64,000 bases of DNA from Clostridia bacterium. Lineage in GTDB: Bacteria > Bacillota > DTU086. Below the pieces are notes generated by a model. It searched no databases. It was not told where the DNA came from and worked only from the letters and a program-made list of their open reading frames with translations. Positions within the stretch are counted from its first letter, which is position 1, and each line of letters starts with the position of its first letter. Location of the stretch: positions 128-64,127 of the forward strand of contig JAAYIF010000025.1 in the NCBI GenBank assembly GCA_012523575.1, given 5' to 3'. A program made the position numbers and the translations under genes. This document shows positions 1 through 64,000 of the stretch, piece after piece.

Positions 1-19
1 GCCTCCCAGGCAGATCATA

Positions 20-1576
20 CTAACCTTTATCGTCAAGGCGCTTAACATCCTGAGGGCTTAAACCCTGGGGACGTTTATGCATTGATTGAAGGGGAAAGCG
101 TATCATAACATCCCTTAAATCCCCGGTTCTTAAGGGAGCAAAGGGTTCAAGATAACCCATACCGAAACTTTTTAGGGTTGCCAGATGGCCGATTAATAAA
201 AGTAAGCCAAGCATAATACCATAGATACCCAAAACGGCAGCCAGAAACATAAACAAAAAGCGCACCTGGCGAATGGCCACACCAAAACTGAAGGTGGGAA
301 CCGCAAAGGCAGAGATGGCCGTAAGGGCCACTATGATAACCATGATGGGGCTTACGATATTTGCCTGAACCGCTGCTGTTCCCACTATGAGCCCTCCGAC
401 AATGCCGATGGTCTGATTTATTGGTCCGGGCAACCTCGCCCCCGCTTCCCTTAAAAGCTCCAGGCTCAATTCCATCAAAAATGCCTCCACAAAGGCAGGA
501 AAGGGCACATTTTCCCTGGTGGCCGCAATGGACAGGGCCAGGCCCGTGGGAAGCATTTCCGGATGATAAGATGTTAAAGCGATGTAGAGCCCCGGAAGCA
601 GCAGGGCTATAAAGTTTGCCCCGAAACGAATCAAGCGCAAAAAGGAGCCCGCTGACCAGCGGAGGTATGCGTCTTCCGGGGAAACCATGAACATGTTTAT
701 ATTGGTCGGCACAATTAAAGCAAAGGGGGAGTTGTCTACCAAAATAGCCACTCTCCCCTCAGCAACGCTGGCAGCAACTGTATCCGGCCTTTCGGTTTCT
801 TGAACCGTGGGAAAAATGGACCACCATCTGTCTTCAATAAAATGGGAAATGTAAGCACTGTCCATGACAACATCTATATCTATTTTCTCAAGCCTCTTTT
901 TTACCTCATCCACCAAAGCCGGGTTGGCAACGTCCTGTATATAAATCAGCGCAACTTCAGTTTTGCTCCTTCTGCCAATCTGGATAGTAATAACCCTGAG
1001 ATTAGGGTCCCTAATCCTTCTCCGAATAAGAGTCGTATTGACCCGAAGGGTTTCGGTAAACCCGTCCCTGGGGCCCCTGATAACCTTTTCAATGTCAGGC
1101 TCTGTAATATTTCTTTTCTCCCACCCTTTGGTATTCAGCATAAGGGCCCTGGGGTGTCCGTCCACAAGGACTGCGGAAATCCCGATAAGGAACTGCGACA
1201 CCAGCACATCAAAATCCTCAGCCTCGCTAATTTCTCCAATGGGAACAGAATTTTCCTTAATTTTTAGGAAAAGCTCCTTTGGGGTAAATTTCTTGTTCGG
1301 CTTTACTTGACGAATGCCCAATAGAAGAGGCTTTAATATAAAATCGTTTACCATTTGGCCTTTGGCCATTCCCTCCAAATACAAAACCGCCGCTTAAATA
1401 CCCCCGATTTTAACTCTCCTTATAATAACATCATTGCTTTCCCCAAGGATTTGGCGGAATATTTTAATATTTTCCTCCAAACTATCCCGGATTTTTACTT
1501 TCCCTAAATTGCCCGTAGGTAGTTTATTGGCATTTCTGCTCTTTTTTTTAAGCTGTCCAATAATCTTTCGAAGCAT
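20..1576 (-). pseudogene. GerA-family (GerAA/GerKA-type) spore germination receptor subunit interrupted by one in-frame TAA
   Basis: ORFs 1394..1576 and 20..1384 share a frame: ...ATT TAA GCG GCG GTT TTG (I*AAVLYLEGM), TAA at 1396-1394. GerA motifs: EPDIEKVIRGPRDGFTE, ERPDTVAASVAEGRVAILVDNSP, ELLREAGARLP. Confidence 0.85.
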
Positions 1577-1669
1577 AATTATATCTCTTACCCACCCGGC
1601 TTTTACTTTTGTTTATTTAGTTTTCAACTCCGGAATATAAATTATTCCCAGACAAAAATATAGCTATTT

Positions 1670-2212
1670 CTAACTTCCCCCTAACCCGGCATCAAAAACC
1701 CTTGAAACGGCTTGTGCAGCAATGGAAGCCACAATCACCTTCACCATATCCCCGGGAAGAAAAATCAGCGCCCCTTCAATGAAAGCCGTTTTAATGTCCA
1801 GACCCTGCTGTACGGCCAGCCACGGCACCCCCACAGCGTAAACTACAGCTATACCCCCCACAATATTTGCAATAATGTAAAGGAGTAAGTTCTTATTACG
1901 CCGGCATTCCACAATCTTTCCAATAACATAAGCCGCAACGGGCCAGCTCAAAATATACCCCCCAGTGGGACCCAATATTATTCCCAGGCCCCCCCTCCCA
2001 CCGGACAGGACAGGTATCCCAGCCGCGGCAAGGAGGTCAAAAACAATAAGGCTTAAAGCTCCGGTCCTGCTCCCAAGGATGGAACCTGCCAGCATGGGTC
2101 CCATGCTCTGACCGGTAACGGGTACGGGATAAAGGGGTATTATGAGCAATCCCAATGCGGCGGTTACGGCAGCAAATAGTGCCGCATAAACCAACCTCCT
2201 TGTGTTAAGCAT
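1670..2212 (-). CDS. bioY: BioY biotin transporter (ECF S component)
   Basis: PVPVTGQS and GGRGGLGIILGPTGGYILSW motifs, hydrophobic 180 aa, BirA-like operator upstream. Confidence 0.9.
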   Translation of the reverse strand: MLNTRRLVYAALFAAVTAALGLLIIPLYPVPVTGQSMGPMLAGSILGSRTGALSLIVFDLLAAAGIPVLSGGRGGLGIILGPTGGYILSWPVAAYVIGKIVECRRNKNLLLYIIANIVGGIAVVYAVGVPWLAVQQGLDIKTAFIEGALIFLPGDMVKVIVASIAAQAVSRVFDAGLGGS

Positions 2213-2248
2213 GTAAAATCACTCCTTCAACGTAAAAGTTACATATTA

Positions 2249-2300
2249 AGTATATTTTCTTATGGTTTATATATCAACCATTTTTATATTTAGGTTGACA
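2249..2300 (-). promoter_or_regulatory. sigmaA promoter (TTGATA-17-TATACT) overlapped by a BirA-type operator
   Basis: Minus strand -35 at 2277-2272 and -10 at 2254-2249. Inverted repeat TATCAAC-N15-GTTGACA at 2272-2300 matches the Firmicute BirA box (TGTtAAC-N15/16-GTTaACA) with one deviation in the left arm. Confidence 0.7.
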
Positions 2301-2354
2301 ATTAATATACAAAGAAACCCTCGCCCGCAGAGGGAGGATTTAACCTTTAAAAAA

Positions 2355-3839
2355 TCAGTTTTCTCTTAAAAGTTTTTTCATAACTTTACCCGCGGCATTC
2401 TTGGGAAGACTATCCACAAATTCAATAACCCTGGGCATTTTATAATGCGCCAGCTTTCCCTTTAAAAAGGCCTGGATTTCTTTATCAGTGAGCTTCTCAC
2501 CCTCCACAGGGGCTATAAACGCCTTTGGCACTTCCCCCCTTAAAGGATCATTTACCCCCACCACCGCAGCCTCCGCTACTTTGGGATGGGCAAGAAGAAG
2601 CTCTTCAATTTCCCTGGGATAGACATTAAACCCTCCCATTATTATCAAGTCCTTTTTTCTGTCAACGATATAAATATAACCATCCTCATCCGCCATCGCC
2701 ATATCACCGGTGCGCAGCCAGCCATTTACAAATGCCTCCCGGGTAGCCTCTTCGTCATTGTAATAGCCCACCATTACATTTCCACCCTTCACCAGGATCT
2801 CCCCAATTTCTCCCCGGGGAACCTCATTTCCCTTTTCATCTCCGATAATGACCTCTACATCCGGAATGGGAAGCCCTATGGAGCCGGGTTTTTTAATACC
2901 GTAAATCGGGTTTACACAAACCACCGGTGAAGCTTCGGTCAATCCATACCCTTCAACAAAATTTACCGGAAACTTCTCAACAAAGGCTTTGTAAAGTTCC
3001 GCAGAAAGAGGTGCCCCACCGGAAACGGCAATTCTTAGGCTTTTAAAATGCTCCCCCTTTGCTTTCCTATAAAAAACAGCATACATGGGAGGAACCCCCA
3101 ATAGGAAAGTTACCCCTTCCCCCGCTATGGTCCTTATGGTTTCAGCGGGTTGGAAGCTCTCTAAAACTACCACCGTCCCCCCGCAGTACAAAGGCAGAAG
3201 AACGCACACGGTCCAGGCAAAACTGTGAAACATGGGAAGCACGCACAAAAATTTGTCATCCGGGGTAATATCCATTACCTTGGTTAATGAAATCACATTG
3301 CTGAAGAAATTTTTGTGAGTGAGCATGGCTCCCTTGGGTCTTCCCGTAGTGCCCGAAGTGTAGAGTATGGCAGACAAGGAGTCCTCCCCAAGTTCCGCCG
3401 AACTTACGGTATACCGTTCGGTTTGATAAATCTTCTTAAGAGTGCTTTCATCAAGAAGTATTATTTTTTTTAACCCCAGACCCCCAACGTCCGGGGAACC
3501 CACTTTTTCCAAAATCACCGGATGAACAATCAGGCTATTAGCCCCGCTGTTTCTGATAATATAGGCTATTTCTTCCAGGGTTAAAGTTAAGTTAAGAGGA
3601 ACGGCCACCGCCCCAATTCGGTTAATTGCCCAGTAAGAAAAAATAAATTCCGGGCTGTTGGGCGCTGTAAGGGCAACCCTGTCGCCCTCCTTAATTCCCA
3701 GGGATTTCAGATATCCGGCAAAGCGTTGTACCCGCTCCTCAAATTCTTCAAAGCTAATTTTTCTACCTCTGTGGCTGATGGCAATATCCTTTAACCTGCT
3801 GTTGGCAAGGTGCAAATTGTCTACACGCACAACCCCCAC
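2355..3839 (-). CDS. Long-chain fatty acid-CoA ligase (AMP-binding family)
   Basis: YTSGTTGRPKG, EGYGLTE, RTGD, DRKKDLI and GKV-K adenylation motifs. Confidence 0.9.
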   Translation of the reverse strand: MGVVRVDNLHLANSRLKDIAISHRGRKISFEEFEERVQRFAGYLKSLGIKEGDRVALTAPNSPEFIFSYWAINRIGAVAVPLNLTLTLEEIAYIIRNSGANSLIVHPVILEKVGSPDVGGLGLKKIILLDESTLKKIYQTERYTVSSAELGEDSLSAILYTSGTTGRPKGAMLTHKNFFSNVISLTKVMDITPDDKFLCVLPMFHSFAWTVCVLLPLYCGGTVVVLESFQPAETIRTIAGEGVTFLLGVPPMYAVFYRKAKGEHFKSLRIAVSGGAPLSAELYKAFVEKFPVNFVEGYGLTEASPVVCVNPIYGIKKPGSIGLPIPDVEVIIGDEKGNEVPRGEIGEILVKGGNVMVGYYNDEEATREAFVNGWLRTGDMAMADEDGYIYIVDRKKDLIIMGGFNVYPREIEELLLAHPKVAEAAVVGVNDPLRGEVPKAFIAPVEGEKLTDKEIQAFLKGKLAHYKMPRVIEFVDSLPKNAAGKVMKKLLREN

Positions 3840-4005
3840 TCCTTCTTTCTCCTATACTATTGCTGCCCTTTACAGTACTTGTTTTTTCTATATACATAAG
3901 GATATTTCCTTTTAACCATGAATTAATAGTTTTTGTTGCATTTTTTAAAAAGCTCTAACAGAAAATAATATAGAAAATCAAACCCTAAGGAGCGGTTAAC
4001 ACACC

Positions 4006-4992
4006 ATGATCTATTCAGATATTTTTAGTAATAGATCCAAATACCAAAAGTTTATAGGTACTGCTGAAGCATTTAGCTTATGGGACATGCTATCATCAAA
4101 ATATAATGCCCTTGAAAGAATGCAGATATGGGAAAACTATACCCACGACCGGGACCTGAAACACTTCCTTACTTCCTTGAGAAAATCCATGGAAAAACAC
4201 GTAAAAATAGTTGAGCAAAAGTCTCAGAAGTATGGCATCATGGGACCCGACGGCAGGTTTTCTGACATTCGGGCAGCAATTAATTCGGAAATTGTAAGGG
4301 ATGAGTTTATCGCCAGGGACCTTAAGGAATTCATTCAGGAGGATATACTTATGCTTGTTAAAGCCATCAGATCAAGCATCACCAATGATGATATAAGGGA
4401 AATGTGGACAAATATTTTTAAAGAAACTGTTAACACCATAAATGATTACATTAAATACCTGAAGTTGAAAGGCTGGATCAGTATTCCCCCTATTTACCCC
4501 CATTTGCCCTCGGTTATTAATGAAAAAATTGACGTGGGGGAAGCCTTTGCCCTTTGGGATCACCTGGCATTCAGGTACGATAATATTGAACTGACACAAC
4601 ATTTTTATTCCTTTGCATACGATTTTGATTTTAAATTTTTACTAAAAGAAGGTATTCAGGAAATCTTAAAAAAACAGGCCGAAATGCTTGAAAAAGAACT
4701 GAGGCACTTCAGCATACCTTTGCCCGTTAAACCTCCTAACGTGATGCCCAGCGTGGAAAAAACCGATCTTATATATGATGATAATATTTTCCGCCAGCTG
4801 TTTTTCGGCGTCCAGGGCGCCGTAATAGTTCACACCCATGCCTTTATAAAATCCACAACCAATGACCGCATAAGACAAATTTTTAAAGATCTGCTTATTT
4901 CAGAAATAAATATTCAAGAAAAATTAATTTTATTTGGCAAGATAAAGGGCTGGTTAAACCCAGCCCCCGAATACGGAGCTAAAATAAAATAA
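4006..4992 (+). CDS. DUF3231-family protein (tandem domains, sporulation-associated)
   Basis: Internally duplicated EAF(S/A)LWD...GW..PP.Y units. Confidence 0.7.
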   Translation: MIYSDIFSNRSKYQKFIGTAEAFSLWDMLSSKYNALERMQIWENYTHDRDLKHFLTSLRKSMEKHVKIVEQKSQKYGIMGPDGRFSDIRAAINSEIVRDEFIARDLKEFIQEDILMLVKAIRSSITNDDIREMWTNIFKETVNTINDYIKYLKLKGWISIPPIYPHLPSVINEKIDVGEAFALWDHLAFRYDNIELTQHFYSFAYDFDFKFLLKEGIQEILKKQAEMLEKELRHFSIPLPVKPPNVMPSVEKTDLIYDDNIFRQLFFGVQGAVIVHTHAFIKSTTNDRIRQIFKDLLISEINIQEKLILFGKIKGWLNPAPEYGAKIK

Positions 4993-5041
4993 AAAATCCC
5001 CAATAAGCGGTGGCTCATGGGGAGCAAAGAATGCTTGATTC

Positions 5042-5692
5042 TCATTTCTCATAAATTATCCCTTCTTCTCCCTTTCGGTATGGAATAGAATCCAAATAAT
5101 CCACAGAACCGATTGGTTCCTCTTCATCGGGCCATATATTGGGATATTTTTTCGAACCCGGAACATCCTGGGGTGTATCCGATGACCCGTATCTGGCCAC
5201 TTCCTGCCAGGCATCTTCCCCGTCATATATGGTCTGGTTTTCCCCACCTCCAAAATCCTGCTCAGTCTGAAAATTAAAGGGCGGGACTAGCACCTCTCCC
5301 TCCAGCGGCCTGTATGACCGATCCCCTTCATGGGATCGGGAGCTACAATCTTCGCAAGTAGTGGCTTGGGGCAATACCTCAAGCCTGTCCCGGGGTATTT
5401 CCTTACCACAGATAGAACAAATCCCATAAGTGCCCCTTTGGATGGCCTCAAGGGCTGCGTCTATCTTTTCAATTTGTCTTTTCGCGTTTTCCCGAAGAGA
5501 AAGATCTTTAGACCGCTCAAAAATTTCATCGCCAATATCGGCGGGATGGTTATCATATGTTGACAGCTCACCAATACTAAGGGATAACGGACTATCAAGT
5601 CCGTGGGATTCTATATGATTTATTAGATTTTGCATCTCTTTCCTTTTTTCGATTAATCTTCTTTCATATTCCCTAAGTTGAGCTTTGTCCAT
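5042..5692 (-). CDS. yteA: YteA-family TraR/DksA C4 zinc-finger sporulation protein
   Basis: ELSTYDNHPAD, CSIC...CEDC zinc finger, DGEDAWQEVARYGSS. Confidence 0.85.
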   Translation of the reverse strand: MDKAQLREYERRLIEKRKEMQNLINHIESHGLDSPLSLSIGELSTYDNHPADIGDEIFERSKDLSLRENAKRQIEKIDAALEAIQRGTYGICSICGKEIPRDRLEVLPQATTCEDCSSRSHEGDRSYRPLEGEVLVPPFNFQTEQDFGGGENQTIYDGEDAWQEVARYGSSDTPQDVPGSKKYPNIWPDEEEPIGSVDYLDSIPYRKGEEGIIYEK

Positions 5693-5817
5693 TTTTACAT
5701 CCTCCCAAATTTATTTGAAATTTTAGTTTCTTCCCTTATTATTTCTTTTTATTTATATTGCTTCACAAGAAAGTGCTGGTTTTTTAAATTATTTTCCAAT
5801 AATTTCTAATTTTGCTG

Positions 5818-5845
5818 CACTTTTCCTTTTATTGGAACATAAAAT
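5818..5845 (+). promoter_or_regulatory. Possible sigmaK-type promoter for the ymaF-like gene
   Basis: AC (5819-20), 17 nt, CATAAAAT (5838-45) resembles the sigmaK consensus; short motif, may be chance. Confidence 0.35.
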
Positions 5846-5882
5846 GTTATCGTAAAAAATTAATTATTGGAGGCGAACAAAT

Positions 5883-6398
5883 ATGAAACTTTCTATCAAG
5901 GATTTAAAAAAGTACTTTGATTTTGAAGAAGAAAATCAAACCCATAATCATGAGTTTCTGGGCAGCACAAAATTAGCTGCAGAAGATGCAAGATATTATG
6001 ATTATGATGATGAAAAGTGCTGTTATTATGATGATGAAGAAGAATTCGAATTCGAAGAAGAAAAAGAAAAAGATAAAAAGGGTAAAAAAGACAAAAAAGG
6101 AAAAGACAAAGATAAAAAAGATAGAGATGAAGAACATAATCATCGCTTTGCAGGGGTCACCAGTGGAGCTATTCCAAAGGGTCGCAGCCATGTCCATGCA
6201 ATATTGACCCGCACTGACTTCCATGAGGATCATTATCATAACATAGGCATATTAACCGGCCCTGCCATTGAAGTTGATAAGAATAGACACGTGCATTTTG
6301 TTAAAGGAGTAACCAGCTTTGATGATGGCCATAACCATGAATTCGTTTTTGCTACATTAATTGAGGATCCTACATCGCAACGCCGTAAACCTCTCTAA
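5883..6398 (+). CDS. YmaF-family His-rich protein with a low-complexity charged insert
   Basis: HNHEFLGST, HNHRFAGVT, HVH, DHYH, TGPAI and DGHNHEF motifs; a Y/C/D/E- then K/D-rich linker separates the first two motifs. Confidence 0.75.
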   Translation: MKLSIKDLKKYFDFEEENQTHNHEFLGSTKLAAEDARYYDYDDEKCCYYDDEEEFEFEEEKEKDKKGKKDKKGKDKDKKDRDEEHNHRFAGVTSGAIPKGRSHVHAILTRTDFHEDHYHNIGILTGPAIEVDKNRHVHFVKGVTSFDDGHNHEFVFATLIEDPTSQRRKPL

Positions 6399-6408
6399 AA
6401 TGTTAAAT

Positions 6409-6430
6409 GCGCTCGGATTTCCGAGCGCTT
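6409..6430. terminator. Hairpin terminator, left copy of a 22-bp direct repeat
   Basis: GCGCTCGGATTTCCGAGCGCTT, identical to 6698-6719. Confidence 0.75.
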
Positions 6431-6697
6431 CTGCTTGTTGACAAACGCTATCTGCTGCAGTTTTCTCACTCCAGAACTCACGCCGGACAGCTCTAGGCAA
6501 AGCTTAAAGGCAAAACCGGACCGCCCCAAATTCGGCATCCGTGCCTCGGGTTGGGGCTGGCGCCAACCTCCTGTTGGCGCCTCCCGGTTTTGCCTTACTC
6601 TTTGCCAAGAGCTGTTAGCCGGCGTTCGTTAAGTCGTTTCGCAAACTGCAGCAGATACCTCATGAGATTTGCTAAGGCAGTTTGTCTACAGTCTAAA
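6431..6697 (-). mobile_element. MITE-like nested-palindrome element, copy 1 (longest)
   Basis: Imperfect terminal IRs (GCTTGTTGACAAAC / GTTTGTCTACAGTC), inner IR ATCTGCTGCAGTTT / AAACTGCAGCAGAT, homology to 50377-50578, 57780-57957 and 59387-59477, and a 22-bp flanking duplication. Confidence 0.75.
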
Positions 6698-6722
6698 GCG
6701 CTCGGATTTCCGAGCGCTTTTT
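6695..6722. terminator. Bidirectional terminator, right copy of the duplicated hairpin
   Basis: AAAGCGCTCGGA-TT-TCCGAGCGCTTT followed by a T-run. Confidence 0.75.
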
Positions 6723-6904
6723 AATATTAACCTGAAAACTTATGTACTTCCTTAAATATCATTGACGCCAATATTGATAGACAGCTGTTAGATGTAAGAA
6801 AAAAGATATATGAAACGGGTTTGTGGAAAGTGGGAAATAGAAGGAAAATAAATAAAATAATGAAAGATATAATATAGCCGTTGATTCAGCAGGAGGCATC
6901 CTCT

Positions 6905-7732
6905 ATGCAGCCCCAAAATGAGCAGATCCCCATGGAACACCAAGAAAGCACCTTAAATCCTTTGAAACCACCCCTAAAATGGGCAGGCGGTAAAAGGTGG
7001 CTGGTTCCCCACCTCAAACCCCTATGGGAAAAGCACCGGCACAGAAGACTGGTTGAACCATTTTGCGGTGGACTGGCTGTAACTTTAGGGCTCATGCCAT
7101 CCAAAGCGCTGCTAAATGACATAAACCCCCATGTGATAAACTTTTTTCGCTGGCTCCAGCAGGGATTGGAAATTACATTGCCCATGCTCAATGACAGGGT
7201 TACCTACTACAAATACCGGGAACGATTTAATCAACTGATAGCTGAAGGAAAGGCCCATACAAAAGAAGCCGCTGAACTTTTTTATTATCTAAACCGTACT
7301 GGATATAATGGCCTTTGCCGCTTCAACAGCAGCGGCAAATTCAACGTTCCCTTTGGAAAATATAAACAGATAAATTATAAAACCGATTTTTCAGAATACA
7401 AAAGGATATTAAAGTACTGGAAATTTACATACGGGGATTTTGAAAATGTCCAACTAAAACCCGATGACTTTGTATATGCCGATCCCCCATACGACGTGGA
7501 ATTCACCCAGTACTCCAAGAAAGACTTTAAGTGGGAAGATCAGGTGCGCCTTGCCCAATGGCTGGCAGAACATAAAGGTCCCATTGTATTATCCAATCAA
7601 AAAACCCATAGGATAGTTAAATTATATAAAGAACTTGGATTTAAAATACATTATCTTAAAGCACCCAGAATGATAAGCTGTAACGGGAACAGAACCCCGG
7701 CAACAGAAGTTTTGGCTGTAAAGGGGATATAA
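6905..7732 (+). CDS. Dam-family N6-adenine DNA methyltransferase
   Basis: KWAGGK, EPFCGG (motif I), NRTGYNGLCRFN, DPPY (motif IV). ATG 6905 follows AGGAGG at 6891-96; the ORF track starts at 6881. Confidence 0.9.
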   Translation: MQPQNEQIPMEHQESTLNPLKPPLKWAGGKRWLVPHLKPLWEKHRHRRLVEPFCGGLAVTLGLMPSKALLNDINPHVINFFRWLQQGLEITLPMLNDRVTYYKYRERFNQLIAEGKAHTKEAAELFYYLNRTGYNGLCRFNSSGKFNVPFGKYKQINYKTDFSEYKRILKYWKFTYGDFENVQLKPDDFVYADPPYDVEFTQYSKKDFKWEDQVRLAQWLAEHKGPIVLSNQKTHRIVKLYKELGFKIHYLKAPRMISCNGNRTPATEVLAVKGI

Positions 7733-7886
7733 ATTACAGCATTTTTCGGGAAAGCAGCAGTAAAGAAAAAAATTCCAGAGAAATCGTCGGGTAGTTCTAG
7801 TGTTGGTCGGGGAAACTGTAATGGCAGGAAAACCTGGATAGGAGGCGAAATAAAAAAATTGGAACAATAAGACAATGTGAGGGAAG

Positions 7887-8040
7887 ATGCGTTTTACCCC
7901 TGGCTTGAAACCCGGCGAAACCATCAATAACCAACGCCTAACTGAAAAGTTTTCCCGTATTTGCCAGGGTGACTTGCAGAGCTTCCACCAAACCAATGCT
8001 TTAGCCATTGTATCTGACCATACCCGCCGGGTTAATTGGA
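7887..8040 (+). pseudogene. 5' remnant of a probable SRA-like/HNH endonuclease
   Basis: MRFTPGLKPGETINNQRL...QG...TNALAIVSDHT resembles, from memory, the N-terminus of Firmicute HNH nucleases (PGL..G..I.N..L...F....QGGMRRS..TN.LV.VSDHT); the similarity stops just before hsdM. Confidence 0.45.
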
Positions 8041-8049
8041 GGAAGAATC

Positions 8050-9600
8050 ATGACGGAAAACACAAGCATGGATCTTACTACTCTGGAAAACTGGCTTTGG
8101 GAAGCAGCCTGTGTAATTCGCGGTGCCGTTGATGCACCTAAAGATAAAGATTACATACTGCCTTTGATTTTCTTAAAACGATTATCCGACGTATTTGAAG
8201 ATGAGATAATAAGGCTTGCCGAAGAAATCTTTGATTCAATGGAAGAAGCCCTGGAGCAGGTCGAAGAAGACCACTCCCTGGTACGCTTTTACATACCGCC
8301 CCAGGCCCGCTGGAAAGCCATATCCCGGCAGACGACCAATATCGGCGAATACCTTACTGATGCCGTGCGGGTAGTTGCCCGTGAAAACCCCAAACTCCGG
8401 GGCATTTTCGATCACGTTGATTTCAACGCTCAGATGGCCTGTCAGCCGGTTATTGATAACGACCGCTACTACAACCTGATACAAGTCCTATCCCGCCATC
8501 GTTTAGGGTTAAAAGACGTGGAAGCCGACATCCTCGGCCGGGCTTACGAGTATTTACTGCGCAAATTCGCCGAAGGTCAGGGCCAGAGTGCCGGCGAATT
8601 CTATACGCCACGGGAAGTTACCTGGTTGATGGCTTATATTTTGGAGCCCCAACCCGGCGATGAGATCTATGACCCGGCCTGCGGGTCCGGCGGCCTGCTA
8701 ATCAAAAGCGTGTTGGCTTTTAAGGAAGCCCATGGTGATGACCCCAGAATAGCACCGGTAAAGATTTATGGCCAGGAAATTAATCACACCACCTTCGCCA
8801 TGGCCAAGATGAATGCCTTTATCCATGACCTGGAGGCAGATATTCAATTGGGGGATACAATGGCCCGTCCGGCTTTTACCAATCCCGACGGATCGCTTAG
8901 AACTTTCGACAAAGTAACAGCCAATCCCATGTGGAATCAGAAATTCCCCTTAACCGTATATGAAGAAGATTCCTATAACCGTTTTGACTTCGGCGGCATT
9001 CCACCGGCATCAAGCGCTGACAGGGGCTGGGTTCAGCATATGTTCGCTTCCCTGAAAGAAAACGGCAAGATAGCCGTTGTCTTGGATACCGGTTCCGTCT
9101 CCCGGGGCAGCGGCGGCCGGAGCTCCAATCGCGAGCGAGACATTCGCAAAGTCTTCGTTGAAAAAGACTTGATAGAATGCGTCATCCTTTTGCCGGAAAA
9201 CATGTTCTATAACACCACCGCCCCAGGTATAATCATGGTTATCAATAAGGCCAAAAAGCATCCGGGGGAAATTTTATTAATCAACGCTTCCAAGATGTTT
9301 ACTAAAGGCCGCCCTAAAAACTACATGGACGACGAACATATTAAGAAGGTCTATGGCCTTTACCGGGAATGGCGAGAAGAAGAGGACTTGAGTAAAATAA
9401 TTTCAATTGAAGAAGCAATCCGCAACGATTACAACCTCAGCCCTTCCCGCTATGTATCCAATAACAATAAGGAAGAATATCAGCCTATAGAAGAAATTCT
9501 AGTCGAGCTGGCTGAAATCGAAGAAGAACGGCAAACGGTAGATAAGGAATTAAATGAGATCCTCACCAAGTTGGGCTTCGGAGGTTGGCTCAATGGATAA
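8050..9600 (+). CDS. hsdM: Type I restriction-modification methyltransferase subunit
   Basis: LENWLWEAAC, GEFYTP, DPACGSGG, ANPMW (motif IV variant). Likely ATG 8050; the ORF track starts at 8008. Confidence 0.93.
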   Translation: MTENTSMDLTTLENWLWEAACVIRGAVDAPKDKDYILPLIFLKRLSDVFEDEIIRLAEEIFDSMEEALEQVEEDHSLVRFYIPPQARWKAISRQTTNIGEYLTDAVRVVARENPKLRGIFDHVDFNAQMACQPVIDNDRYYNLIQVLSRHRLGLKDVEADILGRAYEYLLRKFAEGQGQSAGEFYTPREVTWLMAYILEPQPGDEIYDPACGSGGLLIKSVLAFKEAHGDDPRIAPVKIYGQEINHTTFAMAKMNAFIHDLEADIQLGDTMARPAFTNPDGSLRTFDKVTANPMWNQKFPLTVYEEDSYNRFDFGGIPPASSADRGWVQHMFASLKENGKIAVVLDTGSVSRGSGGRSSNRERDIRKVFVEKDLIECVILLPENMFYNTTAPGIIMVINKAKKHPGEILLINASKMFTKGRPKNYMDDEHIKKVYGLYREWREEEDLSKIISIEEAIRNDYNLSPSRYVSNNNKEEYQPIEEILVELAEIEEERQTVDKELNEILTKLGFGGWLNG

Positions 9601-10900
9601 GGAAAATAATGAGATGATTGAAGGGTATAAGGAAACGGAGATTGGGATACCACCAGAAGATTGGGAAGTGGTTAAGCTGGAAGATGTTGCACATGTAAAA
9701 GCTGGAGGACCAGCTCCACAGGGCGACCACTTCTTTGGTGGTAAAAACCCTTTTATACGAGTTCAACATATTGATGAAGTTATGAATAAGGTATCAGGAT
9801 GGAACCTTATTACAGATGAAGCCGTAAACAGGTATAACTTACAGTTGTTCCCAAAAGGAACAATTATTTTTCCTAAAAGTTGTGCATCTATTCGGTTGGA
9901 AAAACGCGCCATGCTGCCGTTTGATGCTTATATTGTCAGCCATTTATGTGCAGTGCTTCCAGCTGTTCAAAAGGTACATAACATATTTCTTTTCCATACT
10001 TTGAGGTTTGTCCGCTTTGCCGAAAGTAAATCCGATGGTTATCCAACTCTCAGTTTAGGAGAGATTAAAGATCGACTAATACCCCTCCCACCCCTCCCCG
10101 AGCAGAGAAAGATCGCCTATGTGCTTTCAACCATACAAAAAGCCATTGAACTTCAAGAAAAAATTATCGTCGCCCTCAAGGAACTGAAAAAATCTCTCAT
10201 GCGCCACCTTTTCACCTACGGCCCAGTACCTGTGGACCAGATTGACCTCATACCCTTAAAAGAAACTGAAATCGGAATGGTCCCGGAACATTGGAAAGTG
10301 ACGAAATTGGGGGAAGTAGCAAAGACCGCAAGTGGCGGAACGCCCAGTCGAAAGCATCCTGAATATTTTGGCGGCAAAATTCTTTGGGTTAAGTCAGGAG
10401 AATTGAATGACAATTCAATTAGTTGCACAGAAGAAACTCTTACAGACACAGGGCTATCAAATTCTAATGCAAAAGTTTTCCCCGAAGGTACTTTACTTAT
10501 TGCCATGTACGGTGCAACAGTTGGAAAAGTTGGCATTTTAAAATGTAAAGCTGCTACCAACCAGGCTGTTTGTGGAGTCTTTCCACACAGAGGAATTATC
10601 TCTAAATTTCTCTTTTACACAATCATTTATCGCAGGTCTGAGCTGCTGAGTAAACGATACGGTGGAGCACAGCCTAACATTAGCCAAACTGTGATAAGAG
10701 CCTTCAATATTTACATCCCCCCACTTATTGAACAACACCAAATCGCCTGTATACTTACAACTATAGACAACAAAATTAACACCGAGGAAAAACGCAAATC
10801 CACTCTCCAATCCCTCTTCCAAACTATGCTCCACCTGCTTATGACCGGCAAGGTGCGAGTTAGAGACCTGGAGGTGAAAGAAGATGCCCTTAGGCGGTGA
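9593..10900 (+). CDS. hsdS: Type I R-M specificity subunit with two target recognition domains
   Basis: Repeated conserved blocks (YKETEIG.PEDW / LKETEIG.PEHW; PLPPLPEQRKIA / IPPLIEQHQIA). ATG 9593 overlaps the hsdM stop. Confidence 0.92.
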   Translation: MDKENNEMIEGYKETEIGIPPEDWEVVKLEDVAHVKAGGPAPQGDHFFGGKNPFIRVQHIDEVMNKVSGWNLITDEAVNRYNLQLFPKGTIIFPKSCASIRLEKRAMLPFDAYIVSHLCAVLPAVQKVHNIFLFHTLRFVRFAESKSDGYPTLSLGEIKDRLIPLPPLPEQRKIAYVLSTIQKAIELQEKIIVALKELKKSLMRHLFTYGPVPVDQIDLIPLKETEIGMVPEHWKVTKLGEVAKTASGGTPSRKHPEYFGGKILWVKSGELNDNSISCTEETLTDTGLSNSNAKVFPEGTLLIAMYGATVGKVGILKCKAATNQAVCGVFPHRGIISKFLFYTIIYRRSELLSKRYGGAQPNISQTVIRAFNIYIPPLIEQHQIACILTTIDNKINTEEKRKSTLQSLFQTMLHLLMTGKVRVRDLEVKEDALRR

Positions 10901-13780
10901 ACGCTCCACTGTGCAGAATCCCTTCATCCGCTATGCCACCGAAACGGGTTGGCAGTACATAGATCCCAAAAAATTAGAAATTAGTCGTGGTGGAGTGGAG
11001 GGATTAATCCACCGCCAGGTTTTCATTAACCAGCTCCAGAAATTAAACCCAGGTGTTGTAGACCACCTGCGGGCTGAAGAAGTATTAAAACGGCTGGAGC
11101 GCATACCACCTAATATTGAAGGAAACCTCCAGGCCTGGGAATATCTTAAAGGTTTACGGACTGTATATGTTGAGACCGAAAAAAGGGAGCGTAATATACG
11201 TCTGCTGGAACTGGATAAATGGCAGGCTAACACTTTCCAGGTTACCGATGAATTCACCTTTACCAATGGCACCTATACCATCCGTGCCGATATCGTTTTT
11301 TTAATTAACGGCATCCCGTTGCTGCTGGTAGAAACAAAATCTGCCAGCGAGATTGAAGGTATCGCCAAAGCTCTGGATCAATTGCGCCGATACCACAGGG
11401 AAGCACCGGGACTCATGGCCCTTGAGCAGATATACTGCTTAACCCACCTGGTCCGTTTCTATTACGGCACCACTTGGAGTTTAAGCCGTAAAAACCTTTT
11501 CAACTGGCGAGACGAAAGCGGCGGGCAGGATTTTGAAAGTATGGTAAAAAGCTTCATCCATCCCCAGCGGGTCTTACGGGTTTTAACAGACTTAATTATG
11601 TTTGTCCGTCGGGATGACGAATTAAGCAAAGTAATATTAAGACCCCACCAAATGCGGGCCATCGGCCGGGTCTTAAACCGCGTCCTAGATCCCGAGAAAA
11701 AACGGGGTCTGGTTTGGCACACCCAGGGTTCAGGTAAAACATACACCATGATCACCGTCGCCAAAAAGCTCATTGAAAATCCCCGTTTCAATAATCCTAC
11801 TGTTCTCATGCTTGTCGACCGCAATGAGTTGGAACAGCAGCTTTTTGCTAATTTGTCCGCCTGTGGTTTCGGTATGGTCGAGATAACTCGGAGCAAACGC
11901 CACCTTCAGGAGCTTTTGGCCTCTGATCGTCGCGGCTTAATTGTAAGCATGATTCATAAGTTTGACGACATTCCGGCCAATATCAACTGCCGGGACAACA
12001 TTTTCGTCCTGATAGATGAAGCCCACCGCACTACCGGCGGAAACCTCGGCAACTACCTCATGGGTGCCCTCCCCAATGCAACATACATCGGTTTTACTGG
12101 CACTCCCATTGACCGCATTTCCCACGGTAAGGGCACTTTTAAAGTCTTTGGCTGTGATGACCTGCCCCATGGTTATTTGGACAAATACAGCATAGCCGAA
12201 TCCATAGAAGACGGAACAACTGTACCACTTCACTATTCCCTGGCTCCTAACGAATTGAGAGTGGACCGTGAAACATTAGAGGAAGAATTTCTAAACCTTG
12301 CAGCAGCCGAAGGAGTCAGCGACATTGAAGAATTAAACAAAGTCTTGGAAAAAGCCGTTACCCTAAAGAATATGTTAAAAAACAGAGAAAGAGTAGAGGC
12401 CATCGCTGCCTATGTCGCCCGCCATTACCGGGATTATATTGAACCGCTGGGTTATAAAGCCTTCCTGGTAGCAGTAGACCGCGAGGCCTGCACTCTGTAT
12501 AAAAAAGCCCTTGATAAATACCTACCGCCAGAGTATTCCGCAGTGGTTATCAGCCGTGCACAAAATGACCCTCCAGAACTTACCCGTTATTATCTATCCG
12601 AAAATGAAGAAAAAGAAATACGCAAGGCTTTCCGCAACCCCAATGAGCTGCCCAAAATCCTCATTGTCACTGAAAAGCTTCTTACCGGGTATGATGCCCC
12701 GGTGCTGTACTGCATGTATTTGGATAAGCCTATGCGGGATCATGTTCTTTTGCAGGCCATTTCCCGGGTAAACCGTCCTTATGAAGATGAAAACGGTCAC
12801 CAAAAACCGGCCGGTTTTGTCCTTGACTTTGTTGGTATTTTTGAAAACTTGGAGAAGGCTTTGGCCTTTGATTCCAAAGACATAGAAGGAACCATTATAG
12901 ATTTCGAAATCCTCAAAAACCGCTTTCAGGAGTTAATGGCTGAAGGTAGGAACAAATACCTTGCCATTTTTTCCGGGTATAAACAGGATAAGGCAGCGGA
13001 AAAAGCTCTGGAACATTTCCGTGAGCATAAAACACGGCAGGAGTACTATATTTTTTTCAAAGAGCTGGCCAATCTTTTTGAAATTATTTCGCCGGACCCC
13101 TTTTGAGGGAGTACCTGGACGATTACGACCAGCTGGCCCGACTTTACCGGCTCTTGCGTTCCACTGAGCCGGGGGTCAACCTGGACTATGAACTGATGCG
13201 CAAAACAGCGCGACTTGTTCAGGAACATACCATCCCGGGTGCCATCCAGGATACGGTAACGGTATATAAGATCAACGAGGAAGTCCTGGACAAACTGGCT
13301 GAAAGTAAGGCCAGTTACACCGTTGAAGTGTTTAACCTGCTGAAAAGCATAGAAAACACCATTTCAAAAAAGAAACGAGAAGCTCCTTATCTGCTTTCTA
13401 TAGGCGAAATGGCAGAAAGAATAGCTAAAGCCTACCAGGAAAGGCAACTAAGTACTCAGGAGGCCTTGCGCCGGTTAGAAGAGCTAATTAAAGAATATCT
13501 GGACTCCGAAAAAGAGCGGGAAGAAAAAGATATGGCACCGGAAACTTATGCTGTATATTGGTATTTAAAAAGGGAGCAAATAAAAGAGGCCGAAACGATA
13601 GCCCGGAATATGGCCAAAGCCTTTGATTATTATCCGTATTGGCAGTAAAGCGAAAAACAAGAACGTAAAATTATAATGGAGTTATACAAAAACCTAAAAA
13701 AAACAGGAGTAAAAACTGGAACAAAGATGAAAGAAATCGTAGAACAAATGATGCAACTGCTTAAGGGGGCAAAACGATGA
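10884..13780 (+). pseudogene. hsdR: Type I restriction endonuclease subunit R, disrupted twice
   Basis: Motifs D-X-NGIPLLLVETK, HTQGSGKT, DEAHR, FTGTP. Frameshift at CCCC-TTTT-GAGG (~13097-13106; one more T gives PF-LREY); in-frame TAA at 13646-48, after which the frame stays open to TGA 13778-80. Confidence 0.9.
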
Positions 13781-14109
13781 GCAAGGTATTTGATAAAACT
13801 TCAGCTTCGGCATCCCTTGATAAACTGGAAGAAATTATTCCGGAGACAGTTTTCCGGACAGAAGTTATCACCTGGGCCAAGAGGATTGGGGTTGAACCAA
13901 AAGAAATACATATCCGCAGCATGAAACGCAAATGGGCAAGCTGCTCCAGTAAAGGGCGCTTGACCTTTGATATAGATTTGTTAAAACAGCCCACAGCCTT
14001 CCGGGCTGAGGTAATTGTCCATGAATTGCTACATTTAAAAATACCCAATCATGGGCCGTTGTTTAAAGCGATGTTTAAAGCATATCTGGCACAGTATGGG
14101 ATTAAATAA
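13777..14109 (+). CDS. YgjP/DUF45-like (M48/SprT-like) zinc metalloprotein
   Basis: MKRKWASCS...HELLHLKIPNHGPLF; ATGA overlap with the natural end of hsdR. Confidence 0.8.
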   Translation: MSKVFDKTSASASLDKLEEIIPETVFRTEVITWAKRIGVEPKEIHIRSMKRKWASCSSKGRLTFDIDLLKQPTAFRAEVIVHELLHLKIPNHGPLFKAMFKAYLAQYGIK

Positions 14110-14229
14110 GATTGTTTGATCCGCACTTACGGTAACCAGTTGCATGCTACAGCTATTTAAATAAAACTGGCTGACTCTCCTAGCATGACTTTACAATTCT
14201 CTCTTTAACAACATCTTTTTCTGCAACCT

Positions 14230-14806
14230 GCCCGATAGTCCACGTGACTGACGGTGACGGCACCATTTCTTCCCTGTTAAAGGATGAGAATGCCATGACC
14301 AGGGCGGTTAATGGTATAATGAGAGAAGCGGTACTATACCAAGGAGTAAACCTGGACTTTGAGGGTTTGGGTTACCGAGATGACGGTGAGCAGTTAAAGG
14401 TGGTGCGGGACGCTTTTACCAGGTTCGTCCTACTCTTAGCGAAACAGGTTAAGGCTGCTAACCTCACACTAACCCTCACCCTCCACGCCCCAAACAGCGC
14501 CTATCAGGGTTACGATTACAAGGCGCTGGGAGAATTAGCCGACCGGATTACATGGCCTACGACTATGGCTCCACGCCGGAGCCAGTAAGCCTTGTCACTC
14601 AAGCAGTGGAGATAGCTAGGGTTAATGTCCCATCGGAAAAGCTGGTACTCGGGATTTCTGCCCCCACGGAAACAGCGGAAAGCATTCTAACGAAAGTAGG
14701 CATTGCCAAGCGGTACGGGCTTGACGGGATCGCCATTTGGCGGTTAGGTCTGGTGACCAGCGAGATGTGGAGCGTACTGCGAACAACGGTTGAAATTAAC
14801 AGGTGA
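14230..14806 (+). pseudogene. Glycoside hydrolase family 18 C-terminal fragment (5'-truncated, frameshifted)
   Basis: GVNLDFE catalytic motif, GYDYKALG, frameshift at DRIT/MAYDY (~14550), KLVLGI, GIAIWRLG. Confidence 0.8.
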
Positions 14807-14815
14807 GGGTTGACC

Positions 14816-15825
14816 ATGAGAAAAATGACTCTACTCGTCATGTAAGGATTACTTTTGATTATATTTGCTGGTTGTGGTGAAGTTGAAACACAAGAAAAAA
14901 TATCAACGGGTGGTAGTATACCGATAATTGACGCTACCGGAAAAGTAATTGACGAATCTTCCAAACAGCTTAATTCCCTGTTAGTGAAATCTCTGGCTGA
15001 AAATGCAAGTTACTTGAAAGATGTTGTTAAAACTGATGATGGTAACACTTATACAATAAAAGACCCTCAACAGTGGGCTGAATACTATGTTTCTGAGCTT
15101 GCAAACCTGATTTCTTTGACGCATCAGTTACTTGGAGATATTCAAGACGAAATGAGACAAGACCAGCTAATTAGTTATGAGAAAAGATGGAAAAACGAGT
15201 TCTCGCCATTTCTTAACCGGATTAAACAGGGTGATATAATCGCCTTCAAAAATAATGTAAATGACGGTTTTCAATTAGCTATTAAAGGGATACGTGATGA
15301 TAACTCATAGGAGATTGAACAAGCCCGGGACATATTTGTTGAATTGAGTGGGTTGTTACCGAAGATGCCTTCCAGTGAAAAGATTATGGTGGAGGACATA
15401 CATAGTAAGTTGTTAGAGGGATACGAACAGGTTACTTGCTAAGGAAGTTAAAAATCAGTCCGGCTATAACCTTGTAACTCCATGAATATCTACCGGAGCG
15501 TTTTCAGTTTTACGGAATATTTATGCGAAATAATCCAGGGATACCAACTGAAAAGATGGTAAAACAATTGTGGTATGACCTGGAAAAATTTGAAGTGTTA
15601 ATGGTAACAGATATGAAAGGCGACAGTACATCTCTGGAAGGGCGATTAATCTTCACAGAGGATTTAGAAGGGCCAGTTAAAATTAGCGACATCTACGCTT
15701 GGGCTAAGCATATTTGTAGTTATGAGTTTACTAAAAATGAAATTCACATTCAGGGATATATGCTTGTAAATGATGAAGGTAACCGAGACGAATACGAAAA
15801 GATATCGAAATCCTTGAAGGAGTAG
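14816..15825 (+). pseudogene. Decayed lipoprotein gene (possibly two genes)
   Basis: ATG 14816 gives MRKMTLLVM*GLLLIIFAGC (TAA 14843-45 inside the signal peptide, lipobox FAGC). TAG 15308-10 is followed by an in-frame protein-like continuation, then a further fragment at 15523-15825. Confidence 0.55.
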
Positions 15826-16030
15826 CAACGTGTCAGTTGCCTTATAAAACTTTGATGGGAGGGGTTCTTTCCTGCCTGGAGAAGGTAAAGGTTAATCTTG
15901 CTGGCAGGGTCGTTGAAAGATTTTGTTGCGGAGAGCGGAACAAAGTAGGCCATTTATCCGTCTATTATTATTAAGAGATTTTTTAAAGTAGGTTTTTAGT
16001 GATAAGAAATTTTTTTGGGGGCACGGAAAA

Positions 16031-16987
16031 ATGTCCAAAAAATTACAGGTAATTATCCTGATTGTCTTATCTTTATTAATAACAGTGACAATAACTGCTT
16101 GTTCAACGACATCCTGGAAAGTAAAAAGCCAGCTGAATAACCCTACTCAGATAGAAGTACATGAGAATTATTTATATTTTTTAGACACATATTCTGCAAT
16201 AAAAATATACGACCGAGGAACAATTTATGATCTCACATCTTGGTTGCCTGAGGGGTTTAAAAAGGAAAATATAATAATGGAATTTGCCGTGGTAAACCCC
16301 TCCGAGATAGCGGCTCTAACCGGCTCGAGTCTCTACATGATTGATGTCCGGAAAAAAGAGATCAAAAAGATCTTTTCGGATAATAACAACTATACCTCAA
16401 TGGATTTGGATCAAAAAGGTAACTTTTACCTGGTATCAGCTAAACAGGTATTGAAAATAACACCAGAGGGAGAAAAAACCCTGTTTTTTGCTTTTGAAAA
16501 CCTCCCTTCCGATCAACAACAGGAAGATGCATATTTTAGTGGAATTTTTGTGGGTAAGAATGATCACCTGTTTGTGGAGCTTCATCAAAGAATACCCTTC
16601 AGCAGCATAGTCTTCGAATTAGATGGTAAAGGAAGCATAATAAATACATATGATCTGCGGAAAATCATAGCAAAAAGCTTTTCCACAACTTCTTCTACCA
16701 CTAGAATATTAGATTATCAAGATTTTTCTTTATATATCGTGGACACTGGTGGAAATCTTTACAAATACAGGCCGGGTACCGGCAGTTTGCGCAAACTTTT
16801 TGACATAGCCTTAGATAACTTTCACTATTGGCGTGTGATAGATCTTGTTAAAATAAGTGATGATTTTGATGAATACATCTTATTGGTTACCGATTCAGAC
16901 ACGGGTAACTTTGTAAGGGTATGGAAACTACTGAAAGATGGAACACCGATAGGAAATTTTATCAGCACTGAAGTCACCAGAGATTAA
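16031..16987 (+). CDS. Lipoprotein, probable beta-propeller
   Basis: Signal peptide with ITAC lipobox; repeated strand-turn units (MDLDQKGNFYLVS, IFVGKNDHLFV, LYIVDTGG). Confidence 0.6.
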   Translation: MSKKLQVIILIVLSLLITVTITACSTTSWKVKSQLNNPTQIEVHENYLYFLDTYSAIKIYDRGTIYDLTSWLPEGFKKENIIMEFAVVNPSEIAALTGSSLYMIDVRKKEIKKIFSDNNNYTSMDLDQKGNFYLVSAKQVLKITPEGEKTLFFAFENLPSDQQQEDAYFSGIFVGKNDHLFVELHQRIPFSSIVFELDGKGSIINTYDLRKIIAKSFSTTSSTTRILDYQDFSLYIVDTGGNLYKYRPGTGSLRKLFDIALDNFHYWRVIDLVKISDDFDEYILLVTDSDTGNFVRVWKLLKDGTPIGNFISTEVTRD

Positions 16988-17034
16988 AACTGGAGACTAA
17001 AAAAGAAGCGAGGGGTCTAAAACCCCCTATTTCA

Positions 17035-17781
17035 TTAACCGGTATATACGTAAGCAAGCACTGGCCGATGGTCTGAGTTGTCAATTTGCAGTACTCGACT
17101 CTTTGAAGTATCTACTGAAACACCCCGCTTAAACCAAAAATCAACCTTGGGGTTATTGGGGTTATTATAACATTGTAGTGTACATACTCCTCCAGGTCCA
17201 GTATCAGCCATTGGAAATACATTATACAGCATTATGTTGTAAGGATCTGAACCTTCATCATCATTTAGGTCACCACCGATAATCAATTTCTGATCTGAAT
17301 AACCGTTGTTATTTAACGCATCTTTTATCTGTTGGGCATGGATAGATTGGTCAACGTTTAAACCTAAGTGAAACGTTCCTGCATACAGATAGGTGCTATC
17401 GAAATCAGCACGGACGAGAAGAAAGCTACGATCTTCAGAGCCATTTACTTTGGGCAAGGAAACCCTTAGAGCAGTTGTTAAAGGGTATCTGCTTACAATT
17501 GCATTACCATAATAACCAGGATTCATTTCTATAGAAGTAATATACTTGTAGTACCAAGTTACCCCGGTAAGCACGGTAAGCCTATTAGTGATATATTCAG
17601 CCTGATGAATATCACCAGAACGAGTCGTAAATGCATCTACTTCTTGTAGACTGGCAATTAAAGCTCCGGAATTTTTAATTGCGTCTGCAATTCTATCCAG
17701 GTTTTCCGTTTTTGGATAAGGATAAGTACCATCCCGATTTTGACCTGCTTTTATATTCCAGGTAATTACATAAATAGCCAA
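17035..17781 (-). CDS. Endonuclease/exonuclease/phosphatase (EEP) family protein
   Basis: ITWNI, LQEVD, GNAIVSRYP, GGDLN, D..F, SDHRPV motifs. Confidence 0.9.
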   Translation of the reverse strand: MAIYVITWNIKAGQNRDGTYPYPKTENLDRIADAIKNSGALIASLQEVDAFTTRSGDIHQAEYITNRLTVLTGVTWYYKYITSIEMNPGYYGNAIVSRYPLTTALRVSLPKVNGSEDRSFLLVRADFDSTYLYAGTFHLGLNVDQSIHAQQIKDALNNNGYSDQKLIIGGDLNDDEGSDPYNIMLYNVFPMADTGPGGVCTLQCYNNPNNPKVDFWFKRGVSVDTSKSRVLQIDNSDHRPVLAYVYTG

Positions 17782-17792
17782 TATTCTCGCTC

Positions 17793-18100
17793 CTAAATTT
17801 TATTTTTACCCAAAAGCAAGAGAAAAGTAAAATAAATCTGGTGTACTGCTGGTTGTGACATCCCGAACTCTGTTGCTACCTCCTGCTCTGTGCGTTCCTC
17901 CAGAACCGTTGCCGTAATAACCTTTTGCTGCTGCGGTGTAAGCAACGAGAGGGCTTCCTGGAGGAATATCATTTCTTCTACTTCGACAAGGATGTCATCT
18001 GTGACGGCTATGGTATCGAGCCTTATTGTTACTTCATCTTCGCTGTCTTGGCTGAGCAGGTCGTTGAGGATTAGCAGTTCGCGCTCCCGTAGGGGGTCAT
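17793..18100 (-). pseudogene. Sigma70 region-4-type HTH protein relic (not in the ORF track)
   Basis: EALSLLTPQQQKVITATVLEERTEQEVATEFGMSQPAVHQI. Likely ATG 18100 is out of frame by one base near 18089; the C-terminus is non-canonical. Confidence 0.6.
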
Positions 18101-18399
18101 TTTAATAACCCCCTACCGAAAAAATTTTTCAATTCCTCATAGGTAGACTAAAACCCGTTTTGTGCGCATGAATCAAGGCTTGACAGAATTGTACATCAAT
18201 CTCTTATGCTTAGCAACTTTTTATTTTTAAGCCTTAAAAACTCTTTGAACCTTTGGAAATCAAAGTCCCTCCCCATTACTATATACTTAAAAGAAGTGTC
18301 GTCGACAAGACCGGAGGTCAACGACTGCAGATCGTTAAAAAGAATTGACCCTAGGAAACATGCGGACAAAATCTTGGGCTCCAAAAATAGGAAGTATGC

Positions 18400-18530
18400 C
18401 CAGAAAGACGCTGATATAAAAAATAAAAGCCCGGAAGAGCAGAATCGCATCATCCAGACTTACGTTAAAAGAGTAATCGTTTATGATGATAAAATTGACA
18501 TTGATACGATTGTGGATATGACTGGTGGAG
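18400..18530 (+). pseudogene. C-terminal remnant of a large serine recombinase
   Basis: DIKNKSPEEQNRIIQTYVKRVIVYDDKIDIDTIVDMTGGGG resembles serine-integrase C-termini and runs into the ssrA 3' end; no catalytic N-terminus is present. Confidence 0.65.
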
Positions 18531-18872
18531 GCGGGGGGAATCGAACCCCCGTCCGAAGGAACACCCACAAGAGCTTCTACCAGGATAGTCCCCGTTTTGT
18601 TGTTCGCCGGAATGCCTCCCGGAGACAGGATGCCTACCGACTAGCTCACTGGAATTTCCCTTAAGCTCCCGTGAGCGAGAAGCTTAAGGTAGCCCGCTCA
18701 GTCGACACCCAAACCAGCCTAGCGGACGTCAGCAGGTTGGATGAGCCGCTTTTACTAAGCAGCTAATGCGTAATTTTCGTTGGCACTTATTAGGTTCCAC
18801 CGTTTTACGAGTCGGTGGGATCTCGCCTGGCAACTCTTGCTCGTGCTTCCCCCGTCGAAACCTTTCGCCCCC
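18523..18872 (-). ncRNA. ssrA: tmRNA
   Basis: 5' GGGGGCG / 3' CGCCTCCACCA acceptor stem with G3.U, T-loop GGTTCGATTCC, tag ORF GCC AAC GAA AAT TAC GCA TTA GCT GCT TAG TAA = ANENYALAA** (18784-18752), next to smpB. Confidence 0.97.
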
Positions 18873-18901
18873 ATATACTTTTTTGCATTTTAGCATATAT
18901 A

Positions 18902-18930
18902 ATTATAATACATTATATACATTTTCGCAA
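18902..18930 (-). promoter_or_regulatory. sigmaA promoter for ssrA
   Basis: TTGCGA-17-TATAAT. Confidence 0.6.
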
Positions 18931-18955
18931 AATTCAAAATAGCTTTAAAATTTAT

Positions 18956-19423
18956 TTATATACCCTTATATCGCTGGGCAAAGGCCTTTCTCATTTCCCT
19001 TTCAGCATCCCTCTGGGCTATTTCCTTTCTTTTGTCGTAAAGCTTTTTACCCTTGGCCAGCCCAATTTCCAGTTTTACTTTGCCCCTTTCATTAAAGTAT
19101 ATTTTCAAGGGCACAAGGGTATATCCCCTTTCCTGGGTCTTCCCTATGAGCCTTCTTATCTCATGTTTATGAAGCAGAAGCTTCCTTGTCCTTTTAGGTT
19201 CGTGATTAAATTGATTGCCCGCCTCATAGGGGGAAATGTGCATGTTGTGCACAAATACTTCTCCGTTCCTAACTTCAGCATAGCTGTCCCGCAAATTCAC
19301 CTTTCCCTCACGAATGGACTTAACCTCCGTACCCGTTAAGGCAATGCCGGCTTCATAGGTTTCCTCAATAAAATAATCGTGGCGGGCCTTTTTGTTTGTA
19401 GCAATGACTTTTTGCTCAGCCAT
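18956..19423 (-). CDS. smpB: SsrA-binding protein
   Basis: [40 protein letters not shown]. Confidence 0.98.
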
Positions 19424-19487
19424 TTTATGAACACCCCTTATTCCCCGGTGCCAATATTATACCATCGTTTATGAAACCATCAAGCTT

Positions 19488-21608
19488 TTAATTCACCAGT
19501 TCGAAATCAATCTGCCGTTTATCCACGTCAACCCGTGCCACCAGAACTTCCACCTCGTCCCCTATCCGGTACATTTTTCTCGTATGCTGGCCCATGAGGA
19601 TCATTTTATCCTCAAGGTAGGTGTAGTAATCATCGGTTAGGGTTGAAACATGCACCAGACCCTCAACGGTATTGGGAAGCTCCACAAAAAAGCCGAAAGC
19701 CAAAACGCTGCTTATGACACCGGTAAAAACGGAACCCAGGTGCTGCTTCATATATTCAGCCTTCTTCATATCCAGGCAGTCCCTTTCAGCTTCTTCCGCC
19801 ACCTGCTCCATTATTGATGACTGCTCTGCCGCAGCGGGCATCCTCTGCTTTAAATACTCGTACCTCTTCTTTGATATCCTCCCTTTAAGGGTTTCCTTAA
19901 TAACCCTATGAATTGTTAGATCCGGGTAGCGGCGGATGGGCGAAGTGAAGTGGGTATAGTACTTGGAAGCAAGGCCGAAATGGCCGACGCACACCTCATC
20001 GTATCTTGCATGTTTCATGGACCGCAAAAGAACGGTATTTATAAGTTTTTCCTGCGGGGTATCTTTAACCTTCTCCACTATTTCCTGATATGCCCCCGGA
20101 TGAATGCTCCCTTCCCTTCCTTTTATCTTATGACCAAAAATTTTGAGAAAAGAATTGAGCTCACTTATATCTTCACTGTCCGGCTCTTCATGAATTCTGT
20201 AGATAAAAGGGACTTCAAGCCAGTACATATGCTCAGCAACGGTTTCATTGGCCAGGATCATAAATTCCTCTATGATTTTTTCAGCAATGCTTCTTTCAAG
20301 TTTGATAATATCAATGGCTCTGCCTTTACTGTCAAGAACCGCCTTCCCTTCGGGAAAATCAAAGTCCACAGCACCCCTTCTTCTCCTCTTTTCCTTTAAA
20401 ATCAAGCACAGTTCTTCCATAAGTTTGAATTCATTTATGAATTCCTTATAACGATCCATGAGCTCCTTGTCTTGATAAACAAGGATTTTTCTCACATTAT
20501 CATAGGTCATTCTTTCATCCACATTTATCACGGATTCAAAGATTTCGTAATTAATCACCCGTCCTTCCCTGTCCACTTCCATCATAACCGACAGGGCCAA
20601 TCTGTCTACCCCTGCATTTAAGCTGCATATACCGTTTGAAAGTTCGGGGGGAAGCATGGGAATAACCCTGTCCGCAAGATAAACGCTGGTACCCCTGTTG
20701 AAAGCTTCCCTGTCCAGTGCACTTCCTTCCTTAACATAATGGGCTACATCGGCAATGTGGACTCCCAGGCGGAAGTTGCCGCTGGACAAAAGCTCAATGG
20801 ACACGGCATCATCCAGATCCTTTGCGTCTGCTCCGTCAATGGTTACGGTTTTTAAGTTTCTTAAATCCCTTCTCCCCTCAATTTCTTCAGGGGATACTTC
20901 CTGGGGAGCATGTTTTACCTCCGCAAGGACTTCTTCGGGGAATTCAGTGGGAAGCCGGAACTTCTTTACTATGGAAAGAATGTCGACCCCCGGATCTCCC
21001 AGCCGCCCTATAAATTCCACAATTCTACCTTCCGGGCTGCGTCTTTTTTCCGGCCACCTTGTTATTTCCACTACAACCTTGTCATAATTAGAAGCTCCCT
21101 TATCTTCCCCCAAAGGAACGAATATATCATAGTAAAGCCTGGGATCGTCAGGCACCACAAAACCAAAATGTTTACTCTTCTCAAAGGTTCCCACCACCTG
21201 CTTGTTTGCCCTTTCCAGGATGCGCACCACTTCCCCCTCCAGCTGCCCGCTGGGGGTATGGTGCGGCCTAATCATAACTTTGTCGTTGTGCATTGCCCCT
21301 TTCATGTTGTCAAGGCTTATGTGCACATCCTTCTCGGTGGGGTCATCGGGTATTACAAACCCAAAACCTTTGCGGTGCCCCTGGAGCCTTCCGATAATAA
21401 GGCCCATCTTTTTGGGAAGCCCGTAGCGGTGCTTCCTTGTTAAGACAATGCTCCCTTCCTTTTCCAGCCTGTTCAGCATTTGAAAGAAAGCCTGCATTTC
21501 CTCTATATCTTCAATTCCCAGAGCATTAATGAGTTCTTCCGCTGTCATTGGCTTATAACTACTTTCATCCATAAAAGCTATCAATTCTTTTTCAGAAATC
21601 ACATACAT
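19488..21608 (-). CDS. rnr: Ribonuclease R
   Basis: TIDGADAKDLDDA, HFTSPIRRYPDL, C-terminal S1 domain; secG-rnr-smpB synteny. Confidence 0.96.
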   Translation of the reverse strand: MYVISEKELIAFMDESSYKPMTAEELINALGIEDIEEMQAFFQMLNRLEKEGSIVLTRKHRYGLPKKMGLIIGRLQGHRKGFGFVIPDDPTEKDVHISLDNMKGAMHNDKVMIRPHHTPSGQLEGEVVRILERANKQVVGTFEKSKHFGFVVPDDPRLYYDIFVPLGEDKGASNYDKVVVEITRWPEKRRSPEGRIVEFIGRLGDPGVDILSIVKKFRLPTEFPEEVLAEVKHAPQEVSPEEIEGRRDLRNLKTVTIDGADAKDLDDAVSIELLSSGNFRLGVHIADVAHYVKEGSALDREAFNRGTSVYLADRVIPMLPPELSNGICSLNAGVDRLALSVMMEVDREGRVINYEIFESVINVDERMTYDNVRKILVYQDKELMDRYKEFINEFKLMEELCLILKEKRRRRGAVDFDFPEGKAVLDSKGRAIDIIKLERSIAEKIIEEFMILANETVAEHMYWLEVPFIYRIHEEPDSEDISELNSFLKIFGHKIKGREGSIHPGAYQEIVEKVKDTPQEKLINTVLLRSMKHARYDEVCVGHFGLASKYYTHFTSPIRRYPDLTIHRVIKETLKGRISKKRYEYLKQRMPAAAEQSSIMEQVAEEAERDCLDMKKAEYMKQHLGSVFTGVISSVLAFGFFVELPNTVEGLVHVSTLTDDYYTYLEDKMILMGQHTRKMYRIGDEVEVLVARVDVDKRQIDFELVN

Positions 21609-21635
21609 CCTCTCCTGGTAAAAAATATTCTTCCT

Positions 21636-22190
21636 TTAAAGTTCCAGGTCTTCAGAGATTTCCTGCATTGCCTCCAACCCAATTTCCACAAATTCCCTTA
21701 GTTCCAGCCCCAGCTGGGAACATGCCTTAATCTGCTCCCGGTTGGCTCCCCTGGCAAAGGATTTTTCCTTAAATCTGTTGAGAACAAAGTCCGTATCAAT
21801 GGCACTGAGCTTTTTCTCCGGACTTATCAGGGCTGCAGCCACAATGAGCCCCGTAAGGGGATCCACCGCATACAGAGCCTTATCCAAAAGGCTTTCCCTC
21901 TCAATCCCATGCATATAATTATGTGCCTTTACCGCATGCACCAGTTCTTCGGGAAAGCCCAACTCCGCAAGCATTTCTCCCCCTACCAGTGAATGCCTTT
22001 GGGAATCGTCGCGGGTCTCCTCATAATCTATATCGTGAAGAAGCCCTGCCAGCCCCCACAGTTCCTCATCTTCTCCAAAACGTTCCGCCAGCTTCCGCAT
22101 AATGGCCTCCGCCGCAAGGCAGTGCTTCCTCAAATTTTTATTCTTCAGATTCTTTTTTAAAATATTCAGCGCTTCATCCCTGGAAATCAC
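21636..22190 (-). CDS. HD (HDIG) domain metal-dependent phosphohydrolase
   Basis: HCLAAE...GLLHDIDY...H...AH...D motif set. Confidence 0.85.
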   Translation of the reverse strand: MISRDEALNILKKNLKNKNLRKHCLAAEAIMRKLAERFGEDEELWGLAGLLHDIDYEETRDDSQRHSLVGGEMLAELGFPEELVHAVKAHNYMHGIERESLLDKALYAVDPLTGLIVAAALISPEKKLSAIDTDFVLNRFKEKSFARGANREQIKACSQLGLELREFVEIGLEAMQEISEDLEL

Positions 22191-22350
22191 TTATAAAACC
22201 TCCCTATTTGTTTATTGGCCGGTTTATGCTATTTAATACCGTATTTTATCAAAAAAATTGCCGGGCGGAAAGAAATTATCTGTAAACACCCCGCCCGGCC
22301 TCTTTTTCTTTTTTAATAAGCCAGCTTCTGCTCTATTCAATAATTATAAA

Positions 22351-24357
22351 TTACATGAAAAGTGGAGCAAATACCAGGGAAACTATGGTCATAAGCTTGA
22401 TAAGAATGTTAAGGGATGGACCGGAAGTGTCCTTAAAGGGATCCCCTACGGTATCCCCGTTTACTGCTGCCGCATGGGCAGGGGATCCTTTGCCGCCAAA
22501 CTCACCTGTTTCAATGTACTTTTTAGCGTTGTCCCAGGCTCCCCCGGCATTGGCCATCATAATTGCCAGAAGGAATCCGGTGATCAGGGAACCCGCCAGC
22601 ATTCCCCCAAGGGCTTCTTTACCGAGAGCCGGAATTAAGCCCACAGCCAGAGGGAATATAACAGCCAGCAGTCCGGGTATAATCATTTCCCTTAGGGCAG
22701 CCCCGGTACTGATGGCAACGCATCTTGCATAATCGGGTTTCGCCTTGCCTTCCATAATACCCGGGATTTCCCTGAACTGTCTCCTTACTTCTTCAATCAT
22801 GTCAAAGGCAGCACGTCCCACTGCCTGCATGGTAAGGGCCGAGAACAGGAACGGAAGCATACCGCCGATAAACAGACCGGCAACAACTTTGGGAGAAGTC
22901 AGGTCAATGGCTTTTAACCCGACACTTTTGGTGTATGCTGAAAACAGCGACAGTGCAGTAAGGGCAGCGGAGCCAATGGCAAAACCTTTCCCAACGGCAG
23001 CGGTGGTATTACCCACGGAATCCAGGGCGTCAGTAATTTCCCTTACATGGGGATCCTGCCCTGACATTTCAGCGATGCCGCCGGCATTATCAGCTATGGG
23101 GCCGTAAGCATCAACGGCAACGGTCATTCCTGTGGTGGAAAGCATACCTACAGCTGAAAGGGCAATACCGTAAAGGCCTGCAAACTTATAAGCCAGCAGT
23201 ATGGCAATTACTATCACAAAGATAGGTATGGCGGTACTCATCATACCCACCGATATACCGCTGATTATATTGGTTGCTGTACCTGTTTGGGAAGATTTAG
23301 CTATTTCCTTTACCGGATTATAGTCGCTGGATGTATAATATTCAGTTACCTTACCTATAATAACCCCTGCCACAAGACCTGCCACTGCAGCAATAAATAC
23401 TCCAAAGCTGTTTTCTTCCAGGAGGTATGTAGTTAGGAAATAGATAGCCACTACAGTGAGAACGGTAGCAACAAGGTTAGCGGTATTTATGACTTTCTGG
23501 GCGTTATCGCCCCCTGCTTTTTGCACAAACAGTACACCCAAAGCTGAAGCGACGAGGCCGAAACCGGCAATAAACATGGGAAGTATATCGCCGTTTGTGA
23601 TGTTCAAGGTGACAGCCAAGGCAATGGCAGCAACAATGGACCCTACATAGGATTCAAAGAGGTCAGCACCCATGCCTGCCACGTCCCCCACGTTGTCACC
23701 CACATTATCAGCAATGGTTGCCGGGTTTCTTGGATCGTCCTCGGGAATTCCTGCTTCAACTTTACCCACCAGGTCAGCCCCTACGTCCGCCGCCATGGTG
23801 TATATTCCGCACCCTACCCGTCCAAAAAGGGCTATGGAACTGGCTCCCAAAGCAAAACCATTTATAATTACAGGGTCCTTAAAGATTAAATTAATTATCC
23901 CCAGACCCAGAAGTCCAAGACCTGCTACGGACATGCCCATAACGGATCCACCGGAAAAGGCAATATCCAAAGCTTTTTTGGCACTTTCCCTTGCAGCATT
24001 GGTGGTCCTTCCGTTTGCCTTTGTGGCTGCATTCATTCCTATAAATCCTGCTAGGGCAGAACAAATGGCACCGCAAACAAAAGCCACTGCGGTTTCAGGC
24101 TGCAGGCTTCCTTCTCCCTTTGTAAGGAATCCCGCAATTAAAATAACACCGCCAAGGAGTATTACAAAGTAAATCAGCGTGGTATATTGGCGTTTCAGGA
24201 AAGCCATTGCTCCTTCATGGATGGCGTTGGTCAGTTCCTTAATCCGTTCCGAACCCAAATCAGCTTTGCTTATCCTATTAGCGAAATAATAAGCAAACAA
24301 GAGTCCGATAACTCCAAATAGCGGAGGTGTTAATAGAGACTTAAACATTTTCCACAC
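22351..24357 (-). CDS. hppA: K+-dependent membrane pyrophosphatase, probably Na+-translocating
   Basis: [27 protein letters not shown] (K+-dependent type), [30 protein letters not shown]. Confidence 0.93.
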
Positions 24358-24472
24358 TCCCGTTCAGCATCATCAAATATTTAAATTTAATTCAAAATAA
24401 ATTAATAAATAAGCCTGCTTACAAGCTTATTTTAAAAATTTTTCTATTCATTTTTTCTATGCAGCATTTCCG

Positions 24473-24706
24473 TCAAATCATGGATAAAAGAAGGGTTAGA
24501 ATCAGAAAAGCTATTGCCAGTGCAATGGTTATTTTATGAAGCAGCCTGTCCATTCCCTTTTTCTTACCAAAAAAAGTTTCGGCTCCTCCGGCAATGGCTC
24601 CGGATATTCCGGCACTTCTCCCTGACTGAAGTATTACTGAGGCTATTAGTCCCAAGGATACTATAACCTGTAGAATGGTGAGGACTGTCTTCAACTTCCT
24701 TAACAC
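24473..24706 (-). CDS. secG: Preprotein translocase subunit SecG
   Basis: VILQSGRSAGISGAIAGG...KKKG; start may be TTG 24694. Confidence 0.93.
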   Translation of the reverse strand: MLRKLKTVLTILQVIVSLGLIASVILQSGRSAGISGAIAGGAETFFGKKKGMDRLLHKITIALAIAFLILTLLLSMI

Positions 24707-24763
24707 CCCCCTATGCTTTGATCAATAAATATATTCTAACACAGCCTCCCGAAAAACACAATA

Positions 24764-24796
24764 AATTCCCGATACATTGATTATGTATCGGGAATT
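24764..24796. terminator. Terminator downstream of eno
   Basis: 14-bp stem AATTCCCGATACAT-N5-ATGTATCGGGAATT. Confidence 0.7.
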
Positions 24797-24822
24797 GTAA
24801 CCTTTTTTAATTTTTTAAATCC

Positions 24823-27668
<2,846 letters not shown>

Positions 27669-27729
27669 TCATTGCACCTTCCTTCAAAAGGGCAGTTGGG
27701 CGCCTTTTGGGCGCCCTCTTTTTAAGTTT

Positions 27730-28488
27730 TCAAATCACACAGAGGCGAACAATTTCCCCAAAACTGTCAGCCTTTAAACTTGCCCCGCCCACCAGGGCTC
27801 CATCAATATTGGGCTGGGCAATAAACTCCACGATATTTTCGGGCTTTACGCTGCCCCCGTAAAGAATCCTTACCCTTTCAGCGGTTCTCGCAGAGTAGGT
27901 ATTGGCCAGAATAAGCCTTAAAAAATTGGCCACATGATCCGCATCTTTCGGGGATGCGGTTCTTCCGGTTCCTATGGCCCAGACGGGCTCATAGGCAACC
28001 ACTATCTCGTTCCCTTCCAAATTGTCTATGCCCTCAAGGCTTTCCATAAGCTGTTCCCTGCATACTCTGTCGGTCTCCCCAGCCTCCCGCTGGGACAGGG
28101 TTTCCCCCACGCAAATAATGGGAATAAGCTTATGTTTTAATGCGGATTTAACCTTCTTGCTCACATTTTCATTGGTTTCCCCAAAAAACTGGCGCCGTTC
28201 AGAATGCCCCAGTATAACAAAACTGCAGCCGAGATCTTTCAGCATCACCGGAGAAATTTCTCCGGTATAGGCTCCCTGGTCCTCCCAGAACATGTTTTGA
28301 GCCCCCACATGAATTCCGCTTCCCTTGCAGGTTTTTGCAACGGTTTCCAAAGAGGTAAAGGGAGGGCACAAAGCCACTTCAACTTCTTTTGTATCAGAAA
28401 GCCTGCTTCTCAGTTTTTCAACCAGAGAGGCTGCCTCTTTGGTTGTTAAATTCATTTTCCAGTTGCCTACAATTAAAGGTGTTCTCAT
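27730..28488 (-). CDS. tpiA: Triosephosphate isomerase
   Basis: GNWKMN, GHSERR, AYEPVWAIGTG, LVGGASL; ATG 28488. Confidence 0.98.
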   Translation of the reverse strand: MRTPLIVGNWKMNLTTKEAASLVEKLRSRLSDTKEVEVALCPPFTSLETVAKTCKGSGIHVGAQNMFWEDQGAYTGEISPVMLKDLGCSFVILGHSERRQFFGETNENVSKKVKSALKHKLIPIICVGETLSQREAGETDRVCREQLMESLEGIDNLEGNEIVVAYEPVWAIGTGRTASPKDADHVANFLRLILANTYSARTAERVRILYGGSVKPENIVEFIAQPNIDGALVGGASLKADSFGEIVRLCVI

Positions 28489-28566
28489 AAAAAACACTCC
28501 CCCAAGCAGAATTAGCTTTTCGGAGCAATTCTGTTTTTTTTAATTATTTTATTTAATTTGTTAATG

Positions 28567-29745
28567 CTACTTTTCCATAATAACGGAAATTCCGGGCAGT
28601 TCTTCTCCACCCAAATATTTCAACGAAGCTCCGCCTCCTGTGGAGACATGGGTAATGCGGTCTGCAACACCCATTTTTTCCGCCGCAGCCGCGGAATCTC
28701 CTCCTCCCACAAAACTGTAGGGAACGTCGGCAACCGCATCCGCTACGGCCTTTGTCCCCCCTGCAAAGGCATCATGTTCAAAAACCCCCATGGGGCCAAC
28801 CCATACCGCAGAACGGGATTCCCTGATAATTTCCGAGTATTTCTGAGCTGTTTTTGGACCTATATCAAGAATCATCATATTTTCAGGGACTGCATCCACC
28901 GCAACCACTTCGGTCTTTGCTTCCGGGCTTATTTCCTCCGCCACCACTACATCCTCTGGCAAGAAAAGCTTTACTCCGTTCGTACGGGAACTTTCAACTA
29001 TATCCAGGGCAGGTTTGACCTTTTCTTCTTCTACAAGGGATTTACCCACTTCATGCTCCATGGCCTGTAAGAAAGTATTGGCCACTCCGCCACCTATTAA
29101 GAGATTATCCACATGATTCATAAAATTCAGTAAAACGGACATTTTATCTGCAATTTTAGCTCCTCCCACCACTGCAGTCAGGGGGCGGTCCGGTTCCTTA
29201 AGAATTTTATCCATTATGGAAATTTCCTTTTCCATCAGAAAGCCCGCCACCGTGGGAAGGTGTTCAGCAACTCCGTAGGTGGAAGCATGGGCCCTGTGGG
29301 CTGCACCAAAGGCATCATTGACAAATATATCCCCAAGCTCCGCAAGCTCCCGGGCAAATTCAGGGTCATTGGAAGTTTCGCCGGGATAAAAGCGGGTGTT
29401 TTCAAGGAGCAGAACGTCCCCTTCAGCCATTTCTCCCACTGCTTCCTGGGCTTCTGGTCCAACGCAGGAATCTATTTTCCTAACTCTTCTGCCCAAAAGT
29501 TCTTCAAGCCTTCGGGCCACCGGATCCATTTTGAATGCGGGATCGGGTTTTCCTTTGGGACGTCCCAGATGGGACATTAAAATCACCTTTGCCCCGCCGT
29601 TGATCAAATACTCAATGGTGGGCAATGCTGCCTCAATGCGGGTATCATCCATAACGGCCCCGTCCTTTAAGGGGACATTGAAATCAACCCTTACCAGAAC
29701 CCTTTTAGAACGCACATCAAGATCTCTGATGGTTTTTTTCGGCAT
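28567..29745 (-). CDS. pgk: Phosphoglycerate kinase
   Basis: RVDFNVP, SHLGRP, NDAFGAAHRAHAS, HVSTGGGASL; ATG 29745 after AGGAGG. Confidence 0.98.
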   Translation of the reverse strand: MPKKTIRDLDVRSKRVLVRVDFNVPLKDGAVMDDTRIEAALPTIEYLINGGAKVILMSHLGRPKGKPDPAFKMDPVARRLEELLGRRVRKIDSCVGPEAQEAVGEMAEGDVLLLENTRFYPGETSNDPEFARELAELGDIFVNDAFGAAHRAHASTYGVAEHLPTVAGFLMEKEISIMDKILKEPDRPLTAVVGGAKIADKMSVLLNFMNHVDNLLIGGGVANTFLQAMEHEVGKSLVEEEKVKPALDIVESSRTNGVKLFLPEDVVVAEEISPEAKTEVVAVDAVPENMMILDIGPKTAQKYSEIIRESRSAVWVGPMGVFEHDAFAGGTKAVADAVADVPYSFVGGGDSAAAAEKMGVADRITHVSTGGGASLKYLGGEELPGISVIMEK

Positions 29746-29791
29746 TTCCCCCGCCTCCTGAAGGATATTTATACTTTGTTTTATATTTGAT

Positions 29792-30811
<1,020 letters not shown>

Positions 30812-31041
30812 TTAAACCTAATATTTTTTAATTTGGCTAAATTTTCTGCTTCCAAAACTATTTTAAATAAATACGACACATATTCCTGCCATTACCGCTC
30901 TTTATAGTATTTCTATTACAATTTATTAATATTAATTTGGAAATTGTGGTTTAAAAAACTTAAAAATCCCCATCCACGATTATTCCACAAAAGGATAAAG
31001 AATCCTTTTTATCGCTAATTAATTATATTCCAAAAAAAGGA

Positions 31042-31097
31042 TTGACTAAAATTGCTGTAAAAATATAATATTATTAGTACCAGGTAATTAGTACCTG
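31042..31097 (+). promoter_or_regulatory. sigmaA-like promoter followed by an operator-like repeat
   Basis: TTGACT-16-TATAAT (31042-69); ATTAGTACC direct repeat (31073, 31087) overlapping CAGGTA-N5-TACCTG (31081-97). Confidence 0.45.
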
Positions 31098-31131
31098 ATT
31101 ATAATATTAGGTTTTATTATAAGGTGATAAT

Positions 31132-31398
31132 ATGATAACAGCAAATTATGAATTTGTTCCCGGGATTCAAAAGGCAAGTTTTAAGCTCCCTTATAATATC
31201 AATCTTGAAAAGCTGGAATCCTTTTTCAAAAAGAAGCACATGGAAACAAAAATAAATAAAGAAACGCTGGCAGCTATAACCAACGATACATATATTTACG
31301 TAAAAAGAAACGGGTTTGTTCAAGTTCATTCCTTTAAAAGGATACGTCCCCTTTACCTGTGCAAAAAAATAGCCGGTTTCAAAACCGGCCATTCTTAA
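31132..31398 (+). CDS. Small basic hypothetical protein
   Basis: 88-aa ORF with AAGGTGA RBS and an upstream promoter; no recognisable motif. Confidence 0.55.
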   Translation: MITANYEFVPGIQKASFKLPYNINLEKLESFFKKKHMETKINKETLAAITNDTYIYVKRNGFVQVHSFKRIRPLYLCKKIAGFKTGHS

Positions 31399-31419
31399 AA
31401 CCTATTTATTTGTATCTCC

Positions 31420-32022
31420 CTATCTCCCTCTGAACATATACCTCCTTACGGTTAACCCGTATCTCCAAACATAAAGTAAAATCAGCACAGAAAGTCCTAT
31501 AGACGTAAGCATTGCAAAGAATCTTTGATCAGGATGATACAGATAGGGATGTATCCCCCACCAATAGTCAAGATAGTCGTTAAGCCCAAACCACAATGCC
31601 AAAAGAAGAAGATAAAACTTGGAAACATCCAGGTACCTTAAAAAAATGTAACCTTCCATAGCCATTCCCACATGGGACAAAAGAAGCGCCGCCGTTATAA
31701 AGGTGGGGCTTCCCGTGGTCAGCCAGTAATGGAGAATAACCGCTATGGCCCAAATCCCGTATTTAATTACTCCGGTGTAGGCAAAGAGCTGAAAAAGTTT
31801 ATTATGGACACCCATTAAAATAAAAAAAACAGCAAGGGCAAATAAAGTGGCTGAAAAGGGACTGTCAAAGGTAAAAAGCCAGAGTTCCTTGGGCGTTGCC
31901 ATCAGCTGCCCCTTATTCCAGTGATACCCGTATATGGAACCCAGTATGTTGACAATAATTAAAAAGATCAGAAACCCGCGGCGGAAAGGATTTTGAAAGA
32001 GCTTACGAATCACTGCCGGCAT
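31420..32022 (-). CDS. DUF1405-family membrane protein
   Basis: NILGSIYGYHWN...DSP...KYGIW...SHVGM..EG...NDYLDY. Confidence 0.75.
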   Translation of the reverse strand: MPAVIRKLFQNPFRRGFLIFLIIVNILGSIYGYHWNKGQLMATPKELWLFTFDSPFSATLFALAVFFILMGVHNKLFQLFAYTGVIKYGIWAIAVILHYWLTTGSPTFITAALLLSHVGMAMEGYIFLRYLDVSKFYLLLLALWFGLNDYLDYWWGIHPYLYHPDQRFFAMLTSIGLSVLILLYVWRYGLTVRRYMFRGR

Positions 32023-32512
32023 CCTCTTTCCTAAGATTTTTTATCACCCTGGCGGGAACCCCTCCCACAAAAGTATACGGAGGAATATCCCTGTTAACCA
32101 GAGAACAGGCAGACACCACTGCCCCCTTGCCAATGGTAACCCCGGGTAAGATAGTGGTATTTGCCCCCACCATTACATCGTCTTCAATAATAACATTCCC
32201 AATTCTGTACTCATTTCTTAAAAATTCATGGCATAAAATTGTTGAATTGTAGCCTATTATTACATTACTTCCTATTTTTATTTTTTCCGGATAGAAAATG
32301 TCCAGCATAACCATAAGCCCAACGGAGGGGTATGGCCCCACTTCAGTTTTAAGAAAGGTTCTATACAGAAAATTTTTAAGCCTCAAAGAAGGACTGTATC
32401 GGCAAAACTGTATAACAATAAAATTCTTCACCACTTTCAGGGGATTTATAATTTTGGGCCAGTACCACAATGAATTATGGCCCTTTACGGGGTAGCAATT
32501 TATGCGGCGCAC
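32003..32512 (-). CDS. Hexapeptide-repeat acyltransferase (YvoF-like)
   Basis: Left-handed beta-helix repeats, ILCHEFL, GGVPARVI. Confidence 0.85.
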   Translation of the reverse strand: MRRINCYPVKGHNSLWYWPKIINPLKVVKNFIVIQFCRYSPSLRLKNFLYRTFLKTEVGPYPSVGLMVMLDIFYPEKIKIGSNVIIGYNSTILCHEFLRNEYRIGNVIIEDDVMVGANTTILPGVTIGKGAVVSACSLVNRDIPPYTFVGGVPARVIKNLRKEDAGSDS

Positions 32513-32516
32513 CCTG

Positions 32517-33437
32517 TCAGCACCCTCCCATAAAACCGCTCTTTTTTATTTTTTCCGCTATATAGCTTATCTTCCGCATTCTATGATTAACCCCTGATTT
32601 TCCCACCGGGGGATTGAGCATTTCCCCAAGCTCTTTCATACTTGATTCCGGATTGACTAGCCTAAGTTTTGCAACTTCATATAACTTTTCGGGCAGCTTT
32701 TCAATGCCCACCACCCTGTCGATTAATTCTATATCCTCTATCTGCTTTAAAGCTGCGTTTATGCTTTTATTCATGTTGGCCGTTTCGCAGTTAACCAGTC
32801 TGTTGACCCGATTGCGCATTCCCTTGTAGATCCTTATGTTTTCCATGGACAGAAGGGAAGAATGGGCTCCTATAATATTTAAGAAGTGGGCTATCTGCTC
32901 TGCTTCCTTTAAATAAACAACATAGGAATTCTTTCTCCTGCTTATACCGGGTCTTAAATCCCATTTTTTCATCAATCTCGCCACTTTCTGAGCACATTTT
33001 AGACCAGTGCATGATATTTCAAGATGGTAGGCCCTTAGGGGATCTATAATGGAACCCCCGGCCAAAAAGGCATCCCTTAAATAGGCTTTTTGGCAGCACG
33101 GATTCATTTCTGCTTTATCTGGAACTGCAAAACCCTGTAGGTCTTCCCCTTTAACAATTATGAAGTAGACGTTCCTTTTTTTGAAGTTATTTTTCTTGGA
33201 TACGCATATTTCAGAATTTATGCCCCATACATTTTTTATCAGTTTAAAAATTTTCCTTGCCACCGATGCAATTTCCGTATTAAATCTCAGTACCACCTCA
33301 CCTTTATATGTACAAGGCTTAACGCCGTCAATTTCCCTGAATGCCGAAAGTTCGGCTATCTGACAGCACCTGGCCTGGGAGATCTTTCTTGCCAGCTCCC
33401 CTTTAGCCTTAGAAGAAAAGGACAATAACCTCACCAC
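32517..33437 (-). CDS. whiA: DNA-binding protein WhiA
   Basis: SFSSKAKGELAR, YLRDAFLAGGS.DP...YHLE, NRLVNCETAN, SKSGVNHR-like C-terminal HTH. Confidence 0.93.
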   Translation of the reverse strand: MVRLLSFSSKAKGELARKISQARCCQIAELSAFREIDGVKPCTYKGEVVLRFNTEIASVARKIFKLIKNVWGINSEICVSKKNNFKKRNVYFIIVKGEDLQGFAVPDKAEMNPCCQKAYLRDAFLAGGSIIDPLRAYHLEISCTGLKCAQKVARLMKKWDLRPGISRRKNSYVVYLKEAEQIAHFLNIIGAHSSLLSMENIRIYKGMRNRVNRLVNCETANMNKSINAALKQIEDIELIDRVVGIEKLPEKLYEVAKLRLVNPESSMKELGEMLNPPVGKSGVNHRMRKISYIAEKIKKSGFMGGC

Positions 33438-33497
33438 TTTTCAACTTAATAAATCACACATTAATAAAAATTTTAACACAAGGTAGTACCAAAGGGC

Positions 33498-33526
33498 AAA
33501 AAAAGGCTGCTTTTTTCAAAGCAGCC
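33498..33526 (-). terminator. Terminator after the copper-amine-oxidase-domain gene
   Basis: GGCTGCTTT-N4-AAAGCAGCC with an adjacent A7 run. Confidence 0.65.
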
Positions 33527-33535
33527 CCTTTTACA

Positions 33536-35593
33536 TTACCAGTAGGGTTTGGGTATGAGTACTATCAGGGCCGGGGTATCAGACCCTCCCGGAGGAGTGT
33601 AAAGGAAAGTTTTCTCCTTCTGCGCAGGGATAACTCCCATAACAGCCCCTACAAAGAAATTACCTCTTATGAAGCCCGTTGCAGGCAGAAGATATGCTTG
33701 TCCCTGGGAATCCGCTGCGGCACCCCTGAATATAGTGCCCCGGGGGTTAAAAATAACTCCCGTCTCAGTAGGAGACTTAACGGTTATTTTGTACAGCACC
33801 CCATAATTACCTTTATTCACCACTTCCTCGCCCGTTAGGGCATCTCTTCCCTTTATGAAGCCTTCCACACTGATATCCCTGCCCAGAGTTATTTTTTCAG
33901 GTTCGCTGCCTTTTAAGGTTGCCATAATAATCACATCCCCATCTTCAAAGGTTCCCCTGGCATGAATTCCATCGGGAGAAAGTACTACATGGGCGCTGTA
34001 GTAGTCCTGACCTAACTCTATCATGGCCAGGGTAATTTCCAGCTGTTCACTGCACTCCAGCTCAATCATGCCCGAAATAATCTCCCCATTGGCGATGGCT
34101 TTTCCATACTGACCCGTGTTTATCGCTGCAACGCCACCCCTGTTGAGGATCACACTGCTTCCCCCCGGGGAGTTCAGATACTGGTAAGCAACCCTCTGCC
34201 CTAAAAACATTTCATCGGTGGTGGGTCCTGCAAGGGCCAAATTATTGATCTTCACTACTTCATTACTGTCTCCCAAATTCTTAACCCACACGGCAAAGGT
34301 GCATCTTTTACCCGTGCCGTTTTTGTGATGGTAGTAGATCCTTACTTTTCCCTTTACCCTATCCTGATACAGTATCCCCGGTGACTTTACTGTTTCCGGA
34401 CTGTTGCTCAAAATGAGCACAGGGCCGCCGTATTCCACTTCCACCGCTGCTTCGGGCAGGGAATTGTAATGTATATTGTCGGGATTTATAAAGAACTCAC
34501 CGGAAACTGGATCTGAAAATTTAAACTCATACTCAGATTTACCCTTTTCTTTTGTGCTTTCCAGCACAATAACCGCTTCATTACTCCAGTTGTTGAAAGA
34601 ATCCTTAACCTTTAAGGCCACTTCGTATGTTTGGTCCCCAAAAAGGGCCCTGGGTTTTCCCACCACTTCTATGGTTTTCCCGGTATAATCCTTCCAGCGG
34701 TAAACCCAGCGTTCCTCCACTATGCTGTCCCACGGCTCGTCCTCTACTTTATAAGTAAAGTTTAGGGGAGTTCCCTGGGGTATCCTTTTGGCTCCGGCTT
34801 CAAACTCCTTAATCACCGGAGGCTGATTGGGCTTTACTTCCAGGTTCTTTTCATACAATTGGCTCCAGTTTTCATTGCTGTCCTTTACCCTCAATCGAAC
34901 CAAATATGTTCCAGGGGTACGCACAGGAAAATACTCGTCAAGGGAAGCAACTCTTTTTCTTTCTCCCTTATCATTAACCACTTCCCACTCCCAAGCAACA
35001 ATGGCATCGCCTTCGGGATCCCAGCTTAAATCGTTTACTCGAACGGCCTGTCCAGCCCTTACCTCGGCATCCACAAATTCAAAATATGCGTTGGGTGCAT
35101 TGTTGACCGTACCTTCCTGGGAGCGAGTTATGGTAATTTTCTTTGAAAGGTGCTCGTAATCAACGGTAAGGCCTGTGCTTTCCGAAAGAAATCTTAAGGG
35201 AACCAGCACCCTACTGTTTCTTATCAAGGGAGGTTGGTTAAGGGAATATTCCTTTCCGTCTACAAAGGCAGTTTTATTATTGACCCACAATTCAATTAAC
35301 AGTTCTCCCTTTTTCACCGTAACCTTTTTATCCTGGTCGCTCCAGTCAACCCCTGCGGCCAAGATATCCTGACACACAAAGCGCATGGGCAGGAGGGTAG
35401 TGCCGTTAAACACTTCTGGCGCCACATCAATGTTCATCTGCTTGCCATCAATGATCACCGCATTGCTACCAACGGTGAGCTCCACCCTCTGCGGTGCCGG
35501 TGTAACCTCCTCGGCATGACAAACAACGGCAAATAAAAATAATAAAGCCAAGACCACCTGGGTTAACAGTATGAGCCTCCCAAGTTTTTTCAA
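33536..35593 (-). CDS. Secreted protein with copper-amine-oxidase N-terminal (stalk) domain, PKD/Ig-like domains and an unknown C-terminal domain
   Basis: Signal peptide, GTTLLPMRF and RVLVPLRFLSE repeats, SWDPEGDAIVAWEW (PKD-like). Confidence 0.75.
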   Translation of the reverse strand: MKKLGRLILLTQVVLALLFLFAVVCHAEEVTPAPQRVELTVGSNAVIIDGKQMNIDVAPEVFNGTTLLPMRFVCQDILAAGVDWSDQDKKVTVKKGELLIELWVNNKTAFVDGKEYSLNQPPLIRNSRVLVPLRFLSESTGLTVDYEHLSKKITITRSQEGTVNNAPNAYFEFVDAEVRAGQAVRVNDLSWDPEGDAIVAWEWEVVNDKGERKRVASLDEYFPVRTPGTYLVRLRVKDSNENWSQLYEKNLEVKPNQPPVIKEFEAGAKRIPQGTPLNFTYKVEDEPWDSIVEERWVYRWKDYTGKTIEVVGKPRALFGDQTYEVALKVKDSFNNWSNEAVIVLESTKEKGKSEYEFKFSDPVSGEFFINPDNIHYNSLPEAAVEVEYGGPVLILSNSPETVKSPGILYQDRVKGKVRIYYHHKNGTGKRCTFAVWVKNLGDSNEVVKINNLALAGPTTDEMFLGQRVAYQYLNSPGGSSVILNRGGVAAINTGQYGKAIANGEIISGMIELECSEQLEITLAMIELGQDYYSAHVVLSPDGIHARGTFEDGDVIIMATLKGSEPEKITLGRDISVEGFIKGRDALTGEEVVNKGNYGVLYKITVKSPTETGVIFNPRGTIFRGAAADSQGQAYLLPATGFIRGNFFVGAVMGVIPAQKEKTFLYTPPGGSDTPALIVLIPKPYW

Positions 35594-35787
35594 ATAAATC
35601 CCTCCCCTAAAAAACAGGTAATTTTTTCACGTTATCCTTCATTATACCAAAACCTAGAATCATAAATTACAAAAGTTCAAATAATAAAAACCCCCCCCCA
35701 TTAATAATTACCATTTATCAAGTTGCAACCTTTCAAAAAAAATGAAATAATACTTGTGAACATAATTTCGCTAAGGTGATGTTAGAA

Positions 35788-36285
35788 ATGGCGAGACGTC
35801 CAAAGAATCGTTGTGTTCAATGCCTGCCCCGGGTAAACAGATTTAAGCCGGCGGGGATGCCCCTATCAGAACTGGAAGAAGTTGTACTGTCCGTGGAAGA
35901 GCTGGAAGCAATTCGCCTTAAGGATTTGGAAGGCCTTGAACAAGCAGAATGCGCAGTAAGAATGGGTATTTCCAGACCCACATTCCACCGCATTTTAGTC
36001 AGCGCAAGACAAAAAATAGCGGAATGCCTTGTAATGGGGAAAGCCCTTCGCATTGAAGGAGGAGACTTTAAATTATATCCGAAGAACTATTATTGTAAGG
36101 AGTGCAGCCATGAGTGGCAAGCTTCCTTCAAAATGGAACAGGATGATGGGGAAGCCATATGCCCCAACTGCGGAGAAGAAGATATTAAACCCATGGATCC
36201 AAGGAGACGGGGATTGGGCGGCCCACCATGGGATTCTATGGGAAGGGGCCCCAAGAAGGGTTGGGGTGGTCCCCAGGATAAATAA
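35788..36285 (+). CDS. DUF134 HTH protein with a C-terminal zinc ribbon
   Basis: MARRPKNRCV, EELEAIRLKDLEGLEQAECAVRMGISRPTF, CKEC..CPNC. Confidence 0.85.
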   Translation: MARRPKNRCVQCLPRVNRFKPAGMPLSELEEVVLSVEELEAIRLKDLEGLEQAECAVRMGISRPTFHRILVSARQKIAECLVMGKALRIEGGDFKLYPKNYYCKECSHEWQASFKMEQDDGEAICPNCGEEDIKPMDPRRRGLGGPPWDSMGRGPKKGWGGPQDK

Positions 36286-36325
36286 AAGAGTAGGGTTCTG
36301 CAATCCCGGCGGACCCTGCTCTTTT
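36284..36325. terminator. Bidirectional terminator
   Basis: AAAAGAGTAGGGT...ACCCTGCTCTTTT. Confidence 0.55.
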
Positions 36326-36337
36326 AGGGCACTGTGC

Positions 36338-36915
36338 TTAAGAATTCCCCTTTTCTTTCTTATTCCTCATCTCCTCCACAACTTCTATAAACACATCCAC
36401 CAATTGGGGATCAACCTGCCTGCCCGCAAGGCTTTTTAATTCGGAGACCGCTTCATCGTGGGACTTGCCATTTCTGTACGGGCGGTCATTGGTCATGGCA
36501 TCGTAGGCATCGGCAATGGAAAGTATCCTGCATTCCAAAGGAATTTCCTCCCCTTTTCAGCTAGACAATTGATAACTTTTAAAAAATTTTCCCTTTGATC
36601 CTCGGGTACAGTAGGGTTGAATTTTCCAACCCCCCCCTTTTTTTCCAACTATAGGTTTTCTCCGCTGCAGTGTTCCACATTTCCACTTGCCCTTTAGGAG
36701 AAAACACCACGACAGGAATGGGTGATGCCTCAAATATGGTCTTAAGCCTTTCCTCACTGTCCTTTAATTCCATTATCATCTGCAGCCTGTGAAAAGCCAT
36801 GGAAATAATTTCGGAAACTATTTTAAGGAGGGCAACCTACCTTTCACTCCAGGACTTCCCCACCTCCGCAGCTCCAAAACCTATAAATCCCAAAAGCCTT
36901 TCACCGCACACAAAA
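36338..36915 (-). pseudogene. GAF-PAS-(deleted)-HD-GYP signalling protein relic
   Basis: LLGFIGF..W SER*VALLKIVSE (TAG 36839-37), PAS start IFEASPIPVVVFSPKGQVEMWNTAAE, then an abrupt KGEEIPLECRILSIADAYDAMTNDRPYR. Confidence 0.75.
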
Positions 36916-37013
36916 ATAAATCTCCTTATAAAAATATTTTTCTATTAAAATCCAAAAAATCCCATTATCCCCATTAAATTATCTGTTATAAATAGCCTTA
37001 AAGTTGTGTTCCG

Positions 37014-37043
37014 TTGCAGCATTCCCACAGCAATTGATATAAT
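37014..37043 (+). promoter_or_regulatory. Extended -10 sigmaA promoter for the FHA operon
   Basis: TTGCAG-18-TATAAT with TG at the extended -10 position. Confidence 0.5.
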
Positions 37044-37075
37044 ATATTAAGCTGTTTTTTGTGAGGAGATCTTTT

Positions 37076-37477
37076 ATGGGACTCCTGTCAAACATCGAAA
37101 AAGGACTGGAAAATTGCATAGAAGGTATATTTAAAAATAAGCAGAAAAAACCCCGTAAAAAATCCCCAAAGGAGATTCACAGCACCAAACTGGTGGTCAT
37201 TGCAGGTCCCCACAGGGGAGAAACTTTTTATCTCAAAGAAGGGAAAACCATCATCGGCAGAGCGGCGGACTCCTGTGACCATAAAATCGTTCTAAAAGAC
37301 AGCAGTGTGTCCCGCCGTCATGCCCAAGTGGAATATTCCGGCGGGAAAGTTTCTATAAATGACCTAGGAAGTACCAACGGAGTTTATGTCAACAGCCGCA
37401 TAACCATAAGGAAAACCCTTGAACCCGGGGACATCATAAGCCTGGGAAGAACGGTGTTTGTTTTTGAGGTGGAGTGA
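37076..37477 (+). CDS. FHA-domain protein (FhaA-like, N-terminal domain largely absent)
   Basis: IIGR...VSRRHA...DLGSTNGVYVN; N-terminus MGLLSNIEKGLENCIEGIF. Confidence 0.85.
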   Translation: MGLLSNIEKGLENCIEGIFKNKQKKPRKKSPKEIHSTKLVVIAGPHRGETFYLKEGKTIIGRAADSCDHKIVLKDSSVSRRHAQVEYSGGKVSINDLGSTNGVYVNSRITIRKTLEPGDIISLGRTVFVFEVE

Positions 37478-37481
37478 GACT

Positions 37482-37958
37482 ATGGAGCTGGCCTTAACCC
37501 TAACAATTTTGAGGTATGTTTTCCTGGTACTCCTCTATGTATTTGTCTTTACAGTGGTGGGACATATGTTCAGGGGTACAAAGGCAAAACCAAGACCCCA
37601 CTTATCCCAGCGGCAGGTAGCATACATGGAGTCTGAAGGCCCCAGGGTAAAAGCCGTCTCTCCCACTGCCGCCCCAAGGCTTATAAGCGCCAAGCCCCTT
37701 TCGGGCAAAAAGGTTTTTTATCTTGACAGCCGGACAACCATAGGTAGCGGGAAGAACAACAGCATTGTAATACCAAGCCGCTATGTTTCCCGGGAACACG
37801 CCGTGATTTACAAAAAAGGCGATCAGTACTGGCTGCAGGATCTGGAAAGCAAAAATGGCACCTATTTAAATGGTTACCCTGTAAAAACCTCCACGGTTTT
37901 AGCCCATGGGGACCATATAAACGTGGGCGGTGCCGATTTTAAATTTTACAAGTGGTAA
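37482..37958 (+). CDS. Membrane-anchored FHA protein (FhaB-like)
   Basis: N-terminal TM LTILRYVFLVLLYVFV; VSREHA...DLESKNGTYLNG. Confidence 0.85.
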   Translation: MELALTLTILRYVFLVLLYVFVFTVVGHMFRGTKAKPRPHLSQRQVAYMESEGPRVKAVSPTAAPRLISAKPLSGKKVFYLDSRTTIGSGKNNSIVIPSRYVSREHAVIYKKGDQYWLQDLESKNGTYLNGYPVKTSTVLAHGDHINVGGADFKFYKW

Positions 37959-37999
37959 TTTTAAACTTCTGTCAGGAATTTGTTTCCGGAGGATCCCCT

Positions 38000-39265
38000 A
38001 TGGCCTACAATAAAAAGGTACATATGCTGCGAAGGCTGGAAAGAAAACTGCTCCTAAGGGTAGCTGCATATTTATTTATAGGGACAGGGGTGCTCTTCCT
38101 TGAACACCCGGACTCCGGCAGGGAGCTTTTTACTGCAGTGGTAATTATTACCTGTATTTATTTTGCCTTAAACCAATTTTGGAATTATGTCCACTTTGCC
38201 GGGGATCCCTATATGCTGTCCCTTATATTTGTTTTGTGTTCCACAAGCCTTATTCTTCTGTACCGCCTAAACCCCATCTATGCAGCGCGTCAGTTTTTAT
38301 GGTTCATTGTGGGCCTCACAGCCCTTGCTGTTTCTTCCAAAATCAACTACAGGAAGCTTGCTGACTACAAATACCTTTATGCGGCCGGAGGAGCCCTTCT
38401 GCTGCTTCTGCCCGTTTTTTTCGGTGCGGAGCGGGGAGGAGCAAAAAGCTGGCTGCAGATAGGCTCCATAACCATACAAACCTCTGAATTTGTAAAGATA
38501 CTGCTGGTGCTTTTTCTTGCCTCCTATCTCTCCCAGAAAAGCACGGAGCTGGTACGGGAAAAGCAGAGCTTTAAAGGTTTTAAACTCCCTTCCCTAGAAG
38601 AATGGGGGCCCCTTTTAATGATGCTGGGAATTTCTCTGATTTTCCTTGTTTTTCAAAAGGACCTGGGAGCCACCCTGATTTTTTACGGTACTTTTCTCGC
38701 CATGCTTTATATTTCCACTGCCAAACTTTCTTATATTATTATGGGAAGCCTGCTTTTTTTAATTGGCGGTTCCGCAACATATTTTATCTTTGACCATGTG
38801 AAAATGAGAGTGGAAACATGGATTAATCCCCTTCAGTATGCAGAAACCGCCGGCTACCAGGTGATCCAATCCTTACTGGCTTTCGGATACGGCGGTCTCA
38901 CCGGAGCCGGATTGGGAGAAGGGTTTCCCCATTTTATACCCGCTGTCCATACGGATTTTATTTTCGCAGCCGCTGCAGAAGAACTGGGCCTTGCGGGGGC
39001 CCTTGCCCTGCTCATGGTATACATACTCCTTATTTATCTTGGCTTTAAAATAGCCGCCAGGGCCCGGGATAACTTTTCAAAGCTTTTGGCGGCAGGCTTT
39101 ACATCCCTCATGGCTCTGCAGATCTTTATAATAATCGGGGGAACCACCAAACTCCTTCCCCTTACAGGGGTTACCCTTCCATTCCTGAGCTATGGGGGAA
39201 GTTCCCTGGTTTCAAACTGCATCATTGTGGGACTTCTGATGAATATTTCCTCTACCCGTATTTAA
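38000..39265 (+). CDS. rodA: SEDS-family glycosyltransferase (RodA/FtsW)
   Basis: GAKSWL, QTSEFVK, QKDLG, GYQVIQS, HTDFIF, LPLTGVTLPFLSYGGSS; likely ATG 38000 (ORF track 37952). Confidence 0.9.
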   Translation: MAYNKKVHMLRRLERKLLLRVAAYLFIGTGVLFLEHPDSGRELFTAVVIITCIYFALNQFWNYVHFAGDPYMLSLIFVLCSTSLILLYRLNPIYAARQFLWFIVGLTALAVSSKINYRKLADYKYLYAAGGALLLLLPVFFGAERGGAKSWLQIGSITIQTSEFVKILLVLFLASYLSQKSTELVREKQSFKGFKLPSLEEWGPLLMMLGISLIFLVFQKDLGATLIFYGTFLAMLYISTAKLSYIIMGSLLFLIGGSATYFIFDHVKMRVETWINPLQYAETAGYQVIQSLLAFGYGGLTGAGLGEGFPHFIPAVHTDFIFAAAAEELGLAGALALLMVYILLIYLGFKIAARARDNFSKLLAAGFTSLMALQIFIIIGGTTKLLPLTGVTLPFLSYGGSSLVSNCIIVGLLMNISSTRI

Positions 39266-39292
39266 CGCGGTGTTTGGAAAGGTGATGGGATA

Positions 39293-40711
39293 ATGGACAA
39301 AACCATCCGCAGATTATGCAGGTTTTTTATAGTAATCTTTACGGTCCTGGCGCTGTATTTGGGATACGTAAACCTCTACCTGGGACCCAGCCTGGCCACC
39401 AGTCCGTATAACAGGCGCCTTGCCGCTATTGAAGAAAAAATCCCCAGGGGAACCATCTACGACAGGAATGGAGAAATTCTTGCCGAAACTAAAAGCCAAA
39501 AACGCATATATCCCTTAGGAGAGGATGCAGTACATGTGGTGGGATTCCTTTCCAGACGCTATGGACGTACCGGACTGGAAAGGGTTTACGACCAGTACCT
39601 TTTGGGAATAAGTCGGGAAAATGAGCTGCAGTCCTTCATCAACAAAGCATTGGGGCGTGTTCAGAAGGGGCATGACGTGGTGGTAACCCTGGATGCGGCT
39701 TTGCAGAAAAAAGCGGCGGAAATGCTGGGCAACAGAAAAGGGGCCGTGGTGGCTCTTGATCCCAGGACAGGAGAAATATTAGTTCTGGCCAGCAGCCCCA
39801 GCTTTAACCCTGAAAGTTTGGAGGAAAATGTTTCCGTAGAAAACACCCGGTATGACCTGCTTCTCAAGGACGAAGATTCGCCCTTGGTGAACCGGGCCAC
39901 CCAGGGCGCTTACCCGCCGGGTTCCACCTTTAAACTGGTAACCGGAGGGGGAATGCTTACCTGGAATCCCTCCACTTCATACAGAAGTATAGACTGCAAG
40001 GGAGAGATTACCGTTGAAGGGTTTACCCTCCCCGACATAGCAGTCCACGGTAGAACGGATTTTGACAGGGCCATAGCCCTTTCCTGCAACACCTTCTTTG
40101 CCAGGGGCGGACTGGAACTGGGGCCTGATAAATTATACAAAGCCGCAGAAGCCTTTGGGGTAACAAAAAATCCCTGGGAAGGAAAAACCCAGGAAGTCCC
40201 CTGCCGCGCCGGTACCCTTACACCGCCGGAAAAAATGACCAAGGCACAGATTGTGTCCACGGCAATAGGTCAGGGAGAACTTTTGGTAAGCCCCCTGCAT
40301 ATGGCCCTGGTAGCGGCAGCGGTAGCCAACGACGGAAAAATCATGAAGCCCCATCTTTTGGATAGGGTGCAGACTCAGGACGAGGGGAGAATAATCACTA
40401 AATATACACCTCAGGTTTGGCTTGAGCCCTTGGGGCAGACCGCAGCAAGAAAAATTAAAAGGGCAATGCAGGAAGCGGTGGAAAATGGTACAGCAGTGCG
40501 GGCAGCCATTCCTGGAATTACTGTGGCGGGTAAAACGGGCTCAGCCCAGAACCCCAGCGGGGATCCCCATGCCTGGTTTGTAGGATTTGCCCCCGTTGAA
40601 GAACCAAAGATCGCAGTGGCAGTAATAATTGAAAACGGAGGTGCTGGGGGCAGGGCAGCAGCTCCCATAGCAAGGGAAATAATGAGAATGGCACTAAAAT
40701 TTGGCCAGTAG
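39293..40711 (+). CDS. Class B penicillin-binding protein (PbpA-like)
   Basis: RGTIYDRNG, PPGSTFK (SxxK), SCN (SxN), KTGSAQ (KTG), HAWFVGFAP. Confidence 0.92.
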   Translation: MDKTIRRLCRFFIVIFTVLALYLGYVNLYLGPSLATSPYNRRLAAIEEKIPRGTIYDRNGEILAETKSQKRIYPLGEDAVHVVGFLSRRYGRTGLERVYDQYLLGISRENELQSFINKALGRVQKGHDVVVTLDAALQKKAAEMLGNRKGAVVALDPRTGEILVLASSPSFNPESLEENVSVENTRYDLLLKDEDSPLVNRATQGAYPPGSTFKLVTGGGMLTWNPSTSYRSIDCKGEITVEGFTLPDIAVHGRTDFDRAIALSCNTFFARGGLELGPDKLYKAAEAFGVTKNPWEGKTQEVPCRAGTLTPPEKMTKAQIVSTAIGQGELLVSPLHMALVAAAVANDGKIMKPHLLDRVQTQDEGRIITKYTPQVWLEPLGQTAARKIKRAMQEAVENGTAVRAAIPGITVAGKTGSAQNPSGDPHAWFVGFAPVEEPKIAVAVIIENGGAGGRAAAPIAREIMRMALKFGQ

Positions 40712-40742
40712 GTTAATATAATTATTATGAGGTGAATTACAA

Positions 40743-42671
40743 ATGCTGAAAGGGCAGCTGGGAAACAGATATGAGATAATTGAACAGATCGGAAGCGGGG
40801 GCATGGCATTTGTTTATAAAGCCAAGGATATTTTCTTAAATCGTCTAGTAACCATTAAGGCCCTTCGACCGGAATATACTGCCGATGAAAACTTTCTCAA
40901 ACTGTTCCGCCGTGAAGCCCAGGCCGTTGCAAGCCTTTCCCATCCCAATATCGTGGCCATCTATGACGTGGGACAGGAAGGGGACATTCCCTATCTCGTA
41001 ATAGAGTACATCGACGGCGAAGATCTTAAATCAAAAATTGAAAGGGAAGGAAAACTGGATCCCAAAACGGCGGTGGAAATAGCCCTGCAAGTGCTGGACG
41101 CCCTGGAACACGCCCACAGGCACGGCATCATCCACAGGGATATTAAAACCCACAACATCCTTATTTCAAAAAACATGGAAGTTAAGCTTACCGATTTCGG
41201 CATAGCCAGAGAAACCACCTCCGCCACCATTACCCAAACCGCTGCCATTACGGGTTCCATGCACTACATTTCCCCGGAACAGGCCCGGGGAGAACCCGCC
41301 GATGCCAGGTCCGATATTTATTCCATGGGCGTTGTTTTGTACGAAATGCTTACCGGAACCTTACCTTTCCAGGGGGAAAATCCCATTGCCGTAGCCGTTA
41401 AGCACATACAGGAAGAACCGGAACCTCCTTCCAGCCGGGAAAAAACCGTTCCCCCTTCCCTGGAAAGATTGATCATGAAGGCTATGGATAAAATTCCCTA
41501 TAAGCGGTTTACCTCAGCGGAAGAAATGTCCCTGGCTTTGAAAGATATTTATATCAATGAACTGGGGGGCACCAAATCATTCGGTTTTGAGCCGGGACAA
41601 TCATATACAGATTCGTACACGGAAATGTATCCCGAAGGGATCTATGATGAAGATTTAGGGGAAGAGGAAGAAGAGATCACCATTCCCCCCAAAGCACACC
41701 ATCCCGGTAAGGAGAGCCGAGCCTTAACAGTAACGGCGGTACTTGTGGCACTGGCGCTGCTGGCGGCGGCAGGTTTTGCCCTAAGCAGCTTTTTCGGCTC
41801 TGCAGGAAAAGAAGTTCAGGTACCCAATGTGGTGGGAATGAATCTGGATGAAGCTAAAAAAACCCTGGAGGATTTAGGATTAACCGTTGAAGTAAAGAGG
41901 GAAAACCATCCCACAATCCCCGAAAATACGGTAATAGAACAGGATATTAAGCCCGGGGTAACGGTGAAGCTTCCCCAAACCATTATTTTAACGGTGAGCT
42001 CAGGGCCCGATCTCGTAACGGTGCCAAACCTTTACAATAAATCCGTTGATGAAGCAAGGGATATCTTAGAAAAGTTTGGCCTTAACCTTGCGGACGTTAA
42101 AGAGGGATACAGTGATGAAGTCCCCGAAGGTTTTATTTACCGACAAATTCCCTCGCCGGGGGAAAGGGTATCCAAAGGGACAGAAGTAATGGTCTATGTT
42201 TCCCTAGGTCCGGAAGGAATAAGGGTACCTGACCTTATTGGTTTGACCATAGAAGAAGCAAAGGCAAAATTGGAGCAGAGTGGGCTCAGTTTAAACGCAA
42301 ACATTCAGTGGGAAGAAAGTGACAGATACGAAAGGGGAGTAGTAATAGATCAGAACCCCAAACCCGGCACTTCGGTAAAGGAAAATGCGTCGGTTAGCGT
42401 CACCCTAAGCAGGGGTAAGGAAGACGACGATGATGAAGACGAAGATTCCTGGGCTTCAACTACGGCTGAAGTTTCAGTACCCAGCGACGGACGGGAACAC
42501 AGGGTGCTGGTAGCGGTAACGGACCAGAGGGGAACAAACAATGTATATGAAAGCACCCACCCCCCGGGAACAAGGTTAAGGATACCCGTAAGGTTTAGGG
42601 GAAACCAAGCAGTGGTCAAAGTTTACATTGACGGTTCCCTGGTGGACGAAAAAACTGTTTCCGCAAGATAG
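40743..42671 (+). CDS. PASTA-domain Ser/Thr protein kinase (PknB/PrkC/Stk1 family)
   Basis: IGSGGMAFVY, HRDIKTHN, TDFGIA, YISPEQARG, a TM helix, three PASTA repeats and a C-terminal beta domain. Confidence 0.95.
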   Translation: MLKGQLGNRYEIIEQIGSGGMAFVYKAKDIFLNRLVTIKALRPEYTADENFLKLFRREAQAVASLSHPNIVAIYDVGQEGDIPYLVIEYIDGEDLKSKIEREGKLDPKTAVEIALQVLDALEHAHRHGIIHRDIKTHNILISKNMEVKLTDFGIARETTSATITQTAAITGSMHYISPEQARGEPADARSDIYSMGVVLYEMLTGTLPFQGENPIAVAVKHIQEEPEPPSSREKTVPPSLERLIMKAMDKIPYKRFTSAEEMSLALKDIYINELGGTKSFGFEPGQSYTDSYTEMYPEGIYDEDLGEEEEEITIPPKAHHPGKESRALTVTAVLVALALLAAAGFALSSFFGSAGKEVQVPNVVGMNLDEAKKTLEDLGLTVEVKRENHPTIPENTVIEQDIKPGVTVKLPQTIILTVSSGPDLVTVPNLYNKSVDEARDILEKFGLNLADVKEGYSDEVPEGFIYRQIPSPGERVSKGTEVMVYVSLGPEGIRVPDLIGLTIEEAKAKLEQSGLSLNANIQWEESDRYERGVVIDQNPKPGTSVKENASVSVTLSRGKEDDDDEDEDSWASTTAEVSVPSDGREHRVLVAVTDQRGTNNVYESTHPPGTRLRIPVRFRGNQAVVKVYIDGSLVDEKTVSAR

Positions 42672-42699
42672 AAAAAACAAAAAAAAGGCCCCTTCAAAA

Positions 42700-44409
42700 T
42701 TAGAGCACCTTTAAGGCCTTGATGGAAAAATAGTAGCTCAGTTTTTCCTCTCCGTTTTTGAAGGGGTCTTTTTCCATGATCTTTTTTATGCGCTCCAATC
42801 GGTATTTTACCGTATTGGGATGAATAAAGAGGGTTTCGGCAGTTTTGTTTATATTTTCGCCGCAGTCCAGATAGGTTTCCATGGTTTTTAGCAGCTCACT
42901 GTTGTGATTGGCATCATATTCAATGAGTTTTTGTAATTTCTTCCGGCAGCTATCCTTAAGTTTCTCATTGCCAAATGTGAGAAGAAGGGAATATATCCCC
43001 AGTTCCTGATAATCAAAAATTCCACTGCCCCCCTTTATCCTCCAACCTATTTCCAGGGCCTGCTCCGCATGATGAAAGCTTAGGGGAAAATCAGTAATTT
43101 TACTGCACAGGCTGCCAATACCAATGGAAACGGGTATATTTTCCAGTTCCTCTTCAACTTCCTTTTGGATCTCCTGGGCTAATCCGTAGAGTAGTGTTTT
43201 AACCTCACTTTGTTTTACATCATTTGGAATGTTCTGGAGAACTATAACCCTTTCTCCCTTGGGTATAGTCACACTTTTTTTGCTGAACCTTTTCACCGCA
43301 AAATCAACGGCATTATGCAGTCTGTCCTTAACCAGCTGGACGATCCAATAATTCTCCTGCAGATACTTTAGGTAGATCTCCTCATAATTATCAATTTCAA
43401 CTATTAAAACCACATATTTCCCCTCAAGGTCCAAACCCCTCTGCTCTGCTCTCCGGATTATGGCTTCTTCGCTGCTGTAGTTTCTGCTTAAAAGGTCATC
43501 AATAAATTCTAAATTCAATTGTTCCTCCACTTTTTTTACCGCAAGGTTTTTGGAAATCTCCAAAGCAACGGCAGTCCCCGTATGGGTAAGTAGCATTTCT
43601 AGATGGCATTCTTCGGTTTCCTGGGGTTCCGGAAGAACCACATACCCGTAAGAGGTAGTGCCCATAAATACGGAAACGACAATAATTTCCTCTCTGCCGT
43701 CAAAGGCGGAAACACGGGAAAATTTTATGTTAAGCTTCCCCTCATCGATAATTCTTTTATCCGGAAAGTCCCGCCCTGCGTATTCTTGCAATACTGCCTC
43801 CACTTCTTTTCTGAAAATCAAAGGGTCGTAATGGGGGTGCTGGACTTCAGCAACAATGTGTCCCGTACCGTCGGCAATAACAACGGGTTTTTTTACAACT
43901 TCCCTTAAAGATTCGGCAATTCCCTTAAAACCGCCCCCGGCAAGGAGCATATTGGTAAGGTATCTGTTTAATTCCTGGGACCTCTCCAGCATAATCTTTT
44001 GTTTGTCCAGTATGGCTTCCATTACAGTGGTTAAAACACTGCTATAGGGAATGCTTTTGGGAAGAATGAGTATGGGAAAATTGAGTTCTTCCGCCAGGGC
44101 ATAGGCATGATCGTCCAGAAAAACTTCCTGCTTATTGCCCGGATGCACCGCCAGAGCCGCCGAACCTGCATCTTTCAAATCCCTGATAAGCTGGTAAACC
44201 TGATCTTTTTTTTGAAAAGCGCTGAGGGCTGTTAGGTAAAGCTCTCCCCCCTGGAGCCACTGCTGATAAAGCTCCACCTCCAGCACGCTTACGGTTTCGA
44301 TAATATTGGACAGTCCATTACGCCCTGCTTTAAGAATAACCCCATGACCCTTAAGTAGCTCCAAAGCTTCGTTGACAGTTATACCGTTCAATGTCCGCAC
44401 CTCTGCCAA
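42700..44409 (-). CDS. PucR-family transcriptional regulator
   Basis: N-terminal PucR domain (WLQGGELYLT); C-terminal LLKTMETYLDCGENINKTAETLFIHPNTVKYRL. Confidence 0.92.
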   Translation of the reverse strand: MAEVRTLNGITVNEALELLKGHGVILKAGRNGLSNIIETVSVLEVELYQQWLQGGELYLTALSAFQKKDQVYQLIRDLKDAGSAALAVHPGNKQEVFLDDHAYALAEELNFPILILPKSIPYSSVLTTVMEAILDKQKIMLERSQELNRYLTNMLLAGGGFKGIAESLREVVKKPVVIADGTGHIVAEVQHPHYDPLIFRKEVEAVLQEYAGRDFPDKRIIDEGKLNIKFSRVSAFDGREEIIVVSVFMGTTSYGYVVLPEPQETEECHLEMLLTHTGTAVALEISKNLAVKKVEEQLNLEFIDDLLSRNYSSEEAIIRRAEQRGLDLEGKYVVLIVEIDNYEEIYLKYLQENYWIVQLVKDRLHNAVDFAVKRFSKKSVTIPKGERVIVLQNIPNDVKQSEVKTLLYGLAQEIQKEVEEELENIPVSIGIGSLCSKITDFPLSFHHAEQALEIGWRIKGGSGIFDYQELGIYSLLLTFGNEKLKDSCRKKLQKLIEYDANHNSELLKTMETYLDCGENINKTAETLFIHPNTVKYRLERIKKIMEKDPFKNGEEKLSYYFSIKALKVL

Positions 44410-44494
44410 TCCCCTCTTTTTTATGAATTGAACGCTTTTTCTAAGAATTCTTTAAAAAACAAAAAACCTCCTTCTCCGCAAAAAAGCTGCCAAT

Positions 44495-44521
44495 AAAAAA
44501 GTGCGGCAATTGACGCCGCAC
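44495..44521 (-). terminator. Terminator after hydantoinase B
   Basis: GTGCGGC-N7-GCCGCAC with an A6 run on the left (U-tract on the minus strand). Confidence 0.7.
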
Positions 44522-44539
44522 CTCTTTTTTGATTATTAA

Positions 44540-46321
44540 TTACCCTCTTCTGCTTCTCTCTACCCTAAGCTTTTTGGTTTTTTCCTCATCCACTGTCAGG
44601 GTTTCTTTATCTATTATAACCCCATAATCCCTTTCCGCCTCTTCTGCGGTAATAATTTCATCCTTAACATCCCGCAGAACCTTTTCCACAGGCCGCTCCA
44701 GAGGATCACCGTAGCCGCCGCCGCAGCCGCTAATAAACCTCACCAAATCCCCCTTGCGCATGGGATAATTGGAAAAGGTAGCCCCCACCACAGGTTCTGA
44801 ACCGTCAGCGGGGTGCACCTCAACGATGTTGGGAGAACCATCCTTGCCCCCGGCAAATCCCCAGGGCGGGAATTGATGCCTGCTGACGATGGTGGTCAGT
44901 TCGGCATTGGAATTAAGGAGACGATAATCCCTGATAAGGCCGCAGCCGCCCCTAAATTTCCCGGCACCGGTGTTTAAATTAAAGGCAAACTGTTCCACAA
45001 TAATGGGGTATTTGTATTCAGCCACTTCTGCCGGTATAACAAAGGTTTCTCCGTCGGCAATGGCCACCAGCCCGCTTTCACCGTCTTTATTGTATCCTGC
45101 TCCCCAACCTCCGGCCTGGGGCTCACAGAGTACGAAGGGCTGTTTGGTTTTATCGTCAATACCCGCAAGGATAGTTCCGATAATGCTTAAGAAATGACCC
45201 GCGGTGATCCTTTCGGGTATAGCGGGAGCCAAAGCCTTAGCCACCAGGTCCGTTATGTGAGACGTAGCCTCCCAGTTAGTAGACACAGGGGCAGGGCGCA
45301 CTGCATTAAAAACGCTTCCCTCCCTGGTAATAACTTTAACGGGAGAATAAAAACCTTCGTTGGGTTCAGCGTCGGGGTTTACCAAAGCGTGATAAATAAT
45401 TCTCCCAGCGGAGTAGGCTCCGTATTTTGTGCAGTTAATGGGAGCGGGTACCTGATCCCCGGATTCCGTAAGGTCAATAATGAAGCTGTCGTCGGTTATG
45501 GTCACCTTTGCCTTTATATAAACGTTTTCCACATTATTGGCCTGGGCATCAATGTAGCTGTCTGCTTCAAAGGTTCCTTTGGGCATTTTGGCAAGCTCTT
45601 TAAGGGCTAGCTTTCTTCCGTTTTCCAGAATCCAATCAATGCTTTCCAGCACCGCATCCCTGCCGTACCTGTCGAAAAGCTCCAGCACCCGCTTTTCCGC
45701 AATACGTAGGGATGCTGTCTGGGCGTAAAGATCTCCCAGGGTCATATCGGGAGTCCTGCAGTTGGCAGCAATCATGTCCCTAACTGCTTCATTGAGCTTA
45801 CCCTCATCATAAACCTTAATTACGGGAAACTGCAGACCCTCCTGGTATATTTCCGTGGCGTTGGTAGACCAGCTTCCCAAATTCTTGCCGCCTATCTCAT
45901 TCCAGTGCCCCTTGTTGGCAGCAAAGGCCACCAGTTCCCCTTTGTAAAAGATGGGAAGCACTGCGGAAACGTCACATAGGTGGGTTCCGCTTCCCGTATA
46001 GGGATCATTGGTAAGAATTATGTCCCCCGGTTTCAAATTTTCTGGGCCGAACTTTTCCAGCACAGAGGCAACGGAAAAGGTAATGGCTCCCATAAAGCCC
46101 GTAACCCCGTTGGCCTGCCCAATGAGGTTGCCCTTTGCATCGGTAAGGCCGCAGGAATAGTCCAAAACTTCATAAATAATGGTACTCTGGCTTGTCCTTC
46201 CCCAGGTATAGAACATTTCCTCAGCAGCAGCAATGAGCCCCTGGGCAATATTTTCCCTGGTAAAGGGATCAACCTGCCCCTTCTTATAAGCCCTTTCCTG
46301 TATTTTTAAACTTTCCTTCAT
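44540..46321 (-). CDS. Hydantoinase B/oxoprolinase-family subunit
   Basis: IIYEVLDYSCGL, NDPYTGSGTHLCD, GHWNEIGG, GAGKFRGG, GGGYGDP. Confidence 0.92.
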   Translation of the reverse strand: MKESLKIQERAYKKGQVDPFTRENIAQGLIAAAEEMFYTWGRTSQSTIIYEVLDYSCGLTDAKGNLIGQANGVTGFMGAITFSVASVLEKFGPENLKPGDIILTNDPYTGSGTHLCDVSAVLPIFYKGELVAFAANKGHWNEIGGKNLGSWSTNATEIYQEGLQFPVIKVYDEGKLNEAVRDMIAANCRTPDMTLGDLYAQTASLRIAEKRVLELFDRYGRDAVLESIDWILENGRKLALKELAKMPKGTFEADSYIDAQANNVENVYIKAKVTITDDSFIIDLTESGDQVPAPINCTKYGAYSAGRIIYHALVNPDAEPNEGFYSPVKVITREGSVFNAVRPAPVSTNWEATSHITDLVAKALAPAIPERITAGHFLSIIGTILAGIDDKTKQPFVLCEPQAGGWGAGYNKDGESGLVAIADGETFVIPAEVAEYKYPIIVEQFAFNLNTGAGKFRGGCGLIRDYRLLNSNAELTTIVSRHQFPPWGFAGGKDGSPNIVEVHPADGSEPVVGATFSNYPMRKGDLVRFISGCGGGYGDPLERPVEKVLRDVKDEIITAEEAERDYGVIIDKETLTVDEEKTKKLRVERSRRG

Positions 46322-46325
46322 TTCC

Positions 46326-48380
46326 TTACACCCCCGTATGAATTATCAAGTTCCCGTATTCATCCACTTCCAAAGTCTGGCCGGGATACACTATGGTAAC
46401 GGATTTGGATTCCTCTACGGCTGCAGGCCCTTCAATCACATGACCCGGTCCCAGCTTTGTCCTGTCGTATACCCTACTCTTCAGCCTGCCCTGTTCGTCA
46501 AAGTCAATGATTCTTTCCCCTTTAACAGCAGCTTCAAGGGCACCTGCAGGAGGCATTTTCTTAATTTCCGGCTTTTTAACGGTTCCAAAGGCTGTGAGGT
46601 TGAAGTTGACAAATTCAGCAGGAGCATGTTCCAAGCTGAAGGTGTAGTGCTGATGGTGAAGCCTGTCAAAGGCCTTCCTTATTTCACTAAGGTCCTCCTC
46701 CCTTACTTCACCGCTGCCCACCGGTGTCCTCACAGTGTGTTCCTGGCCGATATAGCGCAGATCAGCAGTCTTTACGAATATAACATCCTCAGGTGAAATG
46801 CCCTGCTTTTGGTAAATGGCCAGGGCTTCCTCTTCCATTTCCCTGTAAATTTCATTAACCCTCTTAAGATCGCAGCCGTCCACGGGCATGATCTGTGTCT
46901 GTACAAAGTCCTGGCGGAGATCCGTCATGAGCATGCCCCATGCGGAAAAGGTAGCTGGCATGTTGGGGACAATGAGCTTGCCCACCTTGAGTTCCGAAGC
47001 CAAGAACGGTCCGTGTACGGCACCGTTTCCGCCCATGGCTACCATGACGAAATCCCTGGGATCATAACCCCTGCGCACGGAAATCAGCTTCAGGGCATTG
47101 AGCATGTTGTTGTTGGCAATCTTTATAACTCCAAGGGCTGCTTCCTCAATGCTGATCCCGAAATGACGGGCAATGGGTTCCATGGCTTTCTCCGCCAGTT
47201 CCCGTTTTATCTTGAACTCCCCGCCCAGGAAGCTGTCGGGATCGATTCTTCCGGCAATGAGGTTGGCATCGGTTAGTGTGGGGTTCGTTCCTCCCAGACC
47301 GTAGCAGGCAGGTCCCGGAACAGCCCCGGCACTCTGGGGACCTACTTTTAAAACTCCCACTTCATCTATCCACGCAATGCTTCCCCCGCCGGCGCCTATC
47401 TCAATGATGTCCACGATAGGCATTTTTACGGGATAACCCGCAAATTTTGGCGTCCACTCCAGTTTATAATCAGTGGTAATTTTCACCTCGCCCTTGTTTA
47501 TAAGGGATGTTTTTGCAGTGGTGCCGCCTATGTCAAAGGTTATGATGTTGTCCTCCCCGATGATTTTCCCCAGAGCAGCTGCCCCTATAACGCCTCCCAC
47601 GGGGCCGGATTCAATGAGGTTGATGGGAACTTCCTTTGCCCTGGCGAAGGTTGCCGTTCCACCGTTGGAAAGCATGGCATGGGGTTCAATGTACAGATTC
47701 ATTTCCCCCAGCCTCATCTTTAACCTGTCCAAATACCTGGCCGCAGCGGGCTTCACATAGGCATTGAGCACCGTAGTGCTGGAGCGCTCGTATTCCCTCC
47801 ACTCCTTGATCAAATCAGAAGAAATGGTTATCTCCACTCCCGGCAGTTCCCTGGCGAGAATTTCCCCTACCATCTGCTCATGACGGGGGTTTGCGTAAGA
47901 GTGCAGGAGGCATACTGCCACTGCATCTACATTTTCTTTTTTAATTTTTTTGGCTACTTCCACAACGTCTTCTTCAGAAAGTTCCTTTAGAACCTCTCCC
48001 TTGTAGTTGAGACGCTCGTCCACCTCAAACCTCAGGTAGCGGGGCACAAAGGGCTCCGGTTTTTTATAGAAATAATTGTAGAGATCAGGTCTGTTGGCCC
48101 TTCCGATCTCCAGGGCATCCCTGAAACCCTTTGTGGTTACCAGAGCAGTTTTTGCCCCCTTTCTTTCCGTTACCGCATTGATAACCACCGTTGTTCCGTG
48201 AACAAAATAGGCTGTTTCCGAGAGATCAACCCCTGTTTTGGCCACTGCGTTGATGACTCCGTCAGCAAAGTTTTCCGGAGTGGTGTGGGCCTTTTCTTCA
48301 ATGAGAGCTCCGGTTTCCTCCTCCAGACAGACAATGTCCGTAAAAGTACCTCCGATGTCCACAGCTATTCTGTAGCTCAT
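46326..48380 (-). CDS. Hydantoinase A/oxoprolinase-family ATP-binding subunit
   Basis: DIGGTFTD, HGTT, EYERSSTT, ESGP, DIGGTT, IGAGGGS, SAGAVPGPACY. Confidence 0.93.
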   Translation of the reverse strand: MSYRIAVDIGGTFTDIVCLEEETGALIEEKAHTTPENFADGVINAVAKTGVDLSETAYFVHGTTVVINAVTERKGAKTALVTTKGFRDALEIGRANRPDLYNYFYKKPEPFVPRYLRFEVDERLNYKGEVLKELSEEDVVEVAKKIKKENVDAVAVCLLHSYANPRHEQMVGEILARELPGVEITISSDLIKEWREYERSSTTVLNAYVKPAAARYLDRLKMRLGEMNLYIEPHAMLSNGGTATFARAKEVPINLIESGPVGGVIGAAALGKIIGEDNIITFDIGGTTAKTSLINKGEVKITTDYKLEWTPKFAGYPVKMPIVDIIEIGAGGGSIAWIDEVGVLKVGPQSAGAVPGPACYGLGGTNPTLTDANLIAGRIDPDSFLGGEFKIKRELAEKAMEPIARHFGISIEEAALGVIKIANNNMLNALKLISVRRGYDPRDFVMVAMGGNGAVHGPFLASELKVGKLIVPNMPATFSAWGMLMTDLRQDFVQTQIMPVDGCDLKRVNEIYREMEEEALAIYQKQGISPEDVIFVKTADLRYIGQEHTVRTPVGSGEVREEDLSEIRKAFDRLHHQHYTFSLEHAPAEFVNFNLTAFGTVKKPEIKKMPPAGALEAAVKGERIIDFDEQGRLKSRVYDRTKLGPGHVIEGPAAVEESKSVTIVYPGQTLEVDEYGNLIIHTGV

Positions 48381-48433
48381 AGCAACTAACCCTCCCTGGT
48401 ATGTTATATATAATCTTCTTCCCAGCAGAAAGC

Positions 48434-49525
48434 CTAAACTTCCACCAGCTCCCTGGGGAAATTGTTCAATCGCACGGGTCCCCGGTCCGTTACCGCCACA
48501 ATATCTTCAATGCGGATCCCGAACCTCTGGGGAATGTAAATTCCCGGTTCCACACTGAATACCATGCCCTTTTCTAAGGAAACCTTGCTGCCCTCCACTA
48601 TGTAGGGCTCCTCATGGTAGTCAAGGCCTATGCCGTGGCCGGTGCGGTGGATAAAAAACCGCCCGTATCCTGCCCGGTCAATTACCTCCCGGGCAGCCCT
48701 GTCCACGTCCCCGCACAAAGCCCCGGTGACAGCGGCCCTGTATCCCGCCTCATTGGCTTCCATGACTATCCTGTAAATCTCCTTTTCCTCGTTACCCGCC
48801 TTGCCCACAAAGACAGTCCTGGTTATATCGGAGCAGTAGCCTTCCAATACTGCCCCAAAATCCAGCACCACTAAATCTCCCTTTTCTATATTCCTGTCTC
48901 CGGGAATGTGGTGGGGCATGGCGCCATTGGGGCCAGAAGCCACTATGGGCTTAAAGGATATATCATCGGCACCCTTTTCCTTGATTTTTCTCTCAATAAA
49001 ATGCGCCAGCTCCAGCTCGGTCATCCCCACGGAAATTTCCTTCAAAACTTCCCCCATCACTTCATCCGCCAGTTCCCCTGCCTTTTTTAAGCATCTGAGT
49101 TCTTCTTCATCCTTTATGGAGCGCACCTTTCCCAAAAGCTCTCCTGCGTCCACAAAGGTGCAGTCTTTGAAAGTTTCCATGAGCCGCAGAAGATGACCCG
49201 CCCACAGCTTGGGATCCACCGCAGCCCGTCCCTTTATGGTTCCGCAGGCTTCACGAACCGGCTCCATGGGGTCCTGCTGATCCGCCCAGGTGAGAAGCTC
49301 AAAACCCTCTCCCAAATCGGAAGCGGCCTCTTTATACATCTCCGGCAGCACAAGGAAAAGGGGACCTTCCCGGGACAGTACCGCCAGCTGTAGGCGTTCA
49401 TCCAAAGTGGTTTTTACCCCGGTTAGATAAAAGATATTGGATGAAGGTGCGGTAAAAAGGCATTGGATGTCCCTTTCCTCCATCAGCTCCCGCACCCGTT
49501 TAACCCTATTTACATAAACTTCCAT
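48434..49525 (-). CDS. M24-family Xaa-Pro peptidase (prolidase/aminopeptidase P)
   Basis: Full metal-ligand set: DFG, SDITRT, HRTGHGIG..HE, EPGIY, RIED; ATG 49525. Confidence 0.9.
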   Translation of the reverse strand: MEVYVNRVKRVRELMEERDIQCLFTAPSSNIFYLTGVKTTLDERLQLAVLSREGPLFLVLPEMYKEAASDLGEGFELLTWADQQDPMEPVREACGTIKGRAAVDPKLWAGHLLRLMETFKDCTFVDAGELLGKVRSIKDEEELRCLKKAGELADEVMGEVLKEISVGMTELELAHFIERKIKEKGADDISFKPIVASGPNGAMPHHIPGDRNIEKGDLVVLDFGAVLEGYCSDITRTVFVGKAGNEEKEIYRIVMEANEAGYRAAVTGALCGDVDRAAREVIDRAGYGRFFIHRTGHGIGLDYHEEPYIVEGSKVSLEKGMVFSVEPGIYIPQRFGIRIEDIVAVTDRGPVRLNNFPRELVEV

Positions 49526-49545
49526 GCTTTCACCCCTAAAAACCC

Positions 49546-50328
49546 TTACTCTTCCCACAGCCCTTGAAAGCCATACTGTTCTTCCAGTCCCCATTCCTTG
49601 ATTTCCCGGACCGGAGGCGTCTCATATCCCCCTACTTTACTGGTGTACCAGCCAAAGCGATCCCGAAGATTCACAAGAAATTCAGCGTATTTGAAGGGGG
49701 CAAGGACAACATCCACCACCGGCACACCCAGGCTATCCTGAAGCTCTTTGTAGAAGCCGAACTGAACGGTGCATCCCAGCACTATCACTTCCGCCCCGTC
49801 CTCTTTTACGGCCTTTTCAGCTTCTTCCTTAAGCCTCTTTTCGGTAAATTCTTCATCAGCGTGAAACTCCAGAACCCCCAGGTCCAAGGAACGGAAGGAA
49901 GCAAGCCTATCCCTATGTCCGTACTTGAACACATTCCTACGCATGGCGGGGATCCATTTTCTCCTACCAACGATGATGGAAAAGGTATCCCCTAAAGCTG
50001 CTGCTATGTTAAGGGCGGATTCCGCCGGCGCCGTTACCACCATCCTTTCACAAATCTCCCTGGCCTCCCTAAGGAAGGGGTCATAAAAGCATCCTATTAC
50101 AGCTCCGTCATAGCCTTCCTTTTCCGCTTTTTTAATTAAATTTAAAAGATCCCAGGAAACAAGGGCTTCATAATAATGATATTCCAGATGATGGGGTCCC
50201 CTTTCTAGGGAAACCACGTCCACTTCGGTGTCATCCTCTTTGGCACTGTTTAAATAATCCAAAATAAGCCGGTCCCAGCTGCTGTGCCCCACTGGATTGA
50301 TAAAGAGTATGCGTTTTTTACTGTTCAT
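49546..50328 (-). CDS. Asp/Glu/hydantoin racemase-family protein
   Basis: INP N-terminus and two catalytic-type cysteines (GCFYDP, LGCT). Confidence 0.85.
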   Translation of the reverse strand: MNSKKRILFINPVGHSSWDRLILDYLNSAKEDDTEVDVVSLERGPHHLEYHYYEALVSWDLLNLIKKAEKEGYDGAVIGCFYDPFLREAREICERMVVTAPAESALNIAAALGDTFSIIVGRRKWIPAMRRNVFKYGHRDRLASFRSLDLGVLEFHADEEFTEKRLKEEAEKAVKEDGAEVIVLGCTVQFGFYKELQDSLGVPVVDVVLAPFKYAEFLVNLRDRFGWYTSKVGGYETPPVREIKEWGLEEQYGFQGLWEE

Positions 50329-50376
50329 GGTAATTCCTCCTTTGTTCCTGCAGAAAAACCAAACCTATACTTTATC

Positions 50377-50578
50377 AGACGGTCGAGAATCATCTTAAGA
50401 ATTCCCACGGGGTTCTGTGGCGGTTTGCGAGCGACTTAACGACCGCCGGCTAAAACCGGGAGGTGCGAGCAGAAGATGAGCGCCAGCCCCAGTTTCTCGC
50501 ATGGACGTCGAATTTAGAGATGTCCGTCGTGAGTTCGCAAGTCAAGAAAACCGCAGCAGACACCCTTTGTCAACAAGC
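50377..50578 (+). mobile_element. MITE-like element copy 2, inside the catabolic operon
   Basis: Shares GACTTAACGA, CGCCGGCTA, AAAACCGGGAGG, GCGCCAGCCCCA, CGTGAGTTC and the terminal TTTGTCAACAAGC with copy 1 (reverse complement). Confidence 0.7.
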
Positions 50579-50597
50579 TGACTTCATTCCAATTAGA

Positions 50598-51590
50598 CTA
50601 ACCGTATAGGTGGCACCTTACAAAATGCCCCGGCTCAGCCTCCACCATCTCAGGATCAACCTCCATGCAAACTTCCCGCTTCTCAGGGCACCTCAGGTGA
50701 AAACTGCACCCCGGTGGAACATTAACCGGTGAAGGAATTTCCCCGGTGGAAACCACCTTTTTAGGCTTCAGCTCCTCCTCTTCCTCAGAAACCACAGGAA
50801 TGGAAGAAAGGAGCATTCGGGTGTAGGGATGAAGGGGTGCTTGGAAAAAGTCCTCCGTAGGAGCAGTTTCACATATTTTACCCAGGTACATAATTGCCAC
50901 CCTGGTGGCAATGTTCCTCATAAGGCTTAAATCATGGGTAATGAAAAGATAGGTCAGCCCCTTTTCCTCCTGAAGCTTAAGAAGCATATTGATAATCTTT
51001 GCCTGAATGGAAACGTCAAGAGCAGAGGTGGGCTCATCCAGGATCACAAACTGGGGATCCGTAGCCAGAGCCCGTGCTATGGAAATCATCTGTCTTTCCC
51101 CGCCCCCCATAGAAGCTGGAGATTTATGCATGTAGTTGGGGGGAAGTTCCACCATTTTAAGCAGCTGGACAATTTTTTCTTCTAAACCGTTTTTACTGGC
51201 AATTTTGTGAACCCTAAGGGGCAGTTCCAGTATCTGTCGAACATTCTGTCTGGAGTTCAAAGAAGACCCCGGATCCTGAAAAACAATCTGCAGATCCTTT
51301 TTTATGGAAAGGGAACGCTTAGCGCTGGGCATGCTTATATCCTGTCCTTGGAAAATAATCTTGCCTTCCGTTGGAGGATACATTCCCATTACCGTGTAAG
51401 CCAGGGTGCTCTTCCCGGAGCCCGATTCCCCCACCAGGCCCATTATTTCACCCCTTTTTACTTTAAGGCTCACACCGTCCACAGCCTTGACAAAAAGGGG
51501 CTTGCCTTCCGCTTTTCCCACGGAGAAATAGGTTTTAAGATTTTGTACCTCAAGAATTGTTTCTGTTAATGTTAATGCATCACCGCTCAT
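50598..51590 (-). CDS. Oligopeptide/dipeptide ABC transporter ATPase (OppF/DppF-like)
   Basis: GESGSGKST, GGGERQ, LDEPTSALD, HPYT, GCSFHLRC. Confidence 0.93.
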   Translation of the reverse strand: MSGDALTLTETILEVQNLKTYFSVGKAEGKPLFVKAVDGVSLKVKRGEIMGLVGESGSGKSTLAYTVMGMYPPTEGKIIFQGQDISMPSAKRSLSIKKDLQIVFQDPGSSLNSRQNVRQILELPLRVHKIASKNGLEEKIVQLLKMVELPPNYMHKSPASMGGGERQMISIARALATDPQFVILDEPTSALDVSIQAKIINMLLKLQEEKGLTYLFITHDLSLMRNIATRVAIMYLGKICETAPTEDFFQAPLHPYTRMLLSSIPVVSEEEEELKPKKVVSTGEIPSPVNVPPGCSFHLRCPEKREVCMEVDPEMVEAEPGHFVRCHLYG

Positions 51591-52588
51591 TATATCACCC
51601 CCTGCACCTTAAAACAGGCTACCTGGTGTCCATCTCCCACATCCTTTAACAGGGGCTTTTCCTCACGGCACTTTTCTTCCGACAGCCTGCACCTGGGATG
51701 GAAACGGCAGCCTTTGGGGGGAGAAAAGTAATCGGGAATACGGCCGTAAATACCCTCGGCTACCCCGCCCCCGGTAAGCCTGGGAACGGATTCTAAAAGA
51801 CCCAGGGTATAAGGATGAAGAGGATTTTTAAAAAGCTCTTTGGTCTCTGCGGTCTCCACAATATTGCCCGCATACATAACATATATCCTGTCGGTCATCT
51901 CCCGGGCAACACCCAAAGAATGGGTAATCATTATCAGTGACATTCCTTTCTTTTCCACCAAGCCCCTTAAGAGCCTGTGCACCTGGTCCAGAATGGTAAC
52001 ATCCAGGGATGTTCCCGGTTCATCGGCGATCAATAGCTCCCTTTCTGTCACAATAGCCATGGCAATACAGATTCTCTGCTTCATACCGCCGCTAAGCTGA
52101 CCGGGATAGCTGTTCAATATTCTTTCGGGGTCAGGTATGTAAACCTCCCCAATGGCTTTAACGGCAAGCTCCTTAATCTCTTCCTTGCTCCTTCCCTTCC
52201 CGCTATCCGAATATCTGATTACATCAAACATTTGGGTTCCAATGGTAAAAACGGGATTTAACGCAGCTGCGGGCTCTTGAAAGATCATGGAAATCCCCTG
52301 GGTGCGCACTTTGTTTAACTTTTGGGGCTTCATCTTTAAAATGTCTTCCCCGTGATAGAAAATTTCCCCTTTGGGGACAACGGCATTCTCGGGTAGAATC
52401 CTGAGCACTGTTCGCATGGTGGTGGTCTTTCCGCAACCCGCTTCTCCCACCAGTCCCACCTTTTCACCCTTTCCGACCCATAGGTTTACACCGTCCAGCA
52501 CCTTGGCAAAGCCATCATAGGTACGGTAGTGCACATGGAGATCCTTTATATTAAGAATAGAGTCATTTTTATTCACGATCATACTCAC
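51590..52588 (-). CDS. Oligopeptide/dipeptide ABC transporter ATPase (OppD/DppD-like)
   Basis: GEAGCGKTT, LSGGMKQR, ADEPGT, HPYT, GCRFHPRC. Confidence 0.93.
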   Translation of the reverse strand: MSMIVNKNDSILNIKDLHVHYRTYDGFAKVLDGVNLWVGKGEKVGLVGEAGCGKTTTMRTVLRILPENAVVPKGEIFYHGEDILKMKPQKLNKVRTQGISMIFQEPAAALNPVFTIGTQMFDVIRYSDSGKGRSKEEIKELAVKAIGEVYIPDPERILNSYPGQLSGGMKQRICIAMAIVTERELLIADEPGTSLDVTILDQVHRLLRGLVEKKGMSLIMITHSLGVAREMTDRIYVMYAGNIVETAETKELFKNPLHPYTLGLLESVPRLTGGGVAEGIYGRIPDYFSPPKGCRFHPRCRLSEEKCREEKPLLKDVGDGHQVACFKVQGVI

Positions 52589-53486
52589 CCTTTGCCATCA
52601 TATCGCGTATTCCGTCCCCCATAAGGTTAAAGCCCAGTATAGTAACGGCAATGGCCAGGGATGGGAAAACAGTCATCCACCAAAGATCGGGCATATAGCG
52701 GGTCCCGTCTGAAACCATCTGGCCCAAAGCGGGGGTGGGAGGCTGCTCTCCTAACCCCACAAAGCTTAAGGAAGCTCCGATGAGGATAACCCATCCTACG
52801 TCCAGAGCCATTTTTGTAAAAATGGGCGAAAGACAGTTGGGCAGTATTTCCCGGAAGATAATGTGAAGTCTCCCGGCCCCAATAAGCTCTGACGCCTTGA
52901 CAAAATACTCATTGCGCGTGGAAGTGGCCATTCCGTAAACAAGCCTCGTATACCACGGCCACCACATAACGGTAACGGCAATCATTGCGTTGGTGAGATT
53001 GGGCTTTAGTACCGCTGCAATGGCCAAAGCCAGAAGCAGCGGAGGCACCGAAAGAAATATATCCGTAACCCTCATGATAACCGTATCCAAAAAAGTACCC
53101 TGGTAGTATCCGGCAATGAGCCCTAGGAAAACCCCTATGGGCACGGCAATGGCCAGAACCAGCGCCGCCATATAAAGGGCTCCCCGGAAAGCAAAAATTA
53201 TCCTGGAAAATATATCCCTGCCGAAATTATCCGTACCGAACCAGTATTCGGCGCAGGGAGCAGTACCGGCATTGGCATAGTCCACAAATTTCCCCGCATG
53301 GTGAGGATAGGGAACAATTAGAGGTGCAAAAATGGCCGAAAAAACTATAATGAGGACAATAATAAGCCCCACCACAGACAGCTTATTGCGGGAAAATTTA
53401 TACCAATTCTTTTTTACCCCTGATTTTACCCTTACGGAAAAAGATAGAGCAGGTACTTCCTGTTTTGACTGAACGCTTATGTTCAT
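52569..53486 (-). CDS. Peptide ABC transporter permease (OppC/DppC-like)
   Basis: FGTDNFGRDIFSR, EAA-like loop YFVKASELIGAG. Confidence 0.92.
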   Translation of the reverse strand: MNISVQSKQEVPALSFSVRVKSGVKKNWYKFSRNKLSVVGLIIVLIIVFSAIFAPLIVPYPHHAGKFVDYANAGTAPCAEYWFGTDNFGRDIFSRIIFAFRGALYMAALVLAIAVPIGVFLGLIAGYYQGTFLDTVIMRVTDIFLSVPPLLLALAIAAVLKPNLTNAMIAVTVMWWPWYTRLVYGMATSTRNEYFVKASELIGAGRLHIIFREILPNCLSPIFTKMALDVGWVILIGASLSFVGLGEQPPTPALGQMVSDGTRYMPDLWWMTVFPSLAIAVTILGFNLMGDGIRDMMAKGEYDRE

Positions 53487-54508
53487 GAGCTTCTTCCTCC
53501 CAATCGAATCCGCGGATCTAAGTAGGCCACAATCAAATCCACAAGAATATTTACCAAAACGAAAATTAACCCAAAAACAATGATGACAGCGGAAATGGCG
53601 TTGAGATCCTTCCGCAGCATAGCTTCCATTCCGTAGCGGGAAATACCCGGCCAGTTGAAGATCACTTCCACCAAAAAGGCATTGCTCATCAAAGAGGCAA
53701 TGTCAAGCCCCATTACCGATACCGCAGGGATTAAAGAAGGCTTAAGAAGATACTTACCCGTAATTACATGATCGGGCATGCCAAATCCCACCGCTGCAGC
53801 CAGATAATCCTTACCCATGTTCTCCGTCATGGCAGAACGAACTATCCGTGCTTCCTGAAACAGAGGCCCCACGGCCAGAGCCAGGGCAGGTAAAATAAGG
53901 TGCTTTAAAGCATCAAAGAAAACGTCCAACTGCCCGGTCAAAAGGCTGTCTATGGTAATCAGCCCCGTTATGGTGGGAGGCGGCTGTATCCCCGCGCTCA
54001 GGCGTCCCAATACGGGAATAATCGGCCAGATATATCCAAAAAGAAGCAGAAAAATCACCGCCAGCACAAAGGAAGGAACGGCCACTCCCGTATACGCCAT
54101 TACTCTAATAAAGCTATCCACCCACGTATCCTTGTATCGGGCAGCCAGAGCTCCGAAAAAAATAGAAAAAACAATCACAAATAATGCCGACACAAGTACC
54201 AATTCCAGGGTTGCGGGAAGAAATTCCGCAATATCTTCCACCACATTTCGCTTAGTAATCAACGACTTTCCCAGATCCCCCGTGGCAACCCCTTTGATCC
54301 AATAGAAGTACTGAACGGGCAGGGATTTGTCAAGATGCATTTCTTCCCTCAGGGCATCCACGGCAAACTGAGGAGCCCTGGGTCCCAAAGCCAATCTTGC
54401 GGGATCCCCAGGAACCACCCGGGCAATAATGAAAATCACAATGGACAGTCCCAAAAGGACGAAAATTGAATAAAGAAGTCTTTTTATCACATAAGAGCTG
54501 AGTTTCAT
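53483..54508 (-). CDS. Peptide ABC transporter permease (OppB/DppB-like)
   Basis: PGDPA, GDLGKS, PATLEL, VEVIFNWPGI. Confidence 0.92.
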   Translation of the reverse strand: MKLSSYVIKRLLYSIFVLLGLSIVIFIIARVVPGDPARLALGPRAPQFAVDALREEMHLDKSLPVQYFYWIKGVATGDLGKSLITKRNVVEDIAEFLPATLELVLVSALFVIVFSIFFGALAARYKDTWVDSFIRVMAYTGVAVPSFVLAVIFLLLFGYIWPIIPVLGRLSAGIQPPPTITGLITIDSLLTGQLDVFFDALKHLILPALALAVGPLFQEARIVRSAMTENMGKDYLAAAVGFGMPDHVITGKYLLKPSLIPAVSVMGLDIASLMSNAFLVEVIFNWPGISRYGMEAMLRKDLNAISAVIIVFGLIFVLVNILVDLIVAYLDPRIRLGGRSS

Positions 54509-54552
54509 ATAACCACCCCATTCGCGTCTCCGGCATTAGCTACAAGAAAATC

Positions 54553-54590
54553 CGAGGGTGGCTTCCCCAAAGCCCTCGGGGAAACCACCC
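54553..54590. other. Intercistronic stem-loop between the solute-binding protein and permease genes
   Basis: GGGTGGCTTCCCC / GGGGAAACCACCC stem; overlapping alternative CCGAGGG / CCCTCGG stem. Confidence 0.55.
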
Positions 54591-54608
54591 CTTAAGAAAC
54601 CATAACAA

Positions 54609-56273
54609 TTACTGGGGAATCCGATCGGGATACACTTTGAAATCGCGGAAATAGAACATATATCCCATCACCGGAGTTACAGGCTCATCCTTTTTAATCC
54701 TTTCGGCAGCGGGCCACATTACGTAATCAGCCTGATATGCCCGCTTTTCAGCCTGATCAAAGGCCCAAATGGTGGGAGCCAGATCTACAATCTTCTTCTG
54801 GATGGCACCGTACTTAGGCAAACGCTCCTCAAAATTGATGGTGCCGATGGCATCCTCGATCATTGCATCCAGCTCCTTATCCTGCAGCCACTCGCACTGC
54901 TCCCATGTTCCCGTGGATTTTGAATGGTAACGGGATTCGAATATGGTACCCGCCTCACCGTAATGGGGTGAAACAAATACCAGGCTTGCATTGGGAGTAC
55001 TCTCGGGCTTAGCAATTTGATCCACAAAGGACAGCCATGGAACCTTCACAACATCCACGTTAATTCCCAGTTCCTGAGCGTTGGACTGGAGCATAAGGGC
55101 AACCTTTTCCTCATCGGGTACTTCCGCTATCCACGCCAGCTCCACGGTATATTGATCAAGACTTCCCGCATACTTGGACTTTGCCAGCTCCTCCTTGGCT
55201 TTCTCCAGGTTCTGCTCAAAGACGGTAAGATCCTTGCTGAAGCCCGGCAAACTCTCGGAAATTGGCCCCACAGTCTTCTTGCATCCCGGGAACAAGCTGT
55301 TTACCGCAGTATCATAATCAAAGAGGTATGTTAGGGCTTTGCGGAAATGCACATCATCAGTGGGTGCCTTTTTGGTATTGAGCATGATGTTGAGAATGGT
55401 ACCTGTAAAGGCAGCATTGACTTCCACACCCTCAATGTTGTCCAAAGCTTCAAGGGCTTCCTTGGTCTGCCACTGGTCTGTGATTTCCAGCTCCCTTCTA
55501 GTCATAAGGGTCCTAATGGTAGAAGGAGATGTGGTGCCAATGATCTTGAAAGCCTCGGGAGCATCTTCCTCCCAACCACCCCAATAATCATCAAACTTCA
55601 CTGCATAAAGGTATTCCTGCTTCTTCAGTTCCTTAACCATGTAGGGGCCGCTGCCCGCATCGTTGGTTATGAGCCATTCTTTACCGTAATCACCCATTTC
55701 ACCGTATGGCCCATCTCCCAGATTGGATACAACCTGCTCTTTGTTCAGAATATAAAGCCTTACCAGGGTCTGCAAAAACGGTCCAAAGGGTTTTTTCAGC
55801 TTAAACTGCACCGTATAATCATCAAGGGCCTTTACGTCCTCCACCACTTCTGTGAACAAATAGGCGTAGCCCTCTCCCATGGTAAGCATTCTCTCCATGG
55901 AGAAGACCACGTCTTCGGCGGTAAGCTCATCACCGTTGTGGAATTTAACTCCCTTTCTCAGGTTAAAGGTCCATGTGAGCCCATCGCTGCTGGTTTCCCA
56001 GTCGGTAGCAACCCAAGGTTTTACACTTCCATCGTGGTCCGGGAAAACCAAGGTATCGTAAATATTGACCAGGGCTATGGAACTGGCATAATCGGAACCC
56101 ACTCCGGGATCTATATTGGGAACATTGGCCTCACTGATGCGTATAATTCTTTCTCCCCCCTGGCTTGTTCCTTCCTGATCACCGCCTCCGCCGCATCCCG
56201 CAAGGACAACCGCTGTAAAAAATACCAGGGCGATCATCGCAGCCAGCTTTTTATGCTTAACAAGATTCCCCAT
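54609..56273 (-). CDS. ABC solute-binding lipoprotein, family 5 (peptide/nickel type)
   Basis: Lipobox LAGC, NIYDTLV, TFNLRKGVKFHNG..TAEDVVFS, GSGPY; ATG 56273. Confidence 0.92.
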   Translation of the reverse strand: MGNLVKHKKLAAMIALVFFTAVVLAGCGGGGDQEGTSQGGERIIRISEANVPNIDPGVGSDYASSIALVNIYDTLVFPDHDGSVKPWVATDWETSSDGLTWTFNLRKGVKFHNGDELTAEDVVFSMERMLTMGEGYAYLFTEVVEDVKALDDYTVQFKLKKPFGPFLQTLVRLYILNKEQVVSNLGDGPYGEMGDYGKEWLITNDAGSGPYMVKELKKQEYLYAVKFDDYWGGWEEDAPEAFKIIGTTSPSTIRTLMTRRELEITDQWQTKEALEALDNIEGVEVNAAFTGTILNIMLNTKKAPTDDVHFRKALTYLFDYDTAVNSLFPGCKKTVGPISESLPGFSKDLTVFEQNLEKAKEELAKSKYAGSLDQYTVELAWIAEVPDEEKVALMLQSNAQELGINVDVVKVPWLSFVDQIAKPESTPNASLVFVSPHYGEAGTIFESRYHSKSTGTWEQCEWLQDKELDAMIEDAIGTINFEERLPKYGAIQKKIVDLAPTIWAFDQAEKRAYQADYVMWPAAERIKKDEPVTPVMGYMFYFRDFKVYPDRIPQ

Positions 56274-56478
56274 GATTACTCTCCCTTCTGTATAGAATAA
56301 AAAACCGGTCAAAAATCCATTGCAGCCCTAATCCTTGGAGCTCACCCCCCCGTAAAACTAAATCATCAAATTTCACCACTTTACAGCACTAAACGACTTA
56401 AAACAAATACAATTTTAGTATCTTCGTTATTTAAGCAGTTTCAACCTTTATATAAAAAATACAAACATCTAAAAAAAA

Positions 56479-56497
56479 ATTGTCCAAAATGGACAAT
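56479..56497. promoter_or_regulatory. Candidate PucR-family operator
   Basis: Perfect inverted repeat ATTGTCCA-AAA-TGGACAAT (TTGTCC-N5-GGACAA) ~200 bp upstream of the SBP start. Confidence 0.6.
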
Positions 56498-56570
56498 CAG
56501 ATCGTGATTTTTCGTTATTTTTGCTATATATAATTAAAAGGAAGTTTCCATAGGGAAAATTTCTGTCATA

Positions 56571-57655
56571 TTATATCATAAATTCCCTTCCCAGGGCATC
56601 GGCGCCCAAAAGGGAATCTAGCACCATTTCCGGATTAACCGGGAAGGGCATATTGTGAATGGTTTCCTTTTCAGCACATGCAGCCTCCGCAGCCACCATC
56701 AATCTATCCCTTCCTGCATCCTTCAAACCCATCTGTTCCAACGTCACCGGAAGCCCTATGGAAATACAGAATTCAATTACTTCCTGAATTTCTTCCGGGG
56801 CACGGTCTTCCATCACCATTTGGGCGATAACGGCAAAGGCAACTTTTTCCCCGTGGTATAAATTTTTAGTTTCCTCAAGCCTGGTCAATCCGTTGTGTAT
56901 GGAATGGGCTGCCGCGAGGCCCCCGGTTTTACCGCTTAAAAGGATGTTGGCTTCAATCACCTTTTCCACCGCCGGGGTAACGGCATTGGCTTCAACGGCA
57001 AGCTTGGCTTCATACCCGTTTTCCAAGAGGGTTTCAAAGCATGCTTGGGCCATGGTCAGGGTGGTAACTGTGGAAAGTCCACCGGAAATATGTTCAGAAG
57101 TGCCCCTGTAAGCAGCTTCCGCTTCAAACTTAGCGGCCAGGGCATCTCCCATACCCGCCACCAAAAAGCGCACCGGAGCTTCGGCTATTATTCTGCTGTC
57201 TACAAGCACCACATCGGGATTTTTGGGAAGGTAAAGGTATTCCTCGAACTCACCTTCGGGAGTATAGATCACAGACAGAGCACTAACCGGGGCATTGGAT
57301 GATGCCGTGGTAGGAACGGTTATAACGGGAACGGACATGAAATGGGCTACGGCCTTAGCTGTATCAAGGGTTTTCCCGCCTCCGATTCCCACTATCACAT
57401 TAAAGTCTTCATCCCGCCCCTTTTTCACAAGGCGGTTGATTTCTTCTTTGGAGCACTCACCGTTAAATATTTCAAAAAAAAAAATTCAGTATCGTCCACC
57501 GCTTCCCTCAGACGCTGTTCCATAAGGGACATAACCCTTACGTCCACCACAGCCATAGTTTTTTCGCCAAGAATTTTTGCATACTTTCCCAATTCCATTA
57601 CAGCATTGGGTCCCTGGACGTATTTCGAAGGACTTTCTACGACTTTAACTGCCAT
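56571..57655 (-). pseudogene. gldA: Glycerol dehydrogenase split by a frameshift in a T11 homopolymer
   Basis: N-terminal ORF MAVKVVESPSKYVQG. T9 or T12 at 57474-84 restores F-E-IFNGECSKEEINRL joined to GIGGGKTLD, PTTASSNAP, AGMGDAL, AAAHSIHNG, HGEKVAF. Confidence 0.88.
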
Positions 57656-57779
57656 TAATTGCGCCTCCTTGTATCGTATGGATGATTGAACTGTTTAAAA
57701 AGTCCTTTTTGCTTTTTTTTATAATCCCACCATTTTTTTAAAATATTCTTTGAAATTTTACTTAAAATTACACAGATTA

Positions 57780-57957
57780 CTGATGAAGGGGACTTGCTGC
57801 AGTTTGCGAAACAACTTAACGAGCGCCGATTAAAACCGGGAGGCGCGAGCAGAAGGTGAGCGCCAGCCATTCTCTCGCACGGACCCAAATATGGGGCGGC
57901 CCGGTTTTAAACAGCATGAGTTCGCAAGTAAAGAAAACTGCAGCAGATGCCCTTTTA
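57780..57957 (+). mobile_element. MITE-like element copy 3, immediately downstream of the MFS gene
   Basis: TGCTGCAGTTTGCGAAAC...AAAACCGGGAGGCGC...GGGGCGGCCCGGTTTT...GAGTTC...AAAACTGCAGCAGA, colinear with copies 1 and 2. Confidence 0.75.
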
Positions 57958-59355
57958 TTATTCATCCTCTTCTTCCTCCCTGTATATATCCCCCCGGGCC
58001 AGGGAAGCAAAGATCCCTACGAAACAAAGGAACGCAAACATTAAATAGCAAAACTTGGAACTTTTTAGTAGCATTCCATGGGGAACCCGGGAAAGCTCCA
58101 CATTGCCCACAAAATGGGTCATAACAAGGGTCACAAGGCCCATGCTGATGCTCTGCCCCACCAGCCTCATGGTGGAAAGGGTAGAGGACGCAATGCCGTA
58201 ATACTTTTTCTCCACTGAACTCATTATTGCAATGGTATTGGGAGATGAAAACAGCGCCAGCCCCAGCCCCAAAAGCACCAGCCCCCCTTCCACCATAAGA
58301 AGGGGTGTATTTTTATCAATGAAATAAAATAAAACGATAGACAGGGTGGTAACGGCCATCCCGAAAGAAGCCACTTTTCTGGGCTCAATGTCGTCCGAAA
58401 GATTCCCCGCAATGGGCGAAAAAATCACCATCACCACGGGCTGGAACAGAAGAATCAAACCCGCCGTCTGGGACGAAAAACCCCGAACCAGCTGTAAATA
58501 CAGGGACAAAAGATATCCCACCGCAAAGGTGGAGCTGTAGTTGATCAGAGCGGCAAGGTTGGAAAAGGCAAAGGCGGGATTTTTAAAAAGGCTAAGATTA
58601 AAAAGGGGCATGTCTGCTCTCTGTTCAAACTTCAAAAAGAATCCCAGATTAACCAGCCCTAAAAGCATAAGGTACTTAGCCCATGGGGAAGAGGTAATAC
58701 CCGTAACCCCGTACATAAACAAAACAAGCCCCGCGGAATAAAGAATCGCCCCTGTCAAATCAAAGTTTTCTCCCTTTGCTCCTACCCATTCGCCTTTAAA
58801 CTTCAAAAAGGTTGAGGCTGCCGTAATACTTCCCATAAAAGCGGGAATATAAAAGATAGATTCCCAGCCGAAATAATGATTCAAAGCTCCCCCCAGGGAA
58901 GGTCCCGCAGACAGCCCTAAGTACACGGCAGCGGCATTTATCCCCAAAACCCTGCCCCGTTTCCAGGGAGGAAACACCGAAGTAAGGATGGCTATGGAAG
59001 TGGCAAATATCATGGCGCTTCCCAAACCCTGAAGCACCCGGAAAAAGATAAATACCCCGATGGAATGGGACAGGCTGCATAAAAACGAGGAAACGCTGAA
59101 AACAAAAAGGCCCATGGAAAAAATTTTTCTTCTGCCCATAATGTCAGAAATTCTCCCAATGGGCACCAAAAAGGCAGCGGAAGCCAAAATATAGCTGGTA
59201 ACCACCCAGCCCATGGTCAAAGCCCCGGCATTAAACACCCTGCCGATGGTGGGAACAGCCAGGTTAATGGAGCTGCCCATAAAGGCTGTCAAAAAAGAAG
59301 CAGTGGTTGAGGCTGCTAAAGAGTACCTCTCTATTTTTTCCTTTTCTCTTTCCAT
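57958..59355 (-). CDS. MFS transporter, 14-TM DHA2 (EmrB/QacA-like)
   Basis: GRISDIMGRRK (motif A), FRVLQGLGSAM, GPSLGG (motif C); ATG 59355. Confidence 0.9.
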   Translation of the reverse strand: MEREKEKIERYSLAASTTASFLTAFMGSSINLAVPTIGRVFNAGALTMGWVVTSYILASAAFLVPIGRISDIMGRRKIFSMGLFVFSVSSFLCSLSHSIGVFIFFRVLQGLGSAMIFATSIAILTSVFPPWKRGRVLGINAAAVYLGLSAGPSLGGALNHYFGWESIFYIPAFMGSITAASTFLKFKGEWVGAKGENFDLTGAILYSAGLVLFMYGVTGITSSPWAKYLMLLGLVNLGFFLKFEQRADMPLFNLSLFKNPAFAFSNLAALINYSSTFAVGYLLSLYLQLVRGFSSQTAGLILLFQPVVMVIFSPIAGNLSDDIEPRKVASFGMAVTTLSIVLFYFIDKNTPLLMVEGGLVLLGLGLALFSSPNTIAIMSSVEKKYYGIASSTLSTMRLVGQSISMGLVTLVMTHFVGNVELSRVPHGMLLKSSKFCYLMFAFLCFVGIFASLARGDIYREEEEDE

Positions 59356-59386
59356 ACTTTCACCTTCAAACAAACAGCATTGATCA

Positions 59387-59477
59387 TGCCCGTTTTGCCC
59401 ATAACACCGCGCCCAGAGCTGTCCGGCGTAAGTTCTGGATTAAGCAGACTGCCTCAGAACCCCTATGTCCAACAAGC
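59387..59477 (+). mobile_element. Half copy (right arm) of the MITE-like element, upstream of the MFS gene
   Basis: AGAGCTGTCCGGCGTAAGTTCTGGA matches copy 1 (AGAGCTGTCCGGCGTGAGTTCTGGA); ends TGTCCAACAAGC. Confidence 0.65.
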
Positions 59478-59599
59478 CGATATTAAAAGTGTACTCCTTT
59501 TACCGGCTGTTTTCAATTATTCATGTCCCAAAAACCAAGGGCCCATACTTTCGTTTCAGGGAAAACCTTTCCATAAAATTAATCAAAATCTGTATACCC

Positions 59600-60934
59600 T
59601 TAAACCGCCTTTACGGCCTGGTTTGCCGCAACCAGCAGAGGGTCCCAAACGGGGGAATAGGGCGGTGCATAGGAAAGGTCAAGCTCAGCCAGCTCAAATA
59701 CCGTTAGCCCCGCATATATGGCAGCAGCCGCCACATCAAGTCTTTTAGCCACCACATCTTCTCCAATTATCTGACATCCCAAAAGTCTGCCGCTTCCCTT
59801 TTCAAAGAGAAGGCACACCCTCATCTTTCCACCCCCGGGATATGCCCCCCTGGTGCGCACGTCTACCACACTTTTGCCCCAGGAAATGCCTTCCTCATCC
59901 AGCTGCCGGGTAAAAAGACCTGTGGCGCCAACGGTATAGTCAAAAATCTTAAATACCGACGTTTGATTTATGCCGTAAAAAGGTTTTTTGCCGTTTGGAA
60001 AAGCAATGTTGTGTCCCACAATCCTCCCCTGTTTATTGGCAGTGGTGCCCAAAGGCATATAGAGATTGCGGTCCAACACCCTTACATAATGCTCTGCACA
60101 GTCTCCGGCGGCAAAAACATTGTCCAGATTGGTTTCCAAATAGCTATTAACCTTAACAGCTCCCTTATACCCAATTTCCCCGCCGGCTTCCCTTATAATT
60201 TCCCCATTGGGTCTTACCCCCACAGCCGCTACTACAAAATCACAGGGTACCCTGCCCATGGAAGTATCCACGGCACTTCCGTCAAAAGAATTCACCTCCA
60301 CGGAGGTTACCACCACTACCCCTTTTTCCTTTAAATATTCCTCCGCTTTCTGTCTAATCTCAGGTTCATAGGAAGGAAGAATTCTATCCATCTTTTCCAG
60401 TACAACCACATCCATCCCCAGTTCCTTAAAAACATCCGCAAGCTCCAGATTAATAAATCCCGCTCCTATAAGGCATGCCATTTTGGGGTTTTCCTCATAA
60501 ATAAATTTTTTGACTCTCCTTAAATCATCAAGGGTTTTAAAATAAAAGGCATTGGGCAGATCAAAACCCCTCAAAGGCAGCCTGTTGGCCAAAGCCCCCG
60601 TGGCATAAACAAGATAGTCATATTCCTCTATATATTTCCTTGAATTCTCCCTATCGTAAACAACCACCCGCCCCTTTTGGGGTTCAATGCTTAAAACCTC
60701 TGAATAAAGCCTGTAGTCAATGCCCCGAACCTCTGTAATTTCTTTATAGGTAAGGGCATACAGGCTTTCCGGCGGCTTATCCTTCTGCAGAAGATTATAG
60801 GGCATTGCACACGCACCGTATGAAACATCCCCGGATTTTTCAAAAACCATTACCCGGGCCTCGGGCTTTCTCCGCTTTATGGTGCTGGCTGCAGTAAGGC
60901 CCGCAGCTGACCCTCCCACAACCACAACTTTCAT
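59600..60934 (-). CDS. CoA-disulfide reductase/NADH oxidase-family flavoprotein
   Basis: GGSAAG, SYGACAMPY (single redox Cys), GAGFI, AAGDCA, LGTTANKQG, YAPPYSPVWDP. Confidence 0.88.
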   Translation of the reverse strand: MKVVVVGGSAAGLTAASTIKRRKPEARVMVFEKSGDVSYGACAMPYNLLQKDKPPESLYALTYKEITEVRGIDYRLYSEVLSIEPQKGRVVVYDRENSRKYIEEYDYLVYATGALANRLPLRGFDLPNAFYFKTLDDLRRVKKFIYEENPKMACLIGAGFINLELADVFKELGMDVVVLEKMDRILPSYEPEIRQKAEEYLKEKGVVVVTSVEVNSFDGSAVDTSMGRVPCDFVVAAVGVRPNGEIIREAGGEIGYKGAVKVNSYLETNLDNVFAAGDCAEHYVRVLDRNLYMPLGTTANKQGRIVGHNIAFPNGKKPFYGINQTSVFKIFDYTVGATGLFTRQLDEEGISWGKSVVDVRTRGAYPGGGKMRVCLLFEKGSGRLLGCQIIGEDVVAKRLDVAAAAIYAGLTVFELAELDLSYAPPYSPVWDPLLVAANQAVKAV

Positions 60935-61079
60935 GATTTCCGGCTCCTTTCACAAATAGATGTTTTTTTAATTATAGCAAGGTTTAAGCAGGAAAATAAT
61001 TTTTTTTAAAGAATAGAGGGGGAATAAAGTGTTTAGCTGAATCCCTTTGTAAGTTCAGTAAAGAAAGGGGGCCGTCCCT

Positions 61080-61631
61080 ATGGTAAACGACGAAATCAAG
61101 CAGATTGCCAGCCGCATTCGGGAGCTTCGGGAGATTTTCGGCGTCTCAAAGGAAACCCTTGCCCGGGAGCTGGGCATTGACAAGGAGCAATATGCAGAAT
61201 ACGAAAGCGGCGAGGGGGATATACCCGTAAGCGTTCTTTCCATGATCGCCCAGCGCTTCGGTGTGGAGCTCAGCACCCTTCTTACCGGTGAAGAACCAAA
61301 GCTCCACACATACTGTGTTACCCGTAAAGGCAAAGGGGTATCGGTGGAAAGGAGAAAAGATTACAAATACCAGAGCCTTGCCCATAATTTCATCAACAAA
61401 AAGGCTGAACCTTTTTTGGTTACGGTGGAACCCGAGGACAGACCCATAAGCTTTAACAGCCATCCTGGCCATGAATTCAACTACGTTCTGGAAGGGACCC
61501 TAAAGGTGGTTCTGGGAGATTATGAAATAATCCTCAACGAAGGAGACTGCCTGTACTTCGATTCCAGCATTAAGCACGGAATGCAGGCATTGAATGGAAA
61601 ACCCGCAAAATTTTTAGCAATTATTATCTAG
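61080..61631 (+). CDS. XRE-family HTH-cupin transcriptional regulator
   Basis: IRELRE...YESGE HTH; HPGHEFNYVLEG...GDCLYFDSSIKH cupin. Confidence 0.9.
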   Translation: MVNDEIKQIASRIRELREIFGVSKETLARELGIDKEQYAEYESGEGDIPVSVLSMIAQRFGVELSTLLTGEEPKLHTYCVTRKGKGVSVERRKDYKYQSLAHNFINKKAEPFLVTVEPEDRPISFNSHPGHEFNYVLEGTLKVVLGDYEIILNEGDCLYFDSSIKHGMQALNGKPAKFLAIII

Positions 61632-61646
61632 GGAAGAGGTGTTAAG

Positions 61647-63314
61647 ATGCTTGAAAAATTCGTTTCCGGGCATTTCAGCTCTTACGAAGATTTCTACAAA
61701 AATTACAGGGTAAAGGTGCCCGAAAACTTTAATTACTCCTTTGACGTGGTGGATGAATGGGCGGAAAGGGAGCCCGGGCGGAAAGCCATAGTTTGGTGTG
61801 ATGAAGCCGGCCAAAGCCGGACTTTTTCTTTTTCCCAGCTTAAGGAATACAGCAATAAGGCGGCCAATTTCTTTAAATCCCTGGGCATCAAAAAGGGCGA
61901 CAGGGTAATGCTCATACTAAAAAGGCGTTACCAATTCTGGTACTGTCTTTTAGGCCTGCACAAAATAGGCGCCGTATGCATCCCTGCCACCCATCTCCTT
62001 ACCCCAAAGGATATTATCTACCGTAACAATGCGGCGGGCATTAAAATGATCGTTGCCGCTTCGGATCCCAGGGTTATGGAAAACGTAGAAAATGCCGAAA
62101 AAGGATCTCCTACCTTGGTCCATAAAGCCGTTATCGGAGGTGTGGCCAAAAAGGGCTGGATAGACTTTGACAGGGAAGTGGAAGCAGCACCCTCCCATTT
62201 TCAGCGCCCCACCGGGGAAGAAGCAACGGTAAATGACGACATCATGCTCCTTTACTTTACTTCAGGAACAACGGGGCAGCCCAAGATGGTCCAACTCAGC
62301 TTCACCTATCCCCTTGGGCATATCGTTACAGCCAAATACTGGCAGAATGTAAGGAACGGGGGACTTCACCTTACCCTTGCAGACACCGGGTGGGCCAAGG
62401 CGGCTTGGGGAAAAATCTATGGCCAATGGATTGCTGGAAGCGCCGTGTTCGTTTATGATTACGAACGTTTTGTTCCGGCGGATCTTCTAAAAATGATAGG
62501 CAAATACGGCGTAAACACCTTCTGTGCTCCCCCCACCGTATACCGCTACCTCATTCAGGAAAATTTGTCCCAGTATGACTTGGACGCCCTAGAATACTGC
62601 GTTGTGGCAGGGGAACCCTTAAACCCGGAAGTTTATTACCGATTCCTCAAAGGTACCGGAATACGCCTAATGGAGGGGTACGGTCAAACGGAAATGACTG
62701 TGGCCATTGGCACCTTCCCATGGATGGAACCCAAGCCCGGTTCCATGGGCAAACCCGCGCCGGGATACAGCATAGAAATAATCGACGAAGACGGAAACCC
62801 CTGCGAGGTGGGAAAAGTGGGGCAAATTGTGGTACGCACATCCCGTAACACGCCCCTGGGCATGTTCAAAGGCTACTACGGCGACAGAAAGCTTACGGAA
62901 AAGGTATGGCATGACGGAATCTATGAGACCGGGGACATGGCATGGATGGATGAGGACGGATACCTCTGGTTCGTAGGAAGAAATGACGATGTAATCAAAA
63001 GCTCCGGATACCGCATCGGGCCCTTTGAAGTGGAAAGCGCCCTTTTGGAACACCCTGCCGTTATTGAGTGTGCAGTAACGGGAGTACCCGACGAGCTTCG
63101 GGGACAGACAGTTAAGGCAACGGTGGTCCTGGCTCCCGGCTACACCCCAGGGAAAGAACTGGTTTTGGAGCTTCAAAAACACGTTAAAAAAGTAACGGCT
63201 CCCTATAAATACCCGAGGATCATTGAATTCGCAGAGGAACTGCCCAAAACCATAAGCGGAAAAATCCGCCGGGTTGAAATCAGGGAAAAGGACACAAAAA
63301 AATATAAAAGATGA
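61647..63314 (+). CDS. AMP-forming acyl-CoA synthetase (short/medium chain)
   Basis: [51 protein letters not shown]. Confidence 0.9.
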
Positions 63315-63409
63315 GAAAAATATTAAAGCATGTCTACCATTTATTAGTAGGAATATACCCCTTTACCGTTGAATAATAAAAAAAAGAACGGTGAAAGGGG
63401 GGTGCTGTC

Positions 63410-63631
63410 ATGGCATCAGCTGCCTGCCCAAAATGCGGTCATGAATTTTTCGAAATGCGAGAAGTTGAGCCAATGGGGCCTAAGACCCGATATGAAATTA
63501 TGTTTGTTTTCTGTGCCAAATGCGGGGCCGCCATAGGTACAGTGGACTGTATCAATCTGGGAAAACTTGCCGTTGAAATCCGGGAAAAGCTTGATGATAT
63601 CGAGCATAAGATAGATTACTTAATCAGATAG
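63410..63631 (+). CDS. Small CxxC-CxxC zinc-ribbon protein with a C-terminal coiled coil
   Basis: CPKC...CAKC, GGGGGTG RBS, terminator downstream. Confidence 0.65.
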   Translation: MASAACPKCGHEFFEMREVEPMGPKTRYEIMFVFCAKCGAAIGTVDCINLGKLAVEIREKLDDIEHKIDYLIR

Positions 63632-63647
63632 CGTATTAAAACCAGAG

Positions 63648-63670
63648 CGGGCACCTTCGGGTGCCCGTTT
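63648..63670 (+). terminator. Terminator with a cUUCGg tetraloop
   Basis: CGGGCACC-TTCG-GGTGCCCG-TTT. Confidence 0.75.
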
Positions 63671-63706
63671 CACCTTATAAAACAAAATCCCTTGCCTTCC
63701 CTCAAT

Positions 63707-63735
63707 TTGACAAGCCAGGCTGAAAAACCTATACT
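63707..63735 (+). promoter_or_regulatory. Near-consensus sigmaA promoter
   Basis: TTGACA-17-TATACT. Confidence 0.8.
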
Positions 63736-63758
63736 TAGGAATTGGAGGTGATTAATTG

Positions 63759-64000
63759 ATGCCCACAATTTTCTTCTATGGGCCGGAACTAGAGAAAGAT
63801 AAAAGGAGAGAGCTCATTAAGGCTTTCACCGAGAAAGCCAGTGAGCTGACAGGACTGGACAAATCGTCCTTTGTTGTTTACCTCATGGAAACAGATGCCG
63901 ATGAAGTCGGAGTAGGAGGAGAACTCCTCAAAGACAGGTTAAAAAGGCAATATGAAGAAGAAAAAGAAGACATAAAAAAGGAGTATGAATATAAAGAATT
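63759..64000 (+). CDS. 4-oxalocrotonate tautomerase (DmpI-like) family protein, runs off the window
   Basis: Not in the ORF track. GGAGGTG RBS then M-PTIFFYGPELEKDKRRELIKAFTEKASELTGLDKSSFVVYLMETDADEVGVGGELL; catalytic Pro1 present. Confidence 0.8.
   Translation, partial: MPTIFFYGPELEKDKRRELIKAFTEKASELTGLDKSSFVVYLMETDADEVGVGGELLKDRLKRQYEEEKEDIKKEYEYKE

Follow-up and report, generated by a model that had tools for sequence, protein, structure and literature searches.

Palindromic repeats of a Clostridia contig carry the TwoAYGGAY RNA motif and are most likely IS1182-type MITEs

Introduction

Are palindromic repeats scattered between the genes of an anaerobe mobile DNA, structured RNA, or one carried by the other? 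The question is raised by a 64,000-nt stretch of a Clostridia bacterium (contig JAAYIF010000025.1, positions 128 to 64,127; the window), in which a first-pass annotation listed four homologous copies of a nested palindrome with IS1182-like ends, gave structured RNA as an alternative and suggested that the family may be undescribed. An RNA without known role, the TwoAYGGAY motif, was published in 2010 (Weinberg et al., PMC2864571) and has been in Rfam since that year as a conserved RNA (RF01731). An IS1182-derived MITE, MITEPye1 of Paracoccus yeei, has also been reported (PMC11578231). We find that the motif and this type of MITE coincide in the window. The orphan TwoAYGGAY RNA rides on a mobile element, at least in these anaerobes.

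Results

Copies of the element in the window

An nhmmer profile of 17 full copies of the element matched the window four times and nowhere else at E<=1, recovering one full, two shortened and one half copy. Matches lie on the minus strand at 6433-6694 (copy 1, E 1e-86) and on the plus strand at 50377-50580 (copy 2, E 7e-30), 57793-57955 (copy 3, E 7e-28) and 59391-59477 (copy 4, E 4e-11; model positions 178-262). All four copies claimed by the first-pass annotation are therefore present, with bounds amended to 50376-50580 for copy 2, a start at 57774 for copy 3 and about 59380-59478 for copy 4. The inverted repeats it listed were all found in the sequence, and folding reproduced its long stem topped by two hairpins in the full copy; its terminal repeats exist, with their length corrected to 16 nt (CAGnnTGTnGACAAA). 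Copies 2 and 3 lack the middle stem and represent a shorter subfamily. As the first-pass annotation proposed, the elements are intergenic, non-coding and non-autonomous; their length is 180-265 nt. The features are as follows.

6431..6694, minus (the sense strand): copy 1, full-length element of 264 nt, a near-perfect nested palindrome (nhmmer and fold)
6474..6631, minus: core of copy 1, match to RF01731 TwoAYGGAY, model 1-168 (covariance model)
6559..6581, minus: hairpin 1 of copy 1, GGCGCCAAC-AGGAG-GUUGGCGCC in the sense direction, GGA in the loop (fold and alignment)
6523..6557, minus: hairpin 2 of copy 1, GCCCCAA...UUGGGGC with inner hairpin GGCA-CGGA-UGCC and loop ACGGAU, the AYGGAY loop (fold and alignment)
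6679..6694, minus: 5' terminal inverted repeat of copy 1, sense AGACTGTAGACAAAC; family consensus CAGACTGTAGACAAAC (match to IS1182 ends)
6431..6446, minus: 3' terminal inverted repeat of copy 1, reverse complement CTGCTTGTTGACAAAC; family consensus CAGCTTGTTGACAAAG (match to the end of the IS at locus L042)
6406..6430, plus: left target-site duplication (TSD) of copy 1, hairpin of the ymaF terminator, lacking the T-tract in this copy (25-nt direct repeat)
6695..6719, plus: right TSD of copy 1, the same ymaF hairpin with TTTTT after it, forming an intact intrinsic terminator (25-nt direct repeat)
50376..50580, plus: copy 2, short subfamily with an extra internal deletion, both ends kept (CAGACGGTCGAGAAT ... 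TTTGTCAACAAGCTG) (nhmmer; empty site in L065/L066)
50369..50375, plus: left TSD of copy 2, 7 bp, ACTTTAT (comparison with L065)
50581..50587, plus: right TSD of copy 2, 7 bp, ACTTCAT (comparison with L065)
57774..57957, plus: copy 3, short subfamily, 5' end CAGATTACTGATGAAG; the decayed 3' end abuts the stop codon of an MFS gene (nhmmer; fold z = -5.5)
about 59380..59478, plus: copy 4, long-subfamily element reduced to its 3' half, with the end ...TATGTCCAACAAGCCG (nhmmer)

Identity of the core

The core of copy 1 matched the full RF01731 model (positions 1-168) with 69.5 bits and E 7.5e-12, well placed against a gathering score of 43 bits, and 10 of 15 further copies passed with 43.7-71.4 bits, always on the same strand. 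Within the window, copies 2-4 gave no match to the model, copies 2 and 3 not even at E<=10. The core of the window element is the catalogued TwoAYGGAY motif. A full-length match of this kind means that the family is not undescribed, and the earlier suggestion to that effect falls both to RF01731 (PMC2864571) and to the IS1182-derived MITEs already known (PMC11578231).

Element and motif share two terminal GGA-loop hairpins and a very long closing stem, and the tandem G-A pairs of hairpin 1 are found in most element copies. The closing stem P1, for which a published note gives 24 bp and more, spans the element from end to end with 74 consensus pairs. Both loops have an invariant GGA across all 17 copies. 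AYGGAY is matched by loop 2 of copy 1 (ACGGAU). Loop 1 is CAGGAG in copy 1 and AUAGGAU in relatives; it retains GGA without the flanking Y, and the element has CAGGAG or UAGGAU there in place of AYGGAY. The original 2010 alignment includes Pelotomaculum sequences that are elements of this kind, with the same ends and hairpin duplications. The flanks of Psychromonas TwoAYGGAY copies differ from those of the element, so the MITE reading may not hold for the whole Rfam family. The published description of the motif (PMC2864571) is silent on terminal inverted repeats, target duplications and mobility, and a link between Clostridia-type TwoAYGGAY RNAs and IS1182-type MITEs in terminators was not found in the literature searched.

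Terminal repeats and relationship to IS1182

The IS1182-type termini proposed in the first-pass annotation hold up: the 16-nt ends of the element (CAGACTGTAGACAAAC and CAGCTTGTTGACAAAG) are identical at 15-16 of 16 positions to terminal inverted repeats of the IS1182 family. The consensus 5' end matches the right ends of four family members (L044, L048, L053 and L060) at 16/16, ISEfa7 at 15 positions, and an E. faecalis IS and others at 15/15. One IS (L042) matches both element ends at 15/16 with its left (CAGCTTGTCGACAAAG) and right (CAGACTGTAGACAAAA) ends. The 16-nt inverted repeats of the family are CAGnCTGTnGAnAAA, and the two ends of the element, CAGACTGTCGACAAAC and CAGCTTGTTGACAAAG, match each other at 12/16. 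Reference transposases were assigned to IS1182 by NF033551 score, record annotation and tblastn; that of ISCbo5 is an NF033551 IS1182 transposase with 472 bits (cut-off 270).

Similarity between element and ISs is confined to these ends. ISCbo5, ISEfa7, IS1272 and their relatives have the same 16-nt terminal repeats but carry a transposase gene, measure 1.4-1.7 kb and have unrelated interiors, whereas the element has no transposase gene and measures about 180-265 nt. The TwoAYGGAY motif was absent from 20 of 20 sampled IS1182 ISs. A tblastn search with IS1182 transposases found none in the window, in agreement with the first-pass annotation, nor at 27 element loci. In a metagenome where the window flanks have a depth of ~6, a contig with an IS1182-type transposase reaches 1016. 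MITEPye1 resembles the element in being small, ORF-less, multi-copy and intergenic, in having terminal repeats of the IS1182 type as well as direct repeats, in folding into a hairpin and in being presumably mobilised in trans. It differs in its 4-bp duplications and its alphaproteobacterial host, and for MITEPye1 there is no report of terminator insertion or of an RNA motif conserved across phyla.

Target sites

Among 14 complete copies from several organisms, 12 have directly duplicated flanks, mostly a whole terminator-like hairpin that is specific to the locus. Duplicated hairpins are mostly 18-27 nt; the repeat bracketing copy 1, 25 nt at 96% identity, is such a hairpin, and the duplication around copy 2 is 7 bp. 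These two duplications had gone unremarked in the first-pass annotation. Autonomous IS1182 elements bear the same signature in 13 of 18 cases examined (12 of 17 in viral contigs, plus ISCbo5, whose duplication is 30 bp). ISCbo5 has been described to insert in terminator hairpins (PMC3098183), and IS1272 targets them in both orientations (PMC4923244, PMC5678879). Element and IS1182 ISs share a preference for terminator-like stem-loops and the duplication of the whole hairpin on both sides (PMC3098183), although for IS1272 deletion of the target hairpin, not its duplication, has been reported (PMC4923244, PMC5678879). Duplication length varies in the IS1182 family, and the 7-30 bp seen here lie inside the reported range of direct repeats, 2 to 60 bp (PMC7335449). 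Insertions face either way with respect to the terminator, with about 4 sense, 4 antisense and 5 bidirectional cases.

Mobility and distribution

Inspection of relatives for empty sites revealed a precise one for copy 2. At the orthologous site of L065 and L066, where flanks are 88-96% identical, the copy is absent: homology between window and L065 stops at 50371 and resumes at 50581, L065 positions 2457 and 2459 are contiguous, and L065 has a single ACTCCAT as opposed to the 7-bp duplication around copy 2. A further site is filled in L019b and empty in L014. For copy 1 no empty site was found; this copy is 94% identical to L023, which lies in another genomic context. Further copies are many: one Clostridia MAG has at least 8, and others come from bioreactor metagenomes and Pelotomaculum, in unrelated contexts. 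Identities of 84-95% are seen between copies from unrelated contexts and organisms, truncated relics exist, and in digester metagenomes the k-mer depth of the element is 10-40x that of its flanks.

Fold and strand bias

Copy 1 folds into one long stem with two hairpins at -142.4 kcal/mol (z = -11.45; 0 of 200 shuffles as good). Values for copies 3 and 2 are z = -5.5 and z = -2.4, and a Pelotomaculum element sharing only ends and core adopts the same fold (z = -9). In the alignment 96% of cells are paired, and 10 pairs have changed on both sides, versus 5.0 +/- 1.4 in shuffles (0 of 500) and 0-4 in slid controls. Pairing is maintained through compensatory changes, which could also arise by DNA-level homogenisation of the palindrome. 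On the strand on which the structure was predicted, G-U exceeds A-C by 69:13 cells and 28:9 pairs (p = 0.003). This excess on one strand indicates that the core is under strand-specific constraint, probably at the RNA level. The most conserved parts are the loops, with their invariant GGA, and unpaired internal-loop sequences. Structured RNA, the alternative first raised from the window, is therefore right in part: the core is RF01731, with compensatory changes and a wobble strand bias, and it sits within a mobile element.

Discussion

Collectively, these data indicate with good confidence that the repeats are MITEs, most likely moved in trans by an IS1182-family DDE transposase. It is possible, though unlikely, that only a DNA-level requirement maintains stem and core, with cruciform extrusion serving transposition and no RNA function. 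A palindromic element extruded as a cruciform would bring its ends together and resemble the stem-loop junction preferred by IS1182-type transposases, a family that targets stem-loops (PMC4923244). Also in keeping with such a role, the left ends of IS1182 ISs are themselves small palindromes, composed of the end and an inverted copy of it; the palindrome of copy 1 has no wobble pairs at all; and insertions are randomly oriented with respect to host transcription. A cruciform, however, pairs both strands, so that G-T mismatches should be as common as A-C ones, and G-U was observed in 28 pairs versus 9 with A-C. Nor does a pure stem requirement account for conserved GGA loops and internal loops, and the Rfam model scores a single strand only.

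We consider it very improbable that the copies are ordinary chromosomal TwoAYGGAY sRNA genes (e.g., CsrA sponges) that were duplicated near terminators and are not mobile. Rfam places RF01731 in the Csr/Rsm clan CL00106, CsrA binding has been proposed for the motif (PMC4333381) and the element is present in RNA contigs. Against this stand terminal repeats identical to transposon ends, duplicated hairpins that differ by locus, the truncated relics and the 84-95% identity of copies in unrelated contexts and organisms, and the precise empty site and 7-bp duplication of copy 2 contradict it directly. Still less credible are REP/REPIN-like or IS200/IS605-type elements moved as ssDNA by an HUH enzyme (RAYT or TnpA-Y1): hairpin-rich palindromes, strand asymmetry in pairing and multiple copies would suit them, but HUH elements have neither target-site duplications nor terminal inverted repeats, both of which are present here and match a DDE family, and no HUH gene was found in element loci among the repeated proteins screened.

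With the repeats read as IS1182-type MITEs, the transposase would cut the two strands at the base of a hairpin that is extruded or breathing. These cuts would be near in space but 18-30 bp apart in sequence, and gap repair would then duplicate the whole hairpin. Sites without a hairpin would give a short duplication, such as the 7 bp of copy 2. The constraint on the core would act on a single strand, most probably of RNA. This RNA may be produced by read-through from a neighbouring gene, since of the two hairpin copies only the downstream one retains a U-tract and the upstream one has lost it; given the mixed orientation at terminators, read-through would not always yield sense RNA. No promoter-like site was seen at copy 1. 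The element is present in metatranscriptome contigs, one piece being identical to part of copy 1; these contigs are unstranded and possibly include DNA, and the neighbouring ymaF was not among them.

The RNA motif and IS1182-derived MITEs are each already known, and the new part is the reinterpretation of an orphan motif, whose Clostridia-type members can now be read as IS1182-type MITEs. This identity explains why TwoAYGGAY is patchily distributed, occurs in many copies and has such a long closing stem, and cautions against taking its genomic context as cis-regulatory. The loci also show systematically how transposition can have the unusual result that an entire terminator stem-loop is duplicated, which supports structure-directed target choice by IS1182-family transposases. 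For annotation, it matters that a terminator becomes two with each insertion and that 3' UTRs can lengthen.

Following the published hypothesis for the motif, the RNA would most plausibly be a module that binds a protein recognising GGA loops, for instance CsrA (PMC4333381). Like CsrB/RsmZ-type RNAs of clan CL00106, the element displays GGA in the loops of hairpins; it has two such sites, spaced in a way that fits one CsrA dimer. It differs in having only these two sites per RNA, and in consisting of dozens of dispersed transposon copies where CsrB/RsmZ-type RNAs are one or two regulated genes. No csrA-like ORF was found in the window. More speculatively, and doubtful on present evidence, the core may be a functional module spread by the transposon, either as a mobile sponge for a GGA-loop protein (e.g., CsrA) that forms a 3'-UTR extension between the hairpin copies, or as a single-strand structure needed in cis by the IS1182 machinery or a host factor. 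If so, a structured RNA would owe its cross-phylum distribution to hitch-hiking on a terminator-seeking MITE. A plain MITE model makes do without a conserved core.

Element family and RNA core

The four repeats that the first-pass annotation had proposed as a family are real and form one colinear family, both when read directly and when aligned. A search profile built from 17 full-length relatives matched exactly four sites in the window, with none further at E<=1:

6433-6694, minus strand: copy 1, full length (6431-6694), E 1e-86
50377-50580, plus strand: copy 2, short form (50376-50580), E 7e-30
57793-57955, plus strand: copy 3, short form (57774-57957), E 7e-28
59391-59477, plus strand: copy 4, 3' half alone (59380-59478), E 4e-11

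The element starts with CAGACTGTCGACAAAC and finishes with TTTGTCAACAAGCTG. Copy 1 is predicted to fold into a single end-to-end stem with two hairpins at its tip (-142.4 kcal/mol, z = -11.45); copies 2 and 3 are without the middle stem and fold more weakly (z = -2.4 and -5.5, respectively). Because the short-form junction of CGCCGATT with AAAACCGG is found repeatedly in contigs from anaerobic-digester metagenomes, we regard the short form as a subfamily and not as two independent deletions. An MFS transporter gene (57958-59373, minus) lies between copies 3 and 4, its stop codon touching the degraded 3' terminus of copy 3. Since these copies share one orientation, the block (57774-59478) is bounded on the outside by the 5' end of one element and the 3' end of the other, a layout like that of a composite transposon; no duplication was seen in the flanks of the block.

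The folded core is a known RNA motif. Rfam model RF01731 (TwoAYGGAY) aligns along its entire length to 6474-6631 of the minus strand, scoring 69.5 bits where the gathering score is 43. Of 15 additional copies taken from other sources, 10 pass that score, always on the same strand. Wide and narrow Rfam searches of copies 2 and 3 returned no match. TwoAYGGAY dates from 2010, when it was reported in human-gut metagenomes, Clostridia and gamma-proteobacteria as having two AYGGAY loops, a closing stem that is often very long and no assigned function (PMC2864571); CsrA binding was later proposed (PMC4333381). The suggestion that the family may be undescribed therefore falls, a match to a described RNA family being what the annotation itself had said would remove novelty.

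Pairing and strand bias were assessed in 17 copies over 74 consensus pairs, in which standard pairs make up 96% of cells. Both partners have changed at 10 pairs, compared with 5.0 +/- 1.4 in shuffles (0 of 500) and 0-4 with slid partners, counts that come from related, hence not independent, copies of a palindrome in which homogenisation at the DNA level is possible. G-U occupies 69 cells, spread over 28 pairs, and A-C, which would be G-U if read on the opposite strand, 13 cells, spread over 9 pairs (p = 0.003, for these related copies and with the structure predicted on the same strand as was counted); copy 1 has zero wobble pairs. Conservation is complete or almost so in the GGA of either loop, in the segment joining the two hairpins and in two unpaired stretches of the outer stem. 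Given this excess of G-U over A-C and the conserved loops and unpaired stretches, the modelled structure points to a constraint that acts on a single strand, more than a double-stranded inverted repeat would require.

Mobility

Copy 1 is flanked on both sides by the same 25-nt sequence (6406-6430 and 6695-6719), which is the terminator hairpin of ymaF; the T-tract is kept in the downstream copy only. Direct copies of the flanking sequence border 12 of 14 complete elements and differ at every locus, the duplicated flank being mostly a whole stem-loop of 18-27 nt, and non-duplicated controls scored far lower in the same comparison. Inverted flanking hairpins were ruled out, as the orientation is direct everywhere except at one ambiguous locus (L003). 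At that locus (6272-6638), a copy from a metagenome-assembled genome (MAG) sits in a terminator right beside a 5S rRNA gene (RF00001, 6575-6638). A solo 60-nt 5' end next to a hairpin was seen at L011 (6691-6749).

Empty sites, which the annotation had proposed seeking in sister genomes, were found for copy 2. The racemase and ABC-ATPase genes around this copy are 88-96% identical to counterparts in two ENA assemblies (L065 and L066), where the spacer is 58 nt; the spacer in the window holds the 205-nt copy between 7-bp repeats (ACTTTAT and ACTTCAT) that are single in both assemblies. A second filled and empty pair is provided by loci L019 and L014. For copy 1, no empty-site joint occurred in four metagenomes and a search of the protein collection gave no close YmaF orthologue (best 54% identical).

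A 3'-end pattern scan of 185,579 species genomes identified five copies in the MAG Clostridia bacterium 41_269, with 80-85% identity to copy 1 and flanks without homology to the window. Matches outside this MAG (L002 and L007) lie inside coding DNA and were rejected as chance. A metagenome scan added further copies from bioreactor assemblies, BLAST of copy 1 against 72,556 plasmids gave no match, and element pattern scans of viral contigs found none. In four digester metagenomes, the element has a k-mer depth 10-40 times as high as its flanks, and many contigs break within the element.

Relation to IS1182-family insertion sequences

ISCbo5, an IS1182-family member of Clostridium botulinum group III, inserts in terminator hairpins (PMC3098183). 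It is located on plasmid p3, encodes an ORF matching NF033551 (IS1182; 472 bits, cut-off 270), has the ends CAGGCTGTTGATAAAC and CAGATTGTTCAAAAAG, and lies between two identical 30-bp hairpin copies in direct orientation. The sequence CAGACTGTAGACAAAG is an end of ISEfa7 and of an E. faecalis relative. A viral-contig scan with an alignment of three transposases yielded 31 further IS1182 loci; among the 17 with both ends placeable, a duplicated whole hairpin flanks 12 and the remaining five lie between two different hairpins.

The resemblance to IS1182-type termini noted in the annotation was borne out. The 5' 16 nt of the element consensus equal the right ends of four viral-contig insertion sequences (16/16), and the insertion sequence at L042 matches at both ends, its left end with the element 3' end and its right end with the element 5' end (15/16 each). 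Across 40 insertion-sequence loci, similarity to the element ends at 16 nt. Autonomous IS1182 elements were also considered as bearers of the TwoAYGGAY motif and rejected, the motif being absent from the 20 sampled. Direct repeats of IS1182 elements span 2-60 bp (PMC7335449), a range that covers the 7-bp and 25-bp duplications of the window. Like IS1272, which inserts in both orientations relative to its target (PMC4923244), the element can face either way with respect to the T-tract or A-tract of the target, and many targets appear bidirectional.

Left ends of IS1182-family members carry the terminal repeat and then, after 3-20 nt, its inverted copy or a hairpin with a T-tract, so that the insertion sequence begins with a terminator-like palindrome of its own:

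L029, 35706-35739: left-end palindrome
L031, 307-352: left-end palindrome
L033, L040 and L042: left-end palindromes

Fully palindromic MITEs may have originated from such palindromes. At L036 (1073-2660), an IS1182 element sits inside the palindrome at a different IS1182-type left end and duplicates AGCGTGTAGACAAAGTCTACACGCT on both sides; thus, these end hairpins can themselves be targets.

No repeated proteins occur among the element loci, and tblastn for a transposase was negative in those loci and in the window, where the annotation had likewise seen none. A contig of ~1.6 kb encoding an IS1182-type transposase, detected against L042 (1287-1361 and 2463-2517), is a candidate partner. In three digester metagenomes (runs X1, X2 and X4) it has k-mer depths of 1016, 598 and 128, far higher than the ~6 of the window flanks in the metagenome where this contig has 1016. 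Among 120 listed relatives of the L042 transposase, none carried peptides of this abundant digester insertion sequence.

Published TwoAYGGAY members

Two Pelotomaculum thermopropionicum rows of the 2010 alignment read as a hairpin, an element from CAGACUGAAGACAAAC to UUUGUCAACAACCUG, and the same hairpin again. This element has only its ends and core in common with the window copies, folds alike (z = -9), and is identical at 15 of 16 end positions to the left end of the IS1182 element L064. Four 9-nt end strings, the only end variants searched, occurred solely in the Pelotomaculum rows of the part of the alignment that was covered, and the conserved flanks of the Psychromonas rows are of another kind. 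What has been shown for the transposon reading therefore concerns Clostridia-type members only. Copies in the gamma-proteobacterium Psychromonas ingrahamii are also multi-copy (PMC2864571, supplement), with long conserved flanks that include repeated hairpins such as GUUACUUUUCUUU...AAAGAAAAGUAAC; their sequences suggest that this core is carried there by another kind of repeat. A diverged palindromic element at L067 (DYEX01000164.1, 3330-3620), downstream of a racemase gene in a relative (racemase identity 75%), is similar to a second subfamily from Pelotomaculum (GCGAACGACTTGCG...GGAGCACTGGAGTGAGCGTGG); the core of the L067 element seems to be disrupted.

Mechanism and expression

The mechanistic guess of the annotation, a non-autonomous element with IS1182-type ends, was a good one. 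An IS1182-family transposase would mobilise the element in trans, attacking at both feet of a stem-loop, and repair would then duplicate the whole hairpin. The core may act at the RNA level, perhaps by binding a protein that recognises GGA loops, such as CsrA. Alternatively, the pairing could serve DNA, with a cruciform bringing the element ends together; this agrees with the preference of the transposase for stem-loops but leaves both the wobble asymmetry and the conserved loops unexplained. An IS1182-derived MITE is known in Paracoccus (PMC11578231), and the element, which joins a known RNA family, MITE type and IS family, is not new in kind. The literature naming TwoAYGGAY yielded no link to mobile DNA; the worthwhile result is the connection of this motif with an IS1182 MITE, together with the clear signature of whole-hairpin duplication.

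If the core does act as RNA, transcription could enter from outside. Where the element is inserted in sense orientation, the hairpin copy upstream of it is without a U-tract, and read-through into the element with termination at the second copy is therefore expected. A promoter scan at copy 1 gave no promoter-like site. Family members are present in contigs of four digester metatranscriptomes, one 147-nt stretch being an exact match to 6395-6541, and these contigs are unstranded and may include DNA; the adjoining ymaF has zero coverage.

Host and neighbouring genes

The host is an uncultured digester anaerobe with nearest protein relatives in Dehalobacterium, Desulfotomaculia and Peptococcaceae MAGs. 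The YmaF-family gene (5883-6398) includes a Lys/Glu/Asp-rich low-complexity stretch with a 9-nt period (6031-6137), and a restriction-modification island (6881-13106) adjoins copy 1, listed here with two features farther along the window:

6881-7732: Dam-like D12 methyltransferase
8008-9600: HsdM, type I system
9554-10900: HsdS, type I system
10884-13106: HsdR, type I system
13777-14109: YgjP-like peptidase fragment, after the type I system
18523-18872, minus strand: tmRNA gene (RF00023, 210.8 bits)

Judged by ORF sizes and order alone, the tmRNA gene seems to be followed by smpB and rnr and by genes of glycolysis (gap, pgk, tpi, pgm and eno).

Follow-up and report, generated by a model that had tools for sequence, protein, structure and literature searches.

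We identified a ten-gene cluster in a 64,000-nucleotide window (the whole stretch of DNA analysed) from a Clostridia bacterium and, with somewhat better than even confidence, we read it as serving the catabolism of 2,5-diketopiperazines that contain proline, cyclo(Xaa-Pro). The cyclic-dipeptide idea is supported by five independent lines of sequence evidence, namely the recurrence of the gene set, the signature residues of its racemase, the presence of cyclodipeptide oxidase (CDO) homologues, the subfamily of its M24 peptidase and the additional genes of sister clusters. A first-pass annotation had proposed that either proline-containing diketopiperazines or pyroglutamyl peptides are imported and opened; the first option gained from the racemase, CDO, M24 and sister-gene evidence, while the second lost ground to the transporters of related operons.

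Organization of the gene cluster

Ten co-oriented open reading frames (ORFs) on the minus strand fill positions 42700-56312 of the window, as first annotated, with spacers of -20 to 269 nt. Domains were assigned by a Pfam search of the cluster ORFs. The products are a lipoprotein SBP, two permeases, two ATPases, a racemase, an M24 peptidase, HyuA, HyuB and a PucR regulator, and the catalytic residues of the enzymes are all intact. The SBP gene (54609..56273; SBP_bac_5, 3.8e-72) most likely starts at 56273, which is Met14 of an ORF listed to 56312 and is preceded by an AGGGAG site. A consensus scan placed a promoter-like site, TTGAAA-16-GATACT, 5' of this gene at 56417..56444 as a pattern match only, near a terminator-like hairpin of the upstream gene (56478-56498). 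The spacer between the SBP and permease genes contains a strong hairpin with a T-rich tail (54555..54591; 17 bp, 9 GC); it probably acts in attenuation or stabilisation and would yield excess SBP transcript. Next come permeases of the DppB/OppB type (53483..54508; BPD_transp_1_N and BPD_transp_1) and the DppC/OppC type (52569..53486; OppC_N and BPD_transp_1), followed by ATPases of the DppD/OppD (51590..52588) and DppF/OppF types (50598..51590), each with ABC_tran and oligo_HPY domains. The importer is thus of the peptide type, in agreement with the first-pass annotation.

The transporter genes are parted from the enzyme genes by a 269-nt spacer (50329..50597) that had neither an Rfam match nor a significant fold (z = 0.44) and may contain an internal promoter. 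The enzyme genes encode the racemase (49546..50328; Asp_Glu_race, 3.1e-35), a prolidase-type M24B metallopeptidase (48434..49525; Creatinase_N and Peptidase_M24), HyuA (46326..48380; Hydant_A_N, Hydantoinase_A and Hydant_A_C) and HyuB (44540..46321; Hydantoinase_B, 7e-165). We corrected the M24 start from 49594 in the listed ORF to 49525 (its Met24), which has an AGGGGTG ribosome-binding site 5' of it and gives a protein of 363 aa that agrees with homologues and with the collection's gene call P0241; with this start, there is no overlap with the racemase gene. At the 3' side of hyuB, a hairpin resembling an intrinsic terminator and followed by a T7 run (44494..44521; GTGCGGC-N7-GCCGCAC in minus-strand sequence) marks the end of the structural operon; the hairpin scan listed its stem on the plus strand and the T-run was read on the minus strand. 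Because of this element, pucR (42700..44409; PucR N-domain, GGDEF_2 and HTH_30) is a separate transcription unit, and its product is presumed to activate the operon. A pucR gene also stands 3' of hyuB in Desulfofundulus (49-52% identity), and other lineages have HTH-cupin or AsnC regulators instead.

The organism is present in anaerobic-digester and compost metagenomes. Fragmentary metatranscriptome transcripts distributed from hyuB to the SBP gene show weak in-situ transcription, in low-depth contigs that could include DNA, and one such contig carries a 26-nt deletion variant of the 269-nt spacer.

Racemase signature

The racemase belongs to the cofactor-independent, two-Cys hydantoin/allantoin (HYD) subfamily and, as first annotated, keeps both catalytic cysteines, Cys80 and Cys186. 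Where the ring substituents are bound, allantoin and hydantoin racemases have Asn/Asp12 (100%), Met17, Thr/Ser118 and Thr119, whereas OpaE, an epimerase of a ketopiperazine ring, and OpaE-like enzymes have V/I/L, Y/F/W, V/I/L and G/P (PMC12661438). The window enzyme has Val13, Trp18, Val120 and Gly121, that is, an OpaE-like hydrophobic pocket without the residues that define allantoin/hydantoin racemases. The same pattern dominates among 227 family members (93% V/I/L, 87% F/W/Y, 95% V/I and 91% G/P), none of which has Asn or Asp at position 13. NozR, from the same subfamily as OpaE, reportedly isomerises cyclo-Trp-Trp. We propose on these residues that the enzyme is a diketopiperazine C-alpha epimerase.

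HyuAB and the M24 peptidase

HyuA and HyuB are predicted to form an ATP-dependent lactam/hydantoin hydrolase, HyuA as the ATP-binding (ASKHA) and HyuB as the metal-dependent hydrolytic subunit. The HyuA ATP motifs DIGGTFTD, DIGGTTAK and GxxPGP are invariant across the family, and in an alignment HyuB keeps the Asp/His/Asp/His metal tetrad of CapB (D41, H99, D102, H124). The bit score of HyuA is 492 with PDB 7HK5 and 383 with caprolactamase CapA, and no NCBIfam equivalog cut-off is attained. The HyuAB mechanism requires an N-H amide that can form a lactim, and the unfavourable equilibrium explains the need for ATP. To our knowledge, diketopiperazine hydrolysis has been described for no enzyme of this family.

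The M24 protein was first annotated as an Xaa-Pro peptidase with a full metal site, and all five ligands are indeed present (D222, D233, H297, E326 and E340 in the 363-aa numbering), together with all substrate histidines (HH/H/H). Its closest solved relatives are Thermococcus sibiricus 4FKC/4RGZ and Pyrococcus horikoshii PH0974, 1WN1 (E 1e-83 to 1e-86), and sequence comparison predicts a prolidase (Xaa-Pro dipeptidase) in the same subfamily as PH0974. PH0974 is a biochemically proven strict Xaa-Pro dipeptidase that cleaves Val-, Met-, Phe-, Leu- and Ala-Pro, leaves Pro-Ala, as well as Val-Leu-Pro, essentially uncleaved and has no endopeptidase activity.

The Creatinase_N domain of an M24 protein next to HyuAB could also suggest that creatinine/N-methylhydantoin or creatine is degraded, the M24 protein being a creatinase and HyuAB an N-methylhydantoin amidohydrolase, and a genome scan did find creatinase-like M24 genes in four proteobacterial HyuAB loci (L030, L047, L056 and L058). 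Those proteins read E-Q-H-H-G at the five ligand positions, whereas the window protein and all M24s of racemase clusters read D-D-H-E-E, a comparison that largely refutes the creatinase reading. The window protein scores 283-291 bits with the Thermococcales enzymes versus 61 with creatinase 1CHM and 73 with ectoine hydrolase; the window lacks creatinine deaminase, carbamoylsarcosine amidase and sarcosine oxidase/reductase; and a racemase would be pointless for achiral N-methylhydantoin. We consider creatinine degradation very improbable.

Importer and sister transporters

The SBP, with an LAGC lipobox, is a component of a cluster C (peptide/opine/nickel-type) ABC importer. It shares 67-79% identity with its counterparts in orthologous clusters, and the DppB-type permease shares 81-85% with its own. 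In a weak alignment with DppA (about 25% identity), Asp408 is replaced by His and the Arg355 loop is absent. We propose cyclo(Xaa-Pro) as its ligand. In Thermococcus, Eubacteriaceae and Salibacterium, NCS1 permeases take the place of the ABC importer, which favours a neutral heterocycle over anionic pyroglutamyl peptides.

This substitution bears on pyroglutamyl-peptide or 5-oxoproline salvage, in which pGlu-Pro or other pGlu-peptides would be imported, the pGlu ring opened by HyuAB and Glu-Pro cleaved by the M24 enzyme. Such peptides are common in heated protein, and pGlu formation is spontaneous in a thermophile. HyuAB is homologous to 5-oxoprolinases (close homologues carry that name in the source annotations), the importer is of the peptide type and PH0974 reportedly cleaves Glu-Pro at 28% relative activity. 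However, besides the poor fit of anionic peptides to NCS1 permeases, the racemase pocket is hydrophobic and the CDO homologues would have no role; a pyroglutamyl peptidase would suffice without ATP, and we know of no HyuAB-family enzyme that acts on peptide-bound pGlu. We therefore regard this salvage as quite unlikely.

Recurrence of the gene set

Neighbourhood conservation had been suggested as a check. The full set recurs in Desulfofundulus (L001/L006) and Formimonas (L002), and without the PucR gene in Desulforamulus ruminis (L086), in all three with a gene order shuffled relative to the window; partial sets occur in Anaerolineae, Bipolaricaulota, Paracoccaceae, a haloarchaeon and Thermococcus. 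Since it recurs across several bacterial phyla and in Archaea, the arrangement is not due to chance. Formimonas HyuA, HyuB and racemase are 78%, 83% and 70% identical to those of the window. Conservation of the peptidase had been set in advance as a test, and M24 was found in six lineages, namely Desulfofundulus (63% identity), Formimonas (55%), Thermococcus (47%), Natronorubrum (44%), Desulforamulus (40%) and Anaerolineae (39%), and in 9 of the 13 racemase-anchored metagenome loci (12 kb or longer) that contain HyuAB. The cyclic-dipeptide proposal thus withstood this test, as did all of its parts that could be checked by computation. The Thermococcus orthologue (508 bits to 4FKC) sits in an operon of a cupin gene followed by HyuA-HyuB-M24-NCS1. 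Across all 27 metagenome loci of this length that were anchored on the racemase, the ABC type of the cluster and a HyuAB or HydA-like/DUF917 pair were each found in 21, M24 in 13, CDO in eight and a Pro_racemase-family gene in six. M24 or the racemase is missing in many related loci, and the composition of the module is flexible.

The joint presence of these genes may also be a loose juxtaposition, in which a dipeptide importer and prolidase serve linear Xaa-Pro peptides beside an unrelated lactamase/racemase pair acting on some heterocycle, or else a biosynthetic or modifying cluster. Consistent with juxtaposition, Desulfosporosinus orientis has HTH-cupin, cupin, M24 and peptide ABC genes with neither HyuAB nor racemase nearby, HyuAB stands alone in Moorella, and the 269-nt spacer parts transporter from enzyme genes. 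But the SBP of D. orientis, at just 28% identity, belongs to a different transporter, and HyuAB-M24 adjacency recurs, in three domains or phyla, with three transporter solutions. The related loci that we annotated showed no CDPS or NRPS, and the importer, peptidases and amino-acid catabolic genes argue for catabolism rather than biosynthesis. We judge this reading to be improbable as well.

Genes of sister clusters give a further indication of the substrate. In Formimonas, the orthologous cluster has an extra gene pair whose closest solved homologues are AlbA (1.3e-28) and AlbB (1.6e-4), a cyclodipeptide oxidase, and pairs of this type are found in 15 of 80 racemase loci. Accessory hydrolases are PepT-like M20 peptidases, which score above the TIGR01883 cut-off and only 45 bits with the carbamoylase model. 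Pro_racemase-family and FAD-dehydrogenase (D-amino-acid-dehydrogenase-like) genes adjoin the clusters of Bipolaricaulaceae (L088), Salibacterium (L073) and several metagenome loci, and a Pro_dh gene lies 3' of M24 in Anaerolineae (L007). These links come from relatives: the window itself has no CDO, small cupin or proline-catabolic gene.

Such genes also bear on a hydantoin-type pathway, modelled on the ATP-dependent hydantoinase hyuAB of Pseudomonas sp. NS671. Here 5- or N-substituted hydantoins (e.g., a proline bicyclic hydantoin) would be imported, racemised and opened, and the M24 enzyme would replace a carbamoylase by decarbamoylating N-carbamoyl-proline or another N-carbamoyl amino acid. 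N-carbamoyl-Pro does resemble Xaa-Pro and is isosteric with amidino-sarcosine, which creatinase, of the M24 fold, cleaves; prolidases, however, require a free alpha-amino group, which N-carbamoyl-Pro lacks, and 5-substituted hydantoins are rare in nature. The family names HyuA/HyuB favour this pathway, as do the terms 'hydantoin racemase' and 'allantoin racemase' in source annotations; N-methylhydantoinase is the label of the closest solved HyuAB relative, and the NCS1 family transports hydantoins and allantoin. The association of CDO, racemase and ABC genes was first read as CDO-like enzymes acting on hydantoin/allantoin-like rings, but AlbAB homologues, where characterised, are specific for the diketopiperazine scaffold (PMC11055893). 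Against hydantoins, the racemase lacks Asn/Asp12 and the Thr118/Thr119 pocket, and the M24 protein is prolidase-like with full metal ligands. In agreement with the first-pass annotation of the cluster, there is no carbamoylase or carbamoylsarcosine amidase, nor other amidase, among ORFs of at least 150 aa in the 64 kb, and a carbamoylase is not recurrent among about 170 related loci, where the accessory hydrolases are peptidases. We find the hydantoin pathway unlikely; the OpaE-type signature, the AlbA/AlbB homologues and the PepT-like peptidases in place of carbamoylases point to diketopiperazines.

Proposed pathway

For cyclo(Xaa-Pro) catabolism, we infer the substrate, regiochemistry, ATP requirement and regulatory logic as follows. 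The neutral cyclic dipeptide would be imported by the lipoprotein SBP and the DppBCDF-like ABC transporter. The two-Cys racemase would interconvert D/L stereoisomers at a ring C-alpha, which would let D-containing diketopiperazines, whether heat-epimerised or microbial, join the L,L pool. The ring amide, as its lactim tautomer, would then be activated by HyuA with ATP and hydrolysed at the HyuB metal site; the Pro-C(=O)-NH-Xaa amide is the only secondary, lactim-capable one, so ring opening would yield H-Xaa-Pro-OH. The Xaa-Pro imide bond resists general dipeptidases, and the dedicated M24 prolidase would split this product into Xaa and proline. Proline as a product is suggested by the Pro_racemase, D-amino-acid-dehydrogenase-like and Pro_dh genes of sister clusters and by the M24 subfamily shared with PH0974. 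PucR, from its own transcription unit, would presumably activate the operon. We know of no description so far of a breakdown route like the one proposed here for this thermophilic anaerobe, with ATP-driven opening of proline cyclic dipeptides and cleavage of the Xaa-Pro product.

Organization of the cluster and its surroundings

The first-pass annotation had described a run of ten co-oriented genes, and all ten were recovered on the minus strand at 42700-56312. Pfam and NCBIfam searches assign them, in order of transcription, to an SBP_bac_5 substrate-binding protein (SBP), a DppB-type permease, a DppC-type permease, two oligo_HPY ATPases, a racemase of the Asp/Glu/hydantoin family, a peptidase with Creatinase_N and M24 domains, HyuA, HyuB and a PucR-family regulator. 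As no cluster protein reaches an NCBIfam equivalog cut-off, none is orthologous to a named enzyme. The most likely start of the SBP gene is 56273, with AGGGAG ahead of it; its product has a lipoprotein signal (terminal LAGC) and a 17-bp hairpin lies 3' of the gene. The M24 gene starts at 49525, 20 nt past the racemase stop and preceded by an AGGGGTG ribosome-binding site, and its product is 363 aa, the same in all homologues and in the collection's own gene call. The pucR gene had been read as part of the cluster. It is present and co-oriented, with the N-terminal PucR domain, GGDEF_2 and C-terminal HTH_30 all detected by Pfam, but a GC-rich hairpin and a T7 run stand 3' of hyuB, between the two genes, and pucR is therefore a separate transcription unit. 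Consensus scans of the region for promoters and terminators gave matches at background frequency, and reporting is limited to single sites that are plausibly placed. Between the ATPase and racemase genes lies a 269-nt spacer that has no Rfam match and no significant fold; within it, 26 nt (window 50488-50515) are missing in one metatranscriptome contig, a difference probably due to strain variation.

Outside the cluster, the window consists of normal chromosomal DNA from a spore-forming anaerobe of the Bacillota, with GerA, a glycolytic operon, RNase R, a tmRNA gene (18523-18872, minus strand, 210.8 bits), a PrkC-like kinase and FtsW/PBP. A TwoAYGGAY RNA motif is found at 6474-6631 (minus strand, 69.5 bits), and a Dam-like D12 methyltransferase and, after it, the full set HsdM, HsdS and HsdR of a type I restriction-modification system occupy 6881-13106 (plus strand). 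Directly upstream of the cluster, an ORF at 56571-57428 (minus strand) matches the Fe-ADH N-domain only from profile position 76 onward and looks 5'-truncated or disrupted. Further along, at 61080-63314 (plus strand), an HTH-cupin regulator adjoins an AMP-binding acyl-CoA synthetase-like gene; this regulator has 26% identity to the one heading the Formimonas version of the cluster and is probably unrelated to the cluster studied here.

The racemase has an OpaE-like pocket signature

Alignment to the Klebsiella allantoin racemase KpAllR upholds the earlier description of a two-Cys racemase: Cys80 and Cys186 align with KpAllR Cys79 and Cys184 and are conserved in 226/227 and 227/227 family members, respectively. 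Pocket positions were numbered with the Klebsiella residues Cys79, Cys184, Met17 and Thr118/119 and the OpaE residues Ile20 and Phe25 as anchors. Allantoin/hydantoin racemases have Asn/Asp12 (in 100%), Met17, Thr/Ser118 and Thr119, of which Asn/Asp12, Thr/Ser118 and Thr119 form a polar pocket for the hydantoin or ureido group, while the OpaE-like pocket consists of V/I/L20, Y/F/W25, V/I/L131 and G/P132 (PMC12661438). At these positions the window racemase has Val13, Trp18, Val120 and Gly121, that is, the OpaE-like signature, found in 93%, 87%, 95% and 91% of 227 relatives. The polar pocket is absent (Val13, Val120, Gly121), and none of the 227 relatives has Asn or Asp at position 13. OpaE epimerises a carbon in a ketopiperazine ring and NozR, of the same subfamily, isomerises cyclo-Trp-Trp. 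Both OpaE (Aspergillus ustus) and NozR (Nocardiopsis) have the two-Cys dyad in common with the window racemase, which also carries the hydrophobic signature (V/I/L, aromatic, V/I/L, G/P); however, they are biosynthetic tailoring enzymes, whereas the window racemase lies in a predicted catabolic operon. Overall similarity is modest, with 82 bits to OpaE and 95 bits to the Klebsiella allantoin racemase. Allantoin or purine catabolism, prompted by the labels 'PucR' and 'allantoin racemase', was rejected: the racemase is without the allantoin-binding residues, and no further enzyme of purine catabolism came up in a Pfam search of the window's ORFs of at least 150 aa.

The main alternative to a diketopiperazine (DKP) substrate is a hydantoin route, including one in which proline hydantoin is the substrate and the M24 enzyme serves as carbamoylase. 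Pseudomonas sp. NS671 reportedly has an ATP-dependent ring opener and a PF01177 racemase in one catabolic cluster, hyuA-hyuB-hyuC-hyuE, and both components of this classical operon recur in the window. Unlike that operon, the window has an M24 prolidase and a peptide ABC importer but no HyuC-type carbamoylase, and its racemase is without the hydantoin-binding Asn/Asp and Thr-Thr. The lack of a carbamoylase, stated from the first reading, holds: neither a carbamoylase nor an amidase was found among ORFs of at least 150 aa in the 64-kb window, and the 128 unlabelled ORFs within or close to sister clusters include no recurrent carbamoylase family. Recurrent M20 genes of the sister clusters score above a PepT-like model cut-off and only 45 bits on the carbamoylase model, and all M24s there keep their metal ligands; judged from these profiles, the accessory hydrolases are predicted to be peptidases. 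We regard the hydantoin route as unlikely.

The HyuA/HyuB pair retains both catalytic centres

HyuA contains Hydant_A_N, Hydantoinase_A and Hydant_A_C (Pfam), and its ATP motifs DIGGTFTD, DIGGTTAK and PGP are invariant in 15 family members; the family motifs are DxGGTxxD, DxGGT and GxxPGP (PMC8453981). In HyuB, all four residues of the CapB tetrad (D41, H99, D102, H124) align to identical window residues, and mutagenesis of caprolactamase has shown this Asp/His/Asp/His metal tetrad to be essential. NCBIfam scores are 553 for CapA and 292 for CapB, against cut-offs of 1000 each, and the acetophenone carboxylase (Apc) models are far below their cut-offs. In the model for the family, the A subunit activates the lactim tautomer with ATP and the B-subunit metal site hydrolyses it, the need for ATP being explained by an unfavourable ring-opening equilibrium (PMC8453981).

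The window pair thus resembles the known family (CapAB, 5-oxoprolinase, N-methylhydantoin amidohydrolase, NS671 HyuAB) in its two subunits, the ASKHA ATP motifs of A, the Asp/His/Asp/His site of B and the presumed mechanism of lactim activation followed by metal-assisted hydrolysis. It differs in the genes around it, where a prolidase, a peptide importer and an OpaE-like racemase take the place of the hyuC carbamoylase, the aminotransferase of the caprolactam pathway or the enzymes of the creatinine pathway, and in its predicted substrate, a six-membered bis-lactam; we know of no such substrate in the HyuA/HyuB family. A further comparison is with the agropinic-acid (aga) genes of octopine-type Ti plasmids, which combine a cluster-C SBP/ABC importer with a HyuA/HyuB-like lactamase proposed to open a lactam ring. 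The aga system shares with the window a peptide/opine-type ABC importer and a HyuAB-like enzyme, and the AgaA structure 6HLX is among the matches of the window SBP; its substrate, though, is a sugar-derived 5-oxoproline-type opine, and it is not known to have a racemase or a prolidase. Salvage of pyroglutamyl peptides is the next alternative, and we consider it quite improbable. CapA 'Lys40' was tried as a discriminator between oxoprolinases and other members and dropped, the alignment giving no confident mapping.

The M24 enzyme belongs with Xaa-Pro dipeptidases

The full metal site claimed for an Xaa-Pro-type peptidase is indeed intact: all five ligands (D222, D233, H297, E326, E340) are present in the window protein, as they are in all 30 M24s of the racemase/HyuAB clusters of this clade, and the prolidase-typical histidines are also kept. 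Its closest solved relatives are Thermococcus sibiricus 4FKC/4RGZ and Pyrococcus horikoshii PH0974 (E 1e-83 to 1e-86). With 283 bits to PH0974 (1WN1) and 209-214 bits to Pfprol/Phprol, and with metal and substrate residues all kept, it falls in the same M24B subfamily as PH0974 (Ph1prol/Phdpd, 1WN1/2HOW) and 4FKC (283-291 bits), while missing the NCBIfam PepQ_Arch equivalog cut-off (239 versus 630). PH0974 is a strict Xaa-Pro dipeptidase, active on Val-, Met-, Phe-, Leu- and Ala-Pro, almost inactive on Pro-Ala as well as Val-Leu-Pro and devoid of aminopeptidase or endopeptidase activity (PMC3227228, PMC2814137). Both the PH0974 and 4FKC enzymes were studied as isolated proteins, and a linkage to HyuAB is not discussed in the papers on them that we consulted. 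A Thermococcus sp. locus (L170:4931-11174) carries an operon HyuA-HyuB-M24-NCS1 with a divergent cupin gene and an AsnC-type regulator; its M24 is orthologous to the crystallised T. sibiricus enzyme and to PH0974, scoring 508 bits to 4FKC and 396 bits to PH0974. This operon suggests a physiological role for the PH0974-type 'second prolidase' paralogue.

Two other pathways that use M24 proteins were weighed. Creatinase (1CHM) scores 61 bits against the window M24, whose metal ligands are retained, so that it is not creatinase-like; M24s beside proteobacterial HyuAB genes are creatinase-like, with E-Q-H-H-G at the ligand positions. On this metal-ligand test, together with the absence of partner enzymes among ORFs of at least 150 aa, a creatinine/creatine pathway was rejected, and we treat the creatinine route as essentially excluded. 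Ectoine degradation, which pairs the M24 protein DoeA with an EutA-like racemase, was rejected on scores of 73 bits for DoeA versus 291 bits for prolidases.

A peptide-type importer with a possibly altered ligand site

The importer, composed of an SBP_bac_5 protein, two BPD_transp_1 permeases (OppC_N type) and two oligo_HPY ATPases, is of the cluster C, DppBCDF type, and does not reach the NCBIfam equivalog cut-off for DppA, OppA, NikA, GsiB or CntA. In E. coli DppA, Asp408 binds the peptide ammonium and Arg355 the carboxylate. In an alignment at about 25% identity, the Asp408 column has His in the window protein (among cluster SBPs, 17 have H, 10 have D and the remainder have other residues) and none of the 43 cluster SBPs retains the Arg355 loop. 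Although the alignment is weak, the His and the missing loop would fit an uncharged ligand.

A proposed route for proline-containing diketopiperazines

Taken together, these parts suggest a route for cyclo(Xaa-Pro). In such a DKP, the Pro-C(=O)-NH-Xaa amide alone bears an N-H and could form a lactim; its hydrolysis would yield H-Xaa-Pro-OH, a prolidase substrate. By this regiochemical reasoning, we infer that cyclo(Xaa-Pro) would be opened to Xaa-Pro. Diastereomers containing D-residues arise readily by heat epimerisation, and the racemase would feed these into the pathway. We propose that the window exemplifies a pathway, widespread but undescribed, by which proline-containing DKPs are catabolised in an ATP-dependent manner, ranging across anaerobic Bacillota, Bipolaricaulota, Chloroflexota, Thermococcales, haloarchaea and Alphaproteobacteria, and consider this joint claim evenly poised between right and wrong.

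Conservation and variation of the gene set

The nearest relatives of the cluster proteins are from 'Clostridia bacterium 41_269' (94%) and Desulfofundulus (86%). Near-identical DNA was found in anaerobic-digester and compost metagenomes, and low-depth contigs running from hyuB through the SBP gene in one digester metatranscriptome; evidence for expression, drawn from this single low-depth dataset, is thin. The neighbourhood was expected to be conserved, and this is what we observe: the same gene set is present in Desulfofundulus luciae, D. thermosubterraneus and Formimonas warabiya (the latter without the pucR gene), Desulforamulus ruminis has it without pucR and reordered as HyuA-HyuB-cupin-M24-ABC-racemase, and parts of the set are found in a haloarchaeon, Anaerolineae, Paracoccaceae and Thermotogae. 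A genome scan anchored on HyuA returned mainly paralogues that are distantly related (39-50% identity), adding a single new close relative. Far more informative was a racemase-anchored metagenome scan, which gave 80 loci, labelled by similarity to a reference set. Among the 27 of these that span at least 12 kb, this ABC type is present in 21 and a ring opener also in 21 (HyuAB in 13 and a HydA-like/DUF917 pair in 10, some loci having both), an M24 gene in 13, a nitroreductase/DUF6092 pair in eight and a Pro_racemase-family gene in six. The peptidase, whose lack of conservation would have counted against the first reading, is conserved in homologous clusters, with M24 in 9/13 HyuAB-containing loci of this set. 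Composition does vary among relatives, and the genes could be loosely juxtaposed or the substrate some other heterocycle; with the conservation just described, we find this unlikely too.

Proline-catabolic genes adjoin the clusters independently in three places: a Pro_racemase-family gene with a two-component FAD dehydrogenase in Bipolaricaulaceae and several metagenome loci, a Pro_racemase-family gene with a DAO-type dehydrogenase in Salibacterium, and Pro_dh directly 3' of M24 in an Anaerolineae genome. Thermococcus, Eubacteriaceae and Salibacterium have an NCS1 permease instead of the ABC importer; the NCS1 family carries neutral heterocycles. These proline and NCS1 links, like the cyclodipeptide oxidase link, are all drawn from relatives of the window cluster.

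Several other features recur in these loci. In Natronorubrum halalkaliphilum (L014, 4154-19510) there are two HyuAB pairs, one adjoining an M24 gene (44% identity) and the other followed by a racemase (52% identity) and an ABC importer, an arrangement suggesting that the system has moved between domains. From Thermococcus to Bacillota, HyuAB/M24 genes are accompanied by a gene for a small Cupin_2 protein of about 107-116 aa (L001:9632-9982, L086:2817-3140, L002:906-1244, L013:9644-9982, L170:4361-4684, L171:9625-9960), which could be an accessory subunit or sensor; tblastn found no such gene in the window. Beside the same racemase, a second module recurs (L087:10788-16049 and L088:10784-16078; also L090, L094, L095, L097-L099, L110 and L113) that consists of a HydA-like ATPase (about 531 aa), DUF917/S-Me-THD, a small ORF of 83-92 aa, an M24 and a second DUF917. 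This module may offer another ATP-dependent way of opening the ring; in its M24, the DDHEE ligands are retained and Q/R-R replaces the HH pair. Finally, members of a protein family (about 350 aa) that matches nothing in Pfam or NCBIfam are found in 14 racemase/cyclodipeptide oxidase loci (L094:561-1610, L103:10934-11983, L105:11108-12175 and 11 further loci).

Cyclodipeptide oxidase genes in related clusters

Between its racemase and M24 genes, the orthologous Formimonas cluster (HyuA 78%, HyuB 83% and racemase 70% identity) carries two additional ones, whose best solved homologues are AlbA (1.3e-28) and AlbB (1.6e-4), the two subunits of cyclodipeptide oxidase (CDO). An AlbA/AlbB-like pair is present in 15/80 racemase loci. 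A survey of CDO operons found that 88% are without a cyclodipeptide synthase (CDPS) and that 'hydantoin racemases', DUF917, peptide ABC transporters and peptidases are over-represented in these, a pattern that it attributed to hydantoin/allantoin metabolism or an unknown biosynthesis, proposing no DKP catabolism (PMC11055893). Such non-CDPS clusters, which occur in anaerobes and Thermococcus and also contain DUF917, share with the window a PF01177 'hydantoin racemase', dipeptide/oligopeptide ABC transporters and peptidases (PMC11055893). The Formimonas orthologue is one of them, whereas the window cluster is without CDO genes, and neither HyuAB nor prolidase was highlighted in that survey. Because of the racemase signature, the accessory peptidases and the NCS1 transporters, we favour the opposite reading, on which these CDO-operon neighbours would act on DKPs.

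Implications

DKPs are abundant, both as microbial signals and antibiotics and as spontaneous products in heated, aged or digested protein, and they resist ordinary peptidases. Knowledge of how they are degraded is scant, according to the only dedicated survey (PMC3852281). Full-text literature searches found no link between HyuAB and DKPs; the parts of the cluster all come from known families, while their combination and predicted substrate are undescribed in the literature searched.

If the proposal is true, HyuAB, or the HydA-like/DUF917 pair of sister clusters, would represent the first 'DKP lactamase', the OpaE-like racemases would act as DKP epimerases in catabolism, and both the orphan non-CDPS CDOs and the 'second prolidase' of Pyrococcus and Thermococcus would gain a physiological role. 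A defined gene set would make the question directly testable in carriers available in culture, namely Desulforamulus ruminis, Desulfofundulus thermosubterraneus and Thermococcus. Thousands of proteins labelled 'hydantoinase', 'allantoin racemase' or 'Xaa-Pro aminopeptidase' would receive a function, the synthase-less majority of CDO operons would be recast and enzymes would become available for removing or stereo-inverting DKPs. Confirmation would put a name to a widespread pathway and reassign many annotations, and would explain how proteolytic thermophilic communities recover proline from DKPs.
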